A stretch of 64,000 nucleotides of DNA from the NCBI GenBank assembly GCA_022614955.1, contig JAKEHP010000027.1, positions 16,555 through 80,554 of the forward strand. The letters run 5' to 3'. This document shows positions 1 through 64,000 of the stretch, one piece after another. Source of the stretch: Candidatus Methylomirabilota bacterium (GTDB taxonomy: Bacteria; Methylomirabilota; Methylomirabilia; Methylomirabilales; JACPAU01). Within the stretch, counting starts at the first letter, position 1. Each line of letters begins with the position of its first letter. The notes under the pieces are model-generated. The model saw only the letters and a list, made by a program, of their open reading frames with translations, was not told where the DNA came from and did no database searches. The position numbers were made by a program, and so were the translations under genes.

Positions 1-267
1 GCTTCACGGCAATCCAGAGGACGAGGGCGCCCCCGACCGCGCTCAGGTACGGGATGGCCAGGAGCTGGACGGCGACGATGGTGATGGCCACCCGCATCCC
101 TACGGCTGCCAGGGCCCCCCAGAAGATGCCCTGGCGCCGCTGCCGCTCGGGGAGGCTCCGGACCGCCATGGCGATGACGACGGCATTGTCGCCGGCGAGC
201 ACGATGTCAATGGCGACGATCCGGAGAAAGCGCCCGAGGAAGTCCAGGGTGAAGTACTCCGCCATGA
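1..267 (-). CDS. TerC/YjbE-family integral membrane protein (N-terminal part; gene runs off left edge)
   Basis: Reverse-strand ATG at 267 reads MAEYFTLDFLGRFLRIVAIDIVLAGDNAVVIAMAVRSLPERQRR... The DIVLAGDNAVVIA motif is typical of the TerC family. Absent from the ORF track because there is no stop inside the window. Confidence 0.7.
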
Positions 268-292
268 TCCCCCTGCCTCCGCGGATGGGAGC

Positions 293-1936
293 TCAGTAGC
301 CGGCCGCCGCGCCGTCCCCCCGGGGGTCCGCGCCGCCGAACCGGACGCCGGTCTCGGGATCTATCACGATGCCCTGGGCGTGCCCCATGCTCTCGCTCCA
401 GTCGGGCAGGACGTGGACCGGGTGCCCCCGCCGTGCGAGTTCGGCGGCGGTGGCGGGGGAGAACCGCCCCTCAAGGTAGAGAGCGCGGGTTGGGAGACCC
501 CAGGTCCGCCCGTAGAGCCATCGGGGGGCCTCGATGGCCGCCTGGATGTCGTAGCCGAAGTCCACGACCCGGGTGACGAGGGCGGCCTGGGTCTGGGGCT
601 GGCCCTCCCCCCCCATGGTCCCGTAGACCAGGTAGGGGCGGCGCTCCGCCAGCAGCATCGCGGGGATCAGGGTGTGGAAGGTCTGCTTCCGGGGGGCCAG
701 CGCGTTGACGTGGCCCGGGTCCAGGGAGAAGAACGAGCCCCGGTTCTGCATCAGGACCCCGGTGTCCCCGGCGACGATGCCGGAGCCGAAGTCGAAGTAG
801 ATGCTCTGGATGAGGGAGACGGCGTTGCCGGCGCCGTCCACCGCGGCCAACGCGACCGTGTCCCCCCCGGTGACCCCGGGGGCGTAGGCGCTCTCGGCGC
901 GCGTCATGGAGATCTGGGCCGCCCGCTCGGCAGCGTAGCCCTTGTCCAGGAGGCGGGCGAGGGGGGCCTTGAGCCAGTCGGGGTCCGTGACCCAGCGGTC
1001 CCGATCGGCGAAGGCCAGCTTGGTCGCCTCCACCATCAGTTGCAGGTAGTCGGGTGACCCATCCCCGTAGAGCGTCAGGTCGTGGGTCTCCAGGAGGTTG
1101 AGGAGACTCAGGGCCGCCACGCCCTGGGTGTTGGGCGGCAGGCTGACGGCGGTGTAGCCTCGGTACGTGGTGTGGATCGGCTCCACCCAGGTGGAGGTGT
1201 GGGTGGCAAAGTCCTCCGCGGTCAGGGGGCTGCCGTGCCGCTGCAGGAACTCGGCGATCCGCCGCGCCAGGCTCCCCCGGTAGAAGGCCTCCGCCCCTTC
1301 TCGGGCCATCTCTCGGATGGTGAGAGCCAACGCCCGCTGGCGCATCACCTGACCCTGACCGACCGGCTGTCCGTCGGAGCGGAGGTACGTCTGCCGGAAG
1401 CCTTCGAAGCGCTGCAGGTGCCGGATCCAGTCGTCGGAGGGATCGAGGTTCTTCGCCGTGCACTCCTCCTGGCTCCGGGTCACCGGGAAGCCGTCGCCCG
1501 CGTAGTGGATAGCGTCCGCGAGGAGGTCCCCCCAGGGAAGGCGCCCCCCGAGGGCCTCCCGGCTGTAGTCGTAGGCCTTTGCCCAGCCGTCCACGCACCC
1601 CGGGACCGTGTTGGCCGCCAAAAACCCCCGCGGCGGGATGGCATCCGTGATTCCCTGCTCCCGGTACCAGCCGATCGTGGCGGCCGCGGCCGACCGGCCG
1701 GTGGCGTTCAAGCCCCGCACCTGACGGGTGGTGGCGTCGTAGATAAGCCAGACGTTGTCCCCCCCGAGGCTGTTCATGTGGGGGTAGACCACGGCGATGG
1801 TGGTGGCGGCGGCGACGGTGGCCTCCACCGCATTGCCTCCCTGCCGCAGGACGCGGAGACCGCTCTGGGTCGCCAGGGTGTGGGGGGTAGCCACCATCCC
1901 TCGGAGGGCCATGCTGACGGAGCGCCCCGTGTGCAT
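293..1936 (-). CDS. ggt: gamma-glutamyltranspeptidase family protein
   Basis: 547-aa ORF. Has GMVATPHTLATQSG N-terminus, the GGDTVALAAVDGAGNAVSLIQSIY autoprocessing-type segment, and a C-terminal GGADPRGDG. Confidence 0.9.
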   Translation of the reverse strand: MHTGRSVSMALRGMVATPHTLATQSGLRVLRQGGNAVEATVAAATTIAVVYPHMNSLGGDNVWLIYDATTRQVRGLNATGRSAAAATIGWYREQGITDAIPPRGFLAANTVPGCVDGWAKAYDYSREALGGRLPWGDLLADAIHYAGDGFPVTRSQEECTAKNLDPSDDWIRHLQRFEGFRQTYLRSDGQPVGQGQVMRQRALALTIREMAREGAEAFYRGSLARRIAEFLQRHGSPLTAEDFATHTSTWVEPIHTTYRGYTAVSLPPNTQGVAALSLLNLLETHDLTLYGDGSPDYLQLMVEATKLAFADRDRWVTDPDWLKAPLARLLDKGYAAERAAQISMTRAESAYAPGVTGGDTVALAAVDGAGNAVSLIQSIYFDFGSGIVAGDTGVLMQNRGSFFSLDPGHVNALAPRKQTFHTLIPAMLLAERRPYLVYGTMGGEGQPQTQAALVTRVVDFGYDIQAAIEAPRWLYGRTWGLPTRALYLEGRFSPATAAELARRGHPVHVLPDWSESMGHAQGIVIDPETGVRFGGADPRGDGAAAGY

Positions 1937-2068
1937 GGGCGCGTCAAACCCTCTGCGGCACCACCCGGCCCCGGATCCGGGCGGGGAGAGGGAGGAGGGC
2001 AGGGAGGAAGAAGCGGGTAAGCGCCGTCACGGGGAAAAGGATGGCGACGGGGAGGGGGGCGGTCCCAC

Positions 2069-2536
2069 CTATTCTCCGCTCCCTGCGCCGGCGCGTCGGG
2101 AGGCGCCGGGCGGGACATAGTGGATGTAGGCGGTGAGCATCCGGATCTCCTCGTCCTTCAGGGTCACTTCGAGGAGCAGCAGGTCGGGGAGGGAGGCCAT
2201 GCCGATTAACTGGTTGCCCTCCACGACCGGGAGGTGGCGGACGTTTTTCTGCTTCATCTTGGCCAGCGCCGTCTCCACGGCCTCGTCCGCCTCGCCGACC
2301 AGGATCTCCTTCGTCATTACCTGGCCGATCGGCGTGGTCTTCGGGTCCAGGCCCCGGGCCACCACGCGGCTCATGAGGTCGCGCTCGCTGAACATCCCGA
2401 CGAGCAGGTCCCCCTCCAGGACGGGGACCGCCCCCAGGTGGCGCTCCGCCATGTACCGGGCCGCCTCGAGACACGATGTCCCGCGTGGGAGGCAGAAGAC
2501 ACTCTGCCCCGCGATGATATCGCGGAGGCGCTTCAT
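2069..2536 (-). CDS. CBS-domain pair protein
   Basis: 155 aa with two CBS-like repeats (HLGAVPVLEGDLLVGMFSERDL, VRHLPVVEGNQLIGMASLPDLL). Confidence 0.85.
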   Translation of the reverse strand: MKRLRDIIAGQSVFCLPRGTSCLEAARYMAERHLGAVPVLEGDLLVGMFSERDLMSRVVARGLDPKTTPIGQVMTKEILVGEADEAVETALAKMKQKNVRHLPVVEGNQLIGMASLPDLLLLEVTLKDEEIRMLTAYIHYVPPGASRRAGAGSGE

Positions 2537-2684
2537 GGATGTACCCTCCGGCTGCTATGGCACTCAAGAGCATAGACATTAGCATCGCCATCACGCTGGC
2601 GGCAAGGGCAATCGGATGGCGGGGGAGCCTTGGAGGTGGGGGAGGCCCCGGGCCGGGGCCCGGCCCGGGGTCCTCGTCGTCGGG

Positions 2685-3692
2685 TTACTGGACGGCCAGG
2701 CGCAGTGCGGTCTTCTCCTCGGGGGTGAAGGGGATGACCCCGGGGATGAGCCACTTCTCCCACATCTCGTCGGTCTTCCGCTGGAAGAACTCGATGTCTT
2801 CCTCGATGAAGTGCGCGAAGCGACCCTGCCGCTCCAGGTACTCTCGCACCGGCTTGCGCTTCCGGCCGGCCGCGATGGCCTTCGACTTGGAGTAGAAGCG
2901 GAGCTTCCCGTCCTCGACCTCGTAGAGGGGCCAGATGCCCGTCTCCACCGCCAGCTCCCCCAGCTCGTGGGAGAGCATGGGGTCGTAGTCCCAGCCCTTG
3001 GGGCAGGGGTCCAGGGAGTGGATGAACGTAGGGCCACCGATGGAGAGGCTTTTGCGCACCTTGTTCATCATGTCCACGGCGAAGGAGGCGCACACGGTGG
3101 CCACGTACCGGCAGGTGGGATGCCCGGCCGCCAGCATCGCCGCCATGTTCTTCTTCCACCGGCGGTTCATGATCCGGTACTTCTTTCCCGGGGGGGAGAA
3201 GGTGGTGTTGACCCCCCAGGGGGAGGAGCCGGAGACCTGGATGTCGGTGTTAGCGTAGGACTCGTTATCGTAGCAGAGGATCAGCAGGTTGTACCCCTCG
3301 TGCATGAGGGTGGCGGAGATGGCCGAGAGGCCCATGTCCACCCCGCCCCCGTCCCCGCAGAAGGCGATGACGTTGATGGGCTCCTGCGGGATCTTGCCCT
3401 TCCGCATGAGCACCTTCAAGGCCGCGGCGGTGCCGAGGCCGGCCGACCCCGAGGAGCCGAGCTGGGTGTGCATCCAGGGGACGACCCAGGAGGTGCTGTA
3501 GTAGGTGGTGTTCGCCACGTACATGCACCCCGTGCTTCCCAGGACGACGGTGCGGGGCCCCGCCGCCTTCACCATCAGCTTCATGACCAGGGCCGACTCG
3601 CACCCCTGGCAGGTCCGGTGGCCGGAGGTGAAGTACTCCTCCTGGGTCACCTTCTTGACGCCCTTAAAGGGCTCGAGCTGCAGTGTCTGCAT
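2685..3692 (-). CDS. 2-oxoacid:ferredoxin oxidoreductase, beta (TPP-binding) subunit
   Basis: CQGCESAL N-terminal Cys motif and TPP motif FCGDGGGVDMG...CYDNESYANT. Directly downstream of the alpha subunit. Confidence 0.9.
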   Translation of the reverse strand: MQTLQLEPFKGVKKVTQEEYFTSGHRTCQGCESALVMKLMVKAAGPRTVVLGSTGCMYVANTTYYSTSWVVPWMHTQLGSSGSAGLGTAAALKVLMRKGKIPQEPINVIAFCGDGGGVDMGLSAISATLMHEGYNLLILCYDNESYANTDIQVSGSSPWGVNTTFSPPGKKYRIMNRRWKKNMAAMLAAGHPTCRYVATVCASFAVDMMNKVRKSLSIGGPTFIHSLDPCPKGWDYDPMLSHELGELAVETGIWPLYEVEDGKLRFYSKSKAIAAGRKRKPVREYLERQGRFAHFIEEDIEFFQRKTDEMWEKWLIPGVIPFTPEEKTALRLAVQ

Positions 3693-3697
3693 GGTGG

Positions 3698-4912
3698 TTA
3701 CCCCCTGACCCCGACCCAGGTGGTCGGCTTGTCAACGCGCCCCGTCTTAGCCGTCTTGACCGTTGTCTCCACCATCTCCACCACGTCCGGAATCGTGACC
3801 TCCCGCCCGCCCAGGCCGCAGATGAAGCCCAGGATCGGAGGCCGCGTGTCGGCCCCGTAGAGGGCGGACCGGATCTCGTTGTAGAGGACGCCGCCGTCGT
3901 TCGGCGAGCCGAAGGAGTAGTCGCGATCCACCACCCCGACCGCCTTGAAGCGCGAGAGGGTCTGGGTGATCTCCTCCGTGGGGAAGGGCCGGAGCCACTT
4001 CAGCCGGACGAAGCCCACCTTCTGCCCCTGCTCCCGGAGCTTCCGGACCGTCACCTTCACCGGCAGCCCCAGCGTCCCCTGGCCGATCAGGACCACCTCC
4101 GCGTCCTCGGTCATGTACTCCTCGAGCCAGGGGTCACCGCCGCGGCCGAAGATCCGCTTGAAGTCGCGGTTGGCCTCCACGATGACGCCCCGGGCTCGCT
4201 TCATCGCCTCGCTGTTCTGCATCCGGATCTCCATCAGCCAGTCCTCATTCACCTGCGGGGCGATGGTGATGGGGTTGTCCGGGTGCAGGCGCTTGTCCCC
4301 CCGGTCATAGGGGGGGAGGAACTCGGTCACCTGCTCCTTGGTGGGGAGCCGGACCAGGTGCTGGGAGTGGGTCAGGAAGGCCCCGTCCATCCCCAGAGCG
4401 CAGGGGAGGAAGACCTTGGGGTTCTCCGCCACCCGGTAGGCCATCAGAGCGGTATCCAGCGCCTCCTGCGCGCCCTCGATCCAGGTGAGCATCCAGCCGA
4501 GGTCCCGGACCGCCAGGGCGTCGTTGTGCTCGCACCCGAAGGCCCCGGGGTCGTCGAGGGCCCGGTTTCCCACCAGGGCGACCATCGGGAGGCGCAGCCC
4601 GGCGGTGACGGCCAGCGCCTCCATGGCGTAGAACCAGCCCACGCCCGAGGAGCCGACGAACACCCGGGCGCCCACGGCTGAGGCGTGCTTCACGATCTCG
4701 AACTGGGAGTGCTCGCTCTCCGCCACGATGTACTCGGCGTCGAGATCGCCGTTGGAGATCATCTTCGCGACCATCTGCATGACGGTGTCGTAGGGCCGGA
4801 TAGGGTAGGCTGTCACCACGTCAATGTCGGCCAGCCGGCAGGCGTGGGCGATGGCCTCACACCCGCTGATGAGCTCCTCCCGCTCCCCGGCCTTCGCAGT
4901 CAGTGCGCTCAC
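3698..4912 (-). CDS. 2-oxoacid:ferredoxin oxidoreductase, alpha subunit
   Basis: GTG start at 4912 preceded by GGAGGG. Reads MSALTAKAGEREELISGCEAIAHACRLADIDVVTAYPIRPYD..., PorA/KorA-like. The longer 602-aa track ORF has a low-complexity upstream extension. Confidence 0.85.
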   Translation of the reverse strand: MSALTAKAGEREELISGCEAIAHACRLADIDVVTAYPIRPYDTVMQMVAKMISNGDLDAEYIVAESEHSQFEIVKHASAVGARVFVGSSGVGWFYAMEALAVTAGLRLPMVALVGNRALDDPGAFGCEHNDALAVRDLGWMLTWIEGAQEALDTALMAYRVAENPKVFLPCALGMDGAFLTHSQHLVRLPTKEQVTEFLPPYDRGDKRLHPDNPITIAPQVNEDWLMEIRMQNSEAMKRARGVIVEANRDFKRIFGRGGDPWLEEYMTEDAEVVLIGQGTLGLPVKVTVRKLREQGQKVGFVRLKWLRPFPTEEITQTLSRFKAVGVVDRDYSFGSPNDGGVLYNEIRSALYGADTRPPILGFICGLGGREVTIPDVVEMVETTVKTAKTGRVDKPTTWVGVRG

Positions 4913-4980
4913 GAGTATCCCTCCTGTTTCGCCAGCCGCTGCGACACCGCGGCACCCCGCGATGCCGGTGCGCGGGATCT

Positions 4981-6180
4981 CTAGCCCGGCCCTGCCCCCG
5001 GCTCCTCGTTGATGATCGCCACCTCGCCGGCCGGTTCCGTCTTCCGCATCTCGGCTAGCTCTTGCTTGTACTGGGTCACGTGGCTGAAGCCGTGGGAGCG
5101 GGCAGGCCGATTGGTGATGATCTGCTGCACCCAGGTCCGGTACCCGTCCTCGTCCTTCTGCCACGCTTCCCATTGGGACGCGTTGTCCGGGAAGGCGGTC
5201 TCGTTGACCATGGTGATGCAGTTCTCCACCGGGCAGACGGCCTCGCAGACCCCGCACCCGCAGCAGGCCTGCATGTTGGCATCGTAGAGACCGTCCGGCG
5301 TGATGTCGAAGCAGGAGTCGGGGCACTGGAGCCAGCAGAGGGTGCACTTGGTGCACTTCTCGAAATCCACCACCGGCCGCATCGTCCGGGTGCTGAACTT
5401 CTTGAAGGTGGGGTTCCGGCCGGGGCGGTAGCCCCCGTCCCACCCCTCCACCTGTTCCCGGACCGGGATGGCCGGGATCACCAGCCCCTCCCGCATCTCC
5501 TGCCACTTGGGCATCTCGAAGGTGTAGGGGGTCTCGGGGTTGCCGGTGCCAGGCGCCACGAGGTGCTTTTGGGCCCGGTCATAGGTCTTGCGGGCCGACT
5601 TGACCTTCAGCTCATCCCCCCACTCCTCCAGGATCGCCTTTTCCACCGAGCCGATGCGGACCAGGTGCGGCGCCACTTTGGCCACCGCCCCCAGGACTCG
5701 CACGTCGGTGTGGTCATCCTTGTAGACCCAGAGGCCCGAGAAGGAGACGGTCCCCTTCACCACGGCGATGTGGTAGGGGACCTCCTTGCTATGGGCCATC
5801 GTGAGGAGCGCATCCGGCTCCTCCATGGAGGTGACCAGGAGGGTCCCGTCCTTCTTGAGGAGCTTGTTGATGGGCTGCAGCCCGTACCAGGCCCAGGACT
5901 CCACCCCCTTGCAGAGGGTGTCGTCCACCGCGATGCTGACGTCGGTCTCCTTGGGCTCGTACTGGGCCATGCTGATCTGGAGCTCCTCCTCGGTATCGGC
6001 CACGATGGCAAACTGCTTGGCCGGAATCCCGTTTCGCTCCGGTGAGTCGCCGTAGCGTCCGAAGGCGATCCCGCGCTTCCCCTCCTTGACCGCGGCCAGC
6101 ACGATCCCCCGGCAGATTTTCTGCGCGAGGTGCTTCTGGAAAATGCCGCGGTACACAACCTCCACCGAGTGCGTGCTCAT
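4981..6180 (-). CDS. 2-oxoacid:ferredoxin oxidoreductase, fused gamma + delta (2x[4Fe-4S] ferredoxin) subunit
   Basis: ATG 6180 preceded by AGGAGGG. N-terminal gamma-like domain, C-terminal CTKCTLCWLQCP and CCGCGVCEAVCP ferredoxin motifs. Confidence 0.85.
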   Translation of the reverse strand: MSTHSVEVVYRGIFQKHLAQKICRGIVLAAVKEGKRGIAFGRYGDSPERNGIPAKQFAIVADTEEELQISMAQYEPKETDVSIAVDDTLCKGVESWAWYGLQPINKLLKKDGTLLVTSMEEPDALLTMAHSKEVPYHIAVVKGTVSFSGLWVYKDDHTDVRVLGAVAKVAPHLVRIGSVEKAILEEWGDELKVKSARKTYDRAQKHLVAPGTGNPETPYTFEMPKWQEMREGLVIPAIPVREQVEGWDGGYRPGRNPTFKKFSTRTMRPVVDFEKCTKCTLCWLQCPDSCFDITPDGLYDANMQACCGCGVCEAVCPVENCITMVNETAFPDNASQWEAWQKDEDGYRTWVQQIITNRPARSHGFSHVTQYKQELAEMRKTEPAGEVAIINEEPGAGPG

Positions 6181-6211
6181 GGATCCCTCCTGGGGGTGGG
6201 CGGTCTCGCCG

Positions 6212-6955
6212 CTACGGGCGCGCAGCGCCGCTGGCGGCCTCACGCGACGGAGAAAAGATATTCTCCTCGATGCCTTCGATGTGCTCCCGCATCAGCCGCT
6301 CCGCCTCCTCCGGGTCTCCCTTCTTCAGGGCCTCCAGGATGTCCCGGTGCTTGAGGTAAGAGAGGCGGGGGCGATTCTCGGTCTGCAGGGACTTCTCCCG
6401 GCTCTGGTGGAGCAGATCCACGATCGCGTTCACCAGCCGGAGGAGGACAGCATTGCGGGCGGCCTCGGCGATGGCGAAGTGGAAGGCCGAGTCGGCGTCC
6501 ACCCCCGAGCCCCCCCCGGCAATCGCCCGCTCCTGGTCCGCCAGGATGACTTCCATTCGCGCAAGGTCCTCGGGCGTGGCCCGTTCCGCCGCTAGGGCGG
6601 CGAGCTCCGGCTCGATTATGCGGCGGGTTTCGAACAGCTCCACCTGGCTGCGCTTCTCGTGGAAGAGGGCGGATGCCATCGGCTGGATCAGGGATTCAAT
6701 GGAGGGGGCGGAGACGAAGGTGCCGTCCCCCGCGCGGGACTGGACTAGGCCCATGGACTCCAGGGCGCGGATCGCCTCCCGGACGGAGGTGCGGCTCACC
6801 TTGAAGGTCTCCGAAAGCTCCCGCTCGGCGGGGAGCTGATCCCCCGACTTGAGCCGGCCCTGGCTGATGAGGTCGGAGATCTGTGTGACGATGTCCTCGT
6901 AGACGCGAGTCTTCTTGACTGCGCGGAGTGCCGGCGGGTGCGCAGGTCTGGCCAT
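6212..6955 (-). CDS. GntR-family transcriptional regulator, FadR/FCD subfamily
   Basis: wHTH segment LPAERELSETFKVSRTSVREAIRALESMGLV plus a helical FCD-like C-terminal domain. In-frame alternative starts at 6967 and 7006. Confidence 0.8.
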   Translation of the reverse strand: MARPAHPPALRAVKKTRVYEDIVTQISDLISQGRLKSGDQLPAERELSETFKVSRTSVREAIRALESMGLVQSRAGDGTFVSAPSIESLIQPMASALFHEKRSQVELFETRRIIEPELAALAAERATPEDLARMEVILADQERAIAGGGSGVDADSAFHFAIAEAARNAVLLRLVNAIVDLLHQSREKSLQTENRPRLSYLKHRDILEALKKGDPEEAERLMREHIEGIEENIFSPSREAASGAARP

Positions 6956-7024
6956 CGCCCCCTCCATGCCGGTCAGCCGCTCCCTTACCACGCGAGACAT
7001 GGGCATGATGGTTTGAAGGTCTAG

Positions 7025-7034
7025 TGGTCTGACC
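7025..7034. promoter_or_regulatory. candidate FadR-type operator (TGGTCTGACC)
   Basis: Palindromic core GGTC-T-GACC resembles the E. coli FadR half-site pattern TGGTCnGAC. Lies between the predicted -10 and the GntR gene start. Confidence 0.3.
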
Positions 7035-7044
7035 GGTGAGCCTC

Positions 7045-7073
7045 ACGTTAGCCCTCGATCCCCAACGTGTCAA
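7045..7073 (-). promoter_or_regulatory. candidate sigma70 promoter of the GntR/oxidoreductase operon
   Basis: Reverse strand reads TTGACA-17 nt-TAACGT, preceded by an A/T-rich (UP-like) tract. One of the few AT-rich spots in the window. Confidence 0.4.
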
Positions 7074-7139
7074 GAAAAAAATTCCTCCTCCATTCGGCCG
7101 ATAGATTCATTAAAAGTAAGCAGTTATATCTACCAAATT

Positions 7140-7250
7140 GACTACGGCATGTACCACGTCCCCGAGACCTTCTTTATTGACTGGGAGGGGAGGATCGCCC
7201 ACAAGCACGTGGGGGAGATCCCGGTGGAGACGCTCACCCGCGTGCTCTGA
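7140..7250 (+). pseudogene. C-terminal remnant of a TlpA/ResA-like thioredoxin-fold protein
   Basis: Frame reads DYGMYHVPETFFIDWEGRIAHKHVGEIPVETLTRVL*, the typical C-terminal beta-alpha of redoxins. No N-terminal CxxC part or credible start. Upstream DNA is an AT-rich junction. Confidence 0.5.
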
Positions 7251-7340
7251 TGGCGGGACGCGCGGAAGGGGATCGGGGGGATCCGCACCGACCACCCTGG
7301 ACCGGCCCGCTCCACGGGCAAGGCGGTCGAGGCCTCCCGG

Positions 7341-8093
7341 TCAGAGGGCGCCGGCCATGAGGATCGGCCCGGCCGGGCGGTGGGCGACCGGGATCCGCTC
7401 CCGGGTGACCGCGAGCCCCCGGGCCGTGCTGAGGTCCGGCAGGCCGGTGAGGGTCAGGCGTGCGCTGCCGCGGGCGTCTGGAGAGAAGGCGGCCGCGGGG
7501 ACCATGTCCGTAGCCGTCTTGACCCACAGCCAGTAGGATTCCCCCTCGGCCAGCGGGGGGAGGTTGACCGCGAAGAGGCGCATGCCCCGCTGCTGGTTCC
7601 AAAGGGCCTGCGCCTCGGGGGGGGGGACCGGCTCGGCCCCGACCATCCGGATGATCCGGGTGCAGGGGTCGGTCATGATGGCCATGAGATCCTCGTGCTC
7701 GGCCAGGCGAACGTGGAGCCCCCGGATGAGCGCGGCCTGCTCCCGGACCTGTCCCCGGAGGGTCAGGCCGTAGGTGAGGCCGGCTACCGCTACTAGGGCT
7801 GCGGCTGCCCACGCCGCGGCCAGGCCCCAGGTGGGACGCCGGCGCACCGCGGGGGCTGTTGCCTGCTGGCCGGGGGCGGCCCGAGCCAGGACCCTTTCCC
7901 GGAGGACCGGCGGCGGGACCTTCGCCGCTGCGTCGTAGGCGAGGAGCGAGGCCACCTGCTCGAAGGCGCCCACGCCCGCCGTGCAGGTGGGGCACCCGCG
8001 GGCCAGGTGCTCCTCGAGCGGCTCCCGCTCCTCGGGCGGCAGCGCCCCCACCGCGTACAGGGCATACCGGTCCCGCAGCTCCTCGCAGGTCAT
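7341..8093 (-). CDS. anti-sigma factor (zf-HC2 N-terminus, single TM, RskA-like C-terminal domain)
   Basis: HLARGCPTC (H-x3-C-x2-C) motif and central hydrophobic helix. ATGA overlap with the upstream ECF sigma gene. Confidence 0.75.
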   Translation of the reverse strand: MTCEELRDRYALYAVGALPPEEREPLEEHLARGCPTCTAGVGAFEQVASLLAYDAAAKVPPPVLRERVLARAAPGQQATAPAVRRRPTWGLAAAWAAAALVAVAGLTYGLTLRGQVREQAALIRGLHVRLAEHEDLMAIMTDPCTRIIRMVGAEPVPPPEAQALWNQQRGMRLFAVNLPPLAEGESYWLWVKTATDMVPAAAFSPDARGSARLTLTGLPDLSTARGLAVTRERIPVAHRPAGPILMAGAL

Positions 8094-8665
8094 TCCCGAC
8101 CCTCCCCGAGGACAGGCCTGAGGAGCGCCCGCAGCTTCTCCATCCCGAGCCGCAGGCGTCCCTTTACCGTCCCCACGGGGTTCCCCGTCTGCATCGCGAT
8201 CTCGACGTGGGTGAGGCCCTCGAAATAGGCCAGTGCGATGGCGGTTCGCTGCTCCGGCGGGAGGAGCATGAGCGCCTTCCGGACGGCATCCCGCCGCTCG
8301 CGCTCCTCCAGGTCCCCCCCGGGGCCATCCCCGGGCTCCAGCGCCTCCTCCCCGGTCGACCCCGCCGCCTCATCCCAGCGCCGCCGCCGCCGCCGGTCAA
8401 TCGCCCGGCTCCTGGCGATGGTCAGGAGCCAGGTGCGGGGGGTGCCCCGCCCCGGGGCGTAGAGGGCCGCCTGAGCCCAGGTCTGGGTGAAGACATCCTG
8501 CAGCACCTCCTCGGCGTCCGCGGCGTTCCCGGTTACCCGGGCGGCGAGTCCGAACACCAGGGGGGCGTAGCGGTCGTAGAAGTCCGCGAGGGCACACGAA
8601 TCCCCTTGCGCCATCGCCCGGATCAGGCGCCCGTCGTCCACGCGCTCCGCCCTCGCGGCTCCCAC
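8090..8665 (-). CDS. ECF (group IV) RNA polymerase sigma factor
   Basis: Region 2 (FYDRYAPLVFGLAARVTGN..AEEVLQDVF) and region 4 (LPPEQRTAIALAYFEGLTHVEIA) are recognisable. Confidence 0.9.
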   Translation of the reverse strand: MGAARAERVDDGRLIRAMAQGDSCALADFYDRYAPLVFGLAARVTGNAADAEEVLQDVFTQTWAQAALYAPGRGTPRTWLLTIARSRAIDRRRRRRWDEAAGSTGEEALEPGDGPGGDLEERERRDAVRKALMLLPPEQRTAIALAYFEGLTHVEIAMQTGNPVGTVKGRLRLGMEKLRALLRPVLGEGRE

Positions 8666-9071
8666 CTCTTCACGCCGATATACGAGGCGACCCGCCCGGA
8701 AGGATCAGTCCGCCCCGCTCGCCCGGCGCCCGAGCTTATTCCGGGCGGCAGGGCCGCGTCAATGGGGGGCCCTCCGGGTGATCCGTGCGGTTCCCCGGTC
8801 CGTATTGGACGTCGAGGGGGGCCGTGCGCCGGGGTGCGCCCCCGTTCAGGGCGAGGCCTGAGTCGGTGAAGGGATTCCGCCGAGACCGAACGGATGATTC
8901 AGGGACTTCTGGGGGAAACGTCACAGCCGATTGTCCCGGAATTTGCGGCTTCCCCATCAGCATCCCTGGAACCCAGCGGGGTAGACTCCAGCCTCATGCG
9001 GTGGGACGTCCATCCTCAAAGAAGTCAATGCCATTCTTCGTTGAAATTGCGAAGCGACCTCAGTCATAGCG

Positions 9072-9362
9072 CTACGCAGTCTGGTCTCCCACTGTGATCT
9101 CCTTCGTCCGGATGTCCCCGTGGAGAGCGGCCCGCAGGAGCGGGACGGCGCCGTACCCCTTGACGCGGGGCAGGCGCGGCGCAATGTCCAGGAGCGCCGC
9201 GGCGAGCCAGCGGTGCTTCTGGTCCGAGGTGCGCCAGCGCGTGACCTTGTCGGTTCGCTGGGCGACGGGGGCGTTGATGGACTCGAGGCAGTTGAGGACA
9301 AGTTGGGAGGCGCCGAAAGAGTGACCGGTCGAGACAACGAGACGATGTATATCGGAAGACAC
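9072..9362 (-). mobile_element. possible IS transposase C-terminal fragment (family not assignable by eye)
   Basis: Reads LESINAPVAQRTDKVTRWRTSDQKHRWLAAALLDIAPRLPRVKGYGAVPLLRAAL. This resembles the conserved tail of a transposase family I recall from actinobacterial annotations. The N-terminal catalytic part is absent. Confidence 0.35.
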
Positions 9363-9385
9363 ATGAGGGAGAAGAGAGGGAGCGA

Positions 9386-9880
9386 ATGAAGAGTCCCAGA
9401 GTGTTTCTGCTATGGGGATTGGCCCTCCTCTTGGCCGGGGTGTTCCTTGTCCTTCCGGCGCCTGCTGGCCAGTCCTTGCCGGCGACGCCGCTTCCGCTGC
9501 TTGAGGGAGGCACGCTAAACCTGCAGAGTTTGGAGGGGAGCGTCGTGGTGATCCGCTTCCTGGCTTCGTGGTGACCGCACTGCCAACGGGAGGCTCCCGT
9601 TTTCGAGGAAGTGTACCAGCGGTATAAGGGGAAAGGCGTGGCTTTCGTGGGGATCTTTGTCGGGGATACTGAGGCCAACGCGCGGGCGTTTGTCAGGACT
9701 CACCGCGTCAGCTTTCCGAACGGATATGACTGGAAGTTGGCCGTGGCCAAGCCGCTGGGTTACCGGGCGATGCCCTACACGGTGGTAATCTCAAGGCAGG
9801 GAGAGGTCGCTCACCGGTTTCACGGGCCAGTGTCCAAGGCTGACTTGATCACCGCCATTGAGCGCCTTCTCACAGGTTAG
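9386..9880 (+). CDS. exported TlpA-like thioredoxin/redoxin with in-frame UGA (predicted Sec) in a UxxC motif
   Basis: ORFs 9386..9574 and 9611..9880 share a frame across a single TGA (9572-9574). Read-through gives FLASW-U-PHCQREAPVF, the canonical WCxxC position. Signal peptide at the N-terminus. AGGGAG RBS. Confidence 0.75.
9585..9601 (+). promoter_or_regulatory. candidate bacterial SECIS hairpin
   Basis: Perfect 7-bp stem AACGGGA / UCCCGUU with loop GGC, starting 10 nt after the UGA. Confidence 0.5.
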
Positions 9881-10025
9881 CCGGTCCAGCGCCTCGCTCC
9901 GTGTGTGACCGCCGATCGCCGGCAGAGGAGCAGGCGACCTGGAGAAACTAAAACGTGCATCCCTTTGACCGGTCCGATTGAGCCGAAGCCACCCTTGGGC
10001 TCGTTGGACCAGGGGAGGTGAAGCC

Positions 10026-11402
10026 ATGAGGAGGAAGAGGGAGTTTGTCCTGCTCGTCTTCTTCTCGCTCGTAGCGGTGGTACTCTTACCCGCCCCATTA
10101 GGAGCGCAAGTGGCACAAAAGCCATCGGTCGACTCCCTGGTGGCCGACCTGACCCACCCCGATGGCGCCGTCCGCACGGAGGCCTTGAGCAGGCTGGGAC
10201 AGCTCGGCGATCGATCGGCCATTCCCGCCCTGATCGAGCTCTTGCGGTTTGATCGGGCCCTCGAGCTCAACGTCCCCCCGGTGCTTGAGCGCCTTTCGGG
10301 ACAGAAGTTTGGCGATGATTGGGCGAAGTGGGTGGAGTGGCTCGAGAGGCAGAAGAACCTTCGGCCGAATCCAGGGTTTGTCGCGTGGAAGGGGACCCTG
10401 TTTCAGCTCATCGATCCCGCCTTTGGGGAGTTCTTATACCCGGGCGTGAAACACCGGGTCCGCATCGAGGAGATCGTGTGGGGCGGGGTGATCAAGGACG
10501 GGATTCCGGCTCTCACCAACCCGCGCCACGTCAAGCCGAGCGAGGCCACCTACCTGACCCCCGATGAGCTGGTCCTCGGCCTCTCCATCAAGGGGGACCA
10601 TCGCGCCTATCCATTGAGGATCATGGACTGGCATGAGATGGCCAACGACGTCGTCGGAGGGACTCCCCTGACGATCTCCTACTGAACGCTGTGTGGATCG
10701 GCGATCCACTACGAGACCACCGTGAGTGGTACCACATACGTCTTCGGATCCTCAGGGTTTCTCTTCAGGAGCAACAAGCTCATGTACGATCAGAGCACCA
10801 AGAGCCTCTGGCACAACCTGACCGGGGAACCTGTCGTCGGCCCGCTGGCTGACAGCGGGATCAAGCTGAAGGTCGGGCCGGTCGTGACCACCACCTGGCG
10901 CGACTGGCTCCAGGCTCATCCCGATACCGTGGTGCTGGACATCAACACCGGCTATCTGAGGGACTACACCCCGGGCAGACCCTACGGCCAGTACTTCGCG
11001 AGTCCCGACACCATGTTTCCTTCCTCGCCCCGGAGCGATCGGCTGAAAACAAAAGAGCATGTGTTTGTGCTGAGGCTCGGGGGGAAGGCGAAGGCGTATC
11101 CCCTGGAGGTGCTCGCCAAGGAGCCGGTGGTGAACGACGTCTTGGCGGGGACGAACCTCGTCATCGTCGCTACTGCGGCCACCCGGACCGTCAGGGCCTT
11201 CGAGCGAGGGTCACACCGGTTCCGCCGGGGGCAGGGGGTGATGGAGCTGGTCGACACGGCGACCGGCGAGGTCTGGTCCGTCCAAGAAGAGGCATTAGTA
11301 AACCCCGCCAGCGGGCAGCGGCTCGCTCGGCTCGGTGGTCACCTGGCCTACTGGTTTGGCTGGTTCGCCTTTTATCCGCACACGGAGGTCTATGGGAAGT
11401 GA
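10026..11402 (+). CDS. DUF3179-family protein with N-terminal signal peptide and HEAT-like repeat, and in-frame UGA (predicted Sec) in the family CPLC motif
   Basis: ORFs 9978..10685 and 10722..11402 share a frame across TGA 10683-10685. Read-through gives [19 protein letters not shown] where DUF3179 proteins have (T/S)YCPLC. The rest ([42 protein letters not shown]) matches the family. Confidence 0.7.
10693..10709 (+). promoter_or_regulatory. candidate bacterial SECIS hairpin
   Basis: Perfect 7-bp stem GUGGAUC / GAUCCAC with loop GGC, starting 7 nt after the UGA. Confidence 0.5.
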
Positions 11403-11607
11403 GCGAGACGAGTGGGCCGACGGTCGTTGTGCGGGAGAAAACACCCTCGGCTGAATTTCGACATCATTAGGCATGTTCCCTTCTACTGACGCGGATCTAT
11501 CGTCTTCGACCCCAGCCCATCTCTGCCTTCATTCCTGGCAGGATGCCCAAGGCTAGCCATAGCCACTCACGGCTCGAACTGATTTTTCCCCTATTTGGCC
11601 GAAGATA

Positions 11608-14442
11608 ATGGGCCCCCTCATGAGCTCCCAGAATCGCTTATTAAGGACAGGCCCTCCGGCCGGGGCGCTGGCCCCTTCTGGGGTACCTTGGATTACTCTG
11701 TGGCTCCAACCTTTCGGCGCTCTTTTGGCTTTTGTGCTCGTCTCCCTCTTTACCGCCGTCCAGAGCGAGCTCGGGAACCATATCTCCTCAGGAGAAAGTC
11801 CCTCCTTCGAATGGATCAGAACCCATATAACCGAGCTCCTTTGGTTCGGGTTCGCGTATCTCTTGCTCGCCTCTGGGGTACAGTATCTGGGGATCCAGCT
11901 CCGTCGCCAGGATTATCCCCACGAGATGGCGGCCCTGGCCGGGGTAGAACTCATTGCCGTTGGGATGCTAGTCACGGGTCTTCTCCATCGATGGGATGAG
12001 CTATTACTCTGGGGACACGCCTTGCTTCAAGTTTCCATTCTGCTGCAGGTCTTCGTGACCTTAGGGCGCTCCAGCGTGTCAGAGCAGGATGAATCCATCC
12101 ATATTCTTGACTTGAGGGACAGAAGCCATGTCCTGTTCCTCTCATCTCTCTTCTTCCTCGCAGCAGTCCCAGCTTCCCTCGATCCTTCCTGGCAGCGAAT
12201 GCGGCATTACGTGCAGTTGGAATCCAGCTTTGAGATCATCTTAAGTCACGTGCTCCCTGCGGTGCTGTCTGGCGTAACCGGTCTTTGGTTTGGGATGGGA
12301 ACCTTGGCTCTCTTGGCAAGCTTCAAGGTATTCTGGGTTAGGCTGGGAGGCCAATCGTCGTTTAAGGGAGGTGTCTCGTTTTTGCTCTTCCTTTCGATCT
12401 CCGGGCTTTATGCGGCGATATGTCTCGCATCACTGGCTTATGCAATTGGTTGGGAGCTGAGCACACTCCGCCTCAGAGGCGCCATGCTGCCCCTTTTCAT
12501 TCTTCTTTGCGGGGGTGGAGGTGCCTTGAGTTATGTCGCCTTTCGACGGCTGGCGCCCCATGCACGCCGGGGAAGCGGACAAAGTCTGATCGGAATGACG
12601 GCCCTCTCCATGGGGGCTGTGCTTCTGTTTCCGATCACGTGGCTTCTGACCCGTCAAGGCCGCGGCCGGTGGTCCTGGCGGTTTCTCCTGGCCTCTTCCT
12701 TTTTGGGGAGCCTGTTGTTGGGGTACTACGTCGTTCGTGGTGACCTCTTCAATCCCTGGTTTACGGTGTTTTCCTATTTGAAGGGGGTTATTTTGAAGAT
12801 CACAGCGGTGATAGCAGCGGGAATCCTCGTCTTGATCTTTGAGGAGCTACGGTCAGTGAGCTCAAGGCGCTCCTCAAAGGCACGGAGGCGATGGATTGTT
12901 GTCGCGGCCATTGGCCTTGCTGGGTTTCTTCCCTTCGGGGCCCTCGAACGATACCGGGAAACCAAGGCAGCAATCTTACAGTTCAACGAGCTCAGTATGG
13001 TCGACGCCACTTATGCGAGAGTGCTTTCCGACTTCTTGGGAGTGGGAAGATGGGTTCGCCTGGGGCAGGTTCCGAAGCCCAACAACCATCAAGAACGATG
13101 GCCCCTACCCTGGACCCTGGAAAAGACAGGTCCTTCGCTCCTTCCGAGAGACTTCAATCTCGTGGTGATCGTGGTGGATGCCTTGCGTGGGGATGCCTTC
13201 CACTCTGCCGGGTATCATCGGGATCTCACCCCCTTTTTGGATACGTGGGCCAGGGAGGAAGCCATTTCGTTTCGTCGAGCTTACAGTCAGGGGGGTGGGA
13301 CTTTCGCCGCCTTTCCCTTCCTGGTTGCTGGAAGAAGCCGTCTTACCCTTTACGGGCCCAACCTGCACCACGAGAACCTCTATTTCAAGATCGCTCAGGC
13401 CGAGGGAATCCACCAGGTCATGGTGGTGAAAGAGTTCGGGCCGAGAGCCGTACTCCCCCCTGACTTTCCTGTCATCGAGTTGGGTGGATCAAGAGCTGGC
13501 ACAGATCGACGCTCTGTCCCTGCCGACGAGGTGTTCGGCTGGGCCCAAGGCGTCATTGCTAAACTTCGCAAGGGAGAACGGTTTCTAGCCTTTCTCCATC
13601 TCATGGATGTGCACAATGATCTATGGAAGAAAGCAGATGGGAGAGACTTTGGCGACAACCCGAGGGACCTCTACGACCACAACGTGTCTTATGTGGACAG
13701 AGCCTTTAGCAGGTTCGTGGCCTGGCTCAAACAACAAGGCATTTACCATCGAACCGTCATCTTGCTGACCTCGGACCATGGGGAGCAGTTCTGGGAACAT
13801 GGGGCCAGCCTTCACGGCCATACCCTGTACGAAGAGGAAATCCGAATTCCCCTGATCCTGCTGGCCCATGGCATTCGTGGACGGGTGGAGGACGTTCCGG
13901 TTGTGGCCGCGGATATGGCCCCCACCTTAGTCGAGCTGGCAGGTTACTCGGTCCATCCGCCTTACGACGATCCCCACATGGGGATCTCGCTTGTTCCCCT
14001 GCTGCTCGAAAAGGAACGGGACCGGTATCTCAAGAGGGATATTGTCGGCAGAGCGTCCTTTAAGCCCCGGTACTTCCTGTACCGAAATTGGGAATGGAAG
14101 TTGATCTATTCTGCTGACTTCGATCTGTTACAGCTATTCAATACAGTCAAGGACCCCAGGGAGAGGACGAGCCTGCTGCAGCAACAGCCGGAGCTAGCGG
14201 CTGAACTGGAAAGGGAACTGATCGGATATCTCGAACGCACGGAGCGAAAATCCCACCACCCGCTTCTTTCCAGCACTTCGTCGCAGCGCGACGATTGCCA
14301 TGCTAGGGTCGGAGGGGCAGAAGGTCAGCGGGAAGCGATGGCGGATGGCGGCGTGCGCGCGCTCGTAGCGGAAGGCGAAGGCTGGTGGGATGCAGTCACC
14401 GGAGCCGCGAAGCCCGGTTGCGTGCGCCACCTGTCCCCATGA
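11608..14442 (+). CDS. polytopic membrane protein with C-terminal sulfatase/alkaline-phosphatase-superfamily domain (LtaS/PEA-transferase-like)
   Basis: About 450 aa of TM helices, then VVIVVDALRGDAF...LLTSDHGEQFWEHGASLHGHTLYEEEIRIPL. Markedly lower GC than the flanks. The last ~50 codons are GC-rich and may be read-through into host DNA. Confidence 0.8.
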   Translation: MGPLMSSQNRLLRTGPPAGALAPSGVPWITLWLQPFGALLAFVLVSLFTAVQSELGNHISSGESPSFEWIRTHITELLWFGFAYLLLASGVQYLGIQLRRQDYPHEMAALAGVELIAVGMLVTGLLHRWDELLLWGHALLQVSILLQVFVTLGRSSVSEQDESIHILDLRDRSHVLFLSSLFFLAAVPASLDPSWQRMRHYVQLESSFEIILSHVLPAVLSGVTGLWFGMGTLALLASFKVFWVRLGGQSSFKGGVSFLLFLSISGLYAAICLASLAYAIGWELSTLRLRGAMLPLFILLCGGGGALSYVAFRRLAPHARRGSGQSLIGMTALSMGAVLLFPITWLLTRQGRGRWSWRFLLASSFLGSLLLGYYVVRGDLFNPWFTVFSYLKGVILKITAVIAAGILVLIFEELRSVSSRRSSKARRRWIVVAAIGLAGFLPFGALERYRETKAAILQFNELSMVDATYARVLSDFLGVGRWVRLGQVPKPNNHQERWPLPWTLEKTGPSLLPRDFNLVVIVVDALRGDAFHSAGYHRDLTPFLDTWAREEAISFRRAYSQGGGTFAAFPFLVAGRSRLTLYGPNLHHENLYFKIAQAEGIHQVMVVKEFGPRAVLPPDFPVIELGGSRAGTDRRSVPADEVFGWAQGVIAKLRKGERFLAFLHLMDVHNDLWKKADGRDFGDNPRDLYDHNVSYVDRAFSRFVAWLKQQGIYHRTVILLTSDHGEQFWEHGASLHGHTLYEEEIRIPLILLAHGIRGRVEDVPVVAADMAPTLVELAGYSVHPPYDDPHMGISLVPLLLEKERDRYLKRDIVGRASFKPRYFLYRNWEWKLIYSADFDLLQLFNTVKDPRERTSLLQQQPELAAELERELIGYLERTERKSHHPLLSSTSSQRDDCHARVGGAEGQREAMADGGVRALVAEGEGWWDAVTGAAKPGCVRHLSP

Positions 14443-14649
14443 CCCTACTGACACGCGGAGACGGCCGGCCAGGCGAGCGCGTAGCGCATAAGAGACATAA
14501 AGGCTCTTCTCGGACGCGGCGAGCACGGCCGCGGCCTGCGGTCCTGCCGGAAGGGAGCTGAAGTGGGCCACCATCTGGGTCACTCCCTGATACGAATGAC
14601 TCAGCGAGTTGGCTTGCGGAGGACACCCGACTGTGCTATGTCTTCATGT

Positions 14650-15040
14650 CTAGCGGCGAACCGGAAGTCGCGCCCAGCATTTTCCACATCAAACGGGACA
14701 CAACCTCGGCGACCGCCCAGGCGCTGGATCGAGCCGGCCCCATCCCCCTCCTGGCTGCCGGGGCATCACCTACTCCTGGCTGGGAGACGATCTGGGCGGC
14801 TACCGATCTGGGGGCTACGAGGCCTATTGCCGGACCCCAAGCTTCGCTCGGGGACTGCGCCGGCTGGAAGCCCTGGGCGCCGGGAGCCCCACCGCGATCC
14901 TGTGCGCCGAGCGACTCCCCTGGCGGTGCCATCGCCGGTTCATCGCGAGTGCCCTCCGGCTCCGGGGGTGGGAGGTGGTTCACACCGTCGAACGGGACCG
15001 GACCTGCGCTCCCGCTGGGGGCCAGGAAGGATACGGCTAG
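14650..15040 (+). pseudogene. DUF488-family gene, frameshifted/decayed
   Basis: Frame ending at TAG 15038-15040 reads GITYSWLGDDLGGYRSGGYEAYCRTPSFARGLRRLEALGAGSPTAILCAERLPWRCHRRFIASALRLRGWEVVHTV (DUF488 C-terminal hallmark CAE..PWRCHR). It has no start codon. Upstream DUF488-like pieces (RKSRPAFS, AQALDRAG) lie in other frames. One shift sits at a G-run near 14759-14762. Confidence 0.55.
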
Positions 15041-15126
15041 CCGCGCTTCGAATCCGGCCGCGCCCCCCTTGCATCGAACCCGGAGAAGGCGAGCGGCGCC
15101 GGCGACCTCCCCCGAAGGAGAGACCC

Positions 15127-15639
15127 ATGACCACGCACCTGCCCGGCTGGCCGCTCGCCCTCTTTCGGATCGCCTTCGGGTTCCTTTACCTGGACATGGC
15201 TTTGCAAAAAGCCCCCTGGGTGGTGACCGACGGGCACCGGTTCGGCTGGCTGTACGGGTACATCGAGAAGGAAATCGCCCACCCCACCTTTGGGTGGTAC
15301 AAGGCCCTCCTGACGAACGTCATACTCCCGAACTTCACTTTCTTCGGCACCCTGACATTTCTGACCGAGGTCGCCCTGGGGGTGAGCCTACTCCTGGGCA
15401 TCTTCACTAGGCTCGGCGGCATGGCCGGCTTCCTCTGGCAGGTCAATATCGCGCTCGGGTCCTACAGCCTGCCGGGCGAATGGTTCTGGATCTGGCCCCT
15501 GCTCACCCTCCCGCAGTTCTGCTTCGCCTTCTGCGGGGCCGGGCGGGTCTGGGGGCTCGATGCCTGGCTGGATCCCGCCCTCAGCCGCCGGGCGGAGGGT
15601 GCCCCCGCCTGGGCACGCCTGCTCCGGTACGCCGTCTGA
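15127..15639 (+). CDS. DoxX-family membrane protein
   Basis: 170 aa, 4 TM, LALFRIAFGFLYLDMALQK N-terminus. GAAGGAG RBS. Confidence 0.65.
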   Translation: MTTHLPGWPLALFRIAFGFLYLDMALQKAPWVVTDGHRFGWLYGYIEKEIAHPTFGWYKALLTNVILPNFTFFGTLTFLTEVALGVSLLLGIFTRLGGMAGFLWQVNIALGSYSLPGEWFWIWPLLTLPQFCFAFCGAGRVWGLDAWLDPALSRRAEGAPAWARLLRYAV

Positions 15640-15658
15640 GGGCCGAGGGGGAGGCAAC

Positions 15659-17023
15659 GTGGGCAGGCGGTGGGACATCCGGATCGGTCTCGGGGGGCTC
15701 GGCCTGCTCAGCCTGCTTGGCTATGGCGTCGCCTTTCCGGCGCTCGCCGGGTCGGGGGCCCGGGGGCTGGGAGGCTACGTTGGGCTCTCGCTCGGTCTCT
15801 TCGTCCTCTACCTGCTGGCGGCATGGCTGGTTCTCCGTCGCCCATCCGGTGAGCGCACGGGCCTCGCGATGATCCTCGGGTTTGGGCTATTGTTTCGCCT
15901 TGTTCTCCTCCCGACGCCGGTAATGCTGTCCACCGATCTGTACCGCTACCTGTGGGATGGGCGAGTCCAGTGGGCGGGGATCAATCCCTATCGGTACGCC
16001 CCTGCGGCGGAAGAACTGGCGCCCCTCCGCGAGCCGGGGATCGCTCCGCTCATCAACCGGCCCACGAAGCACACCGTCTATCCGCCGGGTGCCCAGGCCG
16101 CCTTCGCGCTGGTCGCGGCCATCGCGCCGAACAGCATTCTTGGCTGGCGCCTGTTCGTGCTGGGCTGTGAGGTGGGAACGGTGGTGCTGCTCCTCGGCCT
16201 CTTGCGCCGGACGGGAGTTTCCCCCGCCGCGATTCTCCTGTACGCGTGGGCGCCGCTGGTCATCTTCGAGGGAGTGCAAGCCGGCCATGTGGACGTCACG
16301 CTCCTGCCGGCGCTTCTCCTGGCGCTTTCCTGGCGGCAGGAGGGGAAGATGGCCCGGGCCGGGGCGGCCCTCGGGGCCGCGATTCTCATCAAGCTGTATC
16401 CGGCCGTCCTGCTGCCGGCCTGGTGGCGGCGCGGGGAATGGCGGTTCCCGGCGGCCTGTGTGGCCGTGGTGGCGGCGGGCTATCTGCCGTACTCCCTGGG
16501 CGTTGGACGGGGCGTCGTCGGCTTCCTCCCCGAGTATTTCGGGAGCGCCGAGGACTTCAACGTCGGGCTGCGCTTTTTCCTGACCGAAGGGATCAGGCTC
16601 GAGGGGGAGGTGGCCCGTGGCATCGCCATGCTCCTGCTCTTCGGGGTCTTGCTCCTCGTGCTTCTCCTGATTGCGCGCGGGCGAACCGAGGACTCCCCGG
16701 GCATCTTTCGGGCGGGGATGGCCGCGGTGGCGGCGTATCTGGTCCTGGTCCCCACTGCGATGCATCCGTGGTACGCGGTCTGGATCGTGCCGTTCCTGGC
16801 GGTCCGGCCCTCCCCCGCCTTCCTCTGGTTGACCGGGGCCCTTGTCCTGTCCTATCTCAAGTACTTCTGGGAGCCGGCGGGGCTCCCCCTCTGGGCGCGG
16901 GCCGTGGAGTTTCTTCCGCTCTACGGTCTCCTGGTCTGGGAGTGGCGCACGGGTCGCGCCGCCTTGGCGTCCTCGGGCCACCGGCGGGGGTGGCGGCCGG
17001 GCGTCGCGCCGAACGCGCCGTAG
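15659..17023 (+). CDS. GT-C fold glycosyltransferase (DUF2029/GT87/PIG-M-like mannosyltransferase)
   Basis: GTG start after GGGGGAGG. Polytopic. STDLYRYLWDGRVQWAGINPYRY and HTVYPPGAQ motifs are typical of DUF2029 enzymes. Confidence 0.75.
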   Translation: MGRRWDIRIGLGGLGLLSLLGYGVAFPALAGSGARGLGGYVGLSLGLFVLYLLAAWLVLRRPSGERTGLAMILGFGLLFRLVLLPTPVMLSTDLYRYLWDGRVQWAGINPYRYAPAAEELAPLREPGIAPLINRPTKHTVYPPGAQAAFALVAAIAPNSILGWRLFVLGCEVGTVVLLLGLLRRTGVSPAAILLYAWAPLVIFEGVQAGHVDVTLLPALLLALSWRQEGKMARAGAALGAAILIKLYPAVLLPAWWRRGEWRFPAACVAVVAAGYLPYSLGVGRGVVGFLPEYFGSAEDFNVGLRFFLTEGIRLEGEVARGIAMLLLFGVLLLVLLLIARGRTEDSPGIFRAGMAAVAAYLVLVPTAMHPWYAVWIVPFLAVRPSPAFLWLTGALVLSYLKYFWEPAGLPLWARAVEFLPLYGLLVWEWRTGRAALASSGHRRGWRPGVAPNAP

Positions 17024-17044
17024 CAGGCCCGTGGGACCATACCC

Positions 17045-18526
17045 ATGTCCATGACCATTCAAGTCATCGTCGGTCTGCTGTACCTGGTCGCTCTGGTCGG
17101 GCTGTTCCTGTACGGGATGAACGCCTACGTCATGCTGGCGGTTCACTGGTGGAATCGTCGCCGGGCCCAGGCGGCGCGGCCACCAGGACCTCCGACGGTC
17201 TGGCCGGCCGTCACGGTCCAGCTCCCGCTCTACAACGAGCGGTACGTGGCGCGACGCCTGCTCGAGGCGGCGGGCGGGCTCGACTACCCGGCCGACCGGC
17301 TCGAGATCCAGGTGCTGGACGACTCCACCGATGAGACCACGGACGTCCTTGCCGAAACCGTGACACGGCTCCGGGACCAGGGACTCACCGTCACGCATCT
17401 CCGCAGGGGAGAGCGGACCGGCTTCAAGGCCGGCGCGCTGGCGGCCGGCCTCCGGGAGGCGCGCGGCGATTTCGTGGCTGTCTTCGATGCCGACTTTGTC
17501 CCGCCGCCGGACTTTCTCCGGAGGAGCATCCCGCACTTCGCCGAGCCGAAGGTGGCCGTGGTCCAGGCCCGTTGGGGCCATCTGAACCGCGACTATTCCC
17601 TCGTCACTGTGGCCCAGTCCCTCGGGATCGACGGCCACTTCGGCGTGGAGCAGTCGGCGCGCTGCTGGGGGAACCTGCTCCTGAACTTTAACGGGACGGC
17701 CGGCGTGTGGCGCACGACGGCCATCGAGGACGCGGGCGGGTGGGCGCACGACACGCTGACCGAGGATCTCGACCTGAGCTACCGGGCCCAGCTTCGCGGC
17801 TGGCGCATCCTCTACCTCCCCGAGCTGGTCTGCCCGGCTGAGCTGCCGGTGCTGATCACGGGATTCAAGTCGCAGCAGCGCCGCTGGGCCAAGGGCTCCA
17901 TCCAGACCGCGCTGAAGCTCCTGCCCAGTGTCCTGCGGGCTCCCCTATCCGCCTGGACCAAGTACCAGGCGTTCATCCACCTGACCTATTACATGATCCA
18001 CCCGTTGATGCTGGCCACCGTGCTCCTGTCCGTCCCCCTGCTCGTCCTCCGGGATCTCACCCCCTCGACGGCGACCCTGGTCGCGGTGAGTCTGGGGATC
18101 GGCCTGGCCACCTTCGGGCCGGGGACCATGCTGGTGTATGCGCAGCGCGTTCTGGAGCCGGCGTGGTGGCAGCGGGTCTGGCGGTTGCCGACGATCATGG
18201 TCATCGGGGTCGGCGTGGCCTGGAGTACGAGCCTGGCCGTTCTGGGCGCCTTCTGGAGCAAGGACCGGGAGTTCATCCGCACGCCGAAGTTTGCCATCGG
18301 GCCCGGAGGCGGCACGTGGCGGGGGAAGGCGTACGGGGATCGCCGTCCTTGGGGCGGCGTGATGGAGATCGGGCTGGGCCTCTACTGTGCCTGGACCACC
18401 TGGCTCTTCTGGCACCATGGACAGTACGGCGTCCTGCCCTTCTTGACCCTCTACACTGCGGGCTTCCTCACGGTGGGCACCCTGACTATCTTCCAGGCGG
18501 CGGCTCGGGGCAGCCGACCCGCTTAG
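17045..18526 (+). CDS. processive family-2 glycosyltransferase (CslA/cellulose-synthase-like)
   Basis: Has DDSTD, FDADF, TEDLDLS and QQRRWAKG (QxxRW) motifs, with flanking TM helices. Confidence 0.9.
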   Translation: MSMTIQVIVGLLYLVALVGLFLYGMNAYVMLAVHWWNRRRAQAARPPGPPTVWPAVTVQLPLYNERYVARRLLEAAGGLDYPADRLEIQVLDDSTDETTDVLAETVTRLRDQGLTVTHLRRGERTGFKAGALAAGLREARGDFVAVFDADFVPPPDFLRRSIPHFAEPKVAVVQARWGHLNRDYSLVTVAQSLGIDGHFGVEQSARCWGNLLLNFNGTAGVWRTTAIEDAGGWAHDTLTEDLDLSYRAQLRGWRILYLPELVCPAELPVLITGFKSQQRRWAKGSIQTALKLLPSVLRAPLSAWTKYQAFIHLTYYMIHPLMLATVLLSVPLLVLRDLTPSTATLVAVSLGIGLATFGPGTMLVYAQRVLEPAWWQRVWRLPTIMVIGVGVAWSTSLAVLGAFWSKDREFIRTPKFAIGPGGGTWRGKAYGDRRPWGGVMEIGLGLYCAWTTWLFWHHGQYGVLPFLTLYTAGFLTVGTLTIFQAAARGSRPA

Positions 18527-18586
18527 GCGCACGAGCGTCATGCGCGTGCTTGGACCTGCCCGGCGCAGCCGGAAAGGAGCAGAGGA

Positions 18587-20209
18587 GTGATGACACGGTG
18601 GACCAAGGTAGGGACGGCCCTGGGTCTGGTCGGAATCCTCGGAGCAGGCGCGGCGCTGGCAGTCCGGGCGCAGAGCGCATCGGTCCCCCCGGCTGCGACG
18701 GTGCCCCTCGCCCAGAGCCACTGGCCAAAGTACCGCCACGACCTCTGGAACACCGGCCGGAGCGCCGTGAGCGGGCCTAAGACCAACGCGCTAAAGTGGA
18801 CCTTCTCCACGGGCCGCGCGGAGAAAGACGGCGGCATCGAGACCGACCCGGTCATCGGCCCCGACGGGACGGTGTACCTCGGGGCTAACAACGGCATCCT
18901 GTACGGGCTGGACCCCGAGACCGGGGATGTCCGGTGGGCCTTCCCGAGCGGCTTCGACACGTTCGGCATCTACTCCACGCCGGCCATCCTGAAGGACGGG
19001 ACGGTCGTCTTCGGTGCCAAGGACGGGAAGGTGTACGGGGTCCGGCCCCCCACAGCCGGCCTGCTGGGGGATCTCCGCTGGAGCGTAGATCTCAAGACCA
19101 CCATCCAGACCTCCCCGGGGATCGGTCCGGATGGGACGGTCTACGTCGGCGCCGACGACTGGAAACTCTACGCCATCGCCCCACCCCAGGGCCAGGTCCC
19201 GGCCCGGATCAAGTGGAGCTTCCAGACACAGGGGGACATGATCTCCTCGCCGGCCGTCGGCCCGGACGGCACGATCTACGTCGGCTCGATGGACGGCAAA
19301 GTGTATGCCCTGCAGGAGCCGGCCTCCGGTCAGCGCGAGCCCAAGGTCCGCTGGACATTTGCCAGCGGGAGCACGGGGAAGACCGGGGGGTTCGAAAACG
19401 CCCCGTCCCTGGACGAGACCGGGCGCCTGGTGATCGGCGGCAACGACGGGCTGGTCTATGCCTTGAACGCTGCCACGGGGGAAAAACTGTGGACCTTCAA
19501 GAGCCAGTTCACGGAGTACGCCATCTTCTCGTCCGCCGCGATCGGGACGGACGGTACCGTCTACATCGGGCCGAAGGATGGTTTCCTCTACGCGCTGCGG
19601 GAGTCCCGGGGCATCTTCGGCACGAGCGGGAAAGCCGGCTGGAAGTACAGGATCGGGACGACCATCGAGACGTCCCCGGCTCTGGCGCCGGACGGCACGG
19701 TCTATCTGGGGGCCGACAATGGGAAGCTCTACGCCATCGCTCCTCCCGCGTCCGGAGAGGCCGGCCGGCTGCTCTGGGAGTTCCAGACGAAGGGGACCCT
19801 GATCTCCTCGCCGGTGATCGGCTCGGACGGCTCGCTCTACAGCGGCTCCATGGATGGGAAGGTTTACGCCTTCCACGACAAGAAGCGGGGGCAATCGTCG
19901 CAGGGCCCACTGGCTGGGACCTGGTACGGCAGCGTGAGGCTGGGCGGCCAGGAGCAGAAGCTGACGCTGGTGCTGGCCCAGCGCCAGAGCCAGGTGGATG
20001 GCGTCCTGCGCCTCCAGTCCACCCTGGCCGGTGGCCTGCGCGGAACCCTCCAGGGGGAGCAGCTCAGCTACACGGCGTCACTGCTGGGAGACTGCCGGGC
20101 CGAGCACCAGGGGGAAGCCTCGGCAAAGGCGCAGGAGATCCGCGGCACCTTCCAGGTGAAGGATTGCCAGGGGCGGAGCATCCAGGGGACGTTCCGGGCC
20201 ACGCGATAG
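18587..20209 (+). CDS. secreted PQQ-like (BamB-type) beta-propeller repeat protein
   Basis: Signal peptide, then about 8 repeats of the GPDGTVYVG..DGKLYA type, plus a C-terminal ~110-aa extra domain. Confidence 0.8.
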   Translation: MMTRWTKVGTALGLVGILGAGAALAVRAQSASVPPAATVPLAQSHWPKYRHDLWNTGRSAVSGPKTNALKWTFSTGRAEKDGGIETDPVIGPDGTVYLGANNGILYGLDPETGDVRWAFPSGFDTFGIYSTPAILKDGTVVFGAKDGKVYGVRPPTAGLLGDLRWSVDLKTTIQTSPGIGPDGTVYVGADDWKLYAIAPPQGQVPARIKWSFQTQGDMISSPAVGPDGTIYVGSMDGKVYALQEPASGQREPKVRWTFASGSTGKTGGFENAPSLDETGRLVIGGNDGLVYALNAATGEKLWTFKSQFTEYAIFSSAAIGTDGTVYIGPKDGFLYALRESRGIFGTSGKAGWKYRIGTTIETSPALAPDGTVYLGADNGKLYAIAPPASGEAGRLLWEFQTKGTLISSPVIGSDGSLYSGSMDGKVYAFHDKKRGQSSQGPLAGTWYGSVRLGGQEQKLTLVLAQRQSQVDGVLRLQSTLAGGLRGTLQGEQLSYTASLLGDCRAEHQGEASAKAQEIRGTFQVKDCQGRSIQGTFRATR

Positions 20210-21231
20210 GAGAGCATTCCAGCGGGAAGAGCCTTCGCTACCCGTCAAACCCGGCGAGCAGCGCCAGGAGGAGGACCCCCGGGAGAGGCCCCCGGTACCT
20301 GCTGGCCCTGGTCCTTGCCCTTGGCGGATGCCTGGGGAGCCGAGAGATTCCCAGGGTGGCAACGGTCCCCGTCGGGCAGTGGCCCGAGGATGTGGCCTTC
20401 GATCCCGGATCGGATCAACTCTTTGTCGCCGATGAGGGGAGCGCGACGGTCACTGTTTTGAGATCGAACGGGCAGCCGGTCAGCACGATCCGACTTGCGA
20501 CGAGGGCCCGGCATCTGGCCGTGGATCCGGGACTCAGCCATCTCTATGCGCCGAATGAGGGGAGTGCCTTCGTCGCCGCCTTCAACACCCGGGATCTCAC
20601 GGAGCGCTTCCGGGTTCCCGTGGGGCGGCAGCCCCATGGGATCGCGGTGGATGGCTCCTCGCATCGCGTCTTCATCGGCAATGAGGGGGAGGGCTCCCTC
20701 ACCGCCTTTGAAGGCCGGACGGGCCAGGTCCTCTTTACGGTCCCGGTGGGAGAGGGTCCCGGCGGGGTTGCCGTGGATCCTGCGACGGGGCGAGTGTTCG
20801 TGGTGAGCGTAAAAGAAGACCGCGTGATCGTGGTGGATGGAAGAACGGGGCTCGGTCTTGCTAAGATCCCGGTCGGGCGAGGCCCCACGCACCTGCGGGT
20901 CAATGGGGAGACGGGGGTCGTCTATGTTTTGAACACCGAGGCCGGCAGTGTGAGCGTTCTGGATGGCCGCCGGGCGCGTCCCCTCGTCACGCTCCCCGTC
21001 GGGAGCTACCCCATCGGCATTGCGCTGGATGAGCGAGCAGGTCGGGCCTACGTGGTGAACAACCGGGGCAACACCCTCTCCATCGTCGAGGAGGCCACTC
21101 TGACGGTCGTGGCGACACGGCGGATTCCTCGGAACGTCTCCAGCGTGGCGCTGAACCCCCGCGCCGGACTGCTCTATCTCGCCCTGAAGAGCGATGATCG
21201 AGCCGTCCTGGTCCGGATGCGTGACCTCTGA
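20164..21231 (+). CDS. YVTN-type beta-propeller repeat lipoprotein (start uncertain)
   Basis: Lipobox LALVLALGGC followed by repeated P.GIAVDP..GRVYV.N...SVSVID-type blades. No ATG/GTG between the upstream stop and the lipobox; TTG 20164 is the only candidate. Confidence 0.65.
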   Translation: MPGAEHPGDVPGHAIGEHSSGKSLRYPSNPASSARRRTPGRGPRYLLALVLALGGCLGSREIPRVATVPVGQWPEDVAFDPGSDQLFVADEGSATVTVLRSNGQPVSTIRLATRARHLAVDPGLSHLYAPNEGSAFVAAFNTRDLTERFRVPVGRQPHGIAVDGSSHRVFIGNEGEGSLTAFEGRTGQVLFTVPVGEGPGGVAVDPATGRVFVVSVKEDRVIVVDGRTGLGLAKIPVGRGPTHLRVNGETGVVYVLNTEAGSVSVLDGRRARPLVTLPVGSYPIGIALDERAGRAYVVNNRGNTLSIVEEATLTVVATRRIPRNVSSVALNPRAGLLYLALKSDDRAVLVRMRDL

Positions 21232-21914
21232 TGGGAAGCCGCGAGGTTGCGCCCGTCGCGGTCTCGATCATGGCCAAGGCGCCCCGCGCGGGCGAGGTCA
21301 AGACCAGACTCTGTCCTCCCCTCTCCGCCACGGAGGCGGCCGAGCTGTACCGCTGCTTTTTGCTCGACAAGATCGAGCAGGTGCGGGCGCTCGAAGCGGC
21401 AAGCCCGGCCATCGCCTACGCGCCGGACGAGGGACGAATCCTGTTCGAAGAGCTGGCACCGGGCTTCGCCCTTGTCCCTCAGCGGGGGGCCGATCTAGGG
21501 AGCAGGCTGGCAGACAGCTTCGATCAGTTCTTTGCGAAAGGCTATGCGGGGGCGTTGGCCATTGATAGCGACACACCCACGCTGCCCAGGGATTTTTTGC
21601 AGCGGGCCCTCGACCTCATTGCGGCGCCGCACATTGATGTGGTGTTGGGGCCGACCGAGGACGGTGGCTACTACCTGATCGGGCTGCGGAAGCTTTACCG
21701 GGAGTTGTTCGAGGGGATTGCGTGGAGTACTTCCAAGGTCTTTCCGGAGACCGTCCGGCGGGCTGAGGCGAAGGGGCTGAGGATCGCATGTCTTCCCCCC
21801 TGGTTCGACGTTGACACCCCCGACGATCTGGACCGCCTGAAGGCCTCGCTGGCGGGGATCGAGGGGGGAGGACCCCGGCATACGCGGCGATTTTTCAGGG
21901 AGCGTGCGCGGTGA
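21231..21914 (+). CDS. DUF2064 / CofC-like nucleotidyltransferase-fold protein (resembles TIGR04282-type transferase)
   Basis: MAKAPRAGEVKTRLCPPLS...ALAIDSDTPTL...GPTEDGGYYLIG are DUF2064 hallmarks. Confidence 0.8.
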   Translation: MGSREVAPVAVSIMAKAPRAGEVKTRLCPPLSATEAAELYRCFLLDKIEQVRALEAASPAIAYAPDEGRILFEELAPGFALVPQRGADLGSRLADSFDQFFAKGYAGALAIDSDTPTLPRDFLQRALDLIAAPHIDVVLGPTEDGGYYLIGLRKLYRELFEGIAWSTSKVFPETVRRAEAKGLRIACLPPWFDVDTPDDLDRLKASLAGIEGGGPRHTRRFFRERAR

Positions 21915-22474
21915 AGAAGCTCTCGGAGATTCCCTGGAAGACCCTGTCCACGAAGTCCATGTACGCCAACCGATGGCTCTCCCTCCGGGAGGACCTGGTG
22001 GAGCTGCCTGACGGGCGCACCACCATCTATGGCGTGGTCACCTGCGGGCAGTGCGTGGGCATTCTTCCTTTCCTCGATCCCGACACGGTCCTTCTGATCC
22101 AGCAATACCGGTACGTGGCCCACCGCATGACGTGGGAGATGCCCACGGGTGGGGTGCATGCCGGGGAGTCAATCGAGGAGGCGGCCCAACGGGAGCTCGC
22201 TGAGGAAATTGGCTATCGGGCTTGCCGACTCACCCACGCGAGCACCTACCACACCAGCAAGAGCGTCGTGGACGAAACGGCCCACCTGTTTCTGGGGGAG
22301 GCAATGGTCAAGCTGGAACTTCCGCCCGATGAGACGGAGTTCATCGAAGTCCGCCCCTTCCCCTTTCACGAAGTCCTTCAGATGGTCCTCTCGGGCGAAA
22401 TCGTGGACAGCATGACGATCATCGCCGTCCTTCACGCCGCCCGCCGAGCGCGTGGAGGAGCGGGGGACACCTGA
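21911..22474 (+). CDS. NUDIX hydrolase (ADP-ribose pyrophosphatase-like)
   Basis: Nudix box GGVHAGESIEEAAQRELAEEIGY. GTGA overlap with the upstream gene. Confidence 0.85.
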   Translation: MKKLSEIPWKTLSTKSMYANRWLSLREDLVELPDGRTTIYGVVTCGQCVGILPFLDPDTVLLIQQYRYVAHRMTWEMPTGGVHAGESIEEAAQRELAEEIGYRACRLTHASTYHTSKSVVDETAHLFLGEAMVKLELPPDETEFIEVRPFPFHEVLQMVLSGEIVDSMTIIAVLHAARRARGGAGDT

Positions 22475-22787
22475 ACGGGGAGGCTTTGCCGTCCGCCTCT
22501 CCGCGAGGGCGGGCCCGAATCTTCAGAAGCTCCCCGCGCATCTGACGAGCACCTGGAAAGGGGAGGGTGGTGGTACTCCGTGGGGGTTGCGAGGTGGCGA
22601 GACCCCGAGCAGGAGGCGACTGCGATGGAACGGATCAGTGCGATCGAACGGCCAGGATTCGCGATGCGCTCGGAGCCTTGCTGATTTTCCCCCGGCCCTC
22701 TCCGGTAACCGTTCACAGAACCGGACTGGCAAGCACTCCAGCAGGGAGATCCCGTCGTCAAGACCCGTTCGGTGGTACCCCTGGCCT

Positions 22788-23034
22788 GAAGTCAGAGTGT
22801 ACCGACGGATCGCTGCCTCCCCTGAAGAGGTGATGGCCGCCTATGCCGACTTCGAAAGCCAGGCTGGTTATCTCCCCAACCTGGTTGAAAGTCGCATCGT
22901 GAGGCCCCACGCGCAGGCAAATCCAAGAAACGGTTCAGGCCTTGGCAGCCCGTGTGGAGCGGCTCCGGACCGCGCAGCAGGAAAAGCTCAAGACGCTGAC
23001 CGACACCTTGCAGTTCATGCTTGACGAACCCTAG
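22788..23034 (+). pseudogene. remnant of an SRPBCC (cyclase/dehydrase-like) gene
   Basis: About 43 codons read EVRVYRRIAASPEEVMAAYADFESQAGYLPNLVESRIVR. The frame then degenerates. A different frame carries a helical tail to TAG 23032-23034. No start codon. Confidence 0.3.
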
Positions 23035-23090
23035 GACCTCGGGAGGCTTGACGACCCACCCGCCCCCTTCGTATCAATCGGGGTGTCGCG

Positions 23091-23942
23091 TTGCAGAAAA
23101 AGAAGGCCCCACCATCCTCAACACTGAGCTCACTCGTGTCCACTCCGATCTCGATTGCCTTTGCGAGAGGTGCCGCTGCGTATAAGGCGTACCTCGAAAG
23201 CCCTCATGGGCGCCTCCGGCTGGAGCTGATCTGGCATCAACTGTCGGGCTTCATGGGGAAGGCATGGGGAGCGGACCGGCGCCCGCTGCAGGTTCTCGAC
23301 ATCGGCTGCGGGACCGGAGAACTCTCCCTCCGGCTCGCTGCGCGGGGTCACGCGGTGGTCCTCCTCGATCCGGTGGAGGAGATGCTTCGCCTGGCCGAGG
23401 AGACCGCCCGGGCTCTGGAGTCTCCTCCGGTGATTCCACCGCGCTTCGTGCACGGATCGCTGGAGGTGGCGCCCGCTCTCTTCGGGAAAAGCACCTTCGA
23501 CCTCGTGCTCTGCCACACCCTTCTGGAATACCTCCCGGACCCCCGCAGTGTGCTGGCTCTCCTCCGAACCTTGCTGACCCCAGGAGGATTCCTCTCCCTC
23601 GTTGCCTTGAACCGCGGGCAGGAGCCTCTCCGCCTGGCCATCCGGGATGGCAAATTCGAAGAGGCGAGGAGGGCCCTCGCCGGGGACGTGCCGATGGATT
23701 CCCTCTTTGGTCTTCCGCGAAATGGGATGCTGAAGGACCAACTGCAAGCGCAACTGGAGGCGGCTGGGATCAACAGCGTCGCCCACGCGGGGATCTTCGT
23801 GTTCGCCGACTATCTCCCGGCGGGGAGGCTGGAGGATCCCGCCTCCTTTGCTCCTCTCCTCCGCCTGGAACTGGAAGCCGGAGGCCTCTCGCCCCTCCGA
23901 GAGATCGCTCGCTATCTTCACCTGTGGGGAAGGCGGGCATGA
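23091..23942 (+). CDS. class I SAM-dependent methyltransferase (SmtA/CmoM-like)
   Basis: Motif I VLDIGCGTGELSL, post-I LLDPVEEML, and LTPGGFLSLV. TTG start as in the track; start uncertain. Confidence 0.85.
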   Translation: MQKKKAPPSSTLSSLVSTPISIAFARGAAAYKAYLESPHGRLRLELIWHQLSGFMGKAWGADRRPLQVLDIGCGTGELSLRLAARGHAVVLLDPVEEMLRLAEETARALESPPVIPPRFVHGSLEVAPALFGKSTFDLVLCHTLLEYLPDPRSVLALLRTLLTPGGFLSLVALNRGQEPLRLAIRDGKFEEARRALAGDVPMDSLFGLPRNGMLKDQLQAQLEAAGINSVAHAGIFVFADYLPAGRLEDPASFAPLLRLELEAGGLSPLREIARYLHLWGRRA

Positions 23943-23960
23943 TGGCCAGAGGGGAAGCTC

Positions 23961-24641
23961 ATGCGAATCGCGGTCGTTATTCCCGCCTTGGATGAGGAGG
24001 CGGCCATCGGTGAGGTAGTCAGGGGGGTCCCCAGGGACCTGGCGGGGGAGATCATCGTGGTGGATAACGGCAGCATGGATCGCACGGCGGAGGTGGCCCG
24101 CGCTGCCGGCGCCCGGGTGATCCCGGAGCCGATGCGGGGCTACGGGGCGGCCTGTCTGGCCGGAGCGATGGCAGCCCGCGATGCCGACATTCTCGTGTTC
24201 CTGGACGGCGACCGGAGCGATGATCCCGCCGAGATGCCGCTCCTCCTCCGACCGATTCTGAGTGGTCAGGCCGATCTGGTAGTCGGCTCACGCATTGCCG
24301 GCTTCGTTGAAGACGGAGCGTTGACCTCCCACCAGCGGTTCGGCAATCGGCTGGTCACCTGGATGCTTCGGGTGCTCTACGGCCTCACGCTGACCGACAT
24401 CGGACCCTTTCGGGCCATCCCGGCGCGCGTTCTCCGTGATCTCGGGATGGAGCACAAGACCTATGGCTGGCCTGTCGAGATGATCGTCAAGGCGGCCAAG
24501 AAGGGCTACCGGGTTGTGGGGGTCCCTGTGAGTTGTCGCAAGCGGGTCGGGCGTTCGAAGGTGGCGGGAACGCTGAAAGGGAGCCTCCTGGCGGGCTATC
24601 ACTTGCTCTTCACCACGTTGCGGTATGCCTGGAGGAGGTAG
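23961..24641 (+). CDS. family-2 glycosyltransferase (DPM1-like; resembles TIGR04283-type transferase)
   Basis: VVIPALDEE...VVDNGSMDRT...FLDGDRSDDP motifs. C-terminal amphipathic/TM tail. Confidence 0.85.
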   Translation: MRIAVVIPALDEEAAIGEVVRGVPRDLAGEIIVVDNGSMDRTAEVARAAGARVIPEPMRGYGAACLAGAMAARDADILVFLDGDRSDDPAEMPLLLRPILSGQADLVVGSRIAGFVEDGALTSHQRFGNRLVTWMLRVLYGLTLTDIGPFRAIPARVLRDLGMEHKTYGWPVEMIVKAAKKGYRVVGVPVSCRKRVGRSKVAGTLKGSLLAGYHLLFTTLRYAWRR

Positions 24642-24645
24642 CGCG

Positions 24646-25638
24646 ATGGCATTCTCCGTTGGCATCGGCCTCACCAACGAATGCAATCTCCGGTGTCCCC
24701 ATTGCTACCGCCCGGATATGGTGATTGACCGCCTGACCTTCCAGGACGTGAAGCAGGTCTGCGAGAGCATTCCCGTGAGGTCAATGAACCTCGGCGTCGG
24801 GGAGAATGGTCTCCACCCCGAATACCAGGCCATCCTGGCGTACCTCGGCGCCCGGGAAATCAAGACGAGCATCACCTCCAACGGCCTGAGCATTCAGGTG
24901 CTCGCAGACGAGGCGCTCAAACGGTTCCACAGCGTGGAGTTCTCCCTGGATTTCCCCACGGAGCGGGAACATGACGCTTTCCGGGGGCAAGGAAACTGGC
25001 GGGCGGTGATGGCAGCCTTGGAGCGGTGCGCCGCCCTCGGCCTCCGGGTCACGGTGACCTCAGTGATGATGAGCATCAACTCCGACAGGTTGGCGGACCT
25101 CGCCCGGGTGGCTTCCGCGCGCGGCGCCAACCTCCGGGTCAATATCTATCAACCCGCGAAGACCGATCGGTTCACCCTGACGTACGCGCAATTCTGGGAT
25201 GGGTTCAGGCAGCTCTCGGCCTGCACGCGCCTGGTGGCCACCACCGAGCCCGTCCTGGCAGCGGTGCTGGGGCTGGAGGGGTTCGCGGGGCCGGGGTGTG
25301 GCCGCTCCACGGTCCGGGTTGCCCCGGACGGCCGGGTTCTCCCCTGTACCTACTGGCCGAAAAGTCGCCTGACCCTTGCCGACCTCAACGCGCTGGGAGA
25401 GGGGATCCTCCAGACACCGGAATTCCTCGAGGCCAGGCGGGTGCCTGCGGCGTGCGACGGGTGCCCCTGTCGGGGAGGCTGCGCGGGCAGGCGGGCCTTG
25501 GTAGGGAGTCTGGAGGACCCCGATCCGTACTGCCCCTTTGTGAGGAGAGAGAGAATCGTCATGGACTGGGAGCAGGCGATGGGGGAAGACCTCCCGAAGG
25601 TGGGGAGCGCCTGTACCACCGTGGTCTCGGCGAGGTAG
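24646..25638 (+). CDS. radical SAM protein with C-terminal SPASM-like Cys-rich domain
   Basis: CNLRCPHC (Cx3Cx2C) at residues ~12-19. C-terminal CGRS...C...CDGCPCRGGCAG...YCPF. GGAGGAGG RBS. Confidence 0.85.
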   Translation: MAFSVGIGLTNECNLRCPHCYRPDMVIDRLTFQDVKQVCESIPVRSMNLGVGENGLHPEYQAILAYLGAREIKTSITSNGLSIQVLADEALKRFHSVEFSLDFPTEREHDAFRGQGNWRAVMAALERCAALGLRVTVTSVMMSINSDRLADLARVASARGANLRVNIYQPAKTDRFTLTYAQFWDGFRQLSACTRLVATTEPVLAAVLGLEGFAGPGCGRSTVRVAPDGRVLPCTYWPKSRLTLADLNALGEGILQTPEFLEARRVPAACDGCPCRGGCAGRRALVGSLEDPDPYCPFVRRERIVMDWEQAMGEDLPKVGSACTTVVSAR

Positions 25639-25659
25639 GCCTTCGCCCGGAGGAGCGAG

Positions 25660-26667
25660 ATGGAAGAACCGACGCGTCCCCCCGTTGTTGCGACGTTACC
25701 CCGGACCCTCTATCTCGAGACGACCAATCGCTGTGACTCGAAATGTCAGACGTGCATTCGCACCTTTCAGACCCTGGAGCCTCCCAAGGACCTCACCCTG
25801 GCTGAGCTGAAAGGGATCGTGGAGCAGTTTCCCGTCCTGGACAGGGTTATTCTGCATGGAATCGGCGAGCCGCTCCTCAACCGGGAGCTGTTCGAGATGA
25901 TCGCGTACCTGAAGGCCAGGGGCGCGACGGTCCTCTTCAACTCCGATGCCATCACGCTCACCCCGAAGCGGGCAGGCCAGCTCATCGAGAGCGGCCTGGA
26001 TGAGTTCCGGGTCTCGATGGATGCGGCAACCAGAGAAATGTTTGCGAAAGTCCGGGGGGTGGATCAGTTTGATCGGGTGGTGGGAAACGTGGAGCACCTG
26101 GTAGAACTGCAGCGGAGGCTGGAGCGACAGACCCCTCGGGTCTCCCTCTGGTTTACCGCCATGAAAGCCAACCTCGACGAGCTGCCTGCCTTCGTGCGCC
26201 TCGCCGCCAGGGTCGGGGTGCCGGAGGTCTATGTCCAGCGCCTCGTCTTCTACGGCCAAGGGTTGGCCGTGCAGGAGCAGTCGCTTCACGGAGCGGTCCG
26301 AGAGCGGGAACAGTGCCTGATCGAAGAGGCGGAGGGGCTGGCCCGGGCCTCTGGCATCGCCTTCAAGGCCTCGGGCCTGACCGCGCCCCTGGCGAGCCTC
26401 AAGGGCACGGAGCTGGGCAGACGGCCCTGGTCTGGCTGCCAGCGCCCGTGGACCTTGAGCTACGTCACGGCCAACGGCAACGTCCTTCCCTGCTGCATCT
26501 CCCCCTGGACGGCGAAGGACTATCGGGGGGCCGTTCTGGGCAATGCCTTCACACAGGATTTTTCGGCCATCTGGAACGGGGAGCGGTACCAGCAGTTCCG
26601 AAAGGACTTCGAGACGGACATCCCTCCCGATCCCTGCCGGGGGTGCGGACTGCTCTGGAGCATCTGA
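25660..26667 (+). CDS. radical SAM/SPASM domain protein (MoaA/NifB/PqqE superfamily)
   Basis: CDSKCQTC cluster motif, GIGEPLL, and C-terminal CQRPW...VLPCCISPW...CRGCGLLW. Confidence 0.85.
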   Translation: MEEPTRPPVVATLPRTLYLETTNRCDSKCQTCIRTFQTLEPPKDLTLAELKGIVEQFPVLDRVILHGIGEPLLNRELFEMIAYLKARGATVLFNSDAITLTPKRAGQLIESGLDEFRVSMDAATREMFAKVRGVDQFDRVVGNVEHLVELQRRLERQTPRVSLWFTAMKANLDELPAFVRLAARVGVPEVYVQRLVFYGQGLAVQEQSLHGAVREREQCLIEEAEGLARASGIAFKASGLTAPLASLKGTELGRRPWSGCQRPWTLSYVTANGNVLPCCISPWTAKDYRGAVLGNAFTQDFSAIWNGERYQQFRKDFETDIPPDPCRGCGLLWSI

Positions 26668-26753
26668 CGAGCAGGCGTTGGGCGTCGCTCGACGTGGCCT
26701 CGGAAAAGGCTCCCGTGGCCGTGCAAGAAGAGCGAGCGCCCCCTCGGGTAGCC

Positions 26754-28586
26754 ATGCCCACACGCAGTCCCCGTCCCTGGCAGCGCCTCAGCGTTCGGGT
26801 GGCGGCGTTCTTCGTGGCCGTCACCCTGCTCGGGATCGGTCTCGTCGGGTCGCTCATCTACCAGCAACTGAAGCGGGAGGTGGAGGAGACCCTCGGGACC
26901 TTCCTCCTGAACATCGCGCGCACCGGGGTGCTGCTGATTGATCCGGCGCTCCACGACGAGGTCGAGGCCACTTTGGCCCAGGACTCGGACGCGTACCGTC
27001 GCCTCCGCACCACCCTCGCGGCGATTCAGGACGAGAACGGCGTCGAGACGCCCATTTACACCCTCACCGGCTTCGATGCCGGGGCGCGCATGGCTCGCTT
27101 CATGGTGACGAGCCGGGGGCCGGGGCTCCCGGGTGAAGCCTACGCGCTTGTCCCCGCACTCCTCGACCCGATCGGGCGGACCTTCCGCGAGGGGATCGCC
27201 TCTCGCACGCACGTCTATTCCAACGAGCACGGCACCTGGATCACGGCCTTCGCCCCGATCCGGGGGGCCGGCGGGGGCGTCCGGGCCGTCCTCGATGTAG
27301 ACTATCGGGTTGACGTCTATCAGGAGCGGCTGGCGGGACTTCGCCAGACGGTTGTCGGGACTTCCCTGTTCGGGGGACTCGTCGCGCTCCTCGCCGGAGT
27401 GCTCTTCGCCCGTCGGGTCACCGGACCGGTCAGTGCTCTCACCCGCGGTGTGGCCCGAGTGGCAGAGGGAGACCTCTCGCAGTCGCTCCCGGTCCGCTCG
27501 CAGGATGAGGTGGGACACCTGACGCGCGCCTTCAACGAGATGCTGGAAGGCCTCCGCCAGCGGGACTTCATCCGGGATACCTTGGGCCGCTACGTCTCGC
27601 CCGAGGTCGCCCGGACTCTCCTGGAGTCGCCCGAGGGGCTCAGCCTGGGCGGTGAGAAGCGGGAGGTCACGATCCTGATGTCGGACCTGCGTGGCTACAC
27701 GCGGTTCGCGGAGGAGGGCGACCCGGCCGTCGTGATGCAGGTTCTCAATGGGTATCTGGCGCGGATGACCGAGATCATCATCGAGCACGGCGGCACCGTC
27801 AACGAGTTCATCGGCGACGCGATCTTTGCCATCTTCGGCGCGCCGCTGGCCCACCCGGACCACGCCGAGCGCGCCGCCGCGTGCGCCATCGCCATGCAGT
27901 GCGCGATGGAGGAGGTGAACCGGCTCCACGTGTCCCGCGGCCTGCCACGGCTCGAGATGGGGATCGGCGTCAACACCGGCGAGGCGGTCGTGGGAAACAT
28001 CGGCTCCGAGAAACGCGCCAAGTACGGCGTGGTGGGAAGCGCCGTGAACCTCGCGGCTCGCGTGGAGGGCTGCACGGTCGGTGGCCAGGTCCTCTTGAGC
28101 CCGTACACCTACGATCGGATTCGCACAATTGCTGAGGTTGGCCCGCCCCTCCCTATCGAAGTCAAGGGGATCCGCGAGCCCCTCCTCCTCTACGAGCTCC
28201 GGGCGCTGGCCGGGCTCCATGCCCAACGCCTCCCTGAAGCCGCCACAGACGCTGGCCCCGATGTGCCCGCAGTCCTGCCGCTTTTCTGCTGGGTAATCGA
28301 GGGCAAGGCCGTCCATCCGGACCGCGTGAGCGGGGAGGTGCTTCGGCTCGGTTCGCGGCGGCTCGAGGCGCGGCTCGATCGCCACCTCCCCCCGCTGACA
28401 AACGTCCGCCTCCGCCTCCACTATCCAGCGCTCGCACAGGACTCCGCCGACCTCTACGGGAAGGTGCTGGCCATTGACGAGCAGGCCGGCGCGTGGGTTG
28501 CTCGGATCGGGCTGACGTCGGTGGATGCCGCCGACCAGCAGATCCTGGAGACGTTTCTCAGGGCGGGTGGCCCCCTTCCTCTCTGA
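26754..28586 (+). CDS. membrane class-III adenylate/guanylate cyclase with periplasmic sensor, HAMP domain and C-terminal PilZ-like extension
   Basis: TM, ~150-aa extracytoplasmic region, TM, HAMP (PVSALTRGVARVAEGDLSQ). Cyclase core VTILMSDLRGYT...GDAIFAIFGAP...GVNTGEAVVGNIGS..R.KYGVVGSAVNLAAR. About 110 extra C-terminal residues. Confidence 0.85.
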   Translation: MPTRSPRPWQRLSVRVAAFFVAVTLLGIGLVGSLIYQQLKREVEETLGTFLLNIARTGVLLIDPALHDEVEATLAQDSDAYRRLRTTLAAIQDENGVETPIYTLTGFDAGARMARFMVTSRGPGLPGEAYALVPALLDPIGRTFREGIASRTHVYSNEHGTWITAFAPIRGAGGGVRAVLDVDYRVDVYQERLAGLRQTVVGTSLFGGLVALLAGVLFARRVTGPVSALTRGVARVAEGDLSQSLPVRSQDEVGHLTRAFNEMLEGLRQRDFIRDTLGRYVSPEVARTLLESPEGLSLGGEKREVTILMSDLRGYTRFAEEGDPAVVMQVLNGYLARMTEIIIEHGGTVNEFIGDAIFAIFGAPLAHPDHAERAAACAIAMQCAMEEVNRLHVSRGLPRLEMGIGVNTGEAVVGNIGSEKRAKYGVVGSAVNLAARVEGCTVGGQVLLSPYTYDRIRTIAEVGPPLPIEVKGIREPLLLYELRALAGLHAQRLPEAATDAGPDVPAVLPLFCWVIEGKAVHPDRVSGEVLRLGSRRLEARLDRHLPPLTNVRLRLHYPALAQDSADLYGKVLAIDEQAGAWVARIGLTSVDAADQQILETFLRAGGPLPL

Positions 28587-28674
28587 CTCGCCGTGTGCCC
28601 GCGCCCCCGCCCCGCCCGGAAGACTGGGGGGTGACCGCAGAGGGTGAAGACGAGGGAAACAGGGAGGGGGTGGC

Positions 28675-29286
28675 GTGAGGGAGACGCTCCGCCGTCTCAG
28701 CCGGATGCAGGGCCTGCTTCAGGTGATGGCGGTGGCCTACCTGGTGCCGATGCTGCTCGCAGCGAGCCTGGTGGTCGCCGGCGCCCCGGGCTTCCGTGAG
28801 CTCCAGGGCGAGGCCGAGGCTCGCGTTGTCCAGGCGGAGCCGATTGCGACCATCGCCCGTCTCCTCGGCGAGAGACGCCTGCTGGCCGCCATCGCCGTCA
28901 CTTTCGCCTGGAACTTTGGCGTGGCCGCCTGCCTGGGCTCCACGGCGGTCGGGGTGCTCTTTCCGCTCCCCCCGCTCCTCGGGGCCCTGAGGGGTTTCCT
29001 CATCGGGGTCGTCTTCGCGGGGCGAGTCCGGCTCTTCTCTTTCCACGGCCTGGTGATGGGCGGGACCTTCCTTCTCGAGATCGGCGCGTACATCCTGGCC
29101 GGGGCCCTCGGGATGCGGGTCGGTCTCGCTCTCTTGCCGCGCCGGGGGGAGGCGCCTCCTCTGCGGGCGCGCGTGGCCGAGCCCCTCGCGGATCTCCGCC
29201 GCCTGCTCCCTGTGGTGGCCCTCCTCCTGCTGCTCGGGGCCGTCTGGGAGAATGCCGGGCTCTTCCTGCTGGCGCGGCCTCCCTAA
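28675..29286 (+). CDS. SpoIIM-like (DUF95) membrane protein
   Basis: 203 aa, 5-6 TM helices. Pattern resembles stage II sporulation protein M family. Weak call. Confidence 0.5.
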   Translation: MRETLRRLSRMQGLLQVMAVAYLVPMLLAASLVVAGAPGFRELQGEAEARVVQAEPIATIARLLGERRLLAAIAVTFAWNFGVAACLGSTAVGVLFPLPPLLGALRGFLIGVVFAGRVRLFSFHGLVMGGTFLLEIGAYILAGALGMRVGLALLPRRGEAPPLRARVAEPLADLRRLLPVVALLLLLGAVWENAGLFLLARPP

Positions 29287-30254
29287 GGAGGAAGGCGGAC
29301 CGGCTGGCCCTCCGCCGCCGATCGGGCACAGGCCGCCGCCACGGCCACGGCTCGGTATCCTTCCTCGGCCGTCACCGGGACCGGCTTTCCCTCCTGGAGC
29401 GCCTGGACGAAGGCCCGCAACACCTCCCGCACCGTCGGGGCGGAGGGAGGGAGCGGGACCGGCGTCCGTTCCCGGCCCCGGATCAGGGTGAGCGTCCCCG
29501 CGGCAAAGTCCCCCGCCAGTTGGCCCGCCTGACCCACCGCCACGATGCGGCCCGACCGCCCGCCGGCGGCGCGGCTGTCCACTACCACGGCGAGGCCGGG
29601 CGGTCCGGAGAGCGTCAGGACCGCGGCGAAGGTGTCTTCCATCTCCAGGGACTGGGCGCGGGCGGTCCGGCAGACCACCTCCACCACCTCCTGTCCCGTC
29701 AGGAACCGGACGAGGTCGAAGCCGTGGACCCCGATGTTGAGCAGGGCCCCTCCGACCCCGGAGGCATCTCCCCACGCTTGACCGGAAGGCTCGGCCATCT
29801 GGTCGAGGGTGAGGAGGGTGAGGGGACCGATTGCGGAAAGGCTGGCGCGGAGAGCCTGGATGACGGTGTCGAACCGGAGAGTGTGGGCGACCATGAGCGG
29901 GCTGGAGGCCCCGCGCGCGGCCGCCACAATGGTCCGGGCCCCTTCCGCGTCGGTGGCAAGCGGCTTCTCCACCAGGACCGGCTTGCCAGCGGCGAGCGCG
30001 GCCGGTACTAGAGCAGGGTGGAGGTTGGGAGGGACAGCCAGCACGATGGCGTCCACGCCGGGGTCGGCGAAGAGGAGGCCCGGGTCGGCGTGGGTGGTGA
30101 TCCCCCGCGGTGCGGCGAACGCCCGAGCTGCCGCCGCATCCCTGCGGCACACGGCGCCGAGGCAGGCGTCGGGCACGTCTCCGGCCACGAGGTGTGTGGC
30201 ATACCGCGTGCCGTGGCGCCCCAGTCCAACCAGGCCGAAGCGGAGGGGGGGCAC
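29283..30254 (-). CDS. Gfo/Idh/MocA-family NAD(P)-dependent oxidoreductase
   Basis: N-terminal Rossmann motif LRFGLVGLGRHG and EKPLA motif (VLVEKPLATD). Confidence 0.8.
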   Translation of the reverse strand: MPPLRFGLVGLGRHGTRYATHLVAGDVPDACLGAVCRRDAAAARAFAAPRGITTHADPGLLFADPGVDAIVLAVPPNLHPALVPAALAAGKPVLVEKPLATDAEGARTIVAAARGASSPLMVAHTLRFDTVIQALRASLSAIGPLTLLTLDQMAEPSGQAWGDASGVGGALLNIGVHGFDLVRFLTGQEVVEVVCRTARAQSLEMEDTFAAVLTLSGPPGLAVVVDSRAAGGRSGRIVAVGQAGQLAGDFAAGTLTLIRGRERTPVPLPPSAPTVREVLRAFVQALQEGKPVPVTAEEGYRAVAVAAACARSAAEGQPVRLPP

Positions 30255-30264
30255 GGGTGTGCTC

Positions 30265-31380
30265 TCAGCGGGCCAGGAAGGCCCGCAGGGTGTCGGCGGC
30301 TTTCTCGATCTCCAGCACGCCGGCCAGGTGTCCCCCGTCGCTGGCCAGCTGCGCGAGGGTGACGGTCACGCCGGCCCGCTCGAGGGCAGCCGCCAGCCTG
30401 ACCGTCTCGGTGGGGGGGAGGAAGAGGTCACTCCGGCAGGGGAGGAGGAGGCACCGGGCCCGGATCCGCCGGAACGCCTCCTCCACGGGGAAAAGGCCGG
30501 AGCCCGGCTCGTAGGCGGCGTTGGCACGGGCCAGGTACAGGTAGTGGTTGGCATCCATGAGTGCTGCCCGTGTCCGGGCCAGCGCGTCCAGCTCCGCCTC
30601 GATCAGGAAGCGGCCGGTCGGCGAGGAGTCGGGAGGCGCTGCGGGGTCCGCCGGGCGGCGACCGTAGGTCGCGTCAGCCCAGGCAGGGCAGCGGGCGATT
30701 GCGGAGACGATCTTCAGGGCCAGCACGAGCCCCTCGGTCGGCTCGGCCTTGCCGTAGTAGTCCCCGCCGTTCCAGCGGGGGTCGAGCCGGATCGCCTCGG
30801 TGGCGGCGTGTCCCGGCATCATGAGGGTCCAGGGGCCTAGGCTTGCTACGCTGGTCACCGAGAGCATCCGCGCGACCCGCTCGGGGTAGGCGATGGCCCA
30901 CTCGAGCGCCTGGAGGCCCCCCATTGACGGCCCGGCGACCGCCACGACCCGCTGGATCCCCAGGGCGTCGAGGAGGAGCCGCTGGACCTCCACGAAGTCC
31001 CGGATCGCCACCGGCGGAAAGGTCATCCCGTAGGGGGTGCCCGTCGCCGGATTCACCGTGGCCGGGCCTGTTGTCACGACGCGGGGGTCCTTCACGTTGA
31101 GGTTGCAGAGGCTGTCCACGCTCAGGACGAAGCAGTGCGTCGTGTCGAAGGGCTTCCCGGGGCCGATGACCGCGTCCCAGTAGCCGGGCAGCGCCTCTTC
31201 GGGGCTGTAGCGACCGGCGGCGTGCGAGGTCCCGGAGAAGTAGTGGCATATGAGGACGGCGTTGTCCCGGGCCGGGCTGAGCGTCCCGTAGCTCTCGTAT
31301 CCGACCGCGACCTCCGGAAGGGTGACGCCGCAGTGGAGACGAAACTCGCGCACCCGGAAGGTCTCTTTTCTCACCAGCAT
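30265..31380 (-). CDS. metX: homoserine O-acetyltransferase
   Basis: NAVLICHYFSGTSHAAG, GPSMGGLQALEW nucleophile elbow, and overall MetX/MetXA length (371 aa). Confidence 0.9.
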   Translation of the reverse strand: MLVRKETFRVREFRLHCGVTLPEVAVGYESYGTLSPARDNAVLICHYFSGTSHAAGRYSPEEALPGYWDAVIGPGKPFDTTHCFVLSVDSLCNLNVKDPRVVTTGPATVNPATGTPYGMTFPPVAIRDFVEVQRLLLDALGIQRVVAVAGPSMGGLQALEWAIAYPERVARMLSVTSVASLGPWTLMMPGHAATEAIRLDPRWNGGDYYGKAEPTEGLVLALKIVSAIARCPAWADATYGRRPADPAAPPDSSPTGRFLIEAELDALARTRAALMDANHYLYLARANAAYEPGSGLFPVEEAFRRIRARCLLLPCRSDLFLPPTETVRLAAALERAGVTVTLAQLASDGGHLAGVLEIEKAADTLRAFLAR

Positions 31381-31565
31381 GGGGCGGGCTTTGGAAGGGC
31401 TGTGCTCATGGTGTTACAAAAGGCCTCGCTATGCGGGTGAGGGGAGAAGAGGGAAGGCGGGCGGCACGAAAGCGGGGGAATTCCGGCTCTTGAGGGCGGG
31501 CTGGCATGGAATCTGCTAAGCCAGCCAAGGGATCGCGTGTCCGGCGTCACGGGAAGGCAAGCCGC

Positions 31566-31916
31566 ATGGAGAGCATGGTCCAGAACGACAAGCGCGCCCC
31601 CGTCCGGATTCAGATCGAATACGGGAGCGGGGGACCCTTCTTCTCGGCCCAGTCCCTGAACCTCAGCCGAGGGGGAGTCTTCCTTCAGACCGAGTTCCTC
31701 CTCCCGCCCGGCCGCGCCGTCCAGCTCATCTTCAACATCCCGGCCAAGCCCCGCCTCTCGCTCCTGGGTCGGGTTGTCTGGACACGGGGCCCCGGGGACC
31801 CGCGGGGGCCGGCCGGCATTGGCATCCAGTTCGAGACGGTCGCCCCGGAGGTGCTCCGGGTGATCGAGGAATTACTCCAGAATCACAACAGGACCAACGT
31901 CCCCGCTCCCTCCTAG
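31566..31916 (+). CDS. single-domain PilZ protein
   Basis: RAPVR (RxxxR) followed by NLSRGG (D/NxSxxG) and a beta-rich remainder. Confidence 0.75.
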   Translation: MESMVQNDKRAPVRIQIEYGSGGPFFSAQSLNLSRGGVFLQTEFLLPPGRAVQLIFNIPAKPRLSLLGRVVWTRGPGDPRGPAGIGIQFETVAPEVLRVIEELLQNHNRTNVPAPS

Positions 31917-31917
31917 C

Positions 31918-32976
31918 TCAGGGGACCACCTGGATCTTCCCCGCCGGCCCCGCCGTCACCTCGCCGATCCGCGCCGCAGCCAGCACCCCTTTGGTGTTGC
32001 TCAAGCGCCGGAGCATCTCCTGACTCTTCGCCTTCCCCACGGCCATGAGGAGGCCCCCCGAGGTCTGGGCGTCGGAGAGGACGAGGCGGACGTCCTCGCC
32101 CATCCCGGGAGCCCATTCCACGTTCCCCTCCAGCGATTTCAGGTTCCGGCGTGTCCCGCCGGGGCAGATCCCCTCGCGGACCAACTTCCAGGCCTCGGGG
32201 AGGACGGGCACAGCCCGAAGCGAGATCGTCGCCCCCACCCGGCTGGCGGCGGCGACCTCGCGCAGATGACCCAGGAGGCCGAACCCGGTGATGTCCGTGC
32301 AGGCGTGAACACCCCCGACCGCCTCCATGACCTCGGCGGCATAGCGGTTCAGCGTGCTCATCGTGGCCACCGCCAAATCCACCGTGGCCGCCTCCACCTT
32401 CTGGCGCTTGATCCCGGTGGTGATGATCCCCATGCCGAGTGGCTTCGTCAGGATGAGATCGTCCCCGACCCGGGCCCCAGCGTTTGTCAAGATCTTTTCG
32501 GGATGCACGACCCCCGTTACCACCAGGCCGTACTTCGGCTCGGGGTCGTCAATGCTGTGCCCGCCGACGATGGACGCCCCTGCCTCCACCACCTTGTCTG
32601 CCCCTCCCTTCATGATGGCCTCCAGGACCGACAGGGGGAGGGTGCCGGTGGGAAAGCCGACCACGTTCAGGGCGAACAGTGGGCGCGCCCCCATGGCGTA
32701 GATGTCGCTCAGGGAGTTGGCCGCCGCCACCGCCCCGCAGGCGTAGGCATCGTCCACGACGGGGGTGATGTAGTCCACCGACTGGACGATGGCCAGCTCG
32801 GGTGTCAGGCGGTACACCGCCGCGTCGTCGGAGGTCTCCGGCCCCACGAGGACGTTCGGATCGGTGATCTTGGGCAGCTGGCCCAGGACCTGGGCCAGGT
32901 CCGACGGACTGATTTTGCAGGCTCACCCCGCCCCGTGGGAGAGACTGGTGAGCCGGACGGGCTCCTCGGTGGGCAT
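31918..32976 (-). CDS. selD: selenide, water dikinase (selenophosphate synthetase) with in-frame UGA (Sec) in the N-terminal glycine-rich loop
   Basis: Track ORF 31918..32847 starts inside the gene. Extending upstream in frame across TGA (32925-32923) to ATG 32976 (AGGAGA RBS) gives MPTEEPVRLTSLSHGAG-U-ACKISPSDLAQVL...GPETSDDAAVYRL, the SelD GxG(C/U)xxK motif. Confidence 0.85.
32886..32902 (-). promoter_or_regulatory. candidate SECIS hairpin in selD
   Basis: 7-bp stem GGACCUG / CAGGUCC with loop GCC, starting 20 nt after the UGA. Confidence 0.4.
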
Positions 32977-33036
32977 TTCCGTATCTCCTGAGCGGGCCGC
33001 CGCGGAAGAGGCCTGACCTGCCTTTTCGATGCGCCC

Positions 33037-33549
33037 TCAGCGGCGCCGTTTCTCCTGGAGGGCCTTATCCGCCGCCTGGACCTTCTCTGCCAGAACCTGA
33101 CGGGCAGCCTCCAGCCGCCCGCGGAGAGCCGGGTCCGCCGTGGCCAGGATGGCCAGGGCGAGCAGCGCGGCGTTTCGGGCTCCGGCCTTCCCGATCGCCA
33201 CGGTCGCCACGGGGACCCCCGCCGGCATCTGGACCGTCGCGAGGAGGGCATCGAGGCCCTGCAAGGGGGAGGAGTCGAGGGGAACGCCGATCACCGGAAG
33301 GACGGTCCCGGCCGCCAGGGCGCCGGCCAGGTGAGCCGCGCCGCCGGCCCCGGCGATGAGCACCTTCAGCCCGCGCCCCGCTGCTTTCCGGGCGTAGGCG
33401 GCGGCCTGCTCCGGGGTCCGGTGGGCGGAACAGATCCGGACCTCGTGGGGGATCCCGTTCTCCTCCAGGACCCTCGCCGCCTCCTCCATCACCGGGAGGT
33501 CCGACTCGCTCCCCATCAGGATCCCGACCAACGGTGTCTCTCCGGCCAC
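33037..33549 (-). CDS. purE: N5-carboxyaminoimidazole ribonucleotide mutase
   Basis: GTG 33549 after [20 protein letters not shown]...ICSAHRTP...AGGAAHLAG...GVP motifs. Confidence 0.9.
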
Positions 33550-33560
33550 AGAGGTTTCTC

Positions 33561-34838
33561 CTATCGAGGATACCGAAGCGCCTTGGCCCCGATGTCGCTC
33601 CGGAAGTGGGCCCCCTCCCAGGTGATCCGTCGAACCGCCTCGTAGGTCCGCGCGATCGCCTCCCGCACGTCCCGGCCCCGCCCGGTGACCCCCAGGACGC
33701 GCCCGCCGTCGGTCACGAGGTGGGCCCCCCGCCGAGCCGTCCCGGCATGGAAGATCACAACCCCGTCCACCTTCGCCGCCTCCTCGAGACCGTGGATGAC
33801 CTTTCCCTTCTGGTAGGTGCCGGGGTAGCCGCCCGAGGCCATCGCCACGCAGACGGCAGCGTCTTCCTTCCATTGAAGGGTGACCTCGTGGAGGCGGCCG
33901 TCGAGCACCGCCTCCAGGACCGGCACCAGGTCGTTGTCCATCCGGAGAAGCAGGGGTTGGGCCTCCGGGTCGCCGAAGCGCGCGTTGAACTCCAGAACCT
34001 TCGCCTCCCCGTCCTTGATCATGACGCCGGCGTAGAGCACGCCCCGGTAGGGCCGGCCCTCGGCCGCCATGGCCCGGACGGTGGGGACCATGACCCGGTC
34101 CATGATCTGGCGATGGAGCGCTGCGCTCACCACGGGGGCGGGGGAGTAGGCCCCCATCCCCCCGGTGTTAGGCCCCTCGTCATTGTCGTAGATCGGCTTG
34201 TGATCCTGAGCCGAGGCGAGCGGTAGCACTGTCTTCCCGTCGGTGAAGGCCAGGAAAGACGCCTCCTCCCCCTCCAGGCACTCCTCCACGACGACCCGGT
34301 CTCCCGCCTCCCCGAAGGCCCGTTGCTCCATGATGAGACGGACGGCGGCCACAGCGTCCGCCAGCGTCCGGCAGACCAGGGCCCCCTTTCCGGCGGCGAG
34401 CCCGTCCGCCTTGACCACGATCGGGACGCGCCGTTCCCGGACGTAGGCGAGGGCGGCGTCCGGCTCGCTGAACTCCCGAAAGGCGGCCGTGGGGATGCCG
34501 TACTTGACCATCAGAGCCTTGGCGAAGGCCTTGCTCCCCTCGATCTGGGCGGCAGCCCGGGAGGCGCCGAAGGCCCGGAGGCCCCGGCGGTGAAGCTCGT
34601 CCACCAGGCCTAACGTGAGGGGCACCTCCGGCCCGACCACCGTGAGGTCAATCCTTTCCTTCTCGGCGAAGAGCGCCAGGGCGGGCACGTCCGTGGCTCC
34701 CACCGGGACGCACTCGGCCTGCTCAGCGATGCCGGCGTTGCCGGGGGCGGCGTAGAGCAGCTTCACGCGGGGACTCTGGGCCAGTTTCCAAACGAGCGCG
34801 TGCTCCCGGCCCCCCGAGCCGACCACCAAGATCTTCAT
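33561..34838 (-). CDS. purD: phosphoribosylamine--glycine ligase
   Basis: [19 protein letters not shown]...; ATP-grasp core; 425 aa. Confidence 0.95.
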
Positions 34839-34856
34839 CGCCGGTCCCCCCTGCTC

Positions 34857-36398
34857 CTAGTGACGGAAGTGCCGCATTCCCGTGAAGACCATCGCCATCC
34901 CATGCTCGTCGGCCGCCTGGATGACCTCGGTGTCCCGGACGGAGCCGCCCGGCTGGATGACGGCCGTGGCCCCGGCCTCTGCGGCCGCGTCCAGGGCGTC
35001 CCGGAACGGGATAAAGGCGTCGGAGGCGACAACGCTCCCTTTGGTCGGGAAACAGGCTTTTATCACCGCGAGGCGACAGGCGTCCACCCGGCTCATCTGC
35101 CCGGCCCCCACCCCCACCGTGGCTCCGTCATGGGCGAAGACGATGGCGTTCGACTTCACGTGCTTGACCACGATCCACGCGAAGCGCAGGTCGGCCATCT
35201 CTTGCGTCGTGGGGGCACGCCGCGTCACGGCCCTGAGCGCCTGCTCCTCAAGGGTCGCCCGGTCAGCCTCCTGGAGCAGGAGGCCGCCCCCCACGCTCCG
35301 GAGCTCCTGGCGCGTCAGTTCTCCTTCCGGCACCACCAGGAGGCGGAGGTTCTTGCGGCCCTTGAGCGCGGTCAGGGCGCCTTCGGTATAGCCCGGCGCC
35401 ACCACCACCTCCACGAACGTCTGGGCGATCTCAACGGCTGCGGGCGCCTCGAGCGGCCGATTGAACCCCAGGATCCCACCGTAGGCGGAGGTGGGGTCGG
35501 TGTCCCGCCCCCGACGGTAGGCCTCGACCTGAGACGGCCGCAGCGCGGCGCCGCAGGGGTTCGTGTGCTTCACGACGACACACCCGGCGCCTGGCAGGTC
35601 GTGGGCGGCCGCCCACGCTGCGTCGCAGTCCAGGAGGTTGTTGTAGGAGAGCTCCTTGCCCTGGAGCTGCCGGGCTTGCCCCAGACCCCCGAGCCCTGGC
35701 ACGCGGTAGAAGGCGCCCGCCTGGTGCGGGTTTTCGCCGTACCGCAGGTCCTGGACTTTCTCGGCGGCCAGCGCCAGGACCGAGGGAAACGGTGAAGCTT
35801 CCTCCTGCGCCAGGTGAGTGGCGATGGCGGCATCGTAGAGCGCGGTGTGCCGGAAGGCCTCGGCAGCCAGCGCCGCCCGGGTGGGATCGGAGAGAGCCCC
35901 GCCGCTCGCCGTGAGCTCGGCCAGGATGGCGGCGTAGCGCTCCGGGTTCACCACGACGGCGACGGCTGGATGGTTCTTGGCCGCCGACCGGAGGAGGGCG
36001 GGGCCGCCGATGTCAATCTGCTCCAGGGCCTCCGCGGTACTCACACCAGGGTGAGCCACCGTCTCGCGGAACGGGTACAGGTTCACGCAGACCAGGTCAA
36101 TGGGGACGATGCCGGCCGCCTCAAGCTCTCGCTGGTGTGCCGGCAGGTCACGGCGGGCCAGGATAGCCCCGTGGATGGCGGGGTGGAGGGTCTTGACGCG
36201 GCCATCCAGCATCTCGGGAGAGCGGGTGACCTCGCTGACCTCGGTCACCGGCACCCCGGCCTCCCTGAGCGCCCTCGCTGTGCCGCCGGTGGAGAGGAGC
36301 GTGATCCCCCAGGCGGCTAAGGCCCGGGCGAACTCGGCCAGGCCCCGCTTGTCGGAGACACTCAGGAGCGCGCGGCGGACTTTCACGAGCTCTCCCAT
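34857..36398 (-). CDS. purH: bifunctional AICAR formyltransferase / IMP cyclohydrolase
   Basis: [12 protein letters not shown]...GGTA...[11 protein letters not shown]-type N-terminus and C-terminal FTGMRHFRH. Confidence 0.95.
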
Positions 36399-36400
36399 GG

Positions 36401-37066
36401 TCAGGGGTTGAGGCCGCCGAAGTCCGGCGGCGTCCCGCCGTCGGGGGCGGGCGCGCAGATGACTCGTCGCCCCCGGACCTGAAGGCGACCTTCCGCGAAG
36501 AGCTGGATTGCCCGCGCATATATATGATGCTCGTAGCGGAGGATCCGCACGGAGAGGGCCTCCTCCGTGTCGTCGTTGAGCACCGGGACGACCGCCTGGA
36601 TGATGATGGGGCCGGTGTCGGTCCCTTCGTCCACGAAGTGGACGGTGCAGCCGGTGAACTTGACCCCGTGCTGCAGGGCCTTCCGCTGGACGTGCAATCC
36701 CGGGAAGGCCGGGAGGAGGGCGGGGTGGATGTTCATGATCCGGTGCCGGTAATGGGCCACGAAGGCGGGAGTCAGGAGACGCATGAACCCGGCCAGGCAG
36801 ACCAGATCCACCCGGTGCTGCTCGAGGTGGCCGATGAGGGCCTTGTCAAAGGCCTCCCGGGTGGGATGGGCCTTCGGGTCCTCGAAGAGGGCCGGGATGT
36901 TGCGCTGGCGCGCGCGCTCGAGGGCGTAGGCGTCGGCCACGTCGGACAGGACCACCACCACGTCGGCGCTGAGGCGCCCGGCAGCGCTGGTGTCCAGGAT
37001 CGCCTGCAGGTTGGACCCGCGCCCCGAGACCAGGACCCCCACGCGCAGGCGCCGGGCGACCGTCAT
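36401..37066 (-). CDS. purN: phosphoribosylglycinamide formyltransferase
   Basis: ATG 37066. VLVSGRGSNLQAIL, NIHPALLPAF, GCTVHFVDEGTDTGPII motifs. The track's 476-aa version is an upstream shadow extension. Confidence 0.9.
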   Translation of the reverse strand: MTVARRLRVGVLVSGRGSNLQAILDTSAAGRLSADVVVVLSDVADAYALERARQRNIPALFEDPKAHPTREAFDKALIGHLEQHRVDLVCLAGFMRLLTPAFVAHYRHRIMNIHPALLPAFPGLHVQRKALQHGVKFTGCTVHFVDEGTDTGPIIIQAVVPVLNDDTEEALSVRILRYEHHIYARAIQLFAEGRLQVRGRRVICAPAPDGGTPPDFGGLNP

Positions 37067-38112
37067 CCCCGCGCCCCCTGCCGGTGACGCACGTCCACGC
37101 CGCGCTCTCCGGCCACGATGCGGCCGATGCGGGCCGCGACCTCTCCGGCACCTGCCAGCAGGCTCAGCGCCCGCCCGGCGTCCGCTTCCGCCACGACCAG
37201 AACGAAGCCGATCCCCAGGTTGAAGACCCGCAGCATCTCCTCGGCCGGCACATCCCCGGCCCGCTCGATGAGGCCAAAGACGGGCGGCTCCGGCCAGGCG
37301 GAGGCGTCCAGGACCGCGCGGCAGCCGGCGGGCAGGACGCGCGGGAGGTTGCCCACCAGGCCGCCTCCCGTGATGTGGGCCATCGCCTTCACCGGGAGCG
37401 CCTCCAGCAAGTGGCGGATGGCGCGGACGTAGATCCGGGTGGGCGTCAGCAACTCGTCTACCAGCGGGCGCGCCAGGGGGGCAAGGACGGCGTCCAGCGC
37501 GTAGCCGGCCCGCTCCAGGAGGGCGCGGCGGGCGAGGCTGAACCCGTTGCTGTGCAGGCCGCTGCTCGGCAGACCTAGGACCACGTCCCCGGGAACGACC
37601 GTTCGCCCATCCACGACCCGCTCCCGCTCCACCACCCCCACCAGGAAGCCGGCCAGGTCGTACTCTCCAGCACCGTAGCAGTCGGGCATCTCGGCCGTCT
37701 CGCCCCCCAGGAGGGCGCACCCGGCCTCGCAGCACCCCTCGGCGACCCCGGCCAGGATCTCCTCGGCAACGGACGGCTCCAACTGACCGGTGGCGAGATA
37801 GTCCAGGAAGAAGAGAGGCTCGGCGCCGCACACCAGGACATCGTTGGCTGACATCGCCACCAGGTCAATCCCGATTGTCCGGTGCCGGCCGGCCTGCTGG
37901 GCGATCTTCAGCTTGGTGCCGACGCCGTCTGTGGAGGCGACCAGGACGGGGCTCCGGTATCGGGAGGGGAGAGCGAAGAGGCCGGCGAAGCTCCCGATGT
38001 CGGCCAGGACCTCGGGTCGCCGGGTTTTCGCGGCCAGTCCCTTGATCCGCTGGACGAACGCCTCCGCGCCGGCGAGATCCACACCAGCCTGTTTGTAGGT
38101 GAGGGGCCCCAT
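37063..38112 (-). CDS. purM: phosphoribosylformylglycinamidine cyclo-ligase (AIR synthetase)
   Basis: ATG 38112. LTYKQAGVDLAGAE...STDGVGTKL...GGETAEMP...HSNGFSL motifs. Confidence 0.95.
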   Translation of the reverse strand: MGPLTYKQAGVDLAGAEAFVQRIKGLAAKTRRPEVLADIGSFAGLFALPSRYRSPVLVASTDGVGTKLKIAQQAGRHRTIGIDLVAMSANDVLVCGAEPLFFLDYLATGQLEPSVAEEILAGVAEGCCEAGCALLGGETAEMPDCYGAGEYDLAGFLVGVVERERVVDGRTVVPGDVVLGLPSSGLHSNGFSLARRALLERAGYALDAVLAPLARPLVDELLTPTRIYVRAIRHLLEALPVKAMAHITGGGLVGNLPRVLPAGCRAVLDASAWPEPPVFGLIERAGDVPAEEMLRVFNLGIGFVLVVAEADAGRALSLLAGAGEVAARIGRIVAGERGVDVRHRQGARG

Positions 38113-38122
38113 TGGCGTCGGG

Positions 38123-38776
38123 TCAGGCCGGCGTGGCACGGGGGGGTTCCGCTTCGCCGAAAACCTCGGCCGTGAAGATGTGGAGCTCGGCTCCCTGCCG
38201 CCAGGCATCCGCGGCGAGCAGGGCCTTCCGGCAGGCAAAGTCCAGGAATGTCTCCCGGTCCCACCCCTGCTCGGTGGCCACCTGCGGGAGGAGGACCCCC
38301 CGTTGCTCGCCGGCGTTCACGCAGACCCCATGGGTCCCGGGGATCAACTGCACCACGTTCTCCAGGGGCTGCAAGGCGGAGAGGATCGAGATCTCGATGG
38401 TGAGCCGGCCCAGCTCGTCAGGGACGACAGGGGGAAAGCGGGGGTCGGAGGTGGCGGCGGAGACCACGCAGTGCGCAATCGTGGCGGCCAGGGTTTTCGT
38501 GGGCTCCAGAGACCCGACGCAGCCGCGCAGATCGCCCCCCGAGCGGAGGGTCACAAAGGCTGCCCCGGGCTGGTCCAGGGAGGGCGAAATCTCCGGCAGC
38601 CCGCCGGAAACGCTCCCGAGCAGGTGCTCTTCCAGGGCCCGCCGGGCCATCGTGAGCAATGCCGCCCGCTCATCCGGCGTCAACGGCGCATGCCCCTCCC
38701 CGCCCCGGCTGCGGCCCCGGAGGCCCGGGGGGCCGGTGCTGGCCAGAGTATACGGAGCGCTCCGGAGACCTGTCAA
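38123..38776 (-). CDS. AMMECR1-domain protein
   Basis: GAAFVTL...LRGCVGSLEP...DPRFPPV...GVLLPQV motifs. Confidence 0.8.
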   Translation of the reverse strand: MTGLRSAPYTLASTGPPGLRGRSRGGEGHAPLTPDERAALLTMARRALEEHLLGSVSGGLPEISPSLDQPGAAFVTLRSGGDLRGCVGSLEPTKTLAATIAHCVVSAATSDPRFPPVVPDELGRLTIEISILSALQPLENVVQLIPGTHGVCVNAGEQRGVLLPQVATEQGWDRETFLDFACRKALLAADAWRQGAELHIFTAEVFGEAEPPRATPA

Positions 38777-38844
38777 TTGGAAAGGCCGGCGCGTGAAGGG
38801 GTTCGGTCGTCCAGGATGTCGCAGGTTGGCCGAGAAAAAGCCGC

Positions 38845-38890
38845 TTGACAGGGATCAAGAGCCAATGCTAATTGTTGATCAAATCAATAG
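38845..38890 (+). promoter_or_regulatory. candidate promoter plus AT-rich palindromic operator upstream of the Rrf2 gene
   Basis: TTGACA (38845-38850), 18 nt, TGcTAATTG-type extended -10. This is followed by ATTGTTGATCAAATCAAT, which contains the perfect palindrome TTGATCAA. It is an AT-rich island in GC-rich DNA. Confidence 0.35.
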
Positions 38891-38943
38891 GGAAGGTCGT
38901 GTTCTGAGTTTTGGATCTCGCCCACAGGGCGAGGGGGAAGGTC

Positions 38944-39393
38944 ATGAGGATCTCGGCGAAAGGGGATTACGCCACCCGGGCCATGCAGGAACTGGCGATG
39001 AACTATAACCGGGGACCCCTCCCGATCGAGGCAATTGCCAAGCGCCGGCATATCCCCGTCCGCTACCTGGAGCAGCTCCTCCTGATCCTGAAGCGGGCCG
39101 GCTTCCTGGAGAGTAAGCGCGGCGTGAAGGGCGGCTACTACCTGGCCAAGCCGCCGGGCCAGATCACGGTCGGGGAGATCGTCCGGCTGATGGACGGCTC
39201 TCCGGCCCCGATCTTCTGTGTGGACCCCACCAGCCATGACAAGTGCCCGGTGGAGCCGATCTGCGGCTTCCAGAGCGTCTGGGACGAGGTCTACCAGGCG
39301 ATCGCCAACATCATTGACAAGACCACGCTCGAGGACATCTGCCACCGCGCCATGCTGAAGATCGCACCGGGCGCCGTCAGCTACCGGATCTAG
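38944..39393 (+). CDS. Rrf2-family transcriptional regulator (IscR/CymR-like, three C-terminal Cys)
   Basis: MRISAKGDYATRAM...IPVRYLEQLLLILKRAGFLESKRGVKGGY wHTH. C-x8-C-x5-C cluster (FCVDPTSHDKCPVEPIC). Confidence 0.85.
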   Translation: MRISAKGDYATRAMQELAMNYNRGPLPIEAIAKRRHIPVRYLEQLLLILKRAGFLESKRGVKGGYYLAKPPGQITVGEIVRLMDGSPAPIFCVDPTSHDKCPVEPICGFQSVWDEVYQAIANIIDKTTLEDICHRAMLKIAPGAVSYRI

Positions 39394-39424
39394 CCGGATC
39401 TAGCCGGACCGACGGAGGGAACGC

Positions 39425-40339
39425 ATGGCTCGGGTTGCCCGGAACGCGCTAGATCTCATCGGCGGGACACCTCTGGTCGCCCTCCCTCGGCTGAGCCCTC
39501 GAGGCGGGGCCCGCATCCTCGGGAAGCTGGAGTCGGTCAACCCGGGGGGCAGCGTGAAGGACCGGATCGCCCTGTCCATGGTGGAGGCGGCGGAGCGGGA
39601 CGGGCTTCTCAAACCCGGCGCGACGATCGTGGAGCCCACGTCGGGCAACACCGGGATCGGCTTGGCTCTGGTCTGCTCCGTGAAGGGGTATCAGCTCATC
39701 CTCACAATGCCGGACGACATGAGCGTGGAGCGGCGAACGCTCTTGGCCCGTTTCGGGGCGGAGGTGATCCTGACGCCGGCCATCGAGGGGATGACGGGGG
39801 CGGTGTACGCCGCGGAGGAGCTCTGCCGGGAGCACCCGGACTACTTCATGCCCCAGCAGTTTGAGAACCCCGCAAACCCGGAGATCCACCGCCAGACCAC
39901 GGCGCGGGAGATTCTGGAGGCCACCGGGGGCGACCTGCACGCGTTCGTGGCTGGCGTCGGGACCGGGGGGACCATCACCGGGGTGGGGGAGGTCCTCAAG
40001 CGAGAGGTCCCGGGGGTCCGGGTAGTGGCCGTGGAGCCGGCCCGGTCCCCGGTCCTGCAAGGGGGGAAGGCCCGTCCCCACGCCATCCAGGGGATCGGCG
40101 CCTCCTTCGTCCCCGGGGTCCTGAACCGTGCCGTCCTGGACGAGATCATCGCGGTGGCCGACGACGATGCCCTGAAGATGACGGGGCGCCTGACCCGGGA
40201 GGAAGGGCTGTTGCTGGGGGTCTCGGCGGGGGCGAATGTCTTCGCCTCCGTGAAGGTGGCCCGAGAGCTGGGCGCCGGCAAGGTAGTGGTCACGGTGCTC
40301 CCCGACACGGGCGAGCGCTACCTGAGCGTCCCCCTGTAA
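39425..40339 (+). CDS. cysK: cysteine synthase (O-acetylserine sulfhydrylase family)
   Basis: IGGTPLV, PLP-lysine motif GGSVKDR, TSGNTGIGLA, GVGTGGTITG. Confidence 0.9.
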   Translation: MARVARNALDLIGGTPLVALPRLSPRGGARILGKLESVNPGGSVKDRIALSMVEAAERDGLLKPGATIVEPTSGNTGIGLALVCSVKGYQLILTMPDDMSVERRTLLARFGAEVILTPAIEGMTGAVYAAEELCREHPDYFMPQQFENPANPEIHRQTTAREILEATGGDLHAFVAGVGTGGTITGVGEVLKREVPGVRVVAVEPARSPVLQGGKARPHAIQGIGASFVPGVLNRAVLDEIIAVADDDALKMTGRLTREEGLLLGVSAGANVFASVKVARELGAGKVVVTVLPDTGERYLSVPL

Positions 40340-40383
40340 GGCGCGGCGCGCCTGGAGACAGGTCGAACGAGGAGAGGCAAGGC

Positions 40384-41475
40384 ATGCCCGTGACGGTGTA
40401 CATCCCCACCCCATTCCGGAAGCTGACGGGGAACATCGCCCAGGTGGAGGCGGAGGCGGCCGACCTGGCCGGTCTCCTCGCCGTCCTGGAGGACCGTTTC
40501 CCCGGCCTCCGGGAACGGGTCGTGGACGAGCTGGGGGCCATCCACCGCCACGTGAACGTCTACGTCAACGACCGGGCGGTGGAGGACCTGGGGGGGGCCC
40601 GGACCCCCTTGCGAGACGGGGACGAGGTAGCCCTGATCCCGGCCATCGCCGGCGGTGCTTTGCCATTCAGCGAGGAGCAGATCCGGCGGTACAGCCGCCA
40701 CATTATTCTCCCGGAGATGGGCGGGAAGGGGCAGCGGAAGCTCTTGAACAGCAGCGTCCTCCTGGTCGGGGCGGGGGGACTGGGCTCCCCGGCCGGCCTG
40801 TACCTGGCGGCTGCGGGGGTAGGACGGATCGGGATCGTGGACTTCGACCGGGTGGACCTGAGTAACCTGCAGCGGCAGCTCCTCCACCGGACGAAGGACG
40901 TGGGGCGGCTCAAGGTGGACTCGGCGGCGGACACCATTGCCGAGATCAATCCGGACGTGAAGGTGGAGGCCCATCCGGTCCAGCTCTCGAGTGCCAACGT
41001 GAAGGAGATCCTGCAGGCCTACGACGTGGTGGTGAACGGCTGCGATAACTTCCCCACCCGCTACCTGCTGAACGACGCCTGCGTTTTCCTGAAGAAGCCT
41101 CTCGTGGACGGGAGCCTCTTCCGGTTCGAAGGGCAGGCCGCGGTCTTTCTCCCCGGTCAGGGCTGTTACCGGTGCCTCTATCCCTCCCCGCCGCCGCCAG
41201 GCCTCGTCCCCTCCTGCCAGGAGGCCGGGATCCTCGGGGTCCTGTGCGGGATCATCGGGTGCATCCAGGGAATCGAGGCGATCAAAGTCCTGCTCGGGAT
41301 CGGAGAGTCGCTGGCCGGACGCATGCTCTTCTTTGACGCGATGACCATGGAGTTCCGCCAGGTCCAGTTCCGCCGGGATAAGGCCTGCCCGGTCTGCGGC
41401 GATGCCCCGACGATCACGGACTTGCTTGACTACCACGAGTTCTGCGGGGTCCCCGCGGGGCAGAGGGTGAGCTAG
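40384..41475 (+). CDS. fusion protein: N-terminal MoaD/ThiS-like ubiquitin-fold sulfur carrier (ending ...PAIAGG) joined directly to a MoeB/ThiF-type E1 adenylyltransferase
   Basis: Residues 1-92 are paralogous to the two free MoaD-like genes in this window and end in AIAGG. The E1 domain follows after a two-residue (Ala-Leu) linker (ALPFSEEQIRRYSRHIILPEMG, VGAGGLGS, CYRC...CPVC zinc site). No stop or frameshift at the junction. Confidence 0.85.
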   Translation: MPVTVYIPTPFRKLTGNIAQVEAEAADLAGLLAVLEDRFPGLRERVVDELGAIHRHVNVYVNDRAVEDLGGARTPLRDGDEVALIPAIAGGALPFSEEQIRRYSRHIILPEMGGKGQRKLLNSSVLLVGAGGLGSPAGLYLAAAGVGRIGIVDFDRVDLSNLQRQLLHRTKDVGRLKVDSAADTIAEINPDVKVEAHPVQLSSANVKEILQAYDVVVNGCDNFPTRYLLNDACVFLKKPLVDGSLFRFEGQAAVFLPGQGCYRCLYPSPPPPGLVPSCQEAGILGVLCGIIGCIQGIEAIKVLLGIGESLAGRMLFFDAMTMEFRQVQFRRDKACPVCGDAPTITDLLDYHEFCGVPAGQRVS

Positions 41476-41808
41476 ATGACGTTCGGCTTTCTCCTGACCA
41501 CCTCGCCCGAGCGGGCCGATGCCCGGACGGTCATCCGGCTCGCAGAGGCGGCGCTCGAGACCGGCCACCGCGTGGAGCTGTTCCTGATGAACGACGGGGT
41601 CTACAACGTCGTGGCGGCGCCCAAGCACCCGGTGAGCGGCGACTTCGTCCGCCTGATGGAGTTCGGTGCGGCGATCACCCTGTGCGCGACGAGCGCGGGA
41701 CCCCGGGGAGTGACGAAGGAGAACGCCCTCCCGGGCGTGCGCTTCGGCAGCCAGCATGACCACGCCCAGATGGTCGCCCGGGCCGACCGGGTGCTGACCT
41801 TCTGCTGA
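41476..41808 (+). CDS. DsrE/TusD-family sulfur-relay protein
   Basis: 110 aa with FLMNDGVY and active-site-type LCATSAGPRG. Confidence 0.8.
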   Translation: MTFGFLLTTSPERADARTVIRLAEAALETGHRVELFLMNDGVYNVVAAPKHPVSGDFVRLMEFGAAITLCATSAGPRGVTKENALPGVRFGSQHDHAQMVARADRVLTFC

Positions 41809-41812
41809 GGGG

Positions 41813-42166
41813 ATGATGGGTAAGCAGGTGACGGTCCTCATCCGGCGGCCGCCGCTCACCTCGGAGAAGACGGCCGAGGCGTTGCGGGTTGCCGTGGGCT
41901 ATACGCTGGCCGGGGGGCAGCGCGTAACCGCGTGCTTCGTCGGGGACGGGGTCTATGCCGTCGGTACCTTGCGGCCCGCTGTGGCCGGCGCTCCGGACCT
42001 GGAGAAGCACCTCGTAGCCCTCAAAGCGCTCGGCCAGCGCCTGGTGGCCGACGCCGCCGCCGTGCGCCAGCGACCGGGCCTCACCCTGCGGCCTGATGTC
42101 GAGGCCCTGGAGCTCGGAGAGATTCTGAACCTGCTCACCGACGCGGACATGGTCGTCCCGTTCTAG
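41813..42166 (+). CDS. DsrF/TusC-family sulfur-relay protein
   Basis: 117 aa; FVGDGVYAV...DADMVVPF pattern; position between the DsrE- and DsrH-like genes. Confidence 0.7.
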   Translation: MMGKQVTVLIRRPPLTSEKTAEALRVAVGYTLAGGQRVTACFVGDGVYAVGTLRPAVAGAPDLEKHLVALKALGQRLVADAAAVRQRPGLTLRPDVEALELGEILNLLTDADMVVPF

Positions 42167-42181
42167 GCCGGAAGAAAGCCG

Positions 42182-42439
42182 ATGCGGATCCTCCACATCA
42201 TCCGGCACCCGAGGGAGGAGATGGGCTGGCAGGTGGCCGAGGCTCAGGCCGGGCGCCACGAGGTGGCGGTCCTGCTCCTGCAGGACGGCGTGCTCTCCCG
42301 GCGCGAGACGGCCCTGCCCCTGTACGCCTCGGCGGTGGACCTCGAGGCCCGCGGGCTTCCCGCGGACCGGGGCAAGCCCCTGAGTGACGCCGAGATCGTG
42401 GAGGTGCTCGCCGCCCACGACCGGCTCGTCACCTGGTAG
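42182..42439 (+). CDS. DsrH/TusB-family sulfur-relay protein
   Basis: 85 aa; LLLQDGV...YASAVDLEARGL...LVTW terminal pattern. Confidence 0.65.
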   Translation: MRILHIIRHPREEMGWQVAEAQAGRHEVAVLLLQDGVLSRRETALPLYASAVDLEARGLPADRGKPLSDAEIVEVLAAHDRLVTW

Positions 42440-42448
42440 GAGAGACGC

Positions 42449-43465
42449 GTGCTCAAGGCGCTCATCCTGGGACTGCCGGTGGGGCTGGCCTTCGGCTACG
42501 CCCTGCAGCGGGGACGCTTCTGCCTGAACACCGCCTTCCGGGATGTCTTCCTCATTCGCGACTCGACGCTGGTCCGGGCGTGGGCGCTGGCGCTGCTCAT
42601 CCAGATGGCCGGGGTCCATGCCCTGGCGGGACTCGGCTGGTTCCAGATGGGGATGGCCCCCTTCTGGTGGCAGGCCGCGCTCCTGGGCGGCCTCGTCTTC
42701 GGCTGGGGGATGGTCCTCTCGGGCGGGTGAACGACGGGCGTCTCCTACCGGTCGGGTGAGGGGATGGTGGCCTCGTGGATCAGCCTGGTGGGATTTGGCC
42801 TCGGGATCATGATGACGAGCGGCGGCCTCCTCGAGCCCCTGCAGCATCGGCTGCGAACCGCGGTCATCGGCGAAGGCCCACCGGCCACGGCGGCCAGCCT
42901 GCTCGGTCTCAGCCCGTGGATCGTCATCGCGGCCTTCGCCCTCCTGGTCGGCTTCTGGTTCCTCCGGAGGCCGGCCAGGGTGGCGTACCAGGGAGGCTGG
43001 ACCTGGCCTGTGACCGGACTCGCCATCGGCCTCATCGCGCTTGCCGCCTGGCCGCTCTCCGCGCTAACCGGCCGGCAGTTCGGGCTTTCGGTCACGGAGC
43101 CCGTCTATTCCTATATGCGGGTGGCCCTCCTGGGCCAGGTGGAGGCCCTGAACTGGGCGAGCGTCATGTGGCTGGGGATCCCCCTGGGCTCGTACGTCTC
43201 GGCCCGCTGGCACGGCGAGTTCAAGTGGCGGAGCCCTGGGCCCCAGCGCCTCCTCCAGGCCCTCGGGGGCGGGGTGGTGATGGGAATCGGCGCCGCGATC
43301 GGCGGCGGTTGTACCGTGGGACACAGCCTGACCGGGTTTTCCACCCTGGCTATGTCGAGCATCGCGGCGACGGCCGGGATCGTAGCGGGGGTCTGGTCCG
43401 CGACCCTCATTCTCTTTGGTGACGTGCTGGTCGGAAGGAGCGTGCGACATGCGGAGCGAGCGTAG
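42449..43465 (+). CDS. YeeE/YedE-family (TsuA-like) sulfur/selenium transporter with in-frame UGA (predicted Sec) replacing a conserved Cys
   Basis: ORFs 42449..42730 and 42764..43465 share a frame across TGA 42728-42730. Read-through gives VLSGG-U-TTGVSYRSGEG (family motif GGCxxG). The second-half motif GGGCTVGHSL retains Cys. About 9 TM in total. Confidence 0.7.
42742..42763 (+). promoter_or_regulatory. candidate SECIS stem-loop in the YeeE-like gene
   Basis: CUCCUACC / GGU(G)AGGGG stem with one bulged G and loop GGUCG, starting 11 nt after the UGA. Confidence 0.35.
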
Positions 43466-44396
43466 CAGACGGGCCAGCGTGGCTGTGGTGGCGGTGGCCC
43501 TCCTCCTGGCGTGGCCAGCCGGTGTGCTGGCGCAGTGCTGGGGACAGGAGGCGGCCAAGGAGAGGTTCGCCAATCCCCGTCTTCTGGCGGAGACGAAAGA
43601 AGTCGCCGACCATGTGGGGGACCTCCAGCAGCGGCTGGTGGACCTCCGGCTCAAGGCCGACCCGGAGGGCCGGGAGGCATACCGGAAGGGGCACGTCCCC
43701 GGAGCCGTCTATGTGGCCTGGCGGGAGCTGGACGATGTCCCGTCCAACCGGCAGGGCTTCCCGATGCCGCCGGCGAAGGCCGAGGCTCTCTTCAGCCGGC
43801 TCGGGATTGATGGCTCGGTACACGTGGTCGCCTACGATGATGCCGGCGGGCTTTTGGCGGCCCGGCTCGTCTACGTCCTGGACTTCTTCGGCCACACCAA
43901 GGCCTCCGTCCTGAACGGCGGCCTCACGAAGTGGACGAAGGAGGGACGGGCGCTCACGACCGACGAGCCCAAGGTGGCTCCCCGGAAATTCGTGGCCAGG
44001 CCGAACCCGGACCTGATCGTGACGGCCGACTGGCTGAAGAAGAACCTGAAGGAAAAATCGTTTGCCCTGGTGGACTCCCGGAGCACGGCGGAGTACGCGG
44101 GCACGAACGAGGACCCCGACATCAAGGCCAAGGGGCATATCCCGGGGGCGGCGCACCTCGACTGGGCGAGCACGATCACCGAGGAGAAGACCTTCAAGTC
44201 GCCGGAGGAACTGAAGAAGCTCTTCGCCGGGGCCGGGGCCAAGCCCGGGACGCCCGTCATCACCTACTGCCGGACCGGCGTGCGGTCGGCCCATAACTGG
44301 TTCGTGGCCAAGCTCCTGGGCTACGCCGACGTGAAGAATTACGACGGCTCCTGGATTGACTGGGGCAACGACCCCACGGCACCCGTGGAGCGGTAG
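43449..44396 (+). CDS. exported two-domain rhodanese (thiosulfate sulfurtransferase)
   Basis: Signal peptide MRSERSRRASVAVVAVALLLAWPAGVLAQ. Active-site loop YCRTGVRSAH. C-terminal DGSWIDWG. Confidence 0.85.
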   Translation: MRSERSRRASVAVVAVALLLAWPAGVLAQCWGQEAAKERFANPRLLAETKEVADHVGDLQQRLVDLRLKADPEGREAYRKGHVPGAVYVAWRELDDVPSNRQGFPMPPAKAEALFSRLGIDGSVHVVAYDDAGGLLAARLVYVLDFFGHTKASVLNGGLTKWTKEGRALTTDEPKVAPRKFVARPNPDLIVTADWLKKNLKEKSFALVDSRSTAEYAGTNEDPDIKAKGHIPGAAHLDWASTITEEKTFKSPEELKKLFAGAGAKPGTPVITYCRTGVRSAHNWFVAKLLGYADVKNYDGSWIDWGNDPTAPVER

Positions 44397-44406
44397 GGGG
44401 GGCTGC

Positions 44407-44655
44407 ATGACGGAGAAGGCCGAGACGGCCCCTGCCACGGTACTGGATACCCGGGGAGAGATTTGCCCGTACCCGCTCATCATGGCCCAACGGGCCATGA
44501 CGGCGCGGGCTCCGGGAGAGCGGCTACGGGTGCTGGTGGACTACCCGATGTCGGTGGAGGACATCCCCCGCTGGGCGGAGGGAGCTGGGCACCGGGTGCT
44601 CCGGGTCGAAAAAACGGGAAATGCGCTGTGGGAGATCGAGATCGAGAAGCGGTGA
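44407..44655 (+). CDS. TusA/SirA-family sulfur carrier
   Basis: LDTRGEICPYPL (CPxP motif); 82 aa. Confidence 0.8.
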   Translation: MTEKAETAPATVLDTRGEICPYPLIMAQRAMTARAPGERLRVLVDYPMSVEDIPRWAEGAGHRVLRVEKTGNALWEIEIEKR

Positions 44656-44681
44656 ATGGGTCGGTGAAATGGGGAGGGCCT

Positions 44682-45719
44682 ATGCGCGCGCCAATGACGA
44701 GCCAGGGATGGGCAGCGATGTTCCTCGGGGTGCTTGTGGTGACGGCCGGCTGCGGGACGCTGGCCGGGGCGGGAGGCTCCGGCTACGAGGTCTGGGTGGC
44801 GAACCAGGCGATCAACAAGGTCCAGATCCTGGACGGGAAGACCCTCGAAGTCATCGCCGAGGTCCCTGCCGGGACAAAGCCGCACAACGTGACCTTCACC
44901 GCCGATGGGAAATCCGCCTGGGTGGCCAACGTCGGCTCCAGCAATGTGACGGTCATTGACACGGCGAGCCGGAAGACGGTGGCAATTATCCCAGCCGGGA
45001 AGACCGCCCACGCCGTCACCTTCTCGCCGGACGGGAAGCGGGCCTACGTGGCCAATCCGGGGGATGGGACGGTCAGTGTTGTTGACGCCCTCAAGCACGA
45101 CCTGGTTAAGACCATCTCGGTCGGCAAGGCCCCGGCCCTGGTCGTCTTCTCCCAGGACGGCAAGAAGGCATACGTCTCCAACGGCGGGGATGCGACGCTC
45201 TCCGTGATTAATACGGCCACGCTCGAGGTGACCAAGACGGTCCCGAACGTCGGCAAGGGGGCGATGGGGATGGTCCGCAGCACCGATGGGGGGCGTCTCG
45301 TCGTCACCGGGGGTGGGGAGAACAAGGTCTCCATCGTGGACACCCGAGAGGACGCGGTGATCAAGGATCTGGTTCACGGGAAGGAGGCCCACGGGATAGC
45401 CCTCACGGCCGACGGGAGGCAGGCGTGGGTCCCGAACCGCCAGTCCGGGGACATCTCCATCATTGACGTGGCGACCGGCGGTCTCGTCGCCACGATCCCG
45501 AACGTGGGGGACAAGACGGACATCATCGCCTTCTCCCCGGACGGGACGCGCGCCTTCGTCACGACGCGCGGGCAGGCGCAGACCGGCGATCCCCAGCTTG
45601 TCACCGGGAAGGAGCCGGGCATTTCCGTCATTGACGTCGCCTCGCGCAGCGTGATCAAGAAGGTGCCCCTGGTAGGCGGCGATCCCCACGGGGTGGCAAC
45701 CCGTCGCGTGGGCCCGTAG
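44682..45719 (+). CDS. YVTN-type beta-propeller repeat lipoprotein
   Basis: Lipobox LVVTAGC. Seven or so repeats of the P..VTFSPDGK.AYVAN...VSVID type. Confidence 0.8.
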   Translation: MRAPMTSQGWAAMFLGVLVVTAGCGTLAGAGGSGYEVWVANQAINKVQILDGKTLEVIAEVPAGTKPHNVTFTADGKSAWVANVGSSNVTVIDTASRKTVAIIPAGKTAHAVTFSPDGKRAYVANPGDGTVSVVDALKHDLVKTISVGKAPALVVFSQDGKKAYVSNGGDATLSVINTATLEVTKTVPNVGKGAMGMVRSTDGGRLVVTGGGENKVSIVDTREDAVIKDLVHGKEAHGIALTADGRQAWVPNRQSGDISIIDVATGGLVATIPNVGDKTDIIAFSPDGTRAFVTTRGQAQTGDPQLVTGKEPGISVIDVASRSVIKKVPLVGGDPHGVATRRVGP

Positions 45720-45764
45720 GTGGCGTTGCCCGAGCGGGAGCCCCCGGGTCCTGAGGAGTGCGGG

Positions 45765-46007
45765 ATGTGCGAGTCCGTGCAAGTGGACGGGGAGCTGAAC
45801 CTCCGGGGGGAGGTCTGCCCCTACACCTTTGTCAAGTCGAAGCTGGCCCTGGAGGACCTGGAGCCGGGCAAGGTCCTCCGGGTGATCGTGGACAACCCCG
45901 AGTCGGCGGAGAACGTCCCGGCGAGCCTGGTCAGCGAGGGGAACGAGGTGTTAGCCGTGGGCCCGCTCGGGGGGGAGGCCTGGAGCATCCTGGTCAAGAA
46001 GCGCTGA
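45765..46007 (+). CDS. TusA/SirA-family sulfur carrier (second copy)
   Basis: LNLRGEVCPYTF motif; 80 aa; GAGGAG RBS. Confidence 0.8.
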   Translation: MCESVQVDGELNLRGEVCPYTFVKSKLALEDLEPGKVLRVIVDNPESAENVPASLVSEGNEVLAVGPLGGEAWSILVKKR

Positions 46008-46106
46008 GGGCGGAAAATGGAATCCGGTTGACTTCTGGAAGTCGCTGCGCTACGTGTCAGCGTCGCACCCTTCTTGGGGCGCGCCGGGATAATGAGGAGC
46101 GGCAGG

Positions 46107-46391
46107 ATGGCGACCATTGAGGTCCACGTCCCTCAGATTTTGCGGAAGCACACGGCCGGCGCCAAGACCCTGAGGGCGTCCGGGCGGACCGTCCGGGAGG
46201 CGCTGGAGGACCTGGAGCGGCAGCATCCGGGCTTCCGGGAGCGGGTGCTGGAGGACGGCGGCCGTCTGCACCGCTTCGTGAACATCTACGTGAACGACGA
46301 GGACGTCCGCTTCATCCAGGCCCTGGACACGCCGCTGAAGGATGGGGACGTTCTCTCCATCCTGCCGGCCGTGGCTGGCGGATGGGCCTGA
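46107..46391 (+). CDS. MoaD/ThiS/CysO-like ubiquitin-fold sulfur carrier (ends ...AVAGG-WA)
   Basis: 94 aa, paralogous to the N-domain of the 40384 fusion and to 62370..62711. Directly upstream of a CysM-like gene. Confidence 0.8.
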   Translation: MATIEVHVPQILRKHTAGAKTLRASGRTVREALEDLERQHPGFRERVLEDGGRLHRFVNIYVNDEDVRFIQALDTPLKDGDVLSILPAVAGGWA

Positions 46392-46437
46392 GCAGCGCCG
46401 GCCGGCCGGGCGGAAGCCCCTCCGGCGCGGGGGAGTA

Positions 46438-47373
46438 ATGTCCGAGCGGGACATCGTCAGTGCCATCGGGAACACGCCTCTGGTGGAGCTCCCGCGGATG
46501 AGCCCGAAGCCATCCGTCCGGATTTTCGCCAAGCTGGAGGGGCACAATCCCACCGGGAGCCTGAAGGACCGGATCGCCAAGTACATGATCGAGGAAGCAG
46601 AGCGGACCGAGGGTCTGACACCGGCGAAGACGCTCCTCGAGCCGACCAGCGGGAACACCGGGATCGCCCTGGCGATGATCGGGCGGCTGAAGGGCTACAA
46701 GGTCCGGGTGGTCACGCCCGAGAATATCACCGAGGAGCGGAAGCAGCTCCTCGCCCTCTACGGGGCCGAGATGATCTTCTCGGAGGCAAAGCGGGGGACG
46801 AACGGCTCGATCGAAATGGCCAAAGCGCTGGCCGCCGCGGACGCGACGTACCATCTCCTCTACCAGTATGGCAATCAGGCGAACCCGAAGGCGCACTATG
46901 AGACCACCGGTGCGGAGATCCTCCGCGACATGCCGGAGGTGGACGTGCTCGTAGCGGGCCTGGGCACCGGCGGGACCCTGATGGGGGTCGGCCGGCGACT
47001 CCGGGAGGCAAACCCGCGGGTAAAGATCATCGCCACGGAGCCGCACCCCGGAGACACGGTCCAGGGACTTCGGAGCCTGGACGAGGGGTTCATCCCGCCG
47101 ATCCTCGACCAGAGCCTGCTCGACGGAAAGATCATAGTGGACTCCCGGACAGCCTTCACCATGACCAAGGAGCTGACCCTAAAAGAGGCGATCTTTGCGG
47201 GGGTCTCCTCAGGGGCCGTGCTCTATGGCGCGATCCGGACGGCCCTCAAGATGGACCGGGGCACCATCGTGTGCGTGTTCTGCGATGGGGGGTGGAAGTA
47301 CATGAGCCTCGGCATCTGGCAGAAGGAGGTCGCGGAGTACGAGGAGGGGGTCCAGGCTCATGTGTGGTGGTAG
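46438..47373 (+). CDS. cysM: cysteine synthase B-like (CysM-type; likely carrier-thiocarboxylate dependent)
   Basis: IGNTPLV, TGSLKDR, TSGNTGIALA, GLGTGGTLMG. Gene order carrier-then-CysM as in CysO/CysM systems. Confidence 0.85.
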   Translation: MSERDIVSAIGNTPLVELPRMSPKPSVRIFAKLEGHNPTGSLKDRIAKYMIEEAERTEGLTPAKTLLEPTSGNTGIALAMIGRLKGYKVRVVTPENITEERKQLLALYGAEMIFSEAKRGTNGSIEMAKALAAADATYHLLYQYGNQANPKAHYETTGAEILRDMPEVDVLVAGLGTGGTLMGVGRRLREANPRVKIIATEPHPGDTVQGLRSLDEGFIPPILDQSLLDGKIIVDSRTAFTMTKELTLKEAIFAGVSSGAVLYGAIRTALKMDRGTIVCVFCDGGWKYMSLGIWQKEVAEYEEGVQAHVWW

Positions 47374-47502
47374 GCGGGAGCCTCGGAGGGGATCAGTGGG
47401 GAGGCGCCCGGTGGTTTGGACGGGGCAGGGTGCAGCGTTAAGGGATTTTTTTGTGGGGCAATGTTGAGTACTCCGATTGACATTCTCAAGAGGAGGTCCA
47501 GG

Positions 47503-48576
47503 ATGAGACAGCACCGGAGAACGTCAGCGGTCCTGGCGGTTTGCATCCTTCTTCTGGGTCTGGCCGGCCCGTCGGCCCCTGCGGCGGCGGCCGAGAAAGA
47601 CAAGATCTCCGTCGGCGTCGCGCTTCCTCCGCACGCCGCCAGCGGTCACGGCCACCACAAGTTAGACCTGGCCTTCTGCAGCCAACTGCTCTGCGTCATC
47701 CCCTTCGAGGTGGCCCGGGCAAAGGGCTTCTTTGCCGAGGAGGGGCTGGACGTCCAGCTCATCTACATGAAGGGGGGTCCGCCGGCGGTGGGGGCCCTGC
47801 AGGCCAAGAGCGTGGACTTTATCGGGACGACGATGGATCTGGTCGTCAAGAGCACCGCGGGGGGGAAGCCGATCGTGATGGTGGCCTCGACCGCCCGCCT
47901 GCCCTTCTTCGCCCTGGTGGTCGCGCCGGGGGAGGCTGGCCGGATCACCGGCCCGGAGCACCTGGTCGGGAAGAAGGTCGGCGTGGGAAACCTGGGAGCA
48001 ACGGATCACCTCCTGGTGCAGCTCCTTCTCCGGAAAAGCGGGATCGATCCGGAGAAGGTCTCCTTCGTCTCCCTAGGCCCGAACATCCTTCAGACGCTCC
48101 TGGTCGGACAGGTTGAGGCCGCCATGGTTCAGGAGCCGGCCCTCACCCTGGCGTCCCGGAAGGGCGCACGCATCCTGGTGAACTTCATGGACCAGCACCA
48201 GGCGCAGACCGTCCTCGGGGGCCAGTACCAGTTCATGGGACTCATCACCCGCCCGGACGTTATCGCCGGCAACCCATCCCTCGTCCAGCGGATGAGCAAC
48301 GCGATCGTGAAAGCCAATCGCTTTATCAGTAAGGAGCCGGGTCCCACCATCGCGGGGTTGATCCCCGAGTCCCTCCTGGTGGGGGGCGACCCGGCCCTGC
48401 TGGGCGAGATCCTGGACCAGTTCAAGGGGCACCTCTACCCCGCGGACGGGAGGATCCAGTCGGAAGACGTGACCCGGGTCATCGAGGCCCAGCGGAGCTC
48501 CGGGCTGCTGCCGGCGGCGGGCGGGCCCGATCTCTCCCTGCTCTTCACCAACGAGTTCGTCGAACGGAGCCGATGA
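47503..48576 (+). CDS. ABC transporter substrate-binding protein (NitT/TauT, NMT1-like)
   Basis: Signal peptide, then an SsuA/NMT1-like fold pattern. Adjacent to the cognate ATPase and permease. Confidence 0.75.
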   Translation: MRQHRRTSAVLAVCILLLGLAGPSAPAAAAEKDKISVGVALPPHAASGHGHHKLDLAFCSQLLCVIPFEVARAKGFFAEEGLDVQLIYMKGGPPAVGALQAKSVDFIGTTMDLVVKSTAGGKPIVMVASTARLPFFALVVAPGEAGRITGPEHLVGKKVGVGNLGATDHLLVQLLLRKSGIDPEKVSFVSLGPNILQTLLVGQVEAAMVQEPALTLASRKGARILVNFMDQHQAQTVLGGQYQFMGLITRPDVIAGNPSLVQRMSNAIVKANRFISKEPGPTIAGLIPESLLVGGDPALLGEILDQFKGHLYPADGRIQSEDVTRVIEAQRSSGLLPAAGGPDLSLLFTNEFVERSR

Positions 48577-49385
48577 CAGCGGTCTCTCTACAGCGGGTCT
48601 CCAAGGTCTTCCCCGGGACGGATGGTTCTCCCTTCCCGGTCCTGGAGGAGACCAGCCTCGAGGTCCCATCCGGGAGCTTCACCGCCATCGTGGGGCCCAG
48701 CGGGTGCGGAAAGTCCACCCTGCTGCGGCTGGTGGCGGGCCTGGCCCCGGTCTCGGCCGGGACGGTCACCATCAACGGGGCACTCGTCCGCGGGGTCCAG
48801 AACACGATCGGGTTTCTCTTTCAACACGATGCTCTGCTGCCCTGGAAGACGACCTTCGACAGCGTGGCCCTGGGGCTGCGGTTCCGTGGGGTCCGGGAGG
48901 AGGAGGTGCGGGAGCGCTGCCAGGACTGGATCGCCCGGGTCGGGCTGAAGGGCTTCGAGCGCCACTACCCCGCGCAGCTCTCCGGGGGCATGCGGAAGCG
49001 GGCCGCCCTGGCGCAGATGCTGGTGTGCGACCCGGACCTTCTGCTCATGGACGAGCCCTTCGCCTCCCTCGACGCGCAAACCCGGGTCCTCCTCCAGCAG
49101 GACCTCCTCCTGCTGTGCGGCGGCGGGACCAAGACCATCCTCTTCGTCACCCACGACCTGGAGGAGGCCGTGGCCCTAGCGGACACCATCGTGGTGATGC
49201 GGGCAGGCCCCCGGAGCGGCGTGAAGGCGACGTACCCCACGGGCCTACCGCGGCCCCGGGATGTGCTGCAGGTCAAGAGTCACCCCCGCTTCGCGGCGCT
49301 CTGCCGGATGGTGTGGCGCGACCTGGCTGAGGAGGTCACGAAGATCTATGGGGACCGAGACGCTATCCCATCCTGGAACATCTAG
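48573..49385 (+). CDS. ABC transporter ATP-binding protein (NitT/TauT family)
   Basis: Walker A GPSGCGKST, signature LSGGMRKR, Walker B LLLMDEPF. Confidence 0.9.
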   Translation: MTAVSLQRVSKVFPGTDGSPFPVLEETSLEVPSGSFTAIVGPSGCGKSTLLRLVAGLAPVSAGTVTINGALVRGVQNTIGFLFQHDALLPWKTTFDSVALGLRFRGVREEEVRERCQDWIARVGLKGFERHYPAQLSGGMRKRAALAQMLVCDPDLLLMDEPFASLDAQTRVLLQQDLLLLCGGGTKTILFVTHDLEEAVALADTIVVMRAGPRSGVKATYPTGLPRPRDVLQVKSHPRFAALCRMVWRDLAEEVTKIYGDRDAIPSWNI

Positions 49386-50151
49386 GGCTCCGTCGGCCCG
49401 GCTCCTGGCTGCCCTGCGCCTCCTCCTGGCCATGGCCGCCCTGGGTCTTTGGGAGGTGAGCGCCCGTCAGGGGTGGGTGGACCGCTTTTTCTTCAGCGCT
49501 CCCTCCGATGTGGGCCGGACCCTCTGGACCCTGGTGGCCACCCAAGCCCTGTACCCGCACCTCCTGACCACGATCCAGGAGGCCCTCAGCGGGCTCATCC
49601 TGGGCTTCATCGCGGGAGCCGCCCTCGGCTGGGGGCTCGCCCAGCACCGGCTCCTAGGAGAGCTCATCGAGCCGGTCATGGTCCTCCTCAATGCTATCCC
49701 CCGGATCATCCTGGCCCCCCTCTTCATCATGTGGTTCGGCATCGGGGTGGGCTCGAAGGTGGCCCTCAGTTTCGTCCTGGTCTTTGTCGTGGTTTTCTTC
49801 GCGGTGTACAGCGGCATCCGGGAGGTGGATGGCCGTCTCGTGGACGGGGTGCTGATCCTCGGCGCGACCCGGCGGGACCTCCTGGTCCATGTCCATATCC
49901 CGGCCATTGCCGCCTGGGTCTTCGGCAGCCTGCGGGTGACGGTCGGCTTTGCCTTCACCGGTGCGGTGGTCGGGGAGTTCATCGCCGCGAGCCGGGGGTT
50001 GGGCTACCTCCTGAACTTTGCGCAGAACACCTTCAACGCCAGCCTGATGATGGCGAGCCTGGTTATCATCGTGGGATTCATTCTGCTGATTTTCAGTGGC
50101 CTCAAGGTGGTGGAGGAGAAGCTCACACCCTGGAAGGTCCCGGCGACGTAG
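49348..50151 (+). CDS. ABC transporter permease (NitT/TauT family)
   Basis: 6 TM with an EAA-like loop (GATRRDLLVHVHIPA). Start uncertain (49348 or 49432). Confidence 0.8.
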   Translation: MGTETLSHPGTSRAPSARLLAALRLLLAMAALGLWEVSARQGWVDRFFFSAPSDVGRTLWTLVATQALYPHLLTTIQEALSGLILGFIAGAALGWGLAQHRLLGELIEPVMVLLNAIPRIILAPLFIMWFGIGVGSKVALSFVLVFVVVFFAVYSGIREVDGRLVDGVLILGATRRDLLVHVHIPAIAAWVFGSLRVTVGFAFTGAVVGEFIAASRGLGYLLNFAQNTFNASLMMASLVIIVGFILLIFSGLKVVEEKLTPWKVPAT

Positions 50152-50259
50152 GCGCTGTCATGCCCCTCATCATCGGATCGTCTTCGGACCCCTGGAACCC
50201 CGGCGTTTGCCATTCGGCTGCCCACGCGGGCGCGGCCTCCAGGGGGAGAGGAGAGGAGC

Positions 50260-51963
50260 ATGAGCGAGCAGACTAAGGAAACCAAGGCGCAGCGCGTGGA
50301 GCGCCTCAAGCGGGAGAAGAATCCCTGGGAGTGCCTGGAGGAGATCCAGCGGTTCGCCCGCGAAGGCCACGAGTCCATCCCGCCGGAGTGGTTGGGCACC
50401 TACTTCCGGTGGTGGGGGGTCTATACGCAGGGCGACGGTATCGGCGCGGTGGGGGGCAAGGGGGGCGAAGGGAAGGCGGTCCCCTACTTCATGGTGCGCA
50501 TCCGCATCCCCAACGGCTTCCTCCTCTCCCACCAGCTCCGCACCATCGCGGACGTGACCGCCAAATACGCCAGGGGAATCGGCGACATCAGCGTCCGCCA
50601 GAACATCCAGCTCCACTGGGTCACCATTGAAGATTTGCCCATGATCCTCGCCAGCCTCTGGCGGTGTGGGCTCACGAGCATGGGCTCCTGCGGGGACGAC
50701 ACCCGCAACATCACCGGCTGCCCCCTGGCCGGGGTGGATCCCGACGAGATCGTGGATGCTTCCCCCCTCAACCACGCCGCGACCCGGATGCTGAACGGGA
50801 ACCCGGCATTCTACAACCTGCCCCGCAAGTACAAGATCTGCATCACCGGCTGCCGGGTCTGGTGCTCCTACCCGGAGATCAATGACGTTGGCCTGACCGC
50901 CATCACCCGGACCCAGAACGGGGAGCCGGAGGTCGGCTTTTCGGTCCGCGTCGGCGGGGGGCTCTCCACGGACCCGCATCTGGGGGTGCGCCTTAACGCC
51001 TTCGTGCGCTGGAACCAGGTCCTCCCCGTCGTCCGGGGCATCACGGAGATCTTCCGAGACTCCGATGTCCTGCGGCAGAACCGCGAGCGGGCGCGCCTCA
51101 AGTTCCTGTTCAAGCGCGAGGGCTGGACGGCGGAGCGCTTCCAGAAGGAGCTGGAGGAGCGGATCGGCTTCCCCCTCGACCCCGCCGCGCCCGAGGAGCC
51201 GCCGGATGACGTCTACCGCGACCATGTCGGCATCCACCCGCAGCGCCAGGAGGGCTACTCCTACGCGGGCATCGCGGTGATGCGCGGGCGGATCACCGCG
51301 GAGCAGATGGCCCGCGTTGCCGACCTCGCTGACCGATATGGGACCGGTGAACTGCGGACGACCACCATGCAGAACCTCCTCATCCTCAACATCCCGACGC
51401 GTCACGTGGACGCGCTCTCCAAAGACATCGAGGCTGCCGGGTTGCGTCTGGCCGCCTCCCCCTTCTGGCGGGGGGCTGTCGCCTGCACCGGGACCGAGTT
51501 CTGCAAGCTGGCCATCACTGAGACCAAGAGCTATGCCCGCTGGCTGGTTGAAGAGCTGGAAGAACGCCTGCCCGGCTTCGCGCAGCACCTCAAGATTCAC
51601 ATCACCGGGTGCCCGAATAGCTGCGGGCAGCACTGGATCGCGGACCTGGGGATCGAGGGCAAAAAGATGAAGGTGGACGGGAAGCTGGTGGAGGCTTATT
51701 ACTTCTGCGTGGGCGGAGCGGTCGGGAAGCATCAGGCCATCGCCCGCCCCGTCGGGTACCGCTGCCCCGCGACCGACGTGCCCGAGGCCATTGCGCGGCT
51801 GCTCGGAGGCTACCTCCGGGACCGGGCGGATGGCGAGAGCTTTCGCCAGTTCTCCGCCCGCCACAGCGAAGAGGCGTTGCGGGCCCTCTTGGCGGGGGCC
51901 GAGGTCGCCCCAGTGGCGCGGGACCCCTCCCCGGGCAGGTCGCCTCATGGCATCGAGGGGTAA
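50260..51963 (+). CDS. sir: ferredoxin-dependent assimilatory sulfite reductase (siroheme/[4Fe-4S])
   Basis: Two NIR_SIR repeats. Cluster/siroheme Cys motifs CTGTEFCKLA and TGCPNSCGQH. Confidence 0.9.
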   Translation: MSEQTKETKAQRVERLKREKNPWECLEEIQRFAREGHESIPPEWLGTYFRWWGVYTQGDGIGAVGGKGGEGKAVPYFMVRIRIPNGFLLSHQLRTIADVTAKYARGIGDISVRQNIQLHWVTIEDLPMILASLWRCGLTSMGSCGDDTRNITGCPLAGVDPDEIVDASPLNHAATRMLNGNPAFYNLPRKYKICITGCRVWCSYPEINDVGLTAITRTQNGEPEVGFSVRVGGGLSTDPHLGVRLNAFVRWNQVLPVVRGITEIFRDSDVLRQNRERARLKFLFKREGWTAERFQKELEERIGFPLDPAAPEEPPDDVYRDHVGIHPQRQEGYSYAGIAVMRGRITAEQMARVADLADRYGTGELRTTTMQNLLILNIPTRHVDALSKDIEAAGLRLAASPFWRGAVACTGTEFCKLAITETKSYARWLVEELEERLPGFAQHLKIHITGCPNSCGQHWIADLGIEGKKMKVDGKLVEAYYFCVGGAVGKHQAIARPVGYRCPATDVPEAIARLLGGYLRDRADGESFRQFSARHSEEALRALLAGAEVAPVARDPSPGRSPHGIEG

Positions 51964-52101
51964 AAACGGGAGAGGAAAGCGGGGCGTGAGCCTGCGGCTC
52001 CACGAGCGGCTGTGACCGCCCGGGCCGATGCGCTCCGGCGAGCCAAGGCGGAGGGAGCGCTGATCACCAAGCTGGGGGCAACCCCGTGAAAGGAGGAGGC
52101 G

Positions 52102-52944
52102 ATGGCAGCGTATGCAAATCCTGAGGTTCTGGTTTCGACGCAGTGGGCGGATGATCATCGAGGCGATCCGAAAGTCAGGATCGTCGAGGTGGATGTGGAC
52201 ACGAAGGCATACGAGGAGGGACATATCCCTGGAGCCATCGGGTGGTCCTGGAATACGCAACTGTGCGACACGGTCCAGCGGGACATCATTCCCAAGGGTC
52301 CCTTCGAGAAACTCATGGCCGCGTCTGGAATCGGCAACGCCACCACCGTGGTCCTCTATGGAGACAACAACAACTGGTTCGCCGCATGGGCCGTCTGGCA
52401 GATGAAGATCTACGGCCACGCGGATGTGCGCCTGATAAACGGGGGGCGCAAGAAGTGGATCGAGGAGAAGCGGGAGCTGACGAAGGACGTGCCCAAGCCG
52501 CCGACCAAGACCTACCGGGCGAAGGAAGCAGACTTCTCGATCCGATCCTTTCTCCCTGACGTCCAGAAGGCTGTGGCGCAGAAAAAGGTCGAGCTAGTTG
52601 ACGTGCGCAGCCTGCAGGAGTTCACGGGGGAACTGTTATCGCCGCCCGGCCTCCCCGAGACCTGCCAGCGGGGCGGACACATCCCCGGGGCGAAGAGCAT
52701 TACTTGGTCCAAAGCCTGCAACGAGGATGGGACCTTCAAGAGCCGCGACGACCTGGCCAAGCTCTACCGGGATGCGGGGATCACCGGGGCCAAGCCCGTC
52801 ATCGCCTACTGCCGGATCGGCGAGCGCTCCAGCCACTCTTGGTTCGTCCTGAAGTACCTGCTGGGATTCAAAGAGGTCAGGAACTACGACGGAAGCTGGA
52901 CGGAGTGGGGCAACCTGGTCGGAGCGCCGGTCGAAAAACCGTAA
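52102..52944 (+). CDS. cytoplasmic two-domain rhodanese (thiosulfate/3-mercaptopyruvate sulfurtransferase)
   Basis: Active-site loop YCRIGERSSH; DGSWTEWG. Confidence 0.9.
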   Translation: MAAYANPEVLVSTQWADDHRGDPKVRIVEVDVDTKAYEEGHIPGAIGWSWNTQLCDTVQRDIIPKGPFEKLMAASGIGNATTVVLYGDNNNWFAAWAVWQMKIYGHADVRLINGGRKKWIEEKRELTKDVPKPPTKTYRAKEADFSIRSFLPDVQKAVAQKKVELVDVRSLQEFTGELLSPPGLPETCQRGGHIPGAKSITWSKACNEDGTFKSRDDLAKLYRDAGITGAKPVIAYCRIGERSSHSWFVLKYLLGFKEVRNYDGSWTEWGNLVGAPVEKP

Positions 52945-53028
52945 CGGGGCAGTGCCTGGAGCCGGGCGCCGATGGGGGACACCGGACCGTCCGAAGCGGC
53001 CGGAGATGGGCATGCTGGGGAAACGCCG

Positions 53029-53247
53029 ATGAAGCCGGAAGAGTACTCGCGCAGACAGCAGGAGGTCGGCCGCTGGAAGATCAATATTATTAGCTTCAAG
53101 CTGGGCGACCGGTACTACTGCACGGTGGATAACGTGGAGCCGGGAGCCTGGCTTGCTCGGGCGGAGGGCGGGACGCGGGCGGAGGCGGAGAGGACCGCCA
53201 TCGAGAAGGCCACCGCGAAGCTCTCCCGAACCCGCGTCACGGGCTGA
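53029..53247 (+). CDS. small hypothetical protein
   Basis: 72 aa with non-repetitive composition (WKINIISFKLGDRYYCTVDNVEPGAW). No family recognised. Confidence 0.4.
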   Translation: MKPEEYSRRQQEVGRWKINIISFKLGDRYYCTVDNVEPGAWLARAEGGTRAEAERTAIEKATAKLSRTRVTG

Positions 53248-53318
53248 GGAGCCCTATGGTCGCCAGGCCATCGAGCCGGGGGGGCTCCCCGGGCCGGGGG
53301 GTAGCCCACAGAGAACGC

Positions 53319-54377
53319 CTAGCGCTGGAGGAGGGCCCCGAGCGACGGCCGGAGGATTCCCCGCTCCCAGGCCGCCAGGTTCTGTGGGTCGGATTTCCCC
53401 CACACGAAGAAGAGCGCCATCGCCCCGTAGAAGGGCAGGTGCCCCACCAGCTCCTCTGCACCGAAGATGCCCAGGGTCAGGTTGAAGGGGAACCAGGCGA
53501 TGACGATGATGTCCCGGAGGAAGGTCCCGCTCAGGATGCAGAGGCCGACCAGGAGTTCCACCGCACCGATCATCAGCACGAACTGGGCATCCGTGAGGGG
53601 GATGCCGAGTGCGGGGAGGAAATTCAGGGGGTACTCCGCCAGGAAGTCCACGGCCATCGGGACGTTGAGAAGCTTCTCGGTGAAGGCGACGACGATCAGG
53701 CTCAGGCCGATCCCCACGCGCAGCATCGGGACGGCCCGCACGACGAGGGCCGGGCTCGGCTCCCACTTCGGGAAGAGCGCCCGGTCCACGGCAAGGGGTC
53801 CCCGCCCTGCACAGACGAAAAAGGCGCTGAAGCCCAGGATGTGGATCGCCTCCAGCATCGGTTCGACCCCAATCACGAAGAGACCGGCCCCCCACATCAG
53901 GGCCAGGAGGAGGGCGCAGAGGCGGGTGCCCGAGCCATACAAGAGGCCGAGCATCACCCCGATCTGCCCCAGGGTGAACAGATGGGCCCACATCCCCCCC
54001 AGGCCGTTGTTGGGGCTGAAGAGGGTGTGGTCCAGACCGTTTACCATCAGGGGGACGCCGAGATGAACGGCAAGGACGAGAGGCATAAAGGCGTACAGCG
54101 CATCTCGTGTCCCGGGCGTGCCGCCGAGGTCGTGGGGGCCGGGGATGACCGAGCGCTGCCCCCGCCATCGCCAAAGGAGCAGCCCCACCGCCCAGAGCGC
54201 GATCGGTCCCCCGATCGCCAGCCACGTCCAGGGGTCCGCGAGCGCCTCGGCGCGAAGCGGGTAGGCCTCGGCGTCGAGGAACCACTTTTCGTGCGCTTCG
54301 GCAGGGTGCCCCAGGGCAAACACAATTCCCGGCCCCCCGAGGAGCATTGCGCAAAGGACCTTCCGATCAGCTCTCAT
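53319..54377 (-). CDS. polytopic membrane protein of unknown function (DoxX-like C-terminal half)
   Basis: 352 aa, about 9 TM, signal-like N-terminus. Coding-like hydrophobic periodicity. Confidence 0.6.
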   Translation of the reverse strand: MRADRKVLCAMLLGGPGIVFALGHPAEAHEKWFLDAEAYPLRAEALADPWTWLAIGGPIALWAVGLLLWRWRGQRSVIPGPHDLGGTPGTRDALYAFMPLVLAVHLGVPLMVNGLDHTLFSPNNGLGGMWAHLFTLGQIGVMLGLLYGSGTRLCALLLALMWGAGLFVIGVEPMLEAIHILGFSAFFVCAGRGPLAVDRALFPKWEPSPALVVRAVPMLRVGIGLSLIVVAFTEKLLNVPMAVDFLAEYPLNFLPALGIPLTDAQFVLMIGAVELLVGLCILSGTFLRDIIVIAWFPFNLTLGIFGAEELVGHLPFYGAMALFFVWGKSDPQNLAAWERGILRPSLGALLQR

Positions 54378-54610
54378 GACGGTACCCCCGTGGCGAACGT
54401 GTTGGGCCCCAGCCGGCGCGGCTCTCTCTGGGCGGCACCGGTGTCGCTGGCCAACCGTGTACCGGGCTTTGGTCCAGCGGGGACATCTCAGCCGCTCCGC
54501 CGGGCCACCATGCTACCACTGCCGGTGCATGGTGGGAACCGAGGCCGCCCGGGACCCCTCGCCGGGCGGGCCGCCGCACAGGCTGGAGGGGTGGGAAAGC
54601 GGGGTCTCCG

Positions 54611-55546
54611 TTGACGCGGCTCCTGGGTCTGACCGTGGCAATCACCGGCAGCCGGAGAGCGTCGGAGCTCGCCCATCTCATCGCGAATTTCGGCGGCGTC
54701 CCGTATGTGGCCCCGACGGTGGGAATTGATGTGCAGGAGGAGCTGGGCCCCCAGGTGGACGGGTTGGTGCAGCGGATCGTCGGCGGCGAATGTGATTATG
54801 CGGTCTTCATGACGGGCCCGGGCGTGTATCTGCTGATGGCGCAGGCGGAGAAACTCGCGGTGCAACGCGAGGTGGTGGACAGGCTGAACTGTCTCTCCGT
54901 CGTTGCCAGGAGCCAGAAGCCGCAGAAGGTGTTGGAGAAGTACGGCGTGCGGGTGAGCCTGGTGCCATCGGACAATACGGCGGAAGGGATCGCCGCGGAG
55001 ATGGGGAAGCTCGATCTTCAGGGGAAGCGCGTGGCCGTCCTCTGGCATGGGGCCCCTGCGGCGATCCTCCGCCAGGAGCTGGAGAGAAGGGGAGCGGACG
55101 TCTTCGAGGCCCAGGCGTACCACTATTCGCCGGAGCTCGAGAGGAGCGGCGCAGAGGTGCTTGGAGCCCTGGGCTTTCAGTACGTAGCGCCCGAACACCG
55201 GAAGGTCCTCCAACTTATCCACGATGTCCTGGAGAGGAAAATTCACATCGTGACCTTCACCAGCCCGCCCTCCGCCAGGAATCTCTTTCAAATGGCAGAG
55301 GAGCACGGCCTGCACGCGGAGTTGTGCAGACAGATGGACGCGAACGTGCTGGTCGTCGCGGTTGGCCCCCCGACGAGGCGGGCCATCGAGGAACACGGTG
55401 TCAGCGTGGATGTCATGCCAGCGGTCTACAAGCTCGGGCCGATGGTGCGGGTGATCGCGGACTATTTCGCTCTCCCGCTCCCCTCGCAGAAGAAACGGTT
55501 CCTCGCGGGGACTGCCCCCGGGAAAGAGGGTGACGGTCGTGGCTAG
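54611..55546 (+). CDS. hemD: uroporphyrinogen-III synthase
   Basis: HemD-like two-lobe pattern (GLTVAITGSR...; TFTSPPSARN). TTG start as in the track. Sits with cobA and cbiX. Confidence 0.75.
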   Translation: MTRLLGLTVAITGSRRASELAHLIANFGGVPYVAPTVGIDVQEELGPQVDGLVQRIVGGECDYAVFMTGPGVYLLMAQAEKLAVQREVVDRLNCLSVVARSQKPQKVLEKYGVRVSLVPSDNTAEGIAAEMGKLDLQGKRVAVLWHGAPAAILRQELERRGADVFEAQAYHYSPELERSGAEVLGALGFQYVAPEHRKVLQLIHDVLERKIHIVTFTSPPSARNLFQMAEEHGLHAELCRQMDANVLVVAVGPPTRRAIEEHGVSVDVMPAVYKLGPMVRVIADYFALPLPSQKKRFLAGTAPGKEGDGRG

Positions 55547-55943
55547 CCCAAAGACAACCGATATGGATGTCCTCCTGCAACTCTATCAGATCTATGACCG
55601 GAACCGCGAAGCGCTTCTCTGGTTCCTGCACGACCTCGCGGCAAAGGACTACTCCGAGTACAAGGCCAAGTACGCAGGCACTTCAAAAGAACGCGTCTCC
55701 TTCACCTCGGTGTGCGGCTTCTTCGAGCTGTCCGGTGTCCTGGTCAACAGGAAACTGCTCAGCGCCGACCTGTTCTTCGATGTCTTCAACCCCACGCCCT
55801 ACTGGGAGCGTGCGAAGCCCATCGTGGAGGGCATGCGCAAGGCGAGGCCCCACATCTACGAGAATTTCGAACGCCTCGATGCAGAGCGAAGGCAGTGGGC
55901 AGAAAAGCGTCCGCCGAAGATCAGGCCGAAGACGCGGAAGTAG
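55530..55943 (+). CDS. hypothetical protein (no family recognised)
   Basis: 137 aa, lower GC than its neighbours, balanced composition. Alternative start 55563. Confidence 0.5.
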
Positions 55944-56023
55944 CTCGTCCCTATGCCGGCAGATCATCACACGAACTCCGGCCGCGCCGCGCGGTGGCGC
56001 GGCCCGGGGCGCAGGGCTCGCTG

Positions 56024-56809
56024 ATGCAAACGAAGGGGAAGGTCTACCTGATCGGGGCGGGGCCGGGGGACCCGGGCCTGCTCACGCTGAAGGGGGCCCG
56101 GTGCCTGGGCGAGGCGGATGTCGTTCTGTACGACTACCTGGCCAACCCTGCCCTCCTGGGGCACACCCGGCCCGAGGCGGAGGTCGTGTACGTGGGCAAG
56201 CAGGGAGACGGAGAGCACACTCCCCAGGAGTGGATCACCCGCCTCCTCGTCCAGCGCGCGCGGGCCGGGCAGGTCGTGGCCCGCCTGAAAGGGGGCGACC
56301 CCTTCGTTTTCGGGCGGGGGGGAGAGGAGGCGGAGGCCCTGGCGAAGGCGGGCATCCCGTTCGAGGTCGTCCCGGGGGTGACGGCGGCGGTGGCGGTTCC
56401 AGCCTACGCCGGCATCCCCCTCACCCATCGGGACTGCGCGTCCAGCGTGGCGATCGTCACGGGGACGGCGGCGGCCGATCGGGAGGCACCCGGGATCGCC
56501 TGGGACAAACTCGCCACGGCTGTTGGCACGCTGGTCGTCCTGATGCCGGTCCGACGGCTTCCCGAGATCGCCCGCCGTCTGCTCGCGCACGGCCAGCCAG
56601 CCAGCACCCCGGCGGCCCTGATTCGATGGGGTACCAAACCCGAGCAGCGGACGCTGGTAGGCACCCTCGGAGATATCGCGCAGCGGGCGGCGGCGGCCCG
56701 CATTCAGCCGCCGGCCACACTGGTCGTCGGCGAAGTCGTCCGGCTGCGCGAGATGCTGAGGTGGTTCGAGGAGGGAGCGGACTATGAAGACGGTCCTGCT
56801 TCTGGTTGA
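56024..56809 (+). CDS. cobA: uroporphyrin-III C-methyltransferase
   Basis: [41 protein letters not shown] motifs. Confidence 0.9.
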
Positions 56810-56823
56810 CCGGGGGTGACGGG

Positions 56824-57591
56824 ATGGACCTGGGGATTTCCCTGCTGGGTTTCGTCGTGGGCATCCTGGTCGGCATGACGGGTGTCGGGAGCGGGTCAGT
56901 CATGACCCCCGTGCTCATCCTGGCCGGCGTCCGGCCGACGGTGGCCGTGGCCAGCGACCTCCTCTACGCCGCGATCACCAAGGGCGTCGGCGCCATCCAG
57001 CACCTCCGGCAGGGGACGGTGAACCTGTCCGTGGTTTTCTACCTGAGCCTGGGGAGCGTCCCGGCAGGCCTGTTGGGGGCGAAGCTCTTCACCGATCTGG
57101 AGCAGGGGCTTGGCCCCACGCTGGATGTGTGGGTCACCAGGATGGTGGCGGTTCTTCTGATTCTTCTCTCGGCCCTGACCCTGGTGGGTCTCCTGCGGCC
57201 CCGAAGCGACGGGCCGCGGAAGCCGCCCCTCCCCCGGACGGGTTCCGTGAAACTGCTGACGGTCCTCGCGGGCGCAGGGGTCGGCTTCCTCGTGAGCATT
57301 ACCTCCATCGGGAGCGGCTCCATTGTGGCGGCCCTCCTCCTGTACCTGTACCGGCTTCCCGCTGGCCAGGTTGTGGGCTCGGATATCGTCCAGGCTTTCT
57401 TCTTGGCCGGCGCGGCCGGGCTGGCCCACGCGGCCGGCGGACGGGTGGACCCCTGGCTTGTCGGGAACTTGCTGCTCGGCTCCATCCCCGGCGTGCTGGT
57501 GGGGAGTACCCTCTGCCCCAGGATGCCTCAGCGGGCCCTGCGGGGGGCCGTGGCGATGGCGATCCTGTACGCAGGTGTCAGGCTTCTCTAA
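56824..57591 (+). CDS. TauE/SafE (TSUP) family anion transporter
   Basis: 8 TM; G.L.G..G.GGG-type motifs (GILVGMTGVGSGSV; SITSIGSGSI). Confidence 0.85.
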   Translation: MDLGISLLGFVVGILVGMTGVGSGSVMTPVLILAGVRPTVAVASDLLYAAITKGVGAIQHLRQGTVNLSVVFYLSLGSVPAGLLGAKLFTDLEQGLGPTLDVWVTRMVAVLLILLSALTLVGLLRPRSDGPRKPPLPRTGSVKLLTVLAGAGVGFLVSITSIGSGSIVAALLLYLYRLPAGQVVGSDIVQAFFLAGAAGLAHAAGGRVDPWLVGNLLLGSIPGVLVGSTLCPRMPQRALRGAVAMAILYAGVRLL

Positions 57592-57609
57592 CCGGTGGGA
57601 GGATATTTG

Positions 57610-58413
57610 ATGACTGAGGCTGCGGAGGGCCGCGAGACGGCCGGCCGGGGTGTGCGTGAATCCGAGGGGGCGGCGGCGGAGGCGACGGGGGAAGTGGGAG
57701 GCATGCCAGAGCGGCTGCGGGCATACCCCGAGGAACGCCCGGCCGCGGAGGTCCTCGACTGGGCCATCCGGGCCTTCCAGCCCCGAATCGCTCTCGCCTC
57801 GAGCTTTGGCGCAGAGGACGTCGTCCTCATTGACATGTGGTGGCGGGCTGACCGGGAGGTTCGGGTCTTCACCCTGGACACAGGGCGCCTGCCGGAGGAG
57901 ACGTACGAGGTGATGGACCGGATCCGCGAGCGGTACGCGATCGCCATTGCGTCGTACTTTCCGGAGAGGGCGGCGGTGGAGGTGCTGGAGCGGGAGCGGG
58001 GGTTCTACTCCTTCCGCCGGAGCGTGGCGGATCGGAAACACTGCTGCGGCATCCGGAAGGTGGAGCCGCTCGGCCGCGCCCTGGCCGGCCTGGAGGCCTG
58101 GGTGACGGGGCTTCGCCGCGAGCAGGCCGAGACCCGATCGGCCGTCCAGCAGGTGGAGCGTGACCCGGCCCTCGGGGGGATCCTGAAGGTCAATCCGCTG
58201 GCCGATTGGACCACTGAGGATGTGTGGCGGTACGTCCGGACCCACGACGTCCCGTACAACCGCCTCCACGACCGGGGCTATCCCAGCATTGGCTGCGCGC
58301 CCTGCACCCGCGCTGTCCTGCCCGGGGAGGACCTTCGCGCGGGGCGGTGGTGCTGGGAGCGACCGCAGACCAAGGAGTGCGGCCTCCACCCGGTGCCTGG
58401 AAAGGGGGCCTGA
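57610..58413 (+). CDS. cysH: assimilatory adenylylsulfate (APS)/PAPS reductase, Fe-S type
   Basis: [27 protein letters not shown] and C-terminal ECGLH. The CC...CxxC set suggests the APS-reducing [4Fe-4S] subtype. Confidence 0.9.
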
Positions 58414-58414
58414 G

Positions 58415-59596
58415 ATGGGCGAGGCGGTCACGCCTCACGGGGGATCCCTCGTGGACCGGGTTGCGCCGCCCGAGGCGCGGGCGGCCCTCCGGGAGCGGGC
58501 CCGCCACCTGCCGGCGCTCCCGCTCAATGTGCGCAGCCGGGCTGATCTGATCCTGCTAGCGACCGGGGCCTACAGCCCGCTGTCCGGCTTCCTGGGGGAG
58601 GCCGATTACCGCCGGGTTGTGTCGGAGATGCGCCTGGCGAGCGGCCTTCCCTGGTCCCTCCCCATCACGCTCGCCGTGGCCCGGGAGCGGGGAACAGTCT
58701 TGCGCGCCGGAAGGGAGGTGGTCCTCCTCGACGAGGGCGGGGAGTCGCTGGGGCTTCTCGAGGTGGCCGAGGTCTACCACTACGACCGGGAGGGAGAGGC
58801 GAAGGAGGTTTTCCGGACCACCGACCCGACCCATCCAGGCGTGGCTGCCCTGAACCGCCAGGGGGAGCTGCTCGTCGGCGGCCGGGTCACGCTCCTCCGT
58901 GATCCCCCGGCCGACCCGCCCGGCCCCTTTCCCCGCTACCCGGCGGAGACGCGTCGGGCCGTCCAGGAGCGGGGGTGGCAGACAGTCGTGGGGTTCCAGA
59001 CCCGCAACCCCGTCCACCGTGCCCACGAGTACCTCCAGAAGTGCGCCCTCGAGATGGTGGACGGCCTCCTGCTGCACCCGCTAGTCGGGGAGACGAAGGG
59101 GGATGACATTCCCGGGCCGGTCCGGCTCGCCTGCTACCAGGTCCTCCTGGAGGGCTACTTCCCCAAGGACCGGGTCCTGCTGGGGCTCTTGCCGGCGGCC
59201 ATGCGGTACGCGGGGCCCCGGGAGGCGATCTTCCACGCGCTCGTGCGCAAGAACTACGGCTGCACCCACTTCATCGTGGGGCGGGACCACGCGGGGGTCG
59301 GGAACTACTATGGGAGCTACGACGCCCACCGGATCTTCGCGGCCTTCACGCCGGAGGAGCTGGGCATCATCCCCCTCTTCTTCGAGCACGCCTTCTATTG
59401 CCGGCGCTGTGGCGGCATGGCGACGGCGAAAACCTGCCCGCACGAGGGCGCCGAACACGTCGCCCTCTCCGGGACCCGGGTCCGGGAGATGCTCACCCGG
59501 GTCGAGCTCCCCCCGCCGGAGTACACCCGCCCCGAGGTGGCCCAGGTGCTCATCCAGTGGGCGACCGAGGGGGGGTACCAACGCTACGAGATCTAG
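58415..59596 (+). CDS. sat: sulfate adenylyltransferase (ATP sulfurylase)
   Basis: [26 protein letters not shown]-terminus; 393 aa. Confidence 0.95.
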
Positions 59597-59816
59597 TGTG
59601 ACTCCAACGAATTGTGCTTAACGCTCACGCGACAGGGGGGGTGCCGGGCCAAATGACGAGCATCACGAGGCCCGAGGGAGGAGGCGGCCGGAGGCGTACG
59701 CTCTGGTACGTTGAGGACCGCCGACGATCGAGAACAAAGTGAGGCGAAGTGAGGTGGACCGGCACTAGCAGGCTCAGGCGGGCGCTGCCTTTGACAGGGG
59801 GAGGAAGGAGCGAACC

Positions 59817-60215
59817 ATGAAGACGGCCCTGCTTCTGATTGACCACGGGAGCGCCCGCGCGAAGGCGAACGAGCTACTGGCGGAAGTCGCCCTCCTGGTT
59901 CGCGCCCTGTCAGGTCTCGAAGTGGTCGAATACGCCCACATGGAGCTCGCCGAGCCCACCATTGCCCAGGCGTTTGAGGCCTGCGCGCGGGCCGGGGCGG
60001 ATCTGGTCATCGTTCACCCGTATTTCCTGGCACCCGGGAACCACTCGACGCAGGACATCCCGCGCCTGGCGGGCGAAGCGGCGGCCCGCCACCCCCGCCT
60101 TCGGTACCGCGTGACGGAACCCCTTGGGCTGCATGCCAAGATCGCCGAGGTCGTTCTCGAGCGTACCGGCCTCCCGTCGGTGCGCGACCAGCCGAAAGTG
60201 ACGCCGGCGGCATGA
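59817..60215 (+). CDS. cbiX: short CbiX-type sirohydrochlorin chelatase
   Basis: LLLIDHGSAR...IVHPYFLAPGNH pattern; 132 aa. Confidence 0.8.
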   Translation: MKTALLLIDHGSARAKANELLAEVALLVRALSGLEVVEYAHMELAEPTIAQAFEACARAGADLVIVHPYFLAPGNHSTQDIPRLAGEAAARHPRLRYRVTEPLGLHAKIAEVVLERTGLPSVRDQPKVTPAA

Positions 60216-60239
60216 GGGGCAGCAGGCGAGCCCCGCCCT

Positions 60240-60268
60240 TTGACAGGGGGAGCAGGCAGGGGTATACT
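60240..60268 (+). promoter_or_regulatory. candidate sigma70 promoter
   Basis: TTGACA-17 nt-TATACT, about 48 nt upstream of the NIL gene start. Confidence 0.5.
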
Positions 60269-60316
60269 CCCCGGCATACGACGGCGGCCTGGAGTCGGCG
60301 GCCGCGCGAGGGAGCC

Positions 60317-60556
60317 ATGGCGAAGCGGCGCGTGCACCTGACGTTCCCGGGGAAGCTGGCCGACGAGCCCATCCTCTGGCAGCTCAGCCAGACGTTCGAC
60401 CTGATCTTCAACATCCGCCAGGCGGATTACACCGAGGGCCTCGGCTGGATGATGACCGAGCTGGAGGGGACCGCGGCCAACCTGGAGGCGGGGCTCCGGT
60501 GGCTGGAGGGGCAGGGGGTGCGTGTGGCTCCGATCGAGCAGGACGTGCTCCACTGA
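60317..60556 (+). CDS. stand-alone NIL-domain protein
   Basis: 79 aa. VHLTFPGKLADEPILWQLSQTFDLIFNIRQA resembles the MetN C-terminal NIL fold. Confidence 0.7.
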   Translation: MAKRRVHLTFPGKLADEPILWQLSQTFDLIFNIRQADYTEGLGWMMTELEGTAANLEAGLRWLEGQGVRVAPIEQDVLH

Positions 60557-60569
60557 CCCGCTTTTCCAC

Positions 60570-60598
60570 TTGACAAGGCGGGGGCCCTCTGCTCTACT
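60570..60598 (+). promoter_or_regulatory. candidate promoter of the riboswitch-led transcript
   Basis: TTGACA-17 nt-TCTACT, about 40 nt upstream of the aptamer P1. Confidence 0.35.
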
Positions 60599-60637
60599 AC
60601 GCGAAATTCGCTCTCTGACAATCGACCGATTGCCCGC

Positions 60638-60753
60638 TTCTCATCTAGAGTGGCTGAGGGACTGGCCCTGTGAAGCCACGGCAACGGGCGGCCGCTGTGT
60701 GAGCCGCCGACGTGCCAACTCCTGCAGTCGGGGGACCGGCTGAGAGATGAGAA
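60638..60753 (+). promoter_or_regulatory. SAM-I (S-box) riboswitch aptamer
   Basis: UUCUCAUC-UAGAG-UGGCUGAGGGACUGGCCCUGUGAAGCCACGGCAAC...GUGCCAACUCCUGCAG...GAGAUGAGAA matches the S-box consensus (AUCnAGAG, GAGGGAcUGGCCC, UGAAnCC, GCAAC, GUGCnAAnUCC). P1 closes as UUCUCAUC/GAUGAGAA. Confidence 0.9.
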
Positions 60754-60781
60754 GGGGAGACGCGCCTGCTGCCAGTGTGCT

Positions 60782-60820
60782 GAGCCCCTTCTCAAACGAT
60801 GAGAAGGGGCTTCGATTTTT
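60782..60820 (+). terminator. intrinsic terminator (riboswitch expression platform)
   Basis: 11-bp stem AGCCCCUUCUC / GAGAAGGGGCU, 7-nt loop, then UCGAUUUUU. The P1 3' strand plus downstream GAGAAGGGG can alternatively pair with the terminator 5' arm (antiterminator). Confidence 0.8.
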
Positions 60821-60831
60821 CCGGAGGGAGA

Positions 60832-61050
60832 ATGCCGACGCGGCGGGTGACGCTCACTTTCCCCAAGACGCTGGTGACGGAGCCGGTAATCTGGCGGGTG
60901 TCGAAGGAGTTCGGCCTGGTCCCGAACATCCGGAAAGCCAGGGTGACGGTGGAGGCGGGGGAGGTGGTCCTGGAGTTAACCGGGACCGCCGACGCCCTGG
61001 ATCGAGGGATGGCCTACCTCAGGACGCTGGGCATCCAGGTCACGACGTGA
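60832..61050 (+). CDS. stand-alone NIL-domain protein (second copy)
   Basis: 72 aa. VTLTFPKTLVTEPVIWRVSKEFGLVPNIRKA, paralogous to 60317..60556. GGAGGGAG RBS. Confidence 0.7.
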   Translation: MPTRRVTLTFPKTLVTEPVIWRVSKEFGLVPNIRKARVTVEAGEVVLELTGTADALDRGMAYLRTLGIQVTT

Positions 61051-61087
61051 GAGGGGGCCGCGCCGCGCGGAGCCCCAGGAGGGACGG

Positions 61088-62338
61088 ATGGCGCACGTGA
61101 AGGGCCTGAAGTGCCGGGAGTGTCACCGGCCCTACCCCGCGAAGCCGCTCCACGTCTGCGAGTTCTGCTTCGGGCCGCTCGAGGTGGACTACGACTACGC
61201 GGCGCTGCGCCGCGTGGCGACCCGCCGGGCGATCGAGGCCGGTCCCCCCAGCATCTGGCGCTACCAGGCCCTCCTCCCGGTGGAGGGGGAGGCCGCCGTC
61301 GGGCACGCCTGCGGGATGACCCCCCTCCTCCCGGCCAAAAACCTCGGGGCGGCACTGGGGGTGCGCGAGTGCTACCTGAAGAACGACGCCGTCTGCCATC
61401 CCACCCTCTCCTTCAAGGACCGGGTGGTGGCGGTCGCCGTGACCAAGGCGCTGGAGTTCGGCTTCCCGGTGGTGGCCTGCGCCTCGACGGGCAACCTGGC
61501 TAACTCGGTGGCCGCGCACGCCGCCGAGGCCTCCCTCCGGAGCGTGATCTTCGTCCCCGCCGACCTGGAGCAGGGGAAGATCGTGGGGACGCTGGTCTAC
61601 CGCCCGACCCTGGTGGCGGTGGACGGCAACTACGACGAGGTGAACCGCCTCTGCAGCGAGGTGGCGGACAAGTACGGCTGGGCCTTCGTGAACATCAATA
61701 TCCGCCCCTACTATGCAGAGGGCTCCAAGACCTTCGGCTTCGAGATCGCTGAGCAGCTCGGCTGGCGGGCGCCCCGGCACATCGTGGTCCCGGCGGCGGG
61801 GGGCTCCCTGGTGACCAAGATCTGGAAGGGGCTCAAGGAACTCCAGGCCCTGGACCTGATCCCGGAGGTTTCCACCCGGATGTACGTGGCGCAGGCGTCG
61901 GGGTGCGGGCCCATCGTCAACGCCATCAAGGCCGACTCGGAGACCATCCGGCCGGTGAAGCCGAAGACCATCGCCAAGTCGCTCGCTATCGGCAACCCGG
62001 CGGACGGCTACTACGCCTTCAAAGCGGTCAAGGAGAGCGGGGGGGGCGCCGAGCACGCCACCGACGAGGAAATCCTCGAGGGGATCCAGCTCCTCGCTGC
62101 CACTGAGGGGATCTTTACCGAGACGGCAGGGGGTGTGACCGTGGCGGCGGCCCAGAAGCTCATTGCGCAAGGGGTGATCCCGCGGGACGAGAGCCTGGTG
62201 ATCTCCATTACTGGTAACGGCCTGAAGACGCAAGAGGCGCTCACCGGGGTGCTGCCCGCCGGGTTGACCATCAAACCGACACTTAAGGCCTTCGACGAGG
62301 CGCTGGCCGCCCACGAAGCGGAAACAAGTGGTGCCTGA
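61088..62338 (+). CDS. threonine-synthase-family PLP enzyme with N-terminal zinc-ribbon (candidate MetM-type homocysteine synthase)
   Basis: CRECHRPY...CEFC ribbon, PLP lysine motif TLSFKDR, ASTGNLANS. Context: SAM riboswitch upstream, MoaD-like carrier downstream. Confidence 0.8.
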   Translation: MAHVKGLKCRECHRPYPAKPLHVCEFCFGPLEVDYDYAALRRVATRRAIEAGPPSIWRYQALLPVEGEAAVGHACGMTPLLPAKNLGAALGVRECYLKNDAVCHPTLSFKDRVVAVAVTKALEFGFPVVACASTGNLANSVAAHAAEASLRSVIFVPADLEQGKIVGTLVYRPTLVAVDGNYDEVNRLCSEVADKYGWAFVNINIRPYYAEGSKTFGFEIAEQLGWRAPRHIVVPAAGGSLVTKIWKGLKELQALDLIPEVSTRMYVAQASGCGPIVNAIKADSETIRPVKPKTIAKSLAIGNPADGYYAFKAVKESGGGAEHATDEEILEGIQLLAATEGIFTETAGGVTVAAAQKLIAQGVIPRDESLVISITGNGLKTQEALTGVLPAGLTIKPTLKAFDEALAAHEAETSGA

Positions 62339-62369
62339 GCGACGGCGAGCCGGGGAGGGAAAGACAGGG

Positions 62370-62711
62370 ATGAGCGTGCTCGTGCGGATCCCGACCCCCC
62401 TGCGGAATCTTACGCAAGGGCAGGCGGAGGTGAAGGTCGAGGGGACCTCCATCGGGGAGCTGATCGAGCGGCTGGACGCCAAGTACGCCGGGCTGAAGGA
62501 CCGCCTCTGCGAGGGCAACGGCGCAATCCGCCGGTTCATCAATATCTACGTGAACGAGGAGGACATCCGATTCCTCCAGGGCCCGGCGACGCCCCTGAAG
62601 GCGGGGGATGCGGTCTCCATTGTCCCCGCTATTGCGGGCGGGGGACCAGAGACCGGCACCACCTTCGCGAGGCCGTCCCGCAGAAGGCCCGTGAAGGAAG
62701 CCGTCCATTAA
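62370..62711 (+). CDS. MoaD/ThiS-like sulfur carrier with 23-residue extension after the Gly-Gly (candidate MetO-type carrier)
   Basis: MSVLVRIPTPLRNLT...FINIYVNEEDIRF...VSIVPAIAGG, then GPETGTTFARPSRRRPVKEAVH. Confidence 0.75.
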   Translation: MSVLVRIPTPLRNLTQGQAEVKVEGTSIGELIERLDAKYAGLKDRLCEGNGAIRRFINIYVNEEDIRFLQGPATPLKAGDAVSIVPAIAGGGPETGTTFARPSRRRPVKEAVH

Positions 62712-62976
62712 TCAGGCTTCGCCAGGCCCGCCACCCGCACACCTTGCTCCACTCGTTCGCGACCCCCTTGCTCGAAGACGGCTCCCGTGAGTGCTCTCTT
62801 CAGAGCCGCTCTTGGGGTGGACACCGCCGGTGTCGCGGAATGAGGCCCGGCAGGCACGGCAACAGTGTCTTTGTGGTGGGATGGCGCGGCCGAACAAGGC
62901 ACTGAAGCTGACGGGGCTCCGTCACCCGCAGGTTCGCGCCATCGCGTCAGGCGGCGTGACGTCGCGGGAGGATCCT

Positions 62977-63513
62977 GTGAAGTGGCAGGCCCTTCTTCTT
63001 TGCCTCGTTCTCACCGGTTCCGCAGGAGGCGTTTCCGCTCAGGAGCATGGTGACCCGAAATGGGTCGGGGCAGCGCTTACTTTGATTGCTCGGCTGTCCA
63101 AGCATGCACCACGGGACCAGCACGGTTTCCTCGAGAGGCGCTATCACCTCAGCGATCTCAACCAAGACGGCATCATGGAGGTGCTCGAAATCATCCCGTA
63201 TTACGAGGGGAGGCTCGAGTTTATGAATGCAGAACTCGGTCCTGCATTCGAATGGATCAACATCTACCAGTATCAGGACCGGGACTACCGCGAAGCTACA
63301 GTGCAGTACCCGTTCTTCCTCACGAAAAGGCGGATTGGATACGAGTTCTGGCTAAGGCTCATCGACAACCCCGTCAACCTCACCCCGGATAGCCGTGGCG
63401 TGATTCGTGCGAACCGAGATGAATTTCTCGGTATCCTGAACGGATACCTCGCCAAGATCGACAGGCTCAGGTCCACTCCGCTGCCCAAGAAGAGCATGGA
63501 GCCGCCCCGGTAG
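62977..63513 (+). CDS. secreted hypothetical protein
   Basis: GTG after GGGAGGA. Signal peptide WQALLLCLVLTGSAGGVSAQ. Lower GC. No family recognised. Confidence 0.5.
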   Translation: MKWQALLLCLVLTGSAGGVSAQEHGDPKWVGAALTLIARLSKHAPRDQHGFLERRYHLSDLNQDGIMEVLEIIPYYEGRLEFMNAELGPAFEWINIYQYQDRDYREATVQYPFFLTKRRIGYEFWLRLIDNPVNLTPDSRGVIRANRDEFLGILNGYLAKIDRLRSTPLPKKSMEPPR

Positions 63514-63538
63514 AGCGCGCGGCTCAGGCCTGACCATT

Positions 63539-64000
63539 ATGACACGTTCAACTGCGGATGTGGTGATCTGTGGCGCCGGGATGGCCGGCGTTGCCGCAGC
63601 CTATCACCTGGCGGTCAGGCACGACGTCACCAACGTGGTCCTGGTGGATGAGCGGCCGCCCCTCACGCTCACCAGCGATAAGGGCACGGAGGCCTATCGC
63701 AACTGGTGGCCCGGCCCCGGCGACACGATGGTCCGGTTCATGAACCGCAGCATTGACCTGCTGGAGGAATTGGCGGGCGAGAGCAACAACTGTTTCCAGT
63801 TGAACCGGCGGGGGTACGTCTTTCTCACAGCCAGACCCGAGCAGATCGCCAGGATGAGAGACACTGCCACCGCGATCTCCGCGCTCGGCGCCGGACCGCT
63901 GCGCGAGCACCCTTGCCCGTCCCCCTACGTTCCCTCCAAACCTCAGGGCTTTGACGATCTCCCGACCGGCGCCGACCTTGTCTTGGATCGCGCGCGCATC
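63539..64000 (+). CDS. FAD-dependent oxidoreductase (DAO-like), N-terminal part; runs off right edge
   Basis: ATG 63539. ADVVICGAGMAGVAAAYHL dinucleotide-binding motif followed by VLVDE. Confidence 0.7.
   Translation, partial: MTRSTADVVICGAGMAGVAAAYHLAVRHDVTNVVLVDERPPLTLTSDKGTEAYRNWWPGPGDTMVRFMNRSIDLLEELAGESNNCFQLNRRGYVFLTARPEQIARMRDTATAISALGAGPLREHPCPSPYVPSKPQGFDDLPTGADLVLDRARI

Follow-up and report, generated by a model that had tools for sequence, protein, structure and literature searches.

The locus considered here raises two questions: whether two neighbouring genes for putatively exported proteins, each with an in-frame UGA at the first position of a C/UxxC motif, encode authentic selenoproteins, and whether one of these proteins serves the other as its reductant. 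The genes lie in a window of 64,000 nucleotides (the whole stretch of DNA that was analysed) from a Candidatus Methylomirabilota bacterium. Window coordinates are used throughout and equal the contig coordinate minus 16554. A preliminary description of this DNA presented the two genes as a putative dedicated reductant/substrate pair.

The first gene (gene 1, 9386..9880, forward strand) encodes a TlpA/ResA-like thiol:disulfide oxidoreductase of 164 amino acids that is predicted to be exported. Its active site, W-U-P-H-C (residues 62-66), has the W-C/U-x-x-C form that defines TlpA/ResA-like oxidoreductases, and the protein matches the Pfam families Redoxin (80.9 bits) and AhpC-TSA (75.6 bits) above their curated cut-offs. 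By profile comparison it is a generic member of the TlpA/ResA-like family with no named equivalog, because its matches to the NCBIfam equivalog models for ResA, DsbE/CcmG and TlpA all fall below the respective cut-offs. The UGA at 9572..9574, read as selenocysteine U63 in the context F-L-A-S-W-U-P-H-C, aligns with the first cysteine of the CxxC motif in the Cys paralogues, and the reading frame is open and conserved on either side of it. Homologues with 65-67% identity and a TGA at the identical codon are found in the same genome (C267) and in G003 and G005. The N-terminus, MKSPRVFLLWGLALLLAGVFLVLPAPAG, resembles a signal peptide or membrane anchor when judged by eye.

The second gene (gene 2, 10026..11402, forward strand) encodes a HEAT-repeat and DUF3179 protein of 458 amino acids with the motif Y-U-T-L-C, also predicted to be exported; its N-terminus, like that of gene 1, has basic residues followed by a hydrophobic run that looks by eye like an export signal. 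The preliminary description was right about the order, direction and UxxC motifs of the two genes and needs a small correction in the spacer (9881..10025), which is 145 rather than 146 nucleotides long, as the ATG of gene 2 is at 10026 and not 10027. A ribosome-binding site, GGGGAGG, precedes this ATG, and the spacer showed neither a terminator-like nor a promoter-like site; the two co-directional genes are probably co-transcribed. The gene 2 product covers the entire Pfam DUF3179 profile (PF11376; 280.2 bits, residues 157-453, profile positions 1-292 of 292) and matches HEAT_PBS with 23.2 bits. In an alignment of 48 DUF3179 sequences, selenocysteine U220 (UGA at 10683..10685, context T-I-S-Y-U-T-L-C) occupies the position of the invariant C220 in the family motif Y-C-T-x-C, and every other invariant column is kept. 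Full-length Cys homologues are 47-57% identical to the gene 2 product. The Cys long form occurs, for example, in the culturable Pelagibius litoralis DSM 21314 (locus L095). The U220 codon is TGA in 52 further Sec-form long loci (8 in the nearest relatives in GTDB, 44 from metagenomes) and TGC or TGT in more distant relatives. The Sec form of the long protein occurs chiefly in Methylomirabilota/Rokubacteria-like genomes. A shorter Sec-DUF3179 paralogue with the motif T-W-U-P-L-C is present on contig C391 of the same genome and across the order. Homologues of PF11376 number in the thousands; a sample of 201 genomes from one Chloroflexota class showed the family in 80 of them.

Each UGA is followed by a hairpin of the bacterial SECIS type. 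The near-identical architecture reported for the two hairpins, a 7-bp stem with a GGC loop, holds both in the sequence and in relatives. The gene 1 hairpin (9585..9601, forward strand, AACGGGA-GGC-TCCCGTT) begins 10 nt past the TGA and that of gene 2 (10693..10709, forward strand, GTGGATC-GGC-GATCCAC) 7 nt past it, which places the start of the apical GGC loop 21 and 18 nt, respectively, from the U of the UGA. The single-sequence folding energies are unremarkable (z of -1.2 and -0.9), and it is conservation that sets both hairpins above chance. The gene 2 hairpin is retained in 9/9 Sec orthologues, in which 90.5% of the cells are paired, compared with 31-62% with a slid partner, and one pair is compensatory (A-U to G-C). 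The gene 1 hairpin is retained at equal distance in the paralogues and orthologues C267, L234, L235 and L205, with compensatory changes in the stem (AACGGGA/TCCCGTT, AGCGGGA/TCCCGCT and GGCAGGA/TCCTGCC). Additionally, the genome encodes the complete Sec machinery: tRNA-Sec (76.8 bits), SelA (580.5 bits), SelB (376.2 bits) and SelD (TIGR00476, 390.5 bits), the last from a gene on the same contig (selD, 32029..32955, reverse strand; C218:48583-49509) that itself has one in-frame TGA. Both genes thus present the features expected of SelB/SECIS-dependent decoding, namely a Cys-aligned UGA, a conserved stem-loop and the Sec machinery, and both almost certainly encode real selenoproteins. Standard gene calling breaks both genes at the UGA, an annotation that is corrected here.

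The question of a redox relation between the two products was addressed through the neighbourhoods of DUF3179 genes in other genomes. With both sides and both strands counted, a TlpA-like gene lies within 3 kb at 13 of the 53 Sec-form long DUF3179 loci, which are mostly Methylomirabilota-like; the 17 TlpA-like genes in the 2.8 Mb of the genome itself give an expectation of roughly 4-5% for this count. At 8 of these 13 loci the redoxin is immediately adjacent and on the same strand. Among Cys-form long-type loci, 9/106 have a TlpA-like gene in their flanks, and at six loci a Cys-form DUF3179 gene has a WCPPC redoxin immediately upstream; one of the six is on a metagenome contig, and the other five come from genome records with the labels Geminicoccaceae, Geminicoccales or Pseudomonadota. 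In the Chloroflexota class, TlpA-like genes are near 12/30 Cys-form (Fisher p = 8e-5) and 11/33 Sec-form DUF3179 loci (p = 4e-4), compared with 1/40 control windows taken from the same genomes at a distance of 100 kb; these p values ignore shared ancestry, and the 23 positive loci amount to about 11 distinct arrangements. At L296, L298 and L300, also Chloroflexota, a tight operon encodes a TlpA-like lipoprotein, a CcdA/DsbD_TM-like protein and a Sec-DUF3179 lipoprotein. At the level of the family, there is a clear excess of TlpA-like genes near DUF3179. DUF3179 genes in other genomes tend to lie near thioredoxin-fold genes, and the lack of conserved synteny with redoxins that would have spoken against the pairing is thus not what is seen.

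The word "dedicated" does not hold up as well. The redoxins beside DUF3179 genes are polyphyletic, belonging to at least five clades, and some are encoded on the other strand or at a distance of 1-3 kb. At about 60-75% of DUF3179 loci, the examined flanks contain no redoxin. No orthologous redoxin-DUF3179 pair that is kept adjacent across genomes was found, and the same-genus genomes lack the pair. The Sec or Cys state of the two partners, which the preliminary description proposed to compare, does not co-vary strictly, and such agreement as there is is confounded by lineage. The states always match where a redoxin is directly beside a long-form DUF3179 gene, and the one long-form mismatch (L185) combines a Cys-DUF3179 gene with a GUINC redoxin 2.4 kb away. 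In Chloroflexota, some adjacent partners are mismatched: at L296-L300 a Cys redoxin accompanies Sec-DUF3179, and at L288 it is the other way round. Methylomirabilota have been reported to be extremely selenoprotein-rich, with very large selenoproteomes, and about half of the TlpA-like matches listed for relatives carry a TGA; two adjacent Sec genes are therefore less remarkable here than they might seem.

The history of the segment bears on how the two genes came together. The degraded genes noted earlier on the upstream side are real. One is a C-terminal remnant (96 codons; 9072..9362, reverse strand) of an IS256/Mutator-family transposase. C405 carries a full-length copy (Pfam Transposase_mut, 114 bits), and the remnant shares 57% amino-acid and 76% nucleotide identity with the 3' end of this copy. 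The other is an orphan C-terminal tail of a TlpA/CcmG-like gene (7137..7250, forward strand; TlpA profile positions 122-156), of which 7137-7241 is 82% (amino acids) and 90% (nucleotides) identical to the end of a CcmG-like gene (its last 34 codons, C341:4232-4337); an intact TGA-containing TlpA-like gene stands at the syntenic place in the same-genus genome G005 (C44). Between these remnants, an RskA-type anti-sigma factor (7341..8093, reverse strand) and an ECF sigma factor (8090..8665, reverse strand), both recognised by Pfam, form the native flank and the last block that is syntenic with same-genus genomes. Synteny with G005:C44 and G002:C196 stops at ~8805-8851, and past ~8850 no match to the window was found in the same-genus genomes. 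Within the strain-specific, lower-GC segment that follows (8850..14450) lie the transposase remnant, genes 1 and 2 and a gene for a membrane protein of the sulfatase family (11608-14442; Pfam sulfatase match). GC is 0.63-0.70 farther upstream, 0.70-0.75 at 7.2-9.0 kb, 0.61-0.65 at 8.8-11.4 kb, 0.55-0.57 at 11.6-14.2 kb and 0.68-0.70 thereafter. The synteny break, lower GC and IS256 remnant bear out the suggestion that the region was rearranged or acquired; a clean empty site for the segment could not be demonstrated in G002 or G005, where the far side of the break maps to C341 of the present genome or to nowhere in this MAG. A close paralogue of the window redoxin within the genome is C267 (65% identity), which has no adjoining DUF3179 gene, and the same-genus genomes have an orthologue of C267 only and no long DUF3179. 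These comparisons make the window redoxin a duplicate, specific to this strain, of the resident Sec-redoxin C267. The juxtaposition would then be recent, having arisen in a strain-specific mosaic segment beside the IS256 remnant by use of the duplicated redoxin.

This history makes it quite possible that the adjacency is coincidental, with two independent periplasmic selenoproteins joined in a mosaic, IS-associated segment and the TlpA-like protein serving other clients or acting as a general extracytoplasmic reductant or peroxidase. The synteny break, the pairless same-genus genomes, the GC shift and the transposase remnant all fit such an origin, as does a redoxin copied from C267, which stands without DUF3179. 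The short Sec-DUF3179 gene on C391 likewise has no redoxin neighbour, and at least four of the 17 TlpA-like genes in the genome are Sec forms. Chance does not readily account, however, for the enrichment of TlpA-like genes near DUF3179 over control windows in several lineages, for the TlpA-CcdA-DUF3179 operon in Chloroflexota, or for the arrangement in the window itself, where the genes run in the same direction 145 nt apart with no terminator between them.

It is improbable, though worth weighing, that the two proteins are parallel effectors of an envelope metal/thiol-stress response rather than a reductant and its substrate, the U/CxxC motif of DUF3179 being a metal-binding or catalytic site in its own right. 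Several neighbours are as recurrent as the redoxins: DUF302 at 9 loci (always adjacent and on the same strand), Sec-AhpD-like proteins at 7 and ECF sigma factors at 5-6. The ECF sigma factors are found near Sec-DUF3179 at 5 long-form loci and at 6 of 21 short-form loci, and the partner of the WUPYC Prx-like neighbour may be the AhpD-like protein instead. MerA-like pyridine-nucleotide-disulfide oxidoreductases (from sequence reading, Pfam-confirmed at L044 only), DedA-like proteins (from sequence reading only) and, at L130, MbnB/DUF692-type genes (Pfam) also occur; a second downstream family, which we take to be DUF2063-like, recurs alongside the latter at 3 loci. A CobW/COG0523-like GTPase, recognised from sequence motifs only, lies near Cys-form loci, mostly in records labelled Alphaproteobacteria. 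These families were derived with a crude GC3-filtered gene caller and coverage-filtered BLAST clustering; single-linkage clustering of six-frame ORFs was dropped because of low-complexity, high-GC mega-clusters. They are lineage-specific, which counts against a common stress response, and no universal conserved neighbour of DUF3179 emerged: Cys-form loci in the mostly Alphaproteobacteria-labelled records have PEP carboxykinase, the CobW-like GTPase and a CobU-like kinase, one Chloroflexota lineage has a CoA-transferase and a hydrolase, and the mostly Methylomirabilota-like Sec-form long-type loci have DUF302, Prx-like and AhpD-like proteins.

The DUF3179 sequence itself lends the metal-binding alternative some support, as invariant D201, H203 and E204 are located 16-19 residues ahead of C220-x-x-C223 in the alignment. 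Structural searches do not extend it to any metal-binding family. The full-length protein model has a pLDDT of 93.3 and gave no match at E < 0.02 in a Foldseek search of the PDB, and a PDB profile search returned HEAT repeats only; residues 170-275 modelled alone were unusable (mean pLDDT 54). A Rieske-like metal site, hinted at by the D-x-H...17...C-x-x-C spacing and by weak local Foldseek matches to Rieske ferredoxins (E 0.2-0.45), is unsupported: when the DUF3179 core was compared with 29 aligned Rieske sequences, hhalign returned a probability of 2% and aligned a different region of the protein. A metal-binding role would, moreover, be compatible with TlpA-dependent reduction, as ScoI is an example of a metal-binding CxxC protein that is reduced by TlpA.

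That one or both TGAs are true stops in split, pseudogenised or misassembled genes is hardly credible: the split ORFs from standard gene calling, a MAG in 624 contigs with 8.3% estimated contamination and the degraded genes nearby are outweighed by the identical TGA codon in the 52 other long-form loci, ~21 short-form loci and many TlpA-like genes, by sequence conserved on both sides of the TGAs with all family-invariant residues kept, by the conserved hairpins and by the full Sec machinery with selD on the same contig.

The explanation that we favour, if only tentatively, is that of two authentic selenoproteins in a loose relation of TlpA-like reductant and DUF3179 client. As a whole it falls a little short of an even chance because its standing is set by the weaker, inferred part. 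That part, the exchange of electrons between the two proteins in vivo, is a possibility that we would rate at slightly below even, and its sole backing is a neighbourhood pattern that recurs in three phyla without being fixed. At the level of the families, a loose client/reductant relation is plausible because of the enrichment of TlpA-like genes near DUF3179 and the Chloroflexota operon of TlpA-like, CcdA-like and Sec-DUF3179 genes. Each UGA is almost certainly decoded by SelB and tRNA-Sec by means of the hairpin that begins 7-10 nt downstream. Going by family membership, gene 1 encodes a TlpA/ResA-type thioredoxin-fold reductase, predicted to be exported, with selenocysteine as the attacking residue, and gene 2 a HEAT and DUF3179 protein, likewise predicted to be exported, with selenocysteine first in the invariant C-x-x-C. 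In the proposed mechanism, a membrane protein of the CcdA/DsbD type, whose gene lies at another place in the genome, would supply the TlpA-like protein with electrons; no CcdA gene was found beside the window pair, and CcdA-like genes are present on C207 and C306. The TlpA-like protein would then hold U220/C223 of DUF3179 reduced in the oxidising periplasm and so enable DUF3179 function. The link would be a loose one, with DUF3179 genes recruiting whichever TlpA-like gene is local.

The value of the locus is as a functional lead for a large family, PF11376, that combines an invariant CxxC and predicted export with TlpA-like reductases nearby at a frequency far above controls. This proximity, together with the one type of TlpA-CcdA-DUF3179 operon, points to a reduced dithiol or selenol-thiol as the active state and to the TlpA-like protein as the likely reductant. 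In a broader proposal, the CcdA-to-TlpA pathway of extracytoplasmic reduction would have DUF3179 as a widespread client or terminal effector that has so far escaped recognition. Both steps would use selenocysteine in Sec-rich lineages such as Methylomirabilota, giving a periplasmic selenol-based redox relay from one U-x-x-C to the next. The ECF sigma factors, DUF302 and the clustered AhpD-like and Prx-like selenoproteins might connect this relay with envelope stress caused by metals or oxidants. We consider this proposal speculative and rather unlikely.

Neither gene is a new kind of selenoprotein because both families are already catalogued in reviews, and knowledge of selenoproteins is unchanged by them. 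Sec-containing DUF3179 (PF11376, UxxC/T) is tabulated as a selenoprotein family and credited to Zhang & Gladyshev 2007, from the Olavius symbiont metagenome (PMC9312934, PMC13188914), and the same sources tabulate Prx-like thiol:disulfide oxidoreductase, Redoxin-family and thiol:disulfide interchange selenoproteins (PF00578, PF08534, PF13098; UxxC). Gene 2 resembles the known Sec-DUF3179 proteins in its Pfam family, in having Sec first in the CxxC and in the SECIS hairpin directly downstream; it differs from them as a long form with a predicted N-terminal signal peptide and HEAT repeats. Gene 1 shares with the known redoxin selenoproteins the thioredoxin fold, U-x-x-C and a SECIS 10 nt past the UGA, and probably also export, but it lies outside the named NCBIfam equivalogs and appears as a strain-specific duplicate.

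The closest functional comparison is with the pathways in which a membrane protein of the CcdA/DsbD type passes electrons to an exported TlpA-like reductase that holds a specific CxxC client reduced. TlpA serves ScoI and CoxB in this way, and ResA and CcmG serve apocytochrome c; the step proposed here between the TlpA-like protein and DUF3179 would be parallel to both. The likeness is greatest at the three Chloroflexota loci, where TlpA-like, CcdA-like and DUF3179 genes form an operon. Unlike in the TlpA-ScoI/CoxB and ResA(CcmG)-CcdA pathways, the candidate client is DUF3179, both partners in the window carry selenocysteine, and the pair has no adjoining CcdA gene.

Reading positions 6900-11900 and listing the open reading frames with and without TGA read-through shows two adjacent, co-directional genes on the plus strand of the window. 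Both are genuine selenoprotein genes, and their families are known. Gene 1 (9386-9880, 164 aa with read-through) scores above the Pfam cut-offs for Redoxin (80.9 bits) and AhpC-TSA (75.6 bits), and its matches to the NCBIfam ResA, DsbE, and TlpA models all fall below their cut-offs; it is therefore described as a generic TlpA/ResA-like thiol:disulfide oxidoreductase. Its in-frame TGA (9572-9574, F-L-A-S-W-U-P-H-C-Q-R-E) places selenocysteine (Sec) at the first Cys position of the thioredoxin CxxC motif. Gene 2 begins at the ATG at 10026, preceded by GGGGAGG, and ends at 11402 (458 aa with read-through). In its product a hydrophobic leader precedes HEAT repeats, and Pfam DUF3179 is matched end to end (280.2 bits, residues 157-453). 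The TGA of gene 2 (10683-10685, L-T-I-S-Y-U-T-L-C-G-S) corresponds to position 220 of the motif Y219-C220-T221-x-C223, which is invariant in 48 aligned full-length homologues. No terminator-like site was found in the 145-nt spacer between the genes, and both products look like exported proteins, as both N-termini resemble export signals in sequence.

Both TGAs can be assigned as selenocysteine codons with high confidence, which bears out the preliminary description: TGA occupies the invariant Cys position, the hairpins are conserved, the Sec machinery is complete, and the Sec forms recur in relatives. The gene 1 hairpin (AACGGGA-GGC-TCCCGTT, 9585-9601, plus strand) starts 10 nt after the TGA, and at an equal distance its paralogues and orthologues have hairpins of this type whose stems differ by compensatory changes: AGCGGGA/TCCCGCT in C267 (another contig of the same MAG) and the related genomes G003 and G005, and GGCAGGA/TCCTGCC in locus L205. 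The gene 2 hairpin (GTGGATC-GGC-GATCCAC, 10693-10709, plus strand) starts 7 nt after the TGA and is present in 9/9 of the Sec orthologues first collected, with 90.5% of cells paired (31-62% after sliding the partner); one double change replaces A-U by G-C while the encoded residues go from Ile/His to Thr/Leu. The case for the hairpins rests on this conservation, since the single-sequence folding energy of both is ordinary (z about -1). The genome encodes tRNA-Sec (76.8 bits) and SelB (376 bits), both on contig C333, as well as SelA (580 bits). The selD gene (32029-32955, minus strand; C218:48583-49509; 390.5 bits) lies ~20 kb downstream of the pair on the same contig, and SelD is probably itself a selenoprotein because selD contains one in-frame TGA.

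Among the GTDB relatives of gene 2, the 8 nearest (57-71% identity over the best segment; record titles mostly Methylomirabilota or Rokubacteria) all have the motif Y-U-T-L-C, and the other 72 have [YF]-C-[TP]-L-C. Another 44 Sec and 34 Cys loci came from a scan of metagenomes. Close relatives (47-66% identity) also occur in records titled 'uncultured Enterobacteriaceae' (L042, Sec form; L119, Cys form), a label that looks doubtful for these MAG records. For the redoxins, one TGA is present in about half of the TlpA-like matches listed from 60 related genomes. The same genome has additional TlpA/Prx-like genes that each contain a single in-frame TGA (C257:4058-4498, C267:4646-5104, C501:~4083-4535, C207:3218-3646), with W-U-P-H-C, W-U-P-F-C, and C-U-I-N-C among the motifs; C207 also has a CcdA-like gene flanked by two TlpA-like genes.

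The neighborhood of long-form DUF3179 genes (those with HEAT repeats) was searched in six-frame translations, with TGA read through, using a TlpA-like profile built with jackhmmer on the same genome and the fetched loci. A TlpA-like gene was found at 13/53 Sec loci (window included; available flanks, up to 3-4 kb), 8 of them with the gene directly adjacent on the same strand, and at 9/106 Cys loci (available flanks); these counts are lower bounds, as many contigs are short. The 17 TlpA-like genes in 2.8 Mb of the window's own genome give an expectation of ~4-5% per 7-kb window. The redoxins at the Cys loci are mainly WCPPC proteins encoded directly upstream, in records titled Geminicoccaceae, Geminicoccales, or Pseudomonadota; a [CU]INC-type redoxin 1-2.5 kb away is a further neighbor.

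As an independent test in a different phylum, 201 genomes were sampled from the class holding locus L115 (record titled Dehalococcoidaceae, Chloroflexota). PF11376 (DUF3179) genes occur in 80 of them, and roughly a quarter of the matches listed contain one TGA. The TlpA-like profile was matched at 12/30 Cys-form loci (±1.5 kb) and 11/33 Sec-form loci (±3 kb). Of 40 control windows (7 kb each, at a distance of 100 kb on the same contigs), 1 was matched. The Fisher one-sided p values (8e-5 for the Cys form, 4e-4 for the Sec form) overstate independence, because some 11 different arrangements underlie the positives; a clear excess nevertheless remains. At L296, L298, and L300 a tight co-directional operon encodes a TlpA-like lipoprotein (W-C-P-T-C), a CcdA/DsbD_TM-like membrane protein (in L300 matching PF02683 exactly at the 27.1-bit cut-off), and a Sec-DUF3179 lipoprotein (Y-U-P-L-C-G).

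At the level of families, DUF3179 genes are thus enriched for TlpA-like, and occasionally CcdA-like, neighbors in at least three lineages. The gene 1 redoxin may serve to maintain the U/CxxC of DUF3179 in the reduced state. Conservation of the neighborhood, a check that had been suggested for the pair, holds in this family-level sense (12/30 and 11/33 against 1/40), but a redoxin accompanies only 13/53 Sec long-form loci and the neighboring redoxins do not form one orthologous group. The tree separates a tight clade of Prx-like redoxins with W-U-P-Y-C (10 loci, on either side and either strand, 0.1-2.6 kb from DUF3179; not found in the window's own MAG by the TlpA-like profile search), the WCPPC and [CU]INC clades, the L048 redoxin (W-U-P-H-C), and the clade of gene 1 and C267. 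Sec/Cys states need not match between partners, as the three operons combine Sec-DUF3179 with a Cys redoxin and L288 is the reverse; on the suggested check for co-variation, the states of the two genes do not strictly co-vary.

The sister of gene 1 is the C267 redoxin (SH-aLRT 100). The G003 and G005 redoxins, 65-67% identical to gene 1, are orthologues of C267 (synteny 80-84% nt) and not of gene 1. Synteny with G005 and G002 (both same genus) spans a redoxin remnant, an anti-sigma factor, and an ECF sigma factor, and ends at ~8805-8851. GC content is 0.63-0.70 upstream of 7.2 kb, 0.70-0.75 over the sigma/anti-sigma genes (7.2-9.0 kb), 0.61-0.65 over the gene pair (8.8-11.4 kb), 0.55-0.57 over a sulfatase-family membrane protein gene (11.6-14.2 kb), and 0.68-0.70 after 14.4 kb. 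The synteny break, the GC shift, the kinship with C267, and the lack of any long DUF3179 in G005 (96% complete) together place the pair in a recently rearranged, strain-specific mosaic segment, with gene 1 a recent extra copy of the resident Sec-redoxin, in line with the acquisition or rearrangement suggested at first. A dedicated, conserved, co-evolving pair is not supported: gene 1 is a recent copy, G005 has its redoxins without a long DUF3179, and the neighboring redoxins come from several clades.

The degraded DNA noted beside the pair was confirmed. An IS256/Mutator transposase C-terminal remnant (9072-9362, minus strand) has 57% aa and 76% DNA identity to the C-terminal end of a full-length copy on C405, which matches Pfam Transposase_mut (114 bits). 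A TlpA/CcmG-like gene tail lies at 7137-7250 (plus strand); within it, 7137-7241 copies the final 34 codons of a CcmG-like gene on C341 (82% aa/90% nt identity). In G005, exactly this position is taken by an intact TlpA-like gene that contains a TGA and runs convergently with the anti-sigma gene (C44:11282-11761); in the window, the last 34 codons alone are left, joined to the AT-rich promoter region of GntR. No clean empty site for the segment could be shown in the same-genus genomes compared. A 100-180 bp element just past the synteny breakpoint in L233 (G002:C196; 3150-3390) has 85-91% identity to C499, C440, C436, C135, C65, and C364 of the window's MAG and is a dispersed short repeat.

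Neighbors other than redoxins recur equally often at Sec long-form loci. DUF302 (Pfam ~78 bits) is the most operon-like partner seen, always adjacent and co-directional at nine loci (L044, L045, L049, L132, L136, L144, L146, L157, L162; gaps -48 to +94 nt), and is absent from the window. A Sec AhpD-like/CMD gene (C-x-x-U, with the TGA giving C-T-Y-U) is found at seven loci, including L045:6660-7466 and L139:4367-5218, clustered with Sec-DUF3179 and a W-U-P-Y-C Prx-like selenoprotein; the true redox couple there may be the Prx-like and AhpD-like proteins. An ECF sigma factor recurs at five loci, inorganic pyrophosphatase at four, and an MbnB/DUF692-type cluster at three, in which a further recurring gene is putatively DUF2063-like. 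In L130 (4438-6370) the MbnB/TglH/ChrH-type (DUF692) gene (364.7 bits) is directly downstream of Sec-DUF3179 and is followed by the gene read as DUF2063-like. A DoxD/DoxX-like gene occurs in the window at 14563-15639. We take this gene set to resemble copper-related RiPP ('bufferin') operons. Near 16 Cys long-form loci (L052 and 15 others, records mostly labelled Alphaproteobacteria) are a putative CobW/COG0523-like GTPase gene (GSGKT...CICC; opposite strand, 0.7-1.3 kb upstream) and a putative CobU-like kinase gene. About 20 genomes of the order, and the window's own MAG at C391:1357-2289, have the short-form paralogue (T-W-U-P-L-C, one TGA; loci L021-L041), with its own conserved hairpin (CGGGCAT-CGTGT-ATGTCCG). 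It has a redoxin neighbor at 1/21 loci, a divergent ECF sigma factor upstream at 6/21, and predicted DedA-like and MerA-like genes near several.

Upstream of C220-x-x-C223 the invariant residues of DUF3179 include D201, H203, E204, N207, and D208, and downstream there is an invariant block G-S-S-G...S-N-K-L-M-x-D, a pattern that would fit a catalytic site as well as a metal site. The AlphaFold2 model of gene 2 is confident (pLDDT 93.3, pTM 0.87) but had no PDB neighbors with E < 0.02, and a profile search of PDB sequences gave matches confined to the HEAT part. Because of weak local matches to Rieske ferredoxins, a Rieske likeness was considered and rejected, as hhalign against a Rieske alignment gave a probability of 2% and aligned another region. 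Both gene families are already known as selenoproteins: Sec-containing DUF3179 proteins (PF11376, motif UxxC/T), credited to Zhang & Gladyshev 2007 (Olavius symbiont metagenome), are tabulated as such (PMC9312934, PMC13188914), alongside Redoxin-family proteins (PF08534, UxxC), thiol:disulfide interchange proteins, and Prx-like thiol:disulfide oxidoreductases (PF00578, UxxC), and a 2026 review gives 63 predicted selenoprotein genes in one Methylomirabilota MAG.

Follow-up and report, generated by a model that had tools for sequence, protein, structure and literature searches.

Introduction

In Escherichia coli, fdhF and fdnG are decoded by the SECIS-SelB system, in which an in-frame UGA is accompanied by a hairpin within the coding sequence whose small loop starts with G(G/U), and UGA is otherwise a stop. 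Bacterial SECIS (bSECIS) elements have been described by a loop of 3-9 nt with a G in its first two positions, a stem of 4-16 bp, a spacing of 16-37 nt and an energy of at most -7.5 kcal/mol (PMC13188914).

Redoxin/TlpA-like proteins, DUF3179 proteins, SelD and YeeE are all already catalogued as selenoprotein families (PMC9312934, PMC13188914). As these two papers list it, the first prediction of a DUF3179 selenoprotein (UxxC/T) came from the Olavius algarvensis delta-1 symbiont (Zhang & Gladyshev 2007), and PMC13188914 attributes the YeeE/YedE thiosulfate-transporter selenoprotein, with its motif GUxSG, to Zhang & Gladyshev 2008 and Peng et al. 2016. Sec-containing SelD is classical in bacteria, archaea and animals. 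At the level of the phylum, PMC13188914 credits Methylomirabilota with the largest predicted bacterial selenoproteome, and cites Deng et al. 2026 (Cell Rep) for a MAG of this phylum in which 63 selenoprotein genes are predicted.

Here we analyzed a stretch of 64,000 nucleotides from a contig of a Candidatus Methylomirabilota bacterium of the NC10/Rokubacteria type (hereafter the window, to which all positions refer), in which four genes each contain one in-frame UGA. As judged from sequence comparison, they are very probably four bona fide selenoprotein genes, with each UGA decoded as Sec via a downstream hairpin. The evidence supports site-specific Sec recoding rather than reassignment or error. 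These genes are in all likelihood true cases of Sec recoding and further examples in known families, with no new mechanism or selenoprotein family.

Results

Four protein domains continue across an in-frame UGA

The initial annotation had listed four in-frame UGAs, and both the frames and the continuity of the domain across each TGA bear this out. Each TGA is spanned by one Pfam domain match, or by AIRS plus AIRS_C in the case of selD.

The first gene (9386..9880, plus strand) encodes a predicted secreted TlpA/ResA-like redoxin of the UxxC type (U63, C66). It matches Pfam Redoxin PF08534 over residues 27-150 with 80.9 bits, above the Pfam cutoff, has a hydrophobic N-terminus by eye, and scores below the NCBIfam cutoffs for the ResA, TlpA and WAxxUGC family models. 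Its UGA (9572..9574, plus strand) lies in frame within the motif W-U-P-H-C, and in an alignment with ResA, U63 falls on the leading Cys of the WCxxC motif. With the Redoxin-family (PF08534) UxxC and TlpA-like selenoproteins of PMC13188914 it shares the thioredoxin fold and a Sec placed N-terminally in CxxC, but it reads W-U-P-H-C where the TlpA form has "UGC".

Next to it, a gene for a predicted secreted protein combining HEAT repeats with DUF3179 (10026..11402, plus strand; U220, C223) has its in-frame UGA at 10683..10685 (plus strand), in the motif Y-U-T-L-C. The PF11376 profile is matched end to end (positions 1-292 of 292; residues 157-453; 280.2 bits). The site is Cys in 120/120 homologues, among which Y-C-T-L-C is invariant. 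The known DUF3179 selenoprotein has in common with this one the PF11376 domain and a Sec that comes first in the invariant CxxC; the N-terminal HEAT-repeat extension, the Sec-redoxin neighbor and a SECIS loop unusually near the UGA set the present protein apart.

The third gene, selD (selenide, water dikinase; 31918..32976, minus strand), scores 396.7 bits against TIGR00476, whose cutoff is 125. Its in-frame UGA (32923..32925, minus strand; motif G-U-A-C-K) encodes position U18, which corresponds to E. coli Cys17, since HGAG-U-ACK aligns to HGAG-C17-GCK in the alignment to 3U0O. The classical Sec-SelD has the same Cys17-equivalent Sec and GxGU/CxCK loop, and nothing notable differs here apart from the position of the gene, which is appended as the last one to a purM-N-H-D-E operon. 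This gene order is common to close relatives and absent from Ca. Methylomirabilis lanthanidiphila.

The fourth gene (42449..43465, plus strand) encodes a YeeE/TsuA-like sulfur-compound transporter of the PF04143 family (Sulf_transp, 260.8 bits), with TusA/YeeD-like genes nearby. Its UGA (42728..42730, plus strand) is in frame in the motif G-G-U-T-T-G. In the alignment to 6LEO, C25, U94 and C288 correspond to C22, C91 and C293 of Spirochaeta thermophila YeeE, in which Cys91 is essential (PMC7449682). Against the NCBIfam TsuA equivalog models the protein stays below the cutoffs (230 vs 400 and 188 vs 645 bits). Membership in PF04143 is clear from the sequence, and these scores do not support the same function as TsuA. 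The YeeE/YedE selenoprotein listed in PMC13188914 belongs to the same family and has Sec at the same Cys91-equivalent site. The motif here is G-U-T-T-G rather than GUxSG, and a distant orthologue has G-U-A-S-G.

All four positions had been described as catalytic Cys. A conserved Cys equivalent is indeed found at 4/4 sites, and "catalytic" is to be read as a prediction from homology, including for the CxxC of DUF3179. Under this prediction, Sec would take the place of the nucleophile in the CxxC redox motif of both redoxin and DUF3179, of the Cys17 equivalent in the glycine-rich loop of SelD, and of the central, essential Cys91 equivalent in the conduction pathway of YeeE.

UGA is otherwise a stop codon in the window

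Could UGA simply have taken on a new meaning throughout the genome, such as Trp or Gly, or be generally leaky in this lineage? The only observations that would fit are the four read-through sites themselves. In the window, 27/62 genes end in TGA, with sensible C-termini and neighboring starts, which shows that the code is not reassigned, as had been expected. The individual TGA stops named in the initial annotation are real (DUF3179 at 11400-11402, DUF2064 at 21912-21914, NUDIX at 22472-22474, rSAM2 at 26665-26667 and cysH at 58411-58413). Moreover, the residue aligned with each of the four sites is Cys rather than Trp or Gly, and a coding-potential scan brought up no further in-frame TGA. We therefore give reassignment or general leakiness almost no credence, and retain site-specific Sec recoding.

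No fifth Sec site was found in the window by a GC3-frame scan, a codon-usage scan with short flanks, or inspection of all gene extensions. Three TGAs were considered and rejected. At 295 (minus strand), a gamma-glutamyltranspeptidase gene is followed by TerC and the frame is shared by chance, as it is at 23940 (plus strand) between a methyltransferase and a GT2 gene; the TGA at 7248 (plus strand) is the stop of a remnant redoxin C-terminus. The DUF2064/rSAM cluster (21.2-26.7 kb), in which TIGR04282 is matched, was also rejected as an ArsS-type "selenodomain" selenoprotein: its rSAMs score below the ArsS cutoff and the stops are ordinary.

Single-sequence hairpins are weakly above chance

A hairpin had been claimed after each UGA, and one is present at 4/4 sites. 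In the redoxin gene, AACGGGA-GGC-UCCCGUU (9585..9601, plus strand) forms 7 bp with an energy of -8.1 kcal/mol and a UGA-loop distance of 17 nt. The DUF3179 hairpin, GUGGAUC-GGC-GAUCCAC (10693..10709, plus strand), also has 7 bp and -8.1 kcal/mol, with its loop 13-14 nt from the UGA. The SECIS region of selD (32878..32909 as a whole, minus strand) consists of a 4-bp hairpin (32899-32909, minus strand) upstream of a 9-bp hairpin (32878-32898, minus strand; -16.3 kcal/mol; 33 nt from the UGA), both with the loop GUC. In the YeeE gene, GUCUCCUACC-GGUCG-GGU(G)AGGGGAU (42740..42765, plus strand) forms 10 bp with one bulge (-12.0 kcal/mol; UGA-loop distance 19 nt). Its loop, GGUCG, resembles the GGUC of E. 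coli and starts at nucleotide 23 if the U of UGA is number 1; the GGUC loop of E. coli fdhF begins at about nucleotide 22.

The four hairpins are alike in the generic descriptor only, and differ in spacing and stem. Compared with E. coli fdhF and fdnG, the stems are unrelated and the loop distances are 14, 17, 19 and 33 nt; the link between hairpin and SelB is a prediction here. The bSECIS constraints fit the redoxin (17 nt), selD (33 nt) and YeeE (19 nt, bulged stem) hairpins, and the contiguous-stem bSECIS descriptor is also passed by about 12% of random positions. The loop spacing of DUF3179 (14 nt) falls just outside the 16-37 nt consensus, with the other constraints satisfied, and is one small oddity among the four sites.

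The window has 67% GC, and the hairpins by themselves are only weakly above chance and fall short of significance in the single sequence. At 3.3% of random codon positions there is a suitably placed stem of 7 bp or more whose loop contains a G. Compared with random codons, the minimum free energies lie at percentiles of 0.36 (redoxin), 0.35 (DUF3179), 0.09 (selD) and 0.14 (YeeE), and single-sequence folding z-scores gave no signal at the four sites (+0.07 to -0.76). An Rfam scan of the window returned a SAM riboswitch only. Because so many random positions pass the descriptor, single-sequence hairpins are weak evidence, and the verdict on recoding hence rests on comparison with relatives.

TGA codons and hairpins are conserved in relatives

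In every close Methylomirabilota/Rokubacteria orthologue examined, both the TGA and the hairpin are kept, so that the hairpins proved to be conserved where their loss would have spoken against recoding. For the redoxin, the TGA is kept in 5 loci. Across 6 orthologues, both sides of the hairpin have changed at 3 pairs (compensatory), and 91.7% of the cells are paired, versus 39-69% in slid controls. The TGA of selD is kept in 7 related loci; all pairs (100%) of the 9-bp helix form in 5 distinct orthologues, among them 1 compensatory pair (C-G to U-A). Among the best 120 selD homologues, gene callers have cut off the N-terminus in 120/120.

DUF3179 offers a comparison between UGA and Cys forms. 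Its codon is TGA in the 8 closest genomic orthologues and TGC/TGT in 71 more distant ones, and the 5-bp core of the hairpin is found in 9/9 UGA forms versus 1/71 Cys forms. At pair 15/23, A-U is swapped for G-C among orthologues. The contrast between UGA and Cys forms is clean comparative evidence for the DUF3179 SECIS. Among the elements studied, the DUF3179 hairpin is the sole one to be strictly UGA-linked, over 9 orthologues.

In YeeE, the TGA is kept in 9 metagenome contigs (60-97% identical), and 9 orthologues retain the hairpin. Within the hairpin stretch, synonymous variation drops to about half (0.119 vs 0.229), at rank 10 of 138 sliding windows. Covariation or UGA linkage thus backs the hairpins of DUF3179 (UGA-linked), the redoxin (3 pairs) and selD (1 pair), and for that of YeeE the corresponding signal is reduced synonymous variation only, in a stretch that also encodes the conserved peptide GVSYRSGEG.

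These comparisons also bear on whether the TGAs could stem from faulty assembly or sequencing, or mark pseudogenes or split genes inactivated by mutation, as the splitting or truncation of all four genes by gene callers might suggest. The same TGA recurs across numerous independent assemblies whose proteins are 31-97% identical, and the TGAs are also present in a sister assembly that is 99.9% identical. On either side of the TGA the reading frame stays open and the protein conserved, the site is always an invariant Cys, and the hairpins co-vary. Assembly error, named at the outset as a possible refutation, is effectively ruled out, and error or gene decay in general appears extremely improbable next to Sec recoding.

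The Sec pathway and the inserted residue

A G+C-rich hairpin that lies 7-24 nt 3' of the UGA in the coding sequence and bears G(G/U) in its apical loop would act as a bacterial SECIS. By analogy with E. coli, it would recruit SelB-GTP-Sec-tRNA(Sec) to the ribosome, competing with release factor 2, and a UGA without a hairpin would stay a stop. SelB presumably reads the four hairpins, and the inserted residue would be Sec.

A non-canonical SelB-dependent tRNA using the same hairpins could instead insert cysteine or another amino acid; tRNAs of this kind (tRNA(ReC)/allo-tRNA type) have reportedly been described in some uncultured bacteria by Mukai, Vargas-Rodriguez, Soll and colleagues. The sequence evidence would be compatible with other residues as well, and the window has no tRNA gene. 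On the other hand, the presence of a UGA in selD itself points to an active selenium pathway and makes sense only with working Sec decoding. Sec is already known from all four families, and the prior for a ReC-type system is low. We thus consider insertion of another residue very unlikely, and Sec the expected product of the four UGAs.

The only Sec machinery gene in the window is selD. Searches of the window and of 29 related loci yielded no tRNA, and hence no tRNA-Sec. No window gene has a SelA or SelB domain, no selA or selB gene occurs in any related locus examined, and no sel genes lie in the 10 kb of contig beyond the window start. We infer that selA, selB and selC are encoded elsewhere in the genome.

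Discussion

The four families and the selenium-rich habit of the phylum have already been described, which makes the finding an ordinary one. It adds a well-supported case of the selenoprotein-rich Methylomirabilota lifestyle. The initial annotation had regarded four selenoprotein genes in 64 kb as a high density; high it is, and it is in line with the 63 predicted in one MAG of the same phylum (PMC13188914), where the density of Sec genes is likewise high.

The main value of the analysis lies in annotation. Since all four genes come out split or truncated from standard gene callers, they are liable to be mis-annotated or counted as pseudogenes, here and in many metagenomic relatives. The genes at risk are selD and those for a sulfur or selenium transporter and for two secreted redox proteins.

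A more tentative idea, which we hold to be rather unlikely, concerns DUF3179. Its hairpin might represent a short-spacing SECIS class, which would imply a different SelB-ribosome geometry in Methylomirabilota, and the redoxin and DUF3179 protein might form a dedicated extracytoplasmic redox couple, converted to Sec together. The redoxin-DUF3179 pair is also adjacent in Alphaproteobacteria, there as Cys forms. Finally, a related contig carries a deiodinase-like gene with the motif "SYT-UGA-PPF".

In-frame TGA codons fall at conserved cysteine positions in four genes

An in-frame TGA is found in a TlpA/ResA-like redoxin gene (9386-9880, plus strand; TGA at 9572-9574, motif W-U-P-H-C, with U the predicted selenocysteine), a DUF3179 gene (10026-11402, plus; TGA at 10683-10685, Y-U-T-L-C-G-S), selD (32976 to 31918, minus; TGA at 32925-32923, H-G-A-G-U-A-C-K) and a YeeE-like gene (42449-43465, plus; TGA at 42728-42730, S-G-G-U-T-T-G). 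ORF coordinates place all four exactly where the initial annotation had them. When the proteins were searched against Pfam with C in place of U, a single unbroken match spanned the TGA in each: Redoxin (PF08534, 80.9 bits), PF11376 (280 bits, whole profile covered), AIRS plus AIRS_C for SelD, which also scored 397 bits against TIGR00476 (cutoff 125), and Sulf_transp (PF04143, 261 bits).

Alignments to homologues and structures bore out the proposal that each UGA sits at its family's cysteine position. The DUF3179 column is Cys in 120/120 full-length homologues, inside an invariant Y-C-T-L-C whose two cysteines are the only invariant ones of the family. In a gap-free alignment, YeeE-like U94 lies opposite Cys91 of Spirochaeta thermophila YeeE (6LEO), and the protein's only other cysteines, C25 and C288, correspond to C22 and C293; complementation assays show that YeeE function requires both C91 and C293 (PMC7449682). 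SelD U18 corresponds to E. coli Cys17 (alignment to 3U0O), and redoxin U63 to the N-terminal Cys of WCxxC in ResA. Cysteine could itself be put in at UGA by a non-canonical tRNA, the main rival explanation, which has a low prior probability.

Reassignment of UGA is ruled out in the window: TGA is the stop codon of 27 of its 62 delineated genes, including every example listed in the initial annotation, which had rightly judged global reassignment unlikely. Two coding-potential scans and a check of all gene ends revealed no fifth in-frame TGA in the window, the other scan matches being neighbouring genes in a shared frame. The TGA at 7248 is an ordinary stop ending a short ORF (7140-7250, plus) whose product looks like a TlpA-type redoxin C-terminus (…VPETFFIDWEGRIAHKHVGE…); the ORF follows an A+T-rich stretch and is probably a gene remnant.

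selD is the only selenocysteine-machinery gene in the window. No tRNA genes and no SelA or SelB domains were found there, a SAM riboswitch was the sole Rfam match, and no such machinery was found in 29 related loci or in the 10 kb beyond the window start. That selD itself contains a UGA argues indirectly that selenocysteine decoding is functional. The sites would be read by the SelB/SECIS mechanism known from E. coli.

Conserved hairpins support selenocysteine recoding

A hairpin follows each UGA, as had been noted, and each has a G-first loop. These are AACGGGA-GGC-UCCCGUU in the redoxin gene (9585-9601, plus; -8.1 kcal/mol, spacing 17 nt), GUGGAUC-GGC-GAUCCAC in DUF3179 (10693-10709, plus; -8.1 kcal/mol, 14 nt), CUGGCCCAG-GUC-CUGGGCCAG in selD (32878-32898, minus; -16.3 kcal/mol, 33 nt), with a 4-bp hairpin ahead of it (32899-32909, minus), and GUCUCCUACC-GGUCG-GGU(G)AGGGGAU in YeeE (42740-42765, plus; -12.0 kcal/mol, 19 nt). 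The bSECIS constraints quoted in PMC13188914 call for a 3-9 nt loop with G within its first two positions, a 4-16 bp stem, a spacing of 16-37 nt and an energy no higher than -7.5 kcal/mol. Three of the four agree with them, the YeeE stem having one bulge, and the DUF3179 hairpin departs from them in spacing alone (14 nt). In DNA of 67% G+C, hairpins by themselves are weak evidence. Folding z-scores ranged from +0.07 to -0.76, and MFE percentiles against random codons were 0.36, 0.35, 0.09 and 0.14 (redoxin, DUF3179, selD, YeeE). Among random codon positions, 3.3% have a suitably placed stem of ≥7 bp whose loop contains G; a contiguous-stem bSECIS descriptor accepts ~12% of random positions and 11.5% of the full set of 1,489 TGA triplets.

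Comparative evidence, rather than single-sequence folding, decides the matter. Among 80 DUF3179 loci (one genome per species), the eight closest, 57-71% identical and mostly labelled Methylomirabilota or Rokubacteria, carry TGA at the site, whereas 71 more distant ones carry TGC or TGT. The 5-bp hairpin core is present in 9/9 UGA forms vs 1/71 Cys forms, and is thus strictly UGA-linked despite the 14-nt spacing. Pair 15/23 changes from A-U to G-C, for which the protein pays with an Ile-to-Thr substitution. In selD, TGA was kept in 7/7 loci. Pairing of the 9-bp helix was complete (100%) even though C-G had become U-A through changes on both sides and G-C had become G-U. The best 120 database homologues of selD (63-100% identity) were all N-truncated by gene callers (305-325 aa vs 352 aa). 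Redoxin database matches were similarly C-terminal fragments in 6/7 cases; TGA was found in five loci and the 6-bp helix kept its register, with 91.7% pairing vs 39-69% in slid controls and a divergent copy (locus L008) differing on both sides of three pairs.

For YeeE, TGA and the same hairpin recur in 9/9 metagenome contigs (60-97% identical), the last loop nucleotide being the sole freely varying base. Synonymous variation is 0.119 in the hairpin vs 0.229 elsewhere in the gene, which ranks the hairpin 10th among 138 sliding windows; this is supportive only, because the encoded peptide is itself conserved and the comparison has no Cys-type DNA control.

A sister assembly (GCA_975200995.1), 99.9% identical, keeps all four TGAs. 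Together, these comparisons rule out assembly error and pseudogenisation, and UGA and hairpin conservation in relatives supports reading the four as genuine selenocysteine-recoding sites. The sister contig (CDHKUS010000014.1) covers window 1-11939 and 29425-46381 and diverges completely past 46381 (its position 16957), at the ThiS/CysM junction, owing to a rearrangement between strains or to an assembly break in one contig or the other.

The genes belong to known selenoprotein families

All four families appear in prokaryotic selenoprotein catalogues (PMC9312934, PMC13188914). These list redoxin-family members (UxxC) and credit DUF3179 (UxxC/T) to Zhang & Gladyshev 2007 and YeeE/YedE (GUxSG, the same site as the YeeE-like U) to Zhang & Gladyshev 2008 and Peng et al. 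2016; SelD is a classical selenoprotein. The four genes thus add new members to known families, and their lineage has already been described as rich in selenoproteins: Deng et al. 2026, as cited in PMC13188914, report a Methylomirabilota MAG with 63 predicted selenoprotein genes, more than in any other bacterial selenoproteome to date. With about one such gene for every several tens of kilobases, finding four within 64 kb, including one adjacent pair, would be near expectation, and the high density noted in the initial annotation is in line with this.

Genomic context

Besides the short DUF3179 UGA-to-loop spacing, a minor point of interest is that the redoxin gene adjoins DUF3179 (9386-11402), both products having hydrophobic N-termini. 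This adjacency extends across phyla (loci L008, L042, L050, L060, L068 and L080), with both Cys in Alphaproteobacteria and both Sec in a Rokubacteria MAG, hinting at a functional redox pair made up of the redoxin and the CxxC motif of DUF3179, the two possibly converted to Sec together. Downstream, 11608-14442 (plus; G+C 56-61% vs 67% overall) encodes a 944-aa protein that combines a polytopic N-terminus with a sulfatase domain, and may be horizontally acquired DNA.

selD comes last, behind purM-N-H-D-E, an order common to close relatives. The YeeE gene lies inside an unusually large sulfur-assimilation supercluster (38900-63000) with Rrf2, CysK/CysM, a ThiS-ThiF fusion, three ThiS-like carriers, DsrE/F/H-like genes, two rhodaneses, two TusA/YeeD-like genes, sulfite reductase, CysH, ATP sulfurylase, TauE, HemD, CbiX and the SAM riboswitch (RF00162, 92.8 bits; 60638-60753, plus). 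PALP-family enzyme and ThiS-like sulfur-carrier genes downstream of the riboswitch (61088-62711) suggest SAM-regulated, protein-thiocarboxylate-dependent sulfur amino-acid synthesis.

A cluster at 21231-26667 (plus) of DUF2064, NUDIX, methyltransferase, GT2 and two radical SAM/SPASM genes is similar to the cassette formerly named 'rSAM/selenodomain-associated'. Its DUF2064 protein matches the TIGR04282 'arsenosugar biosynthesis' glycosyltransferase (184.5 bits, cutoff 134), neither rSAM gene reaches the ArsS cutoff, and none of its genes has an in-frame TGA. The ~1 kb before it (20210-21224) holds no convincing ORF or Pfam match, a 340-aa minus-strand ORF there being without match. On a related contig (L101; 5763-6285, minus), a deiodinase-like gene (PF00837) shortened by the gene caller has an in-frame TGA (G-S-Y-T-U-P-P-F), another selenoprotein of the lineage.

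Follow-up and report, generated by a model that had tools for sequence, protein, structure and literature searches.

A DUF3179 gene with an in-frame UGA and a conserved SECIS-type hairpin in Methylomirabilota: a further member of a listed selenoprotein family

Results

Organization of the DUF3179 gene

The window, i.e. the whole 64-kb stretch of DNA analysed in this study, carries a complete DUF3179 gene at 10026–11402 on the forward strand (+). Read with the UGA at 10683–10685 (+) as selenocysteine (Sec), the gene encodes 458 residues including Sec220 and ends at its own TGA stop (11400–11402). A Shine-Dalgarno-like sequence, GGAGGUGA, was read at 10014–10021 (+), 4 nt 5' of the ATG at 10026. 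It had been proposed that the ORFs at 9978–10685 and 10722–11402 are one frame, and the sequence and its translation agreed: the TGA at 10683–10685, which takes the first position of a U-T-L-C motif and is aligned with an invariant Cys, is the sole interruption. Upstream of the GTG at 10722, reading of the sequence revealed no site comparable to the Shine-Dalgarno sequence. Public NCBI-derived gene calls give the gene in two pieces, neither with a product name. A promoter and terminator scan from 8600 to 11700 yielded nothing informative.

Domain composition and modelled structure

The protein, with U replaced by C, matched the DUF3179 profile PF11376 from end to end (profile positions 1–292 of 292; E 2.8e-83; 280.2 bits against a cut-off of 27). 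The domain covers residues 157–453 (10494–11384, +). Because the match covers the whole profile and spans the TGA, DUF3179 sequence is present on both sides of it, in line with the original prediction. The predicted N-terminal HEAT-like repeat was also recovered, as a HEAT/PBS-lyase-like region at residues 30–76 (10113–10253, +) that scored 23.2 bits with HEAT_PBS (cut-off 20.9) and 25 bits with HEAT_2, slightly below the cut-off of 27.7. When a profile of the homologues was compared with the sequences of solved structures (PDB), alphaRep/HEAT proteins were matched with E values down to 3e-15; these matches involved the N-terminal region only, and none at E ≤ 1e-3 was obtained for the DUF3179 domain.

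A probable Sec-type signal peptide of 27 residues (10026–10106, +) precedes the repeat region. As judged by inspection, it consists of MRRKRE, a 15-residue hydrophobic stretch and PAPLGA|QV, with cleavage presumably after LGA. The N-terminal helix in the AlphaFold model of a homologue, P0001, agrees with the signal peptide proposed earlier, and the DUF3179 protein is probably exported.

P0001 is a Cys homologue (57% identical), and its AlphaFold2 model stood in for the protein of the window. The model has a pLDDT of 92, with values >95 on either side of the position of the break, which falls inside a single compact domain. The DUF3179 domain of this model is beta-rich (mainly beta-strand), comprises about 300 residues and is not a thioredoxin fold; likewise, searches of the DUF3179 protein against Pfam and NCBIfam returned no thioredoxin-type matches. 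When the model was compared with the PDB by Foldseek, nothing reached E ≤ 1e-3, and only weak partial Rieske-like and HEAT matches were seen. In the alignment of homologues, His203 and His439 are invariant and His298 is nearly invariant.

The UGA codon occupies the column of an invariant cysteine

The UGA is aligned with the first Cys of Y-C-T-L-C, and Cys is invariant at this position in 120/120 full-length homologues. The original prediction had placed the UGA at the first Cys of a CPLC motif. The position was right; close relatives read (A/S)-Y-C-T-L-C instead of CPLC, so that the T-L of the window is the norm for the subfamily. The Cys/Sec pairs that had been suggested as a check were found in quantity: the same column holds TGA in 55 of the fetched loci and TGT or TGC in 106. 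The best 120 matches to the N-terminal half were all 193–241 residues long, and 117 of these 120 end in (S/A)Y directly before the UGA column. In a neighbour-joining tree, 48 Sec-type sequences formed a pure clade with zero Cys members. Two Sec loci read U-T-L-S, i.e. Sec was kept and the second Cys was lost.

Downstream of the TGA, the frame remains open for about 238 codons in every one of the related complete loci. Upstream of the UGA the median dN/dS was 0.234, and downstream of it 0.255, at a dS of about 1.1. A decayed gene, one of the outcomes that could have spoken against the proposal, is therefore ruled out, as the related genomes show no further disruptions and dN/dS is equally low on both sides of the TGA. 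Sequencing error is ruled out as well by two other independent assemblies, 99.93% and 99.8% identical, in which the TGA is kept. These data support the assignment of the locus as a selenoprotein gene in which Sec replaces the first Cys of CxxC.

A SECIS-type hairpin directly downstream of the UGA

The perfect 7-bp hairpin that had been reported to start 7 nt after the TGA was found at 10693–10709 (+; GUGGAUC-GGC-GAUCCAC) and is part of the minimum-energy fold. This SECIS-type hairpin 1 has a 7-bp stem with a conserved 5-bp core, GGAUC/GAUCC (10695–10699 paired with 10703–10707), and a G-rich triloop (GGC, 10700–10702). The centroid structure contains hairpin 1 alone, at −9.3 kcal/mol. Single-sequence folding gave z-scores of only −0.7 to −1.6, and 14–44 of 200 shuffled sequences folded equally well. 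Because these z-scores are weak, thermodynamics alone cannot carry the SECIS claim, and because the single-sequence fold is statistically not unusual, hairpin 1 owes its significance to the comparative data.

The 5-bp core is intact in 53/55 TGA loci versus 1/106 Cys loci; because the main Sec-type genes form one clade, this contrast does not amount to 53 independent events. For the same peptide, G-S-[A/G]-I, the Sec genes use GGA and AUC in 38/38 cases, and the Cys genes use GGA in 1/53. The consensus structure computed with RNAalifold coincides exactly with the 5-bp core of hairpin 1. A compensatory change of a core pair from A-U to G-C is present in 14 sequences. Counted over distinct sequences, columns 15–23 hold A-U in 28 and G-C in 10, and columns 12–26 hold U-A in 21 and A-U in 2; the compensatory changes in hairpin 1 probably reflect only two events. 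Moreover, codons +5 to +12 of the Sec genes show the lowest synonymous divergence of 303 windows along the gene (0.104 versus a median of 0.429), and the same codons of the Cys genes rank 96 of 262; hairpin 1 lies in this dip of the Sec genes. Hairpin 1 is thus real; its conservation is at the level of the RNA, and it occurs together with the TGA, as expected of a bacterial SECIS element.

A second hairpin (hairpin 2, ACCAC-CGUGA-GUGGU) is found at 10716–10730 (+) in the minimum-energy fold. Its pairing over the whole alignment amounts to 80.5%, but the UTLCGSGTL subtype lacks it and the RNAalifold consensus does not include it. In some subtypes, it is possibly a second part of the SECIS element.

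According to the published bSECIS model, the apical loop has 3–9 nt, the first two of them G, the stem has 4–16 bp, the energy is at most −7.5 kcal/mol and the spacing from the UGA to the apical loop is 16–37 nt, with some elements falling outside the model (PMC13188914). Hairpin 1 agrees with the loop, stem, loop-G and energy values. As in the bSECISearch model (PMC13188914, Fig. 2A), it lies in the coding region just 3' of the UGA and has a 3-nt apical loop on a 5–7-bp stem; the DUF3179 loops (GGC, GGG or AGG) carry G at their first two positions, and the energy is about −9 kcal/mol. Unlike in that model, the spacing is 14 nt and falls 2 nt below the range. The loop of hairpin 2, CGUGA, is 35 nt past the UGA and agrees with the spacing rule, but one Sec subtype lacks this hairpin. 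A scan of the whole window at Rfam gathering thresholds returned a SAM riboswitch only, and no SECIS family.

Other selenoprotein genes and Sec decoding in the genome

A window-wide screen for in-frame TGA codons gave 246 candidates, most of them spurious in this GC-rich DNA, and only the homology-backed ones were retained. One is selD, encoding selenide, water dikinase (31918–32976, −), which matched TIGR00476 with 351 bits (cut-off 125; E 5.5e-105); its in-frame TGA at 32925–32923 lies in a canonical HGAG-U-ACK site, and hairpins with GUC loops follow downstream. Another is a TlpA/ResA-like thioredoxin-fold gene upstream of the DUF3179 gene (9386–9880, +), which has an in-frame TGA at 9572–9574 (FLASW-U-PHC) and a hairpin, AACGGGA-GGC-UCCCGUU, at 9585–9601; its NCBIfam matches are to ResA/StoA/DsbE-type families, all under the curated cut-offs. 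In a YeeE/YedE gene of the window, Sec takes a Cys position in the context GG-U. Hairpins with G-first loops lie downstream of the UGA in all four Sec genes (DUF3179, selD, TlpA-like and YeeE/YedE). UGA is the ordinary stop codon of 11 of the 36 genes in the window.

The presence of selD in the window, itself encoding a Sec protein, indicates that the genome makes selenophosphate, and a selD product that contains Sec implies working Sec insertion. On the Sec machinery, whose absence had been named among the arguments against the proposal, the outcome is thus mixed: a Sec-containing selD is present, but selA, selB and tRNA-Sec were not seen within the 64-kb window, where ARAGORN detected no tRNA genes at all. 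A near-identical genome is a MAG of candidate division NC10 (Methylomirabilota), and very large selenoproteomes have been reported for Methylomirabilota (PMC13188914).

Gene neighbourhood

Clustering of the flanking ORFs of about 160 loci revealed no widely conserved partner, only lineage-specific clusters. By tblastn, a TlpA-like gene adjoins the DUF3179 gene in 8 of about 160 loci; two of the eight (L001 and L002) are near-identical copies of the window locus, leaving only 6 that are independent of it. The two neighbours are both Sec-type in NC10/Rokubacteria and both Cys-type in Alphaproteobacteria. In 16 alphaproteobacterial Cys-type loci, a CobW-like GTPase gene and cobalamin genes lie beside the DUF3179 gene. 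A long contig with a Sec-type DUF3179 gene has unrelated neighbours.

Discussion

Relation to known selenoproteins

The original prediction implied that DUF3179 would be new as a selenoprotein family. This does not hold: PMC9312934 (2022; example MBW1804167.1) and again PMC13188914 (2026; example MDJ0986319.1) name DUF3179 (PF11376) among the selenoprotein families, with the motif UxxC/T, and both credit Zhang and Gladyshev 2007 (PMC1976440) for it. The gene of the window is a well-supported further member of this listed family and no discovery. Compared by list entry, it has the same Pfam domain as the published DUF3179 selenoproteins, Sec in the first position of an xxC motif and Cys-type homologues with C in its place. 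The UxxS variants found here resemble the listed UxxT variant. The published lists come without a description of the SECIS element, the size of the clade or the gene context, and all three were worked out here.

The DUF3179 protein also shares several features with the TlpA/ResA/DsbE-like selenoproteins (UxxC or UGC), namely probable export, an N-terminal Sec in U-x-x-C and Cys-type homologues. Unlike these thioredoxin-fold proteins, it is beta-rich and stands outside their family, though it may work similarly.

Decoding of the UGA

Taken together, the locus is very probably a single intact gene that encodes an exported DUF3179 protein, with the UGA at 10683–10685 decoded as selenocysteine to give U-T-L-C. 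A pseudogene, or a TGA that stands for TGC or TGT through an error of sequencing or assembly, is a reading to which the split of the gene into two unnamed pieces in the NCBI-derived calls would lend itself. It is effectively refuted by the recurrence of TGA in the same column of 55 loci from many samples, by the two other assemblies that keep it and by selection on the downstream part, which is open in all complete loci and evolves under a dN/dS like that upstream. The RNA-level conservation directly past the TGA and the three other canonical Sec genes in the window also speak against it, and we consider it barely credible. Little more weight is due to the view that the UGA acts mainly as a stop, giving a product of about 219 residues (HEAT repeats and a partial domain), while the downstream half starts at GTG 10722 or is untranslated and read-through is minor and selenium-dependent. 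Bacterial Sec insertion is never fully efficient, and the distance from the UGA to hairpin 1 is shorter than the usual model permits, both of which fit such an outcome. Nevertheless, GTG 10722 lacks a Shine-Dalgarno sequence, the break would cut through one compact domain, modelled with high confidence on both sides, at the most conserved Cys of the family, and the downstream half is always in the same frame and under the same purifying selection. Chiefly stopping at the UGA is hence quite improbable.

Possible function of the U-x-x-C site

For decoding of the UGA as Sec, hairpin 1 would recruit SelB carrying Sec-tRNA(Sec) to the ribosome, and UGA, the codon with which the gene terminates at 11400–11402, would be read as Sec at 10683–10685. 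After cleavage of the signal peptide, the DUF3179 protein would work outside the cytoplasm. There, Sec220 could act as the attacking selenolate in a redox couple of the selenenylsulfide/selenol-thiol type, in which Cys223 would be the resolving residue, and the exported TlpA/ResA-like U-x-x-C protein encoded next to it may keep the DUF3179 protein reduced. Our best guess for DUF3179 is an exported selenol/thiol redox centre. As a full mechanism, an extracytoplasmic Sec220/Cys223 couple that is perhaps reduced by the TlpA/ResA-like neighbour is a tentative proposal, to which we give somewhat less than an even chance. The U-T-L-S variants and the TlpA adjacency at 8 loci were counted in its favour; against it stand the mostly non-conserved neighbourhood, the rarity of that adjacency among the ~160 loci and the lack of a thioredoxin fold.

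Most of the data would fit a metal-binding CxxC equally well. In a genuine selenoprotein of this kind, U-x-x-C would bind a metal or metalloid (e.g. Cu, Hg, Zn or Co) together with the conserved His residues, without redox cycling, and soft metals would be bound more tightly with Sec. The invariant His203 and His439 and the nearly invariant His298 suit such a site, and the listed UxxC selenoproteins include metal-handling members: MerT, a cation-transporting ATPase and a CobW-like protein (PMC9312934). The only recurring structural likeness, a weak one, is to Rieske-type metal-binding beta domains (3gce with a probability of 0.84; 2qpz and 3c0d; all E > 0.1), but none of these Foldseek matches is significant at E ≤ 1e-3. 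Similarly, the CobW-like GTPase and cobalamin genes beside the 16 alphaproteobacterial Cys-type loci point to metal handling, but this neighbourhood occurs in one lineage only, and the U-T-L-S variants would lose a ligand while keeping Sec. We regard a metal site as somewhat less likely than the redox couple.

The redox proposal can be extended to a more speculative form, in which DUF3179 would be a new extracytoplasmic selenol/thiol oxidoreductase without a thioredoxin fold, a TlpA-like selenoprotein dedicated to this task would recharge its Sec form and its SECIS element would be unusually compact and closely spaced. We hold this combination to be possible but doubtful, at roughly one chance in three. 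If true, a compact 5-bp SECIS element with a G-rich triloop, nearer to the UGA than in the bSECIS model, would explain why standard SECIS searches miss this large clade centred on Methylomirabilota.

Implications for the DUF3179 family

Because DUF3179 is already listed as a selenoprotein family, the present results do not overturn current knowledge. At least 117 database clusters of relatives end early at the same codon, and recognising the U-T-L-C codon together with its hairpin would repair a sizeable mis-annotated block of proteins from soil and groundwater metagenomes. The compact hairpin with its 14-nt spacing adds a small data point for widening the search models for bacterial SECIS elements. 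Across a deep clade, UxxS variants included, Sec has persisted in place of the first Cys in the one CxxC that is invariant, and the retained Sec is a useful pointer to the reactive centre in a domain without an assigned function or a solved structure.

The DUF3179 gene and its reading frame

The open reading frames at 9978-10685 and 10722-11402 lie in the same frame and are separated solely by the TGA at 10683-10685, so the single split gene of the original prediction was recovered (10026-11402, forward strand). With Cys replacing the stop, the 458-residue protein matched PF11376 (DUF3179) over the whole profile (positions 1-292 of 292; residues 157-453; E 2.8e-83), and the match ran continuously through the TGA position, placing DUF3179 sequence on both sides of the UGA as had been claimed. 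The anticipated HEAT-like N-terminal region was also found: HEAT_PBS scored 23.2 bits, above its cut-off, HEAT_2 scored 25 bits, slightly below its own, and a profile of the homologues matched alphaRep/HEAT proteins among solved structures at 3e-15. Judged by inspection only, the N-terminal sequence, in which MRRKRE is followed by a hydrophobic core of 15 residues and by PAPLGA|QV, looks like a cleavable signal peptide, in agreement with the predicted export. A Shine-Dalgarno sequence (GGAGGUGA) was read on the forward strand 4 nt upstream of the ATG at 10026, and none comparable was present ahead of the GTG at 10722.

Conservation of the UGA codon among homologues

When the best 120 full-length homologues from the database, at 46-57% identity, were aligned, Cys occupied the TGA column in 120 of 120 sequences, within a nearly invariant (A/S)-Y-C-T-L-C; the UGA is thus aligned with the first Cys of the motif. 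When only the N-terminal half was used as query, the best 120 matches all measured 193-241 residues; in 117, the last two residues were SY or AY, and the sequence broke off exactly one position before the TGA column. Judging from these ends, the short proteins are relatives cut by gene callers at the same stop codon. The Cys/Sec pairing that the original prediction had proposed to look for was evident in DNA fetched from genome and metagenome collections, where this column held TGA at 55 loci and TGT or TGC at 106. Neighbour-joining grouped 48 Sec-type sequences in a pure clade with zero Cys members and placed two divergent Sec-type loci, L132 and L134, outside it.

At all complete TGA loci the frame remained open for approximately 238 further codons. 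Comparison of the window gene with its Sec-type relatives gave a median dN/dS of 0.255 for the part downstream of the UGA and 0.234 for the upstream part (dS approximately 1.1), indicating that the downstream half is translated and that selection acts on it as it does on the upstream half. Additionally, the TGA was retained in contig CDHKUS010000014.1 of GCA_975200995.1 and in the Logan assembly of SRR16971104 (matching the window at 99.93% and 99.8% identity, respectively). The former (L001) differed from the window by 11 mismatches and one 3-nt indel across 20.66 kb, and the window extends beyond the end of that contig; therefore, the window derives from a near-identical strain or assembly and not from the same assembly. 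A pseudogene and a sequencing error, both raised in the original prediction, were excluded by the recurrence of the TGA in relatives and in these two other assemblies, the low dN/dS and the open frame, which carried no further disruption. The observation is confirmed, and we regard the selenoprotein reading of this gene as very well supported.

Selenocysteine decoding in the window

Evidence that this genome decodes Sec comes from the window itself. Of its 36 genes, 11 end at UGA as an ordinary stop, the DUF3179 gene being one of them, so the genetic code is not reassigned. A selD gene on the reverse strand (ORF 31918-32847, extended to 32976; TIGR00476, E 5.5e-105, 351 bits vs a cut-off of 125) contains an in-frame TGA at 32925-32923 in its upstream extension, at the canonical SelD Sec/Cys site (LSHGAG-U-ACKISP), followed by two hairpins with GUC loops. 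Directly upstream of the DUF3179 gene, a gene for an exported TlpA/ResA-like thioredoxin-fold protein (9386-9880, forward) is broken by the TGA at 9572-9574 (FLASW-U-PHC), at which gene callers split it as well; its 7-bp hairpin (9585-9601) has the same GGC loop as the first DUF3179 hairpin. A forward-strand YeeE/YedE transporter gene (PF04143 Sulf_transp; approximately 42440-43465), whose family is a listed selenoprotein family (GUxSG) (PMC13188914), carries the TGA at 42728-42730 at its middle conserved Cys (VLSGG-U-TTG), with a long hairpin (loop GGUCG) downstream. Hairpins with G-first loops follow the UGA in all four genes. The Sec machinery on which the original prediction depended was represented by the Sec-containing selD, and selA, selB and tRNA-Sec were absent from the 64-kb window.

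Two proteins labelled 'candidate division NC10 bacterium' (MCI0369949.1 and MCI0369963.1) were identical to proteins of the near-identical contig, and the closest Sec-type genome loci were labelled Candidatus Methylomirabilota or Rokubacteria, with one Limnocylindria. One Methylomirabilota MAG was reported to have 63 selenoprotein genes (PMC13188914). In two MAGs titled 'uncultured Enterobacteriaceae bacterium' (L003 and L080), the DUF3179 genes are of types characteristic of soil Methylomirabilota-like or other lineages; these labels look unreliable.

A compact hairpin downstream of the UGA

The perfect 7-bp hairpin noticed originally (hairpin 1, GUGGAUC-GGC-GAUCCAC, 10693-10709, forward) starts 7 nt after the TGA. 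Its single-sequence fold strength was unremarkable (z = -0.7 to -1.6). Strong evidence came from comparison among loci. A 5-bp core, GG(A/G)UC...GA(U/C)CC, was fully paired at 53 of 55 TGA loci vs 1 of 106 Cys loci, counts that are not independent events, as the main Sec genes belong to a single clade. Where the encoded peptide was the same, G-S-[A/G]-I, all Sec genes (38/38) used GGA (Gly) and AUC (Ile), giving five of five pairs, whereas GGA or five pairs occurred in only 1 of 53 Cys genes; as codon choice differs under an identical peptide, the hairpin is not a by-product of the peptide. Synonymous divergence of the Sec genes reached its gene-wide minimum at codons +5 to +12 past the UGA (0.104, the median being 0.429; rank 1 of 303 codon windows). 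At the same codons the Cys genes were unremarkable (0.538 vs 0.553; rank 96 of 262).

The Sec clade comprises three subtypes. In one of these, UTLCGSGTL, both members of the middle pair differ, G-C replacing A-U (GGGUC-GGG-GACCC) in 14 sequences, 10 of which are distinct. Columns 12-26 of two U-T-L-S sequences pair as A-U, not U-A. Two events probably account for the compensatory changes. The RNAalifold consensus was exactly the 5-bp core. In the Sec-type genes L119:788 and L122:404 (U-T-L-S), the second Cys is replaced by Ser (TCA), which also flips the outer U-A of the hairpin to A-U.

Compared with the published bSECIS model, the loop size, stem length, G-first loop and energy of hairpin 1 all conform, whereas its UGA-to-loop spacing is 14 nt instead of 16-37 nt (PMC13188914). 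A second hairpin (ACCAC-CGUGA-GUGGU, 10716-10730, forward), with its loop 35 nt past the UGA, meets the spacing rule. It partly overlaps the constrained stretch and is missing from the UTLCGSGTL subtype; we therefore regard hairpin 1 as the conserved core and hairpin 2 as a possible accessory. L132:2243 and L134:3577 (metagenome contigs Ga0194121_10028688 and Ga0194128_10014700; U-T-L-C-Q-A-G-I) lack hairpin 1 and have their own GGCAU-CGUGU-AUGCC, with the loop 20 nt past the UGA. Their Sec may reflect an independent Cys/Sec switch.

Gene neighbourhood and possible function

The DUF3179 neighbourhood was mostly unconserved among the loci compared. The only recurring functional neighbour was a TlpA-like gene, found at 8 fetched loci, including L001 and L002, which nearly duplicate the locus of the window itself. 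The window and a Rokubacteria MAG (L009) have both genes in Sec-type form, and several Alphaproteobacteria have both in Cys-type form. A conserved ORF, about 111 residues long (L091:6837-7169, reverse strand; also present at 9 further Sec-type loci), lies approximately 3 kb from the Sec-type DUF3179 genes. It is similar to the C-terminal portion of an AhpC/TSA-like protein and may likewise belong to a gene cut short at a Sec codon. Elsewhere in the window, genes of sulfur assimilation are densely packed at 38900-62400: three PALP (cysteine-synthase-like) genes, the last of them preceded by a SAM riboswitch (60638-60753, 92.8 bits), together with genes for an Rrf2 regulator, a ThiS-ThiF fusion, two double-rhodanese proteins, an NMT1-type ABC transporter, sulfite/nitrite reductase, HemD and ATP sulfurylase.

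No published function for DUF3179 was found in the literature searched, where just three papers use the term, the two selenoprotein reviews among them. The AlphaFold2 model of P0001, the nearest full-length Cys homologue (57% identical), is confident (pLDDT 92, pTM 0.85); its parts are an N-terminal helix, the helical HEAT region and a domain of about 300 residues rich in beta structure. Foldseek searches with this model against solved structures returned no match at E <= 1e-3, and the sole recurring matches, weak and partial, were Rieske-type beta domains and HEAT repeats. The protein could be an exported selenol/thiol redox centre with Sec at the first motif position, possibly recycled by the TlpA-like neighbour. 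Export, the position of Sec and the UxxS variants, which keep Sec and lose the second Cys, together lead us to favour such a centre. The main rival is metal binding by the U-x-x-C site; we propose the redox mechanism, including the recycling, only tentatively, and consider metal binding rather unlikely.

DUF3179 had been hoped to be missing from selenoprotein lists. This was wrong, since two reviews (PMC9312934, 2022; PMC13188914, 2026), both crediting Zhang and Gladyshev 2007, include it (PF11376, motif UxxC/T) among the selenoprotein families of prokaryotes. The window gene is a new, well-supported member of this known family. Beyond the existing listings, the present work shows how large and coherent the Sec clade is, and contributes a compact hairpin with short spacing and covariation, the pairing with a TlpA-like selenoprotein, and the finding that public gene calls break these genes in two.
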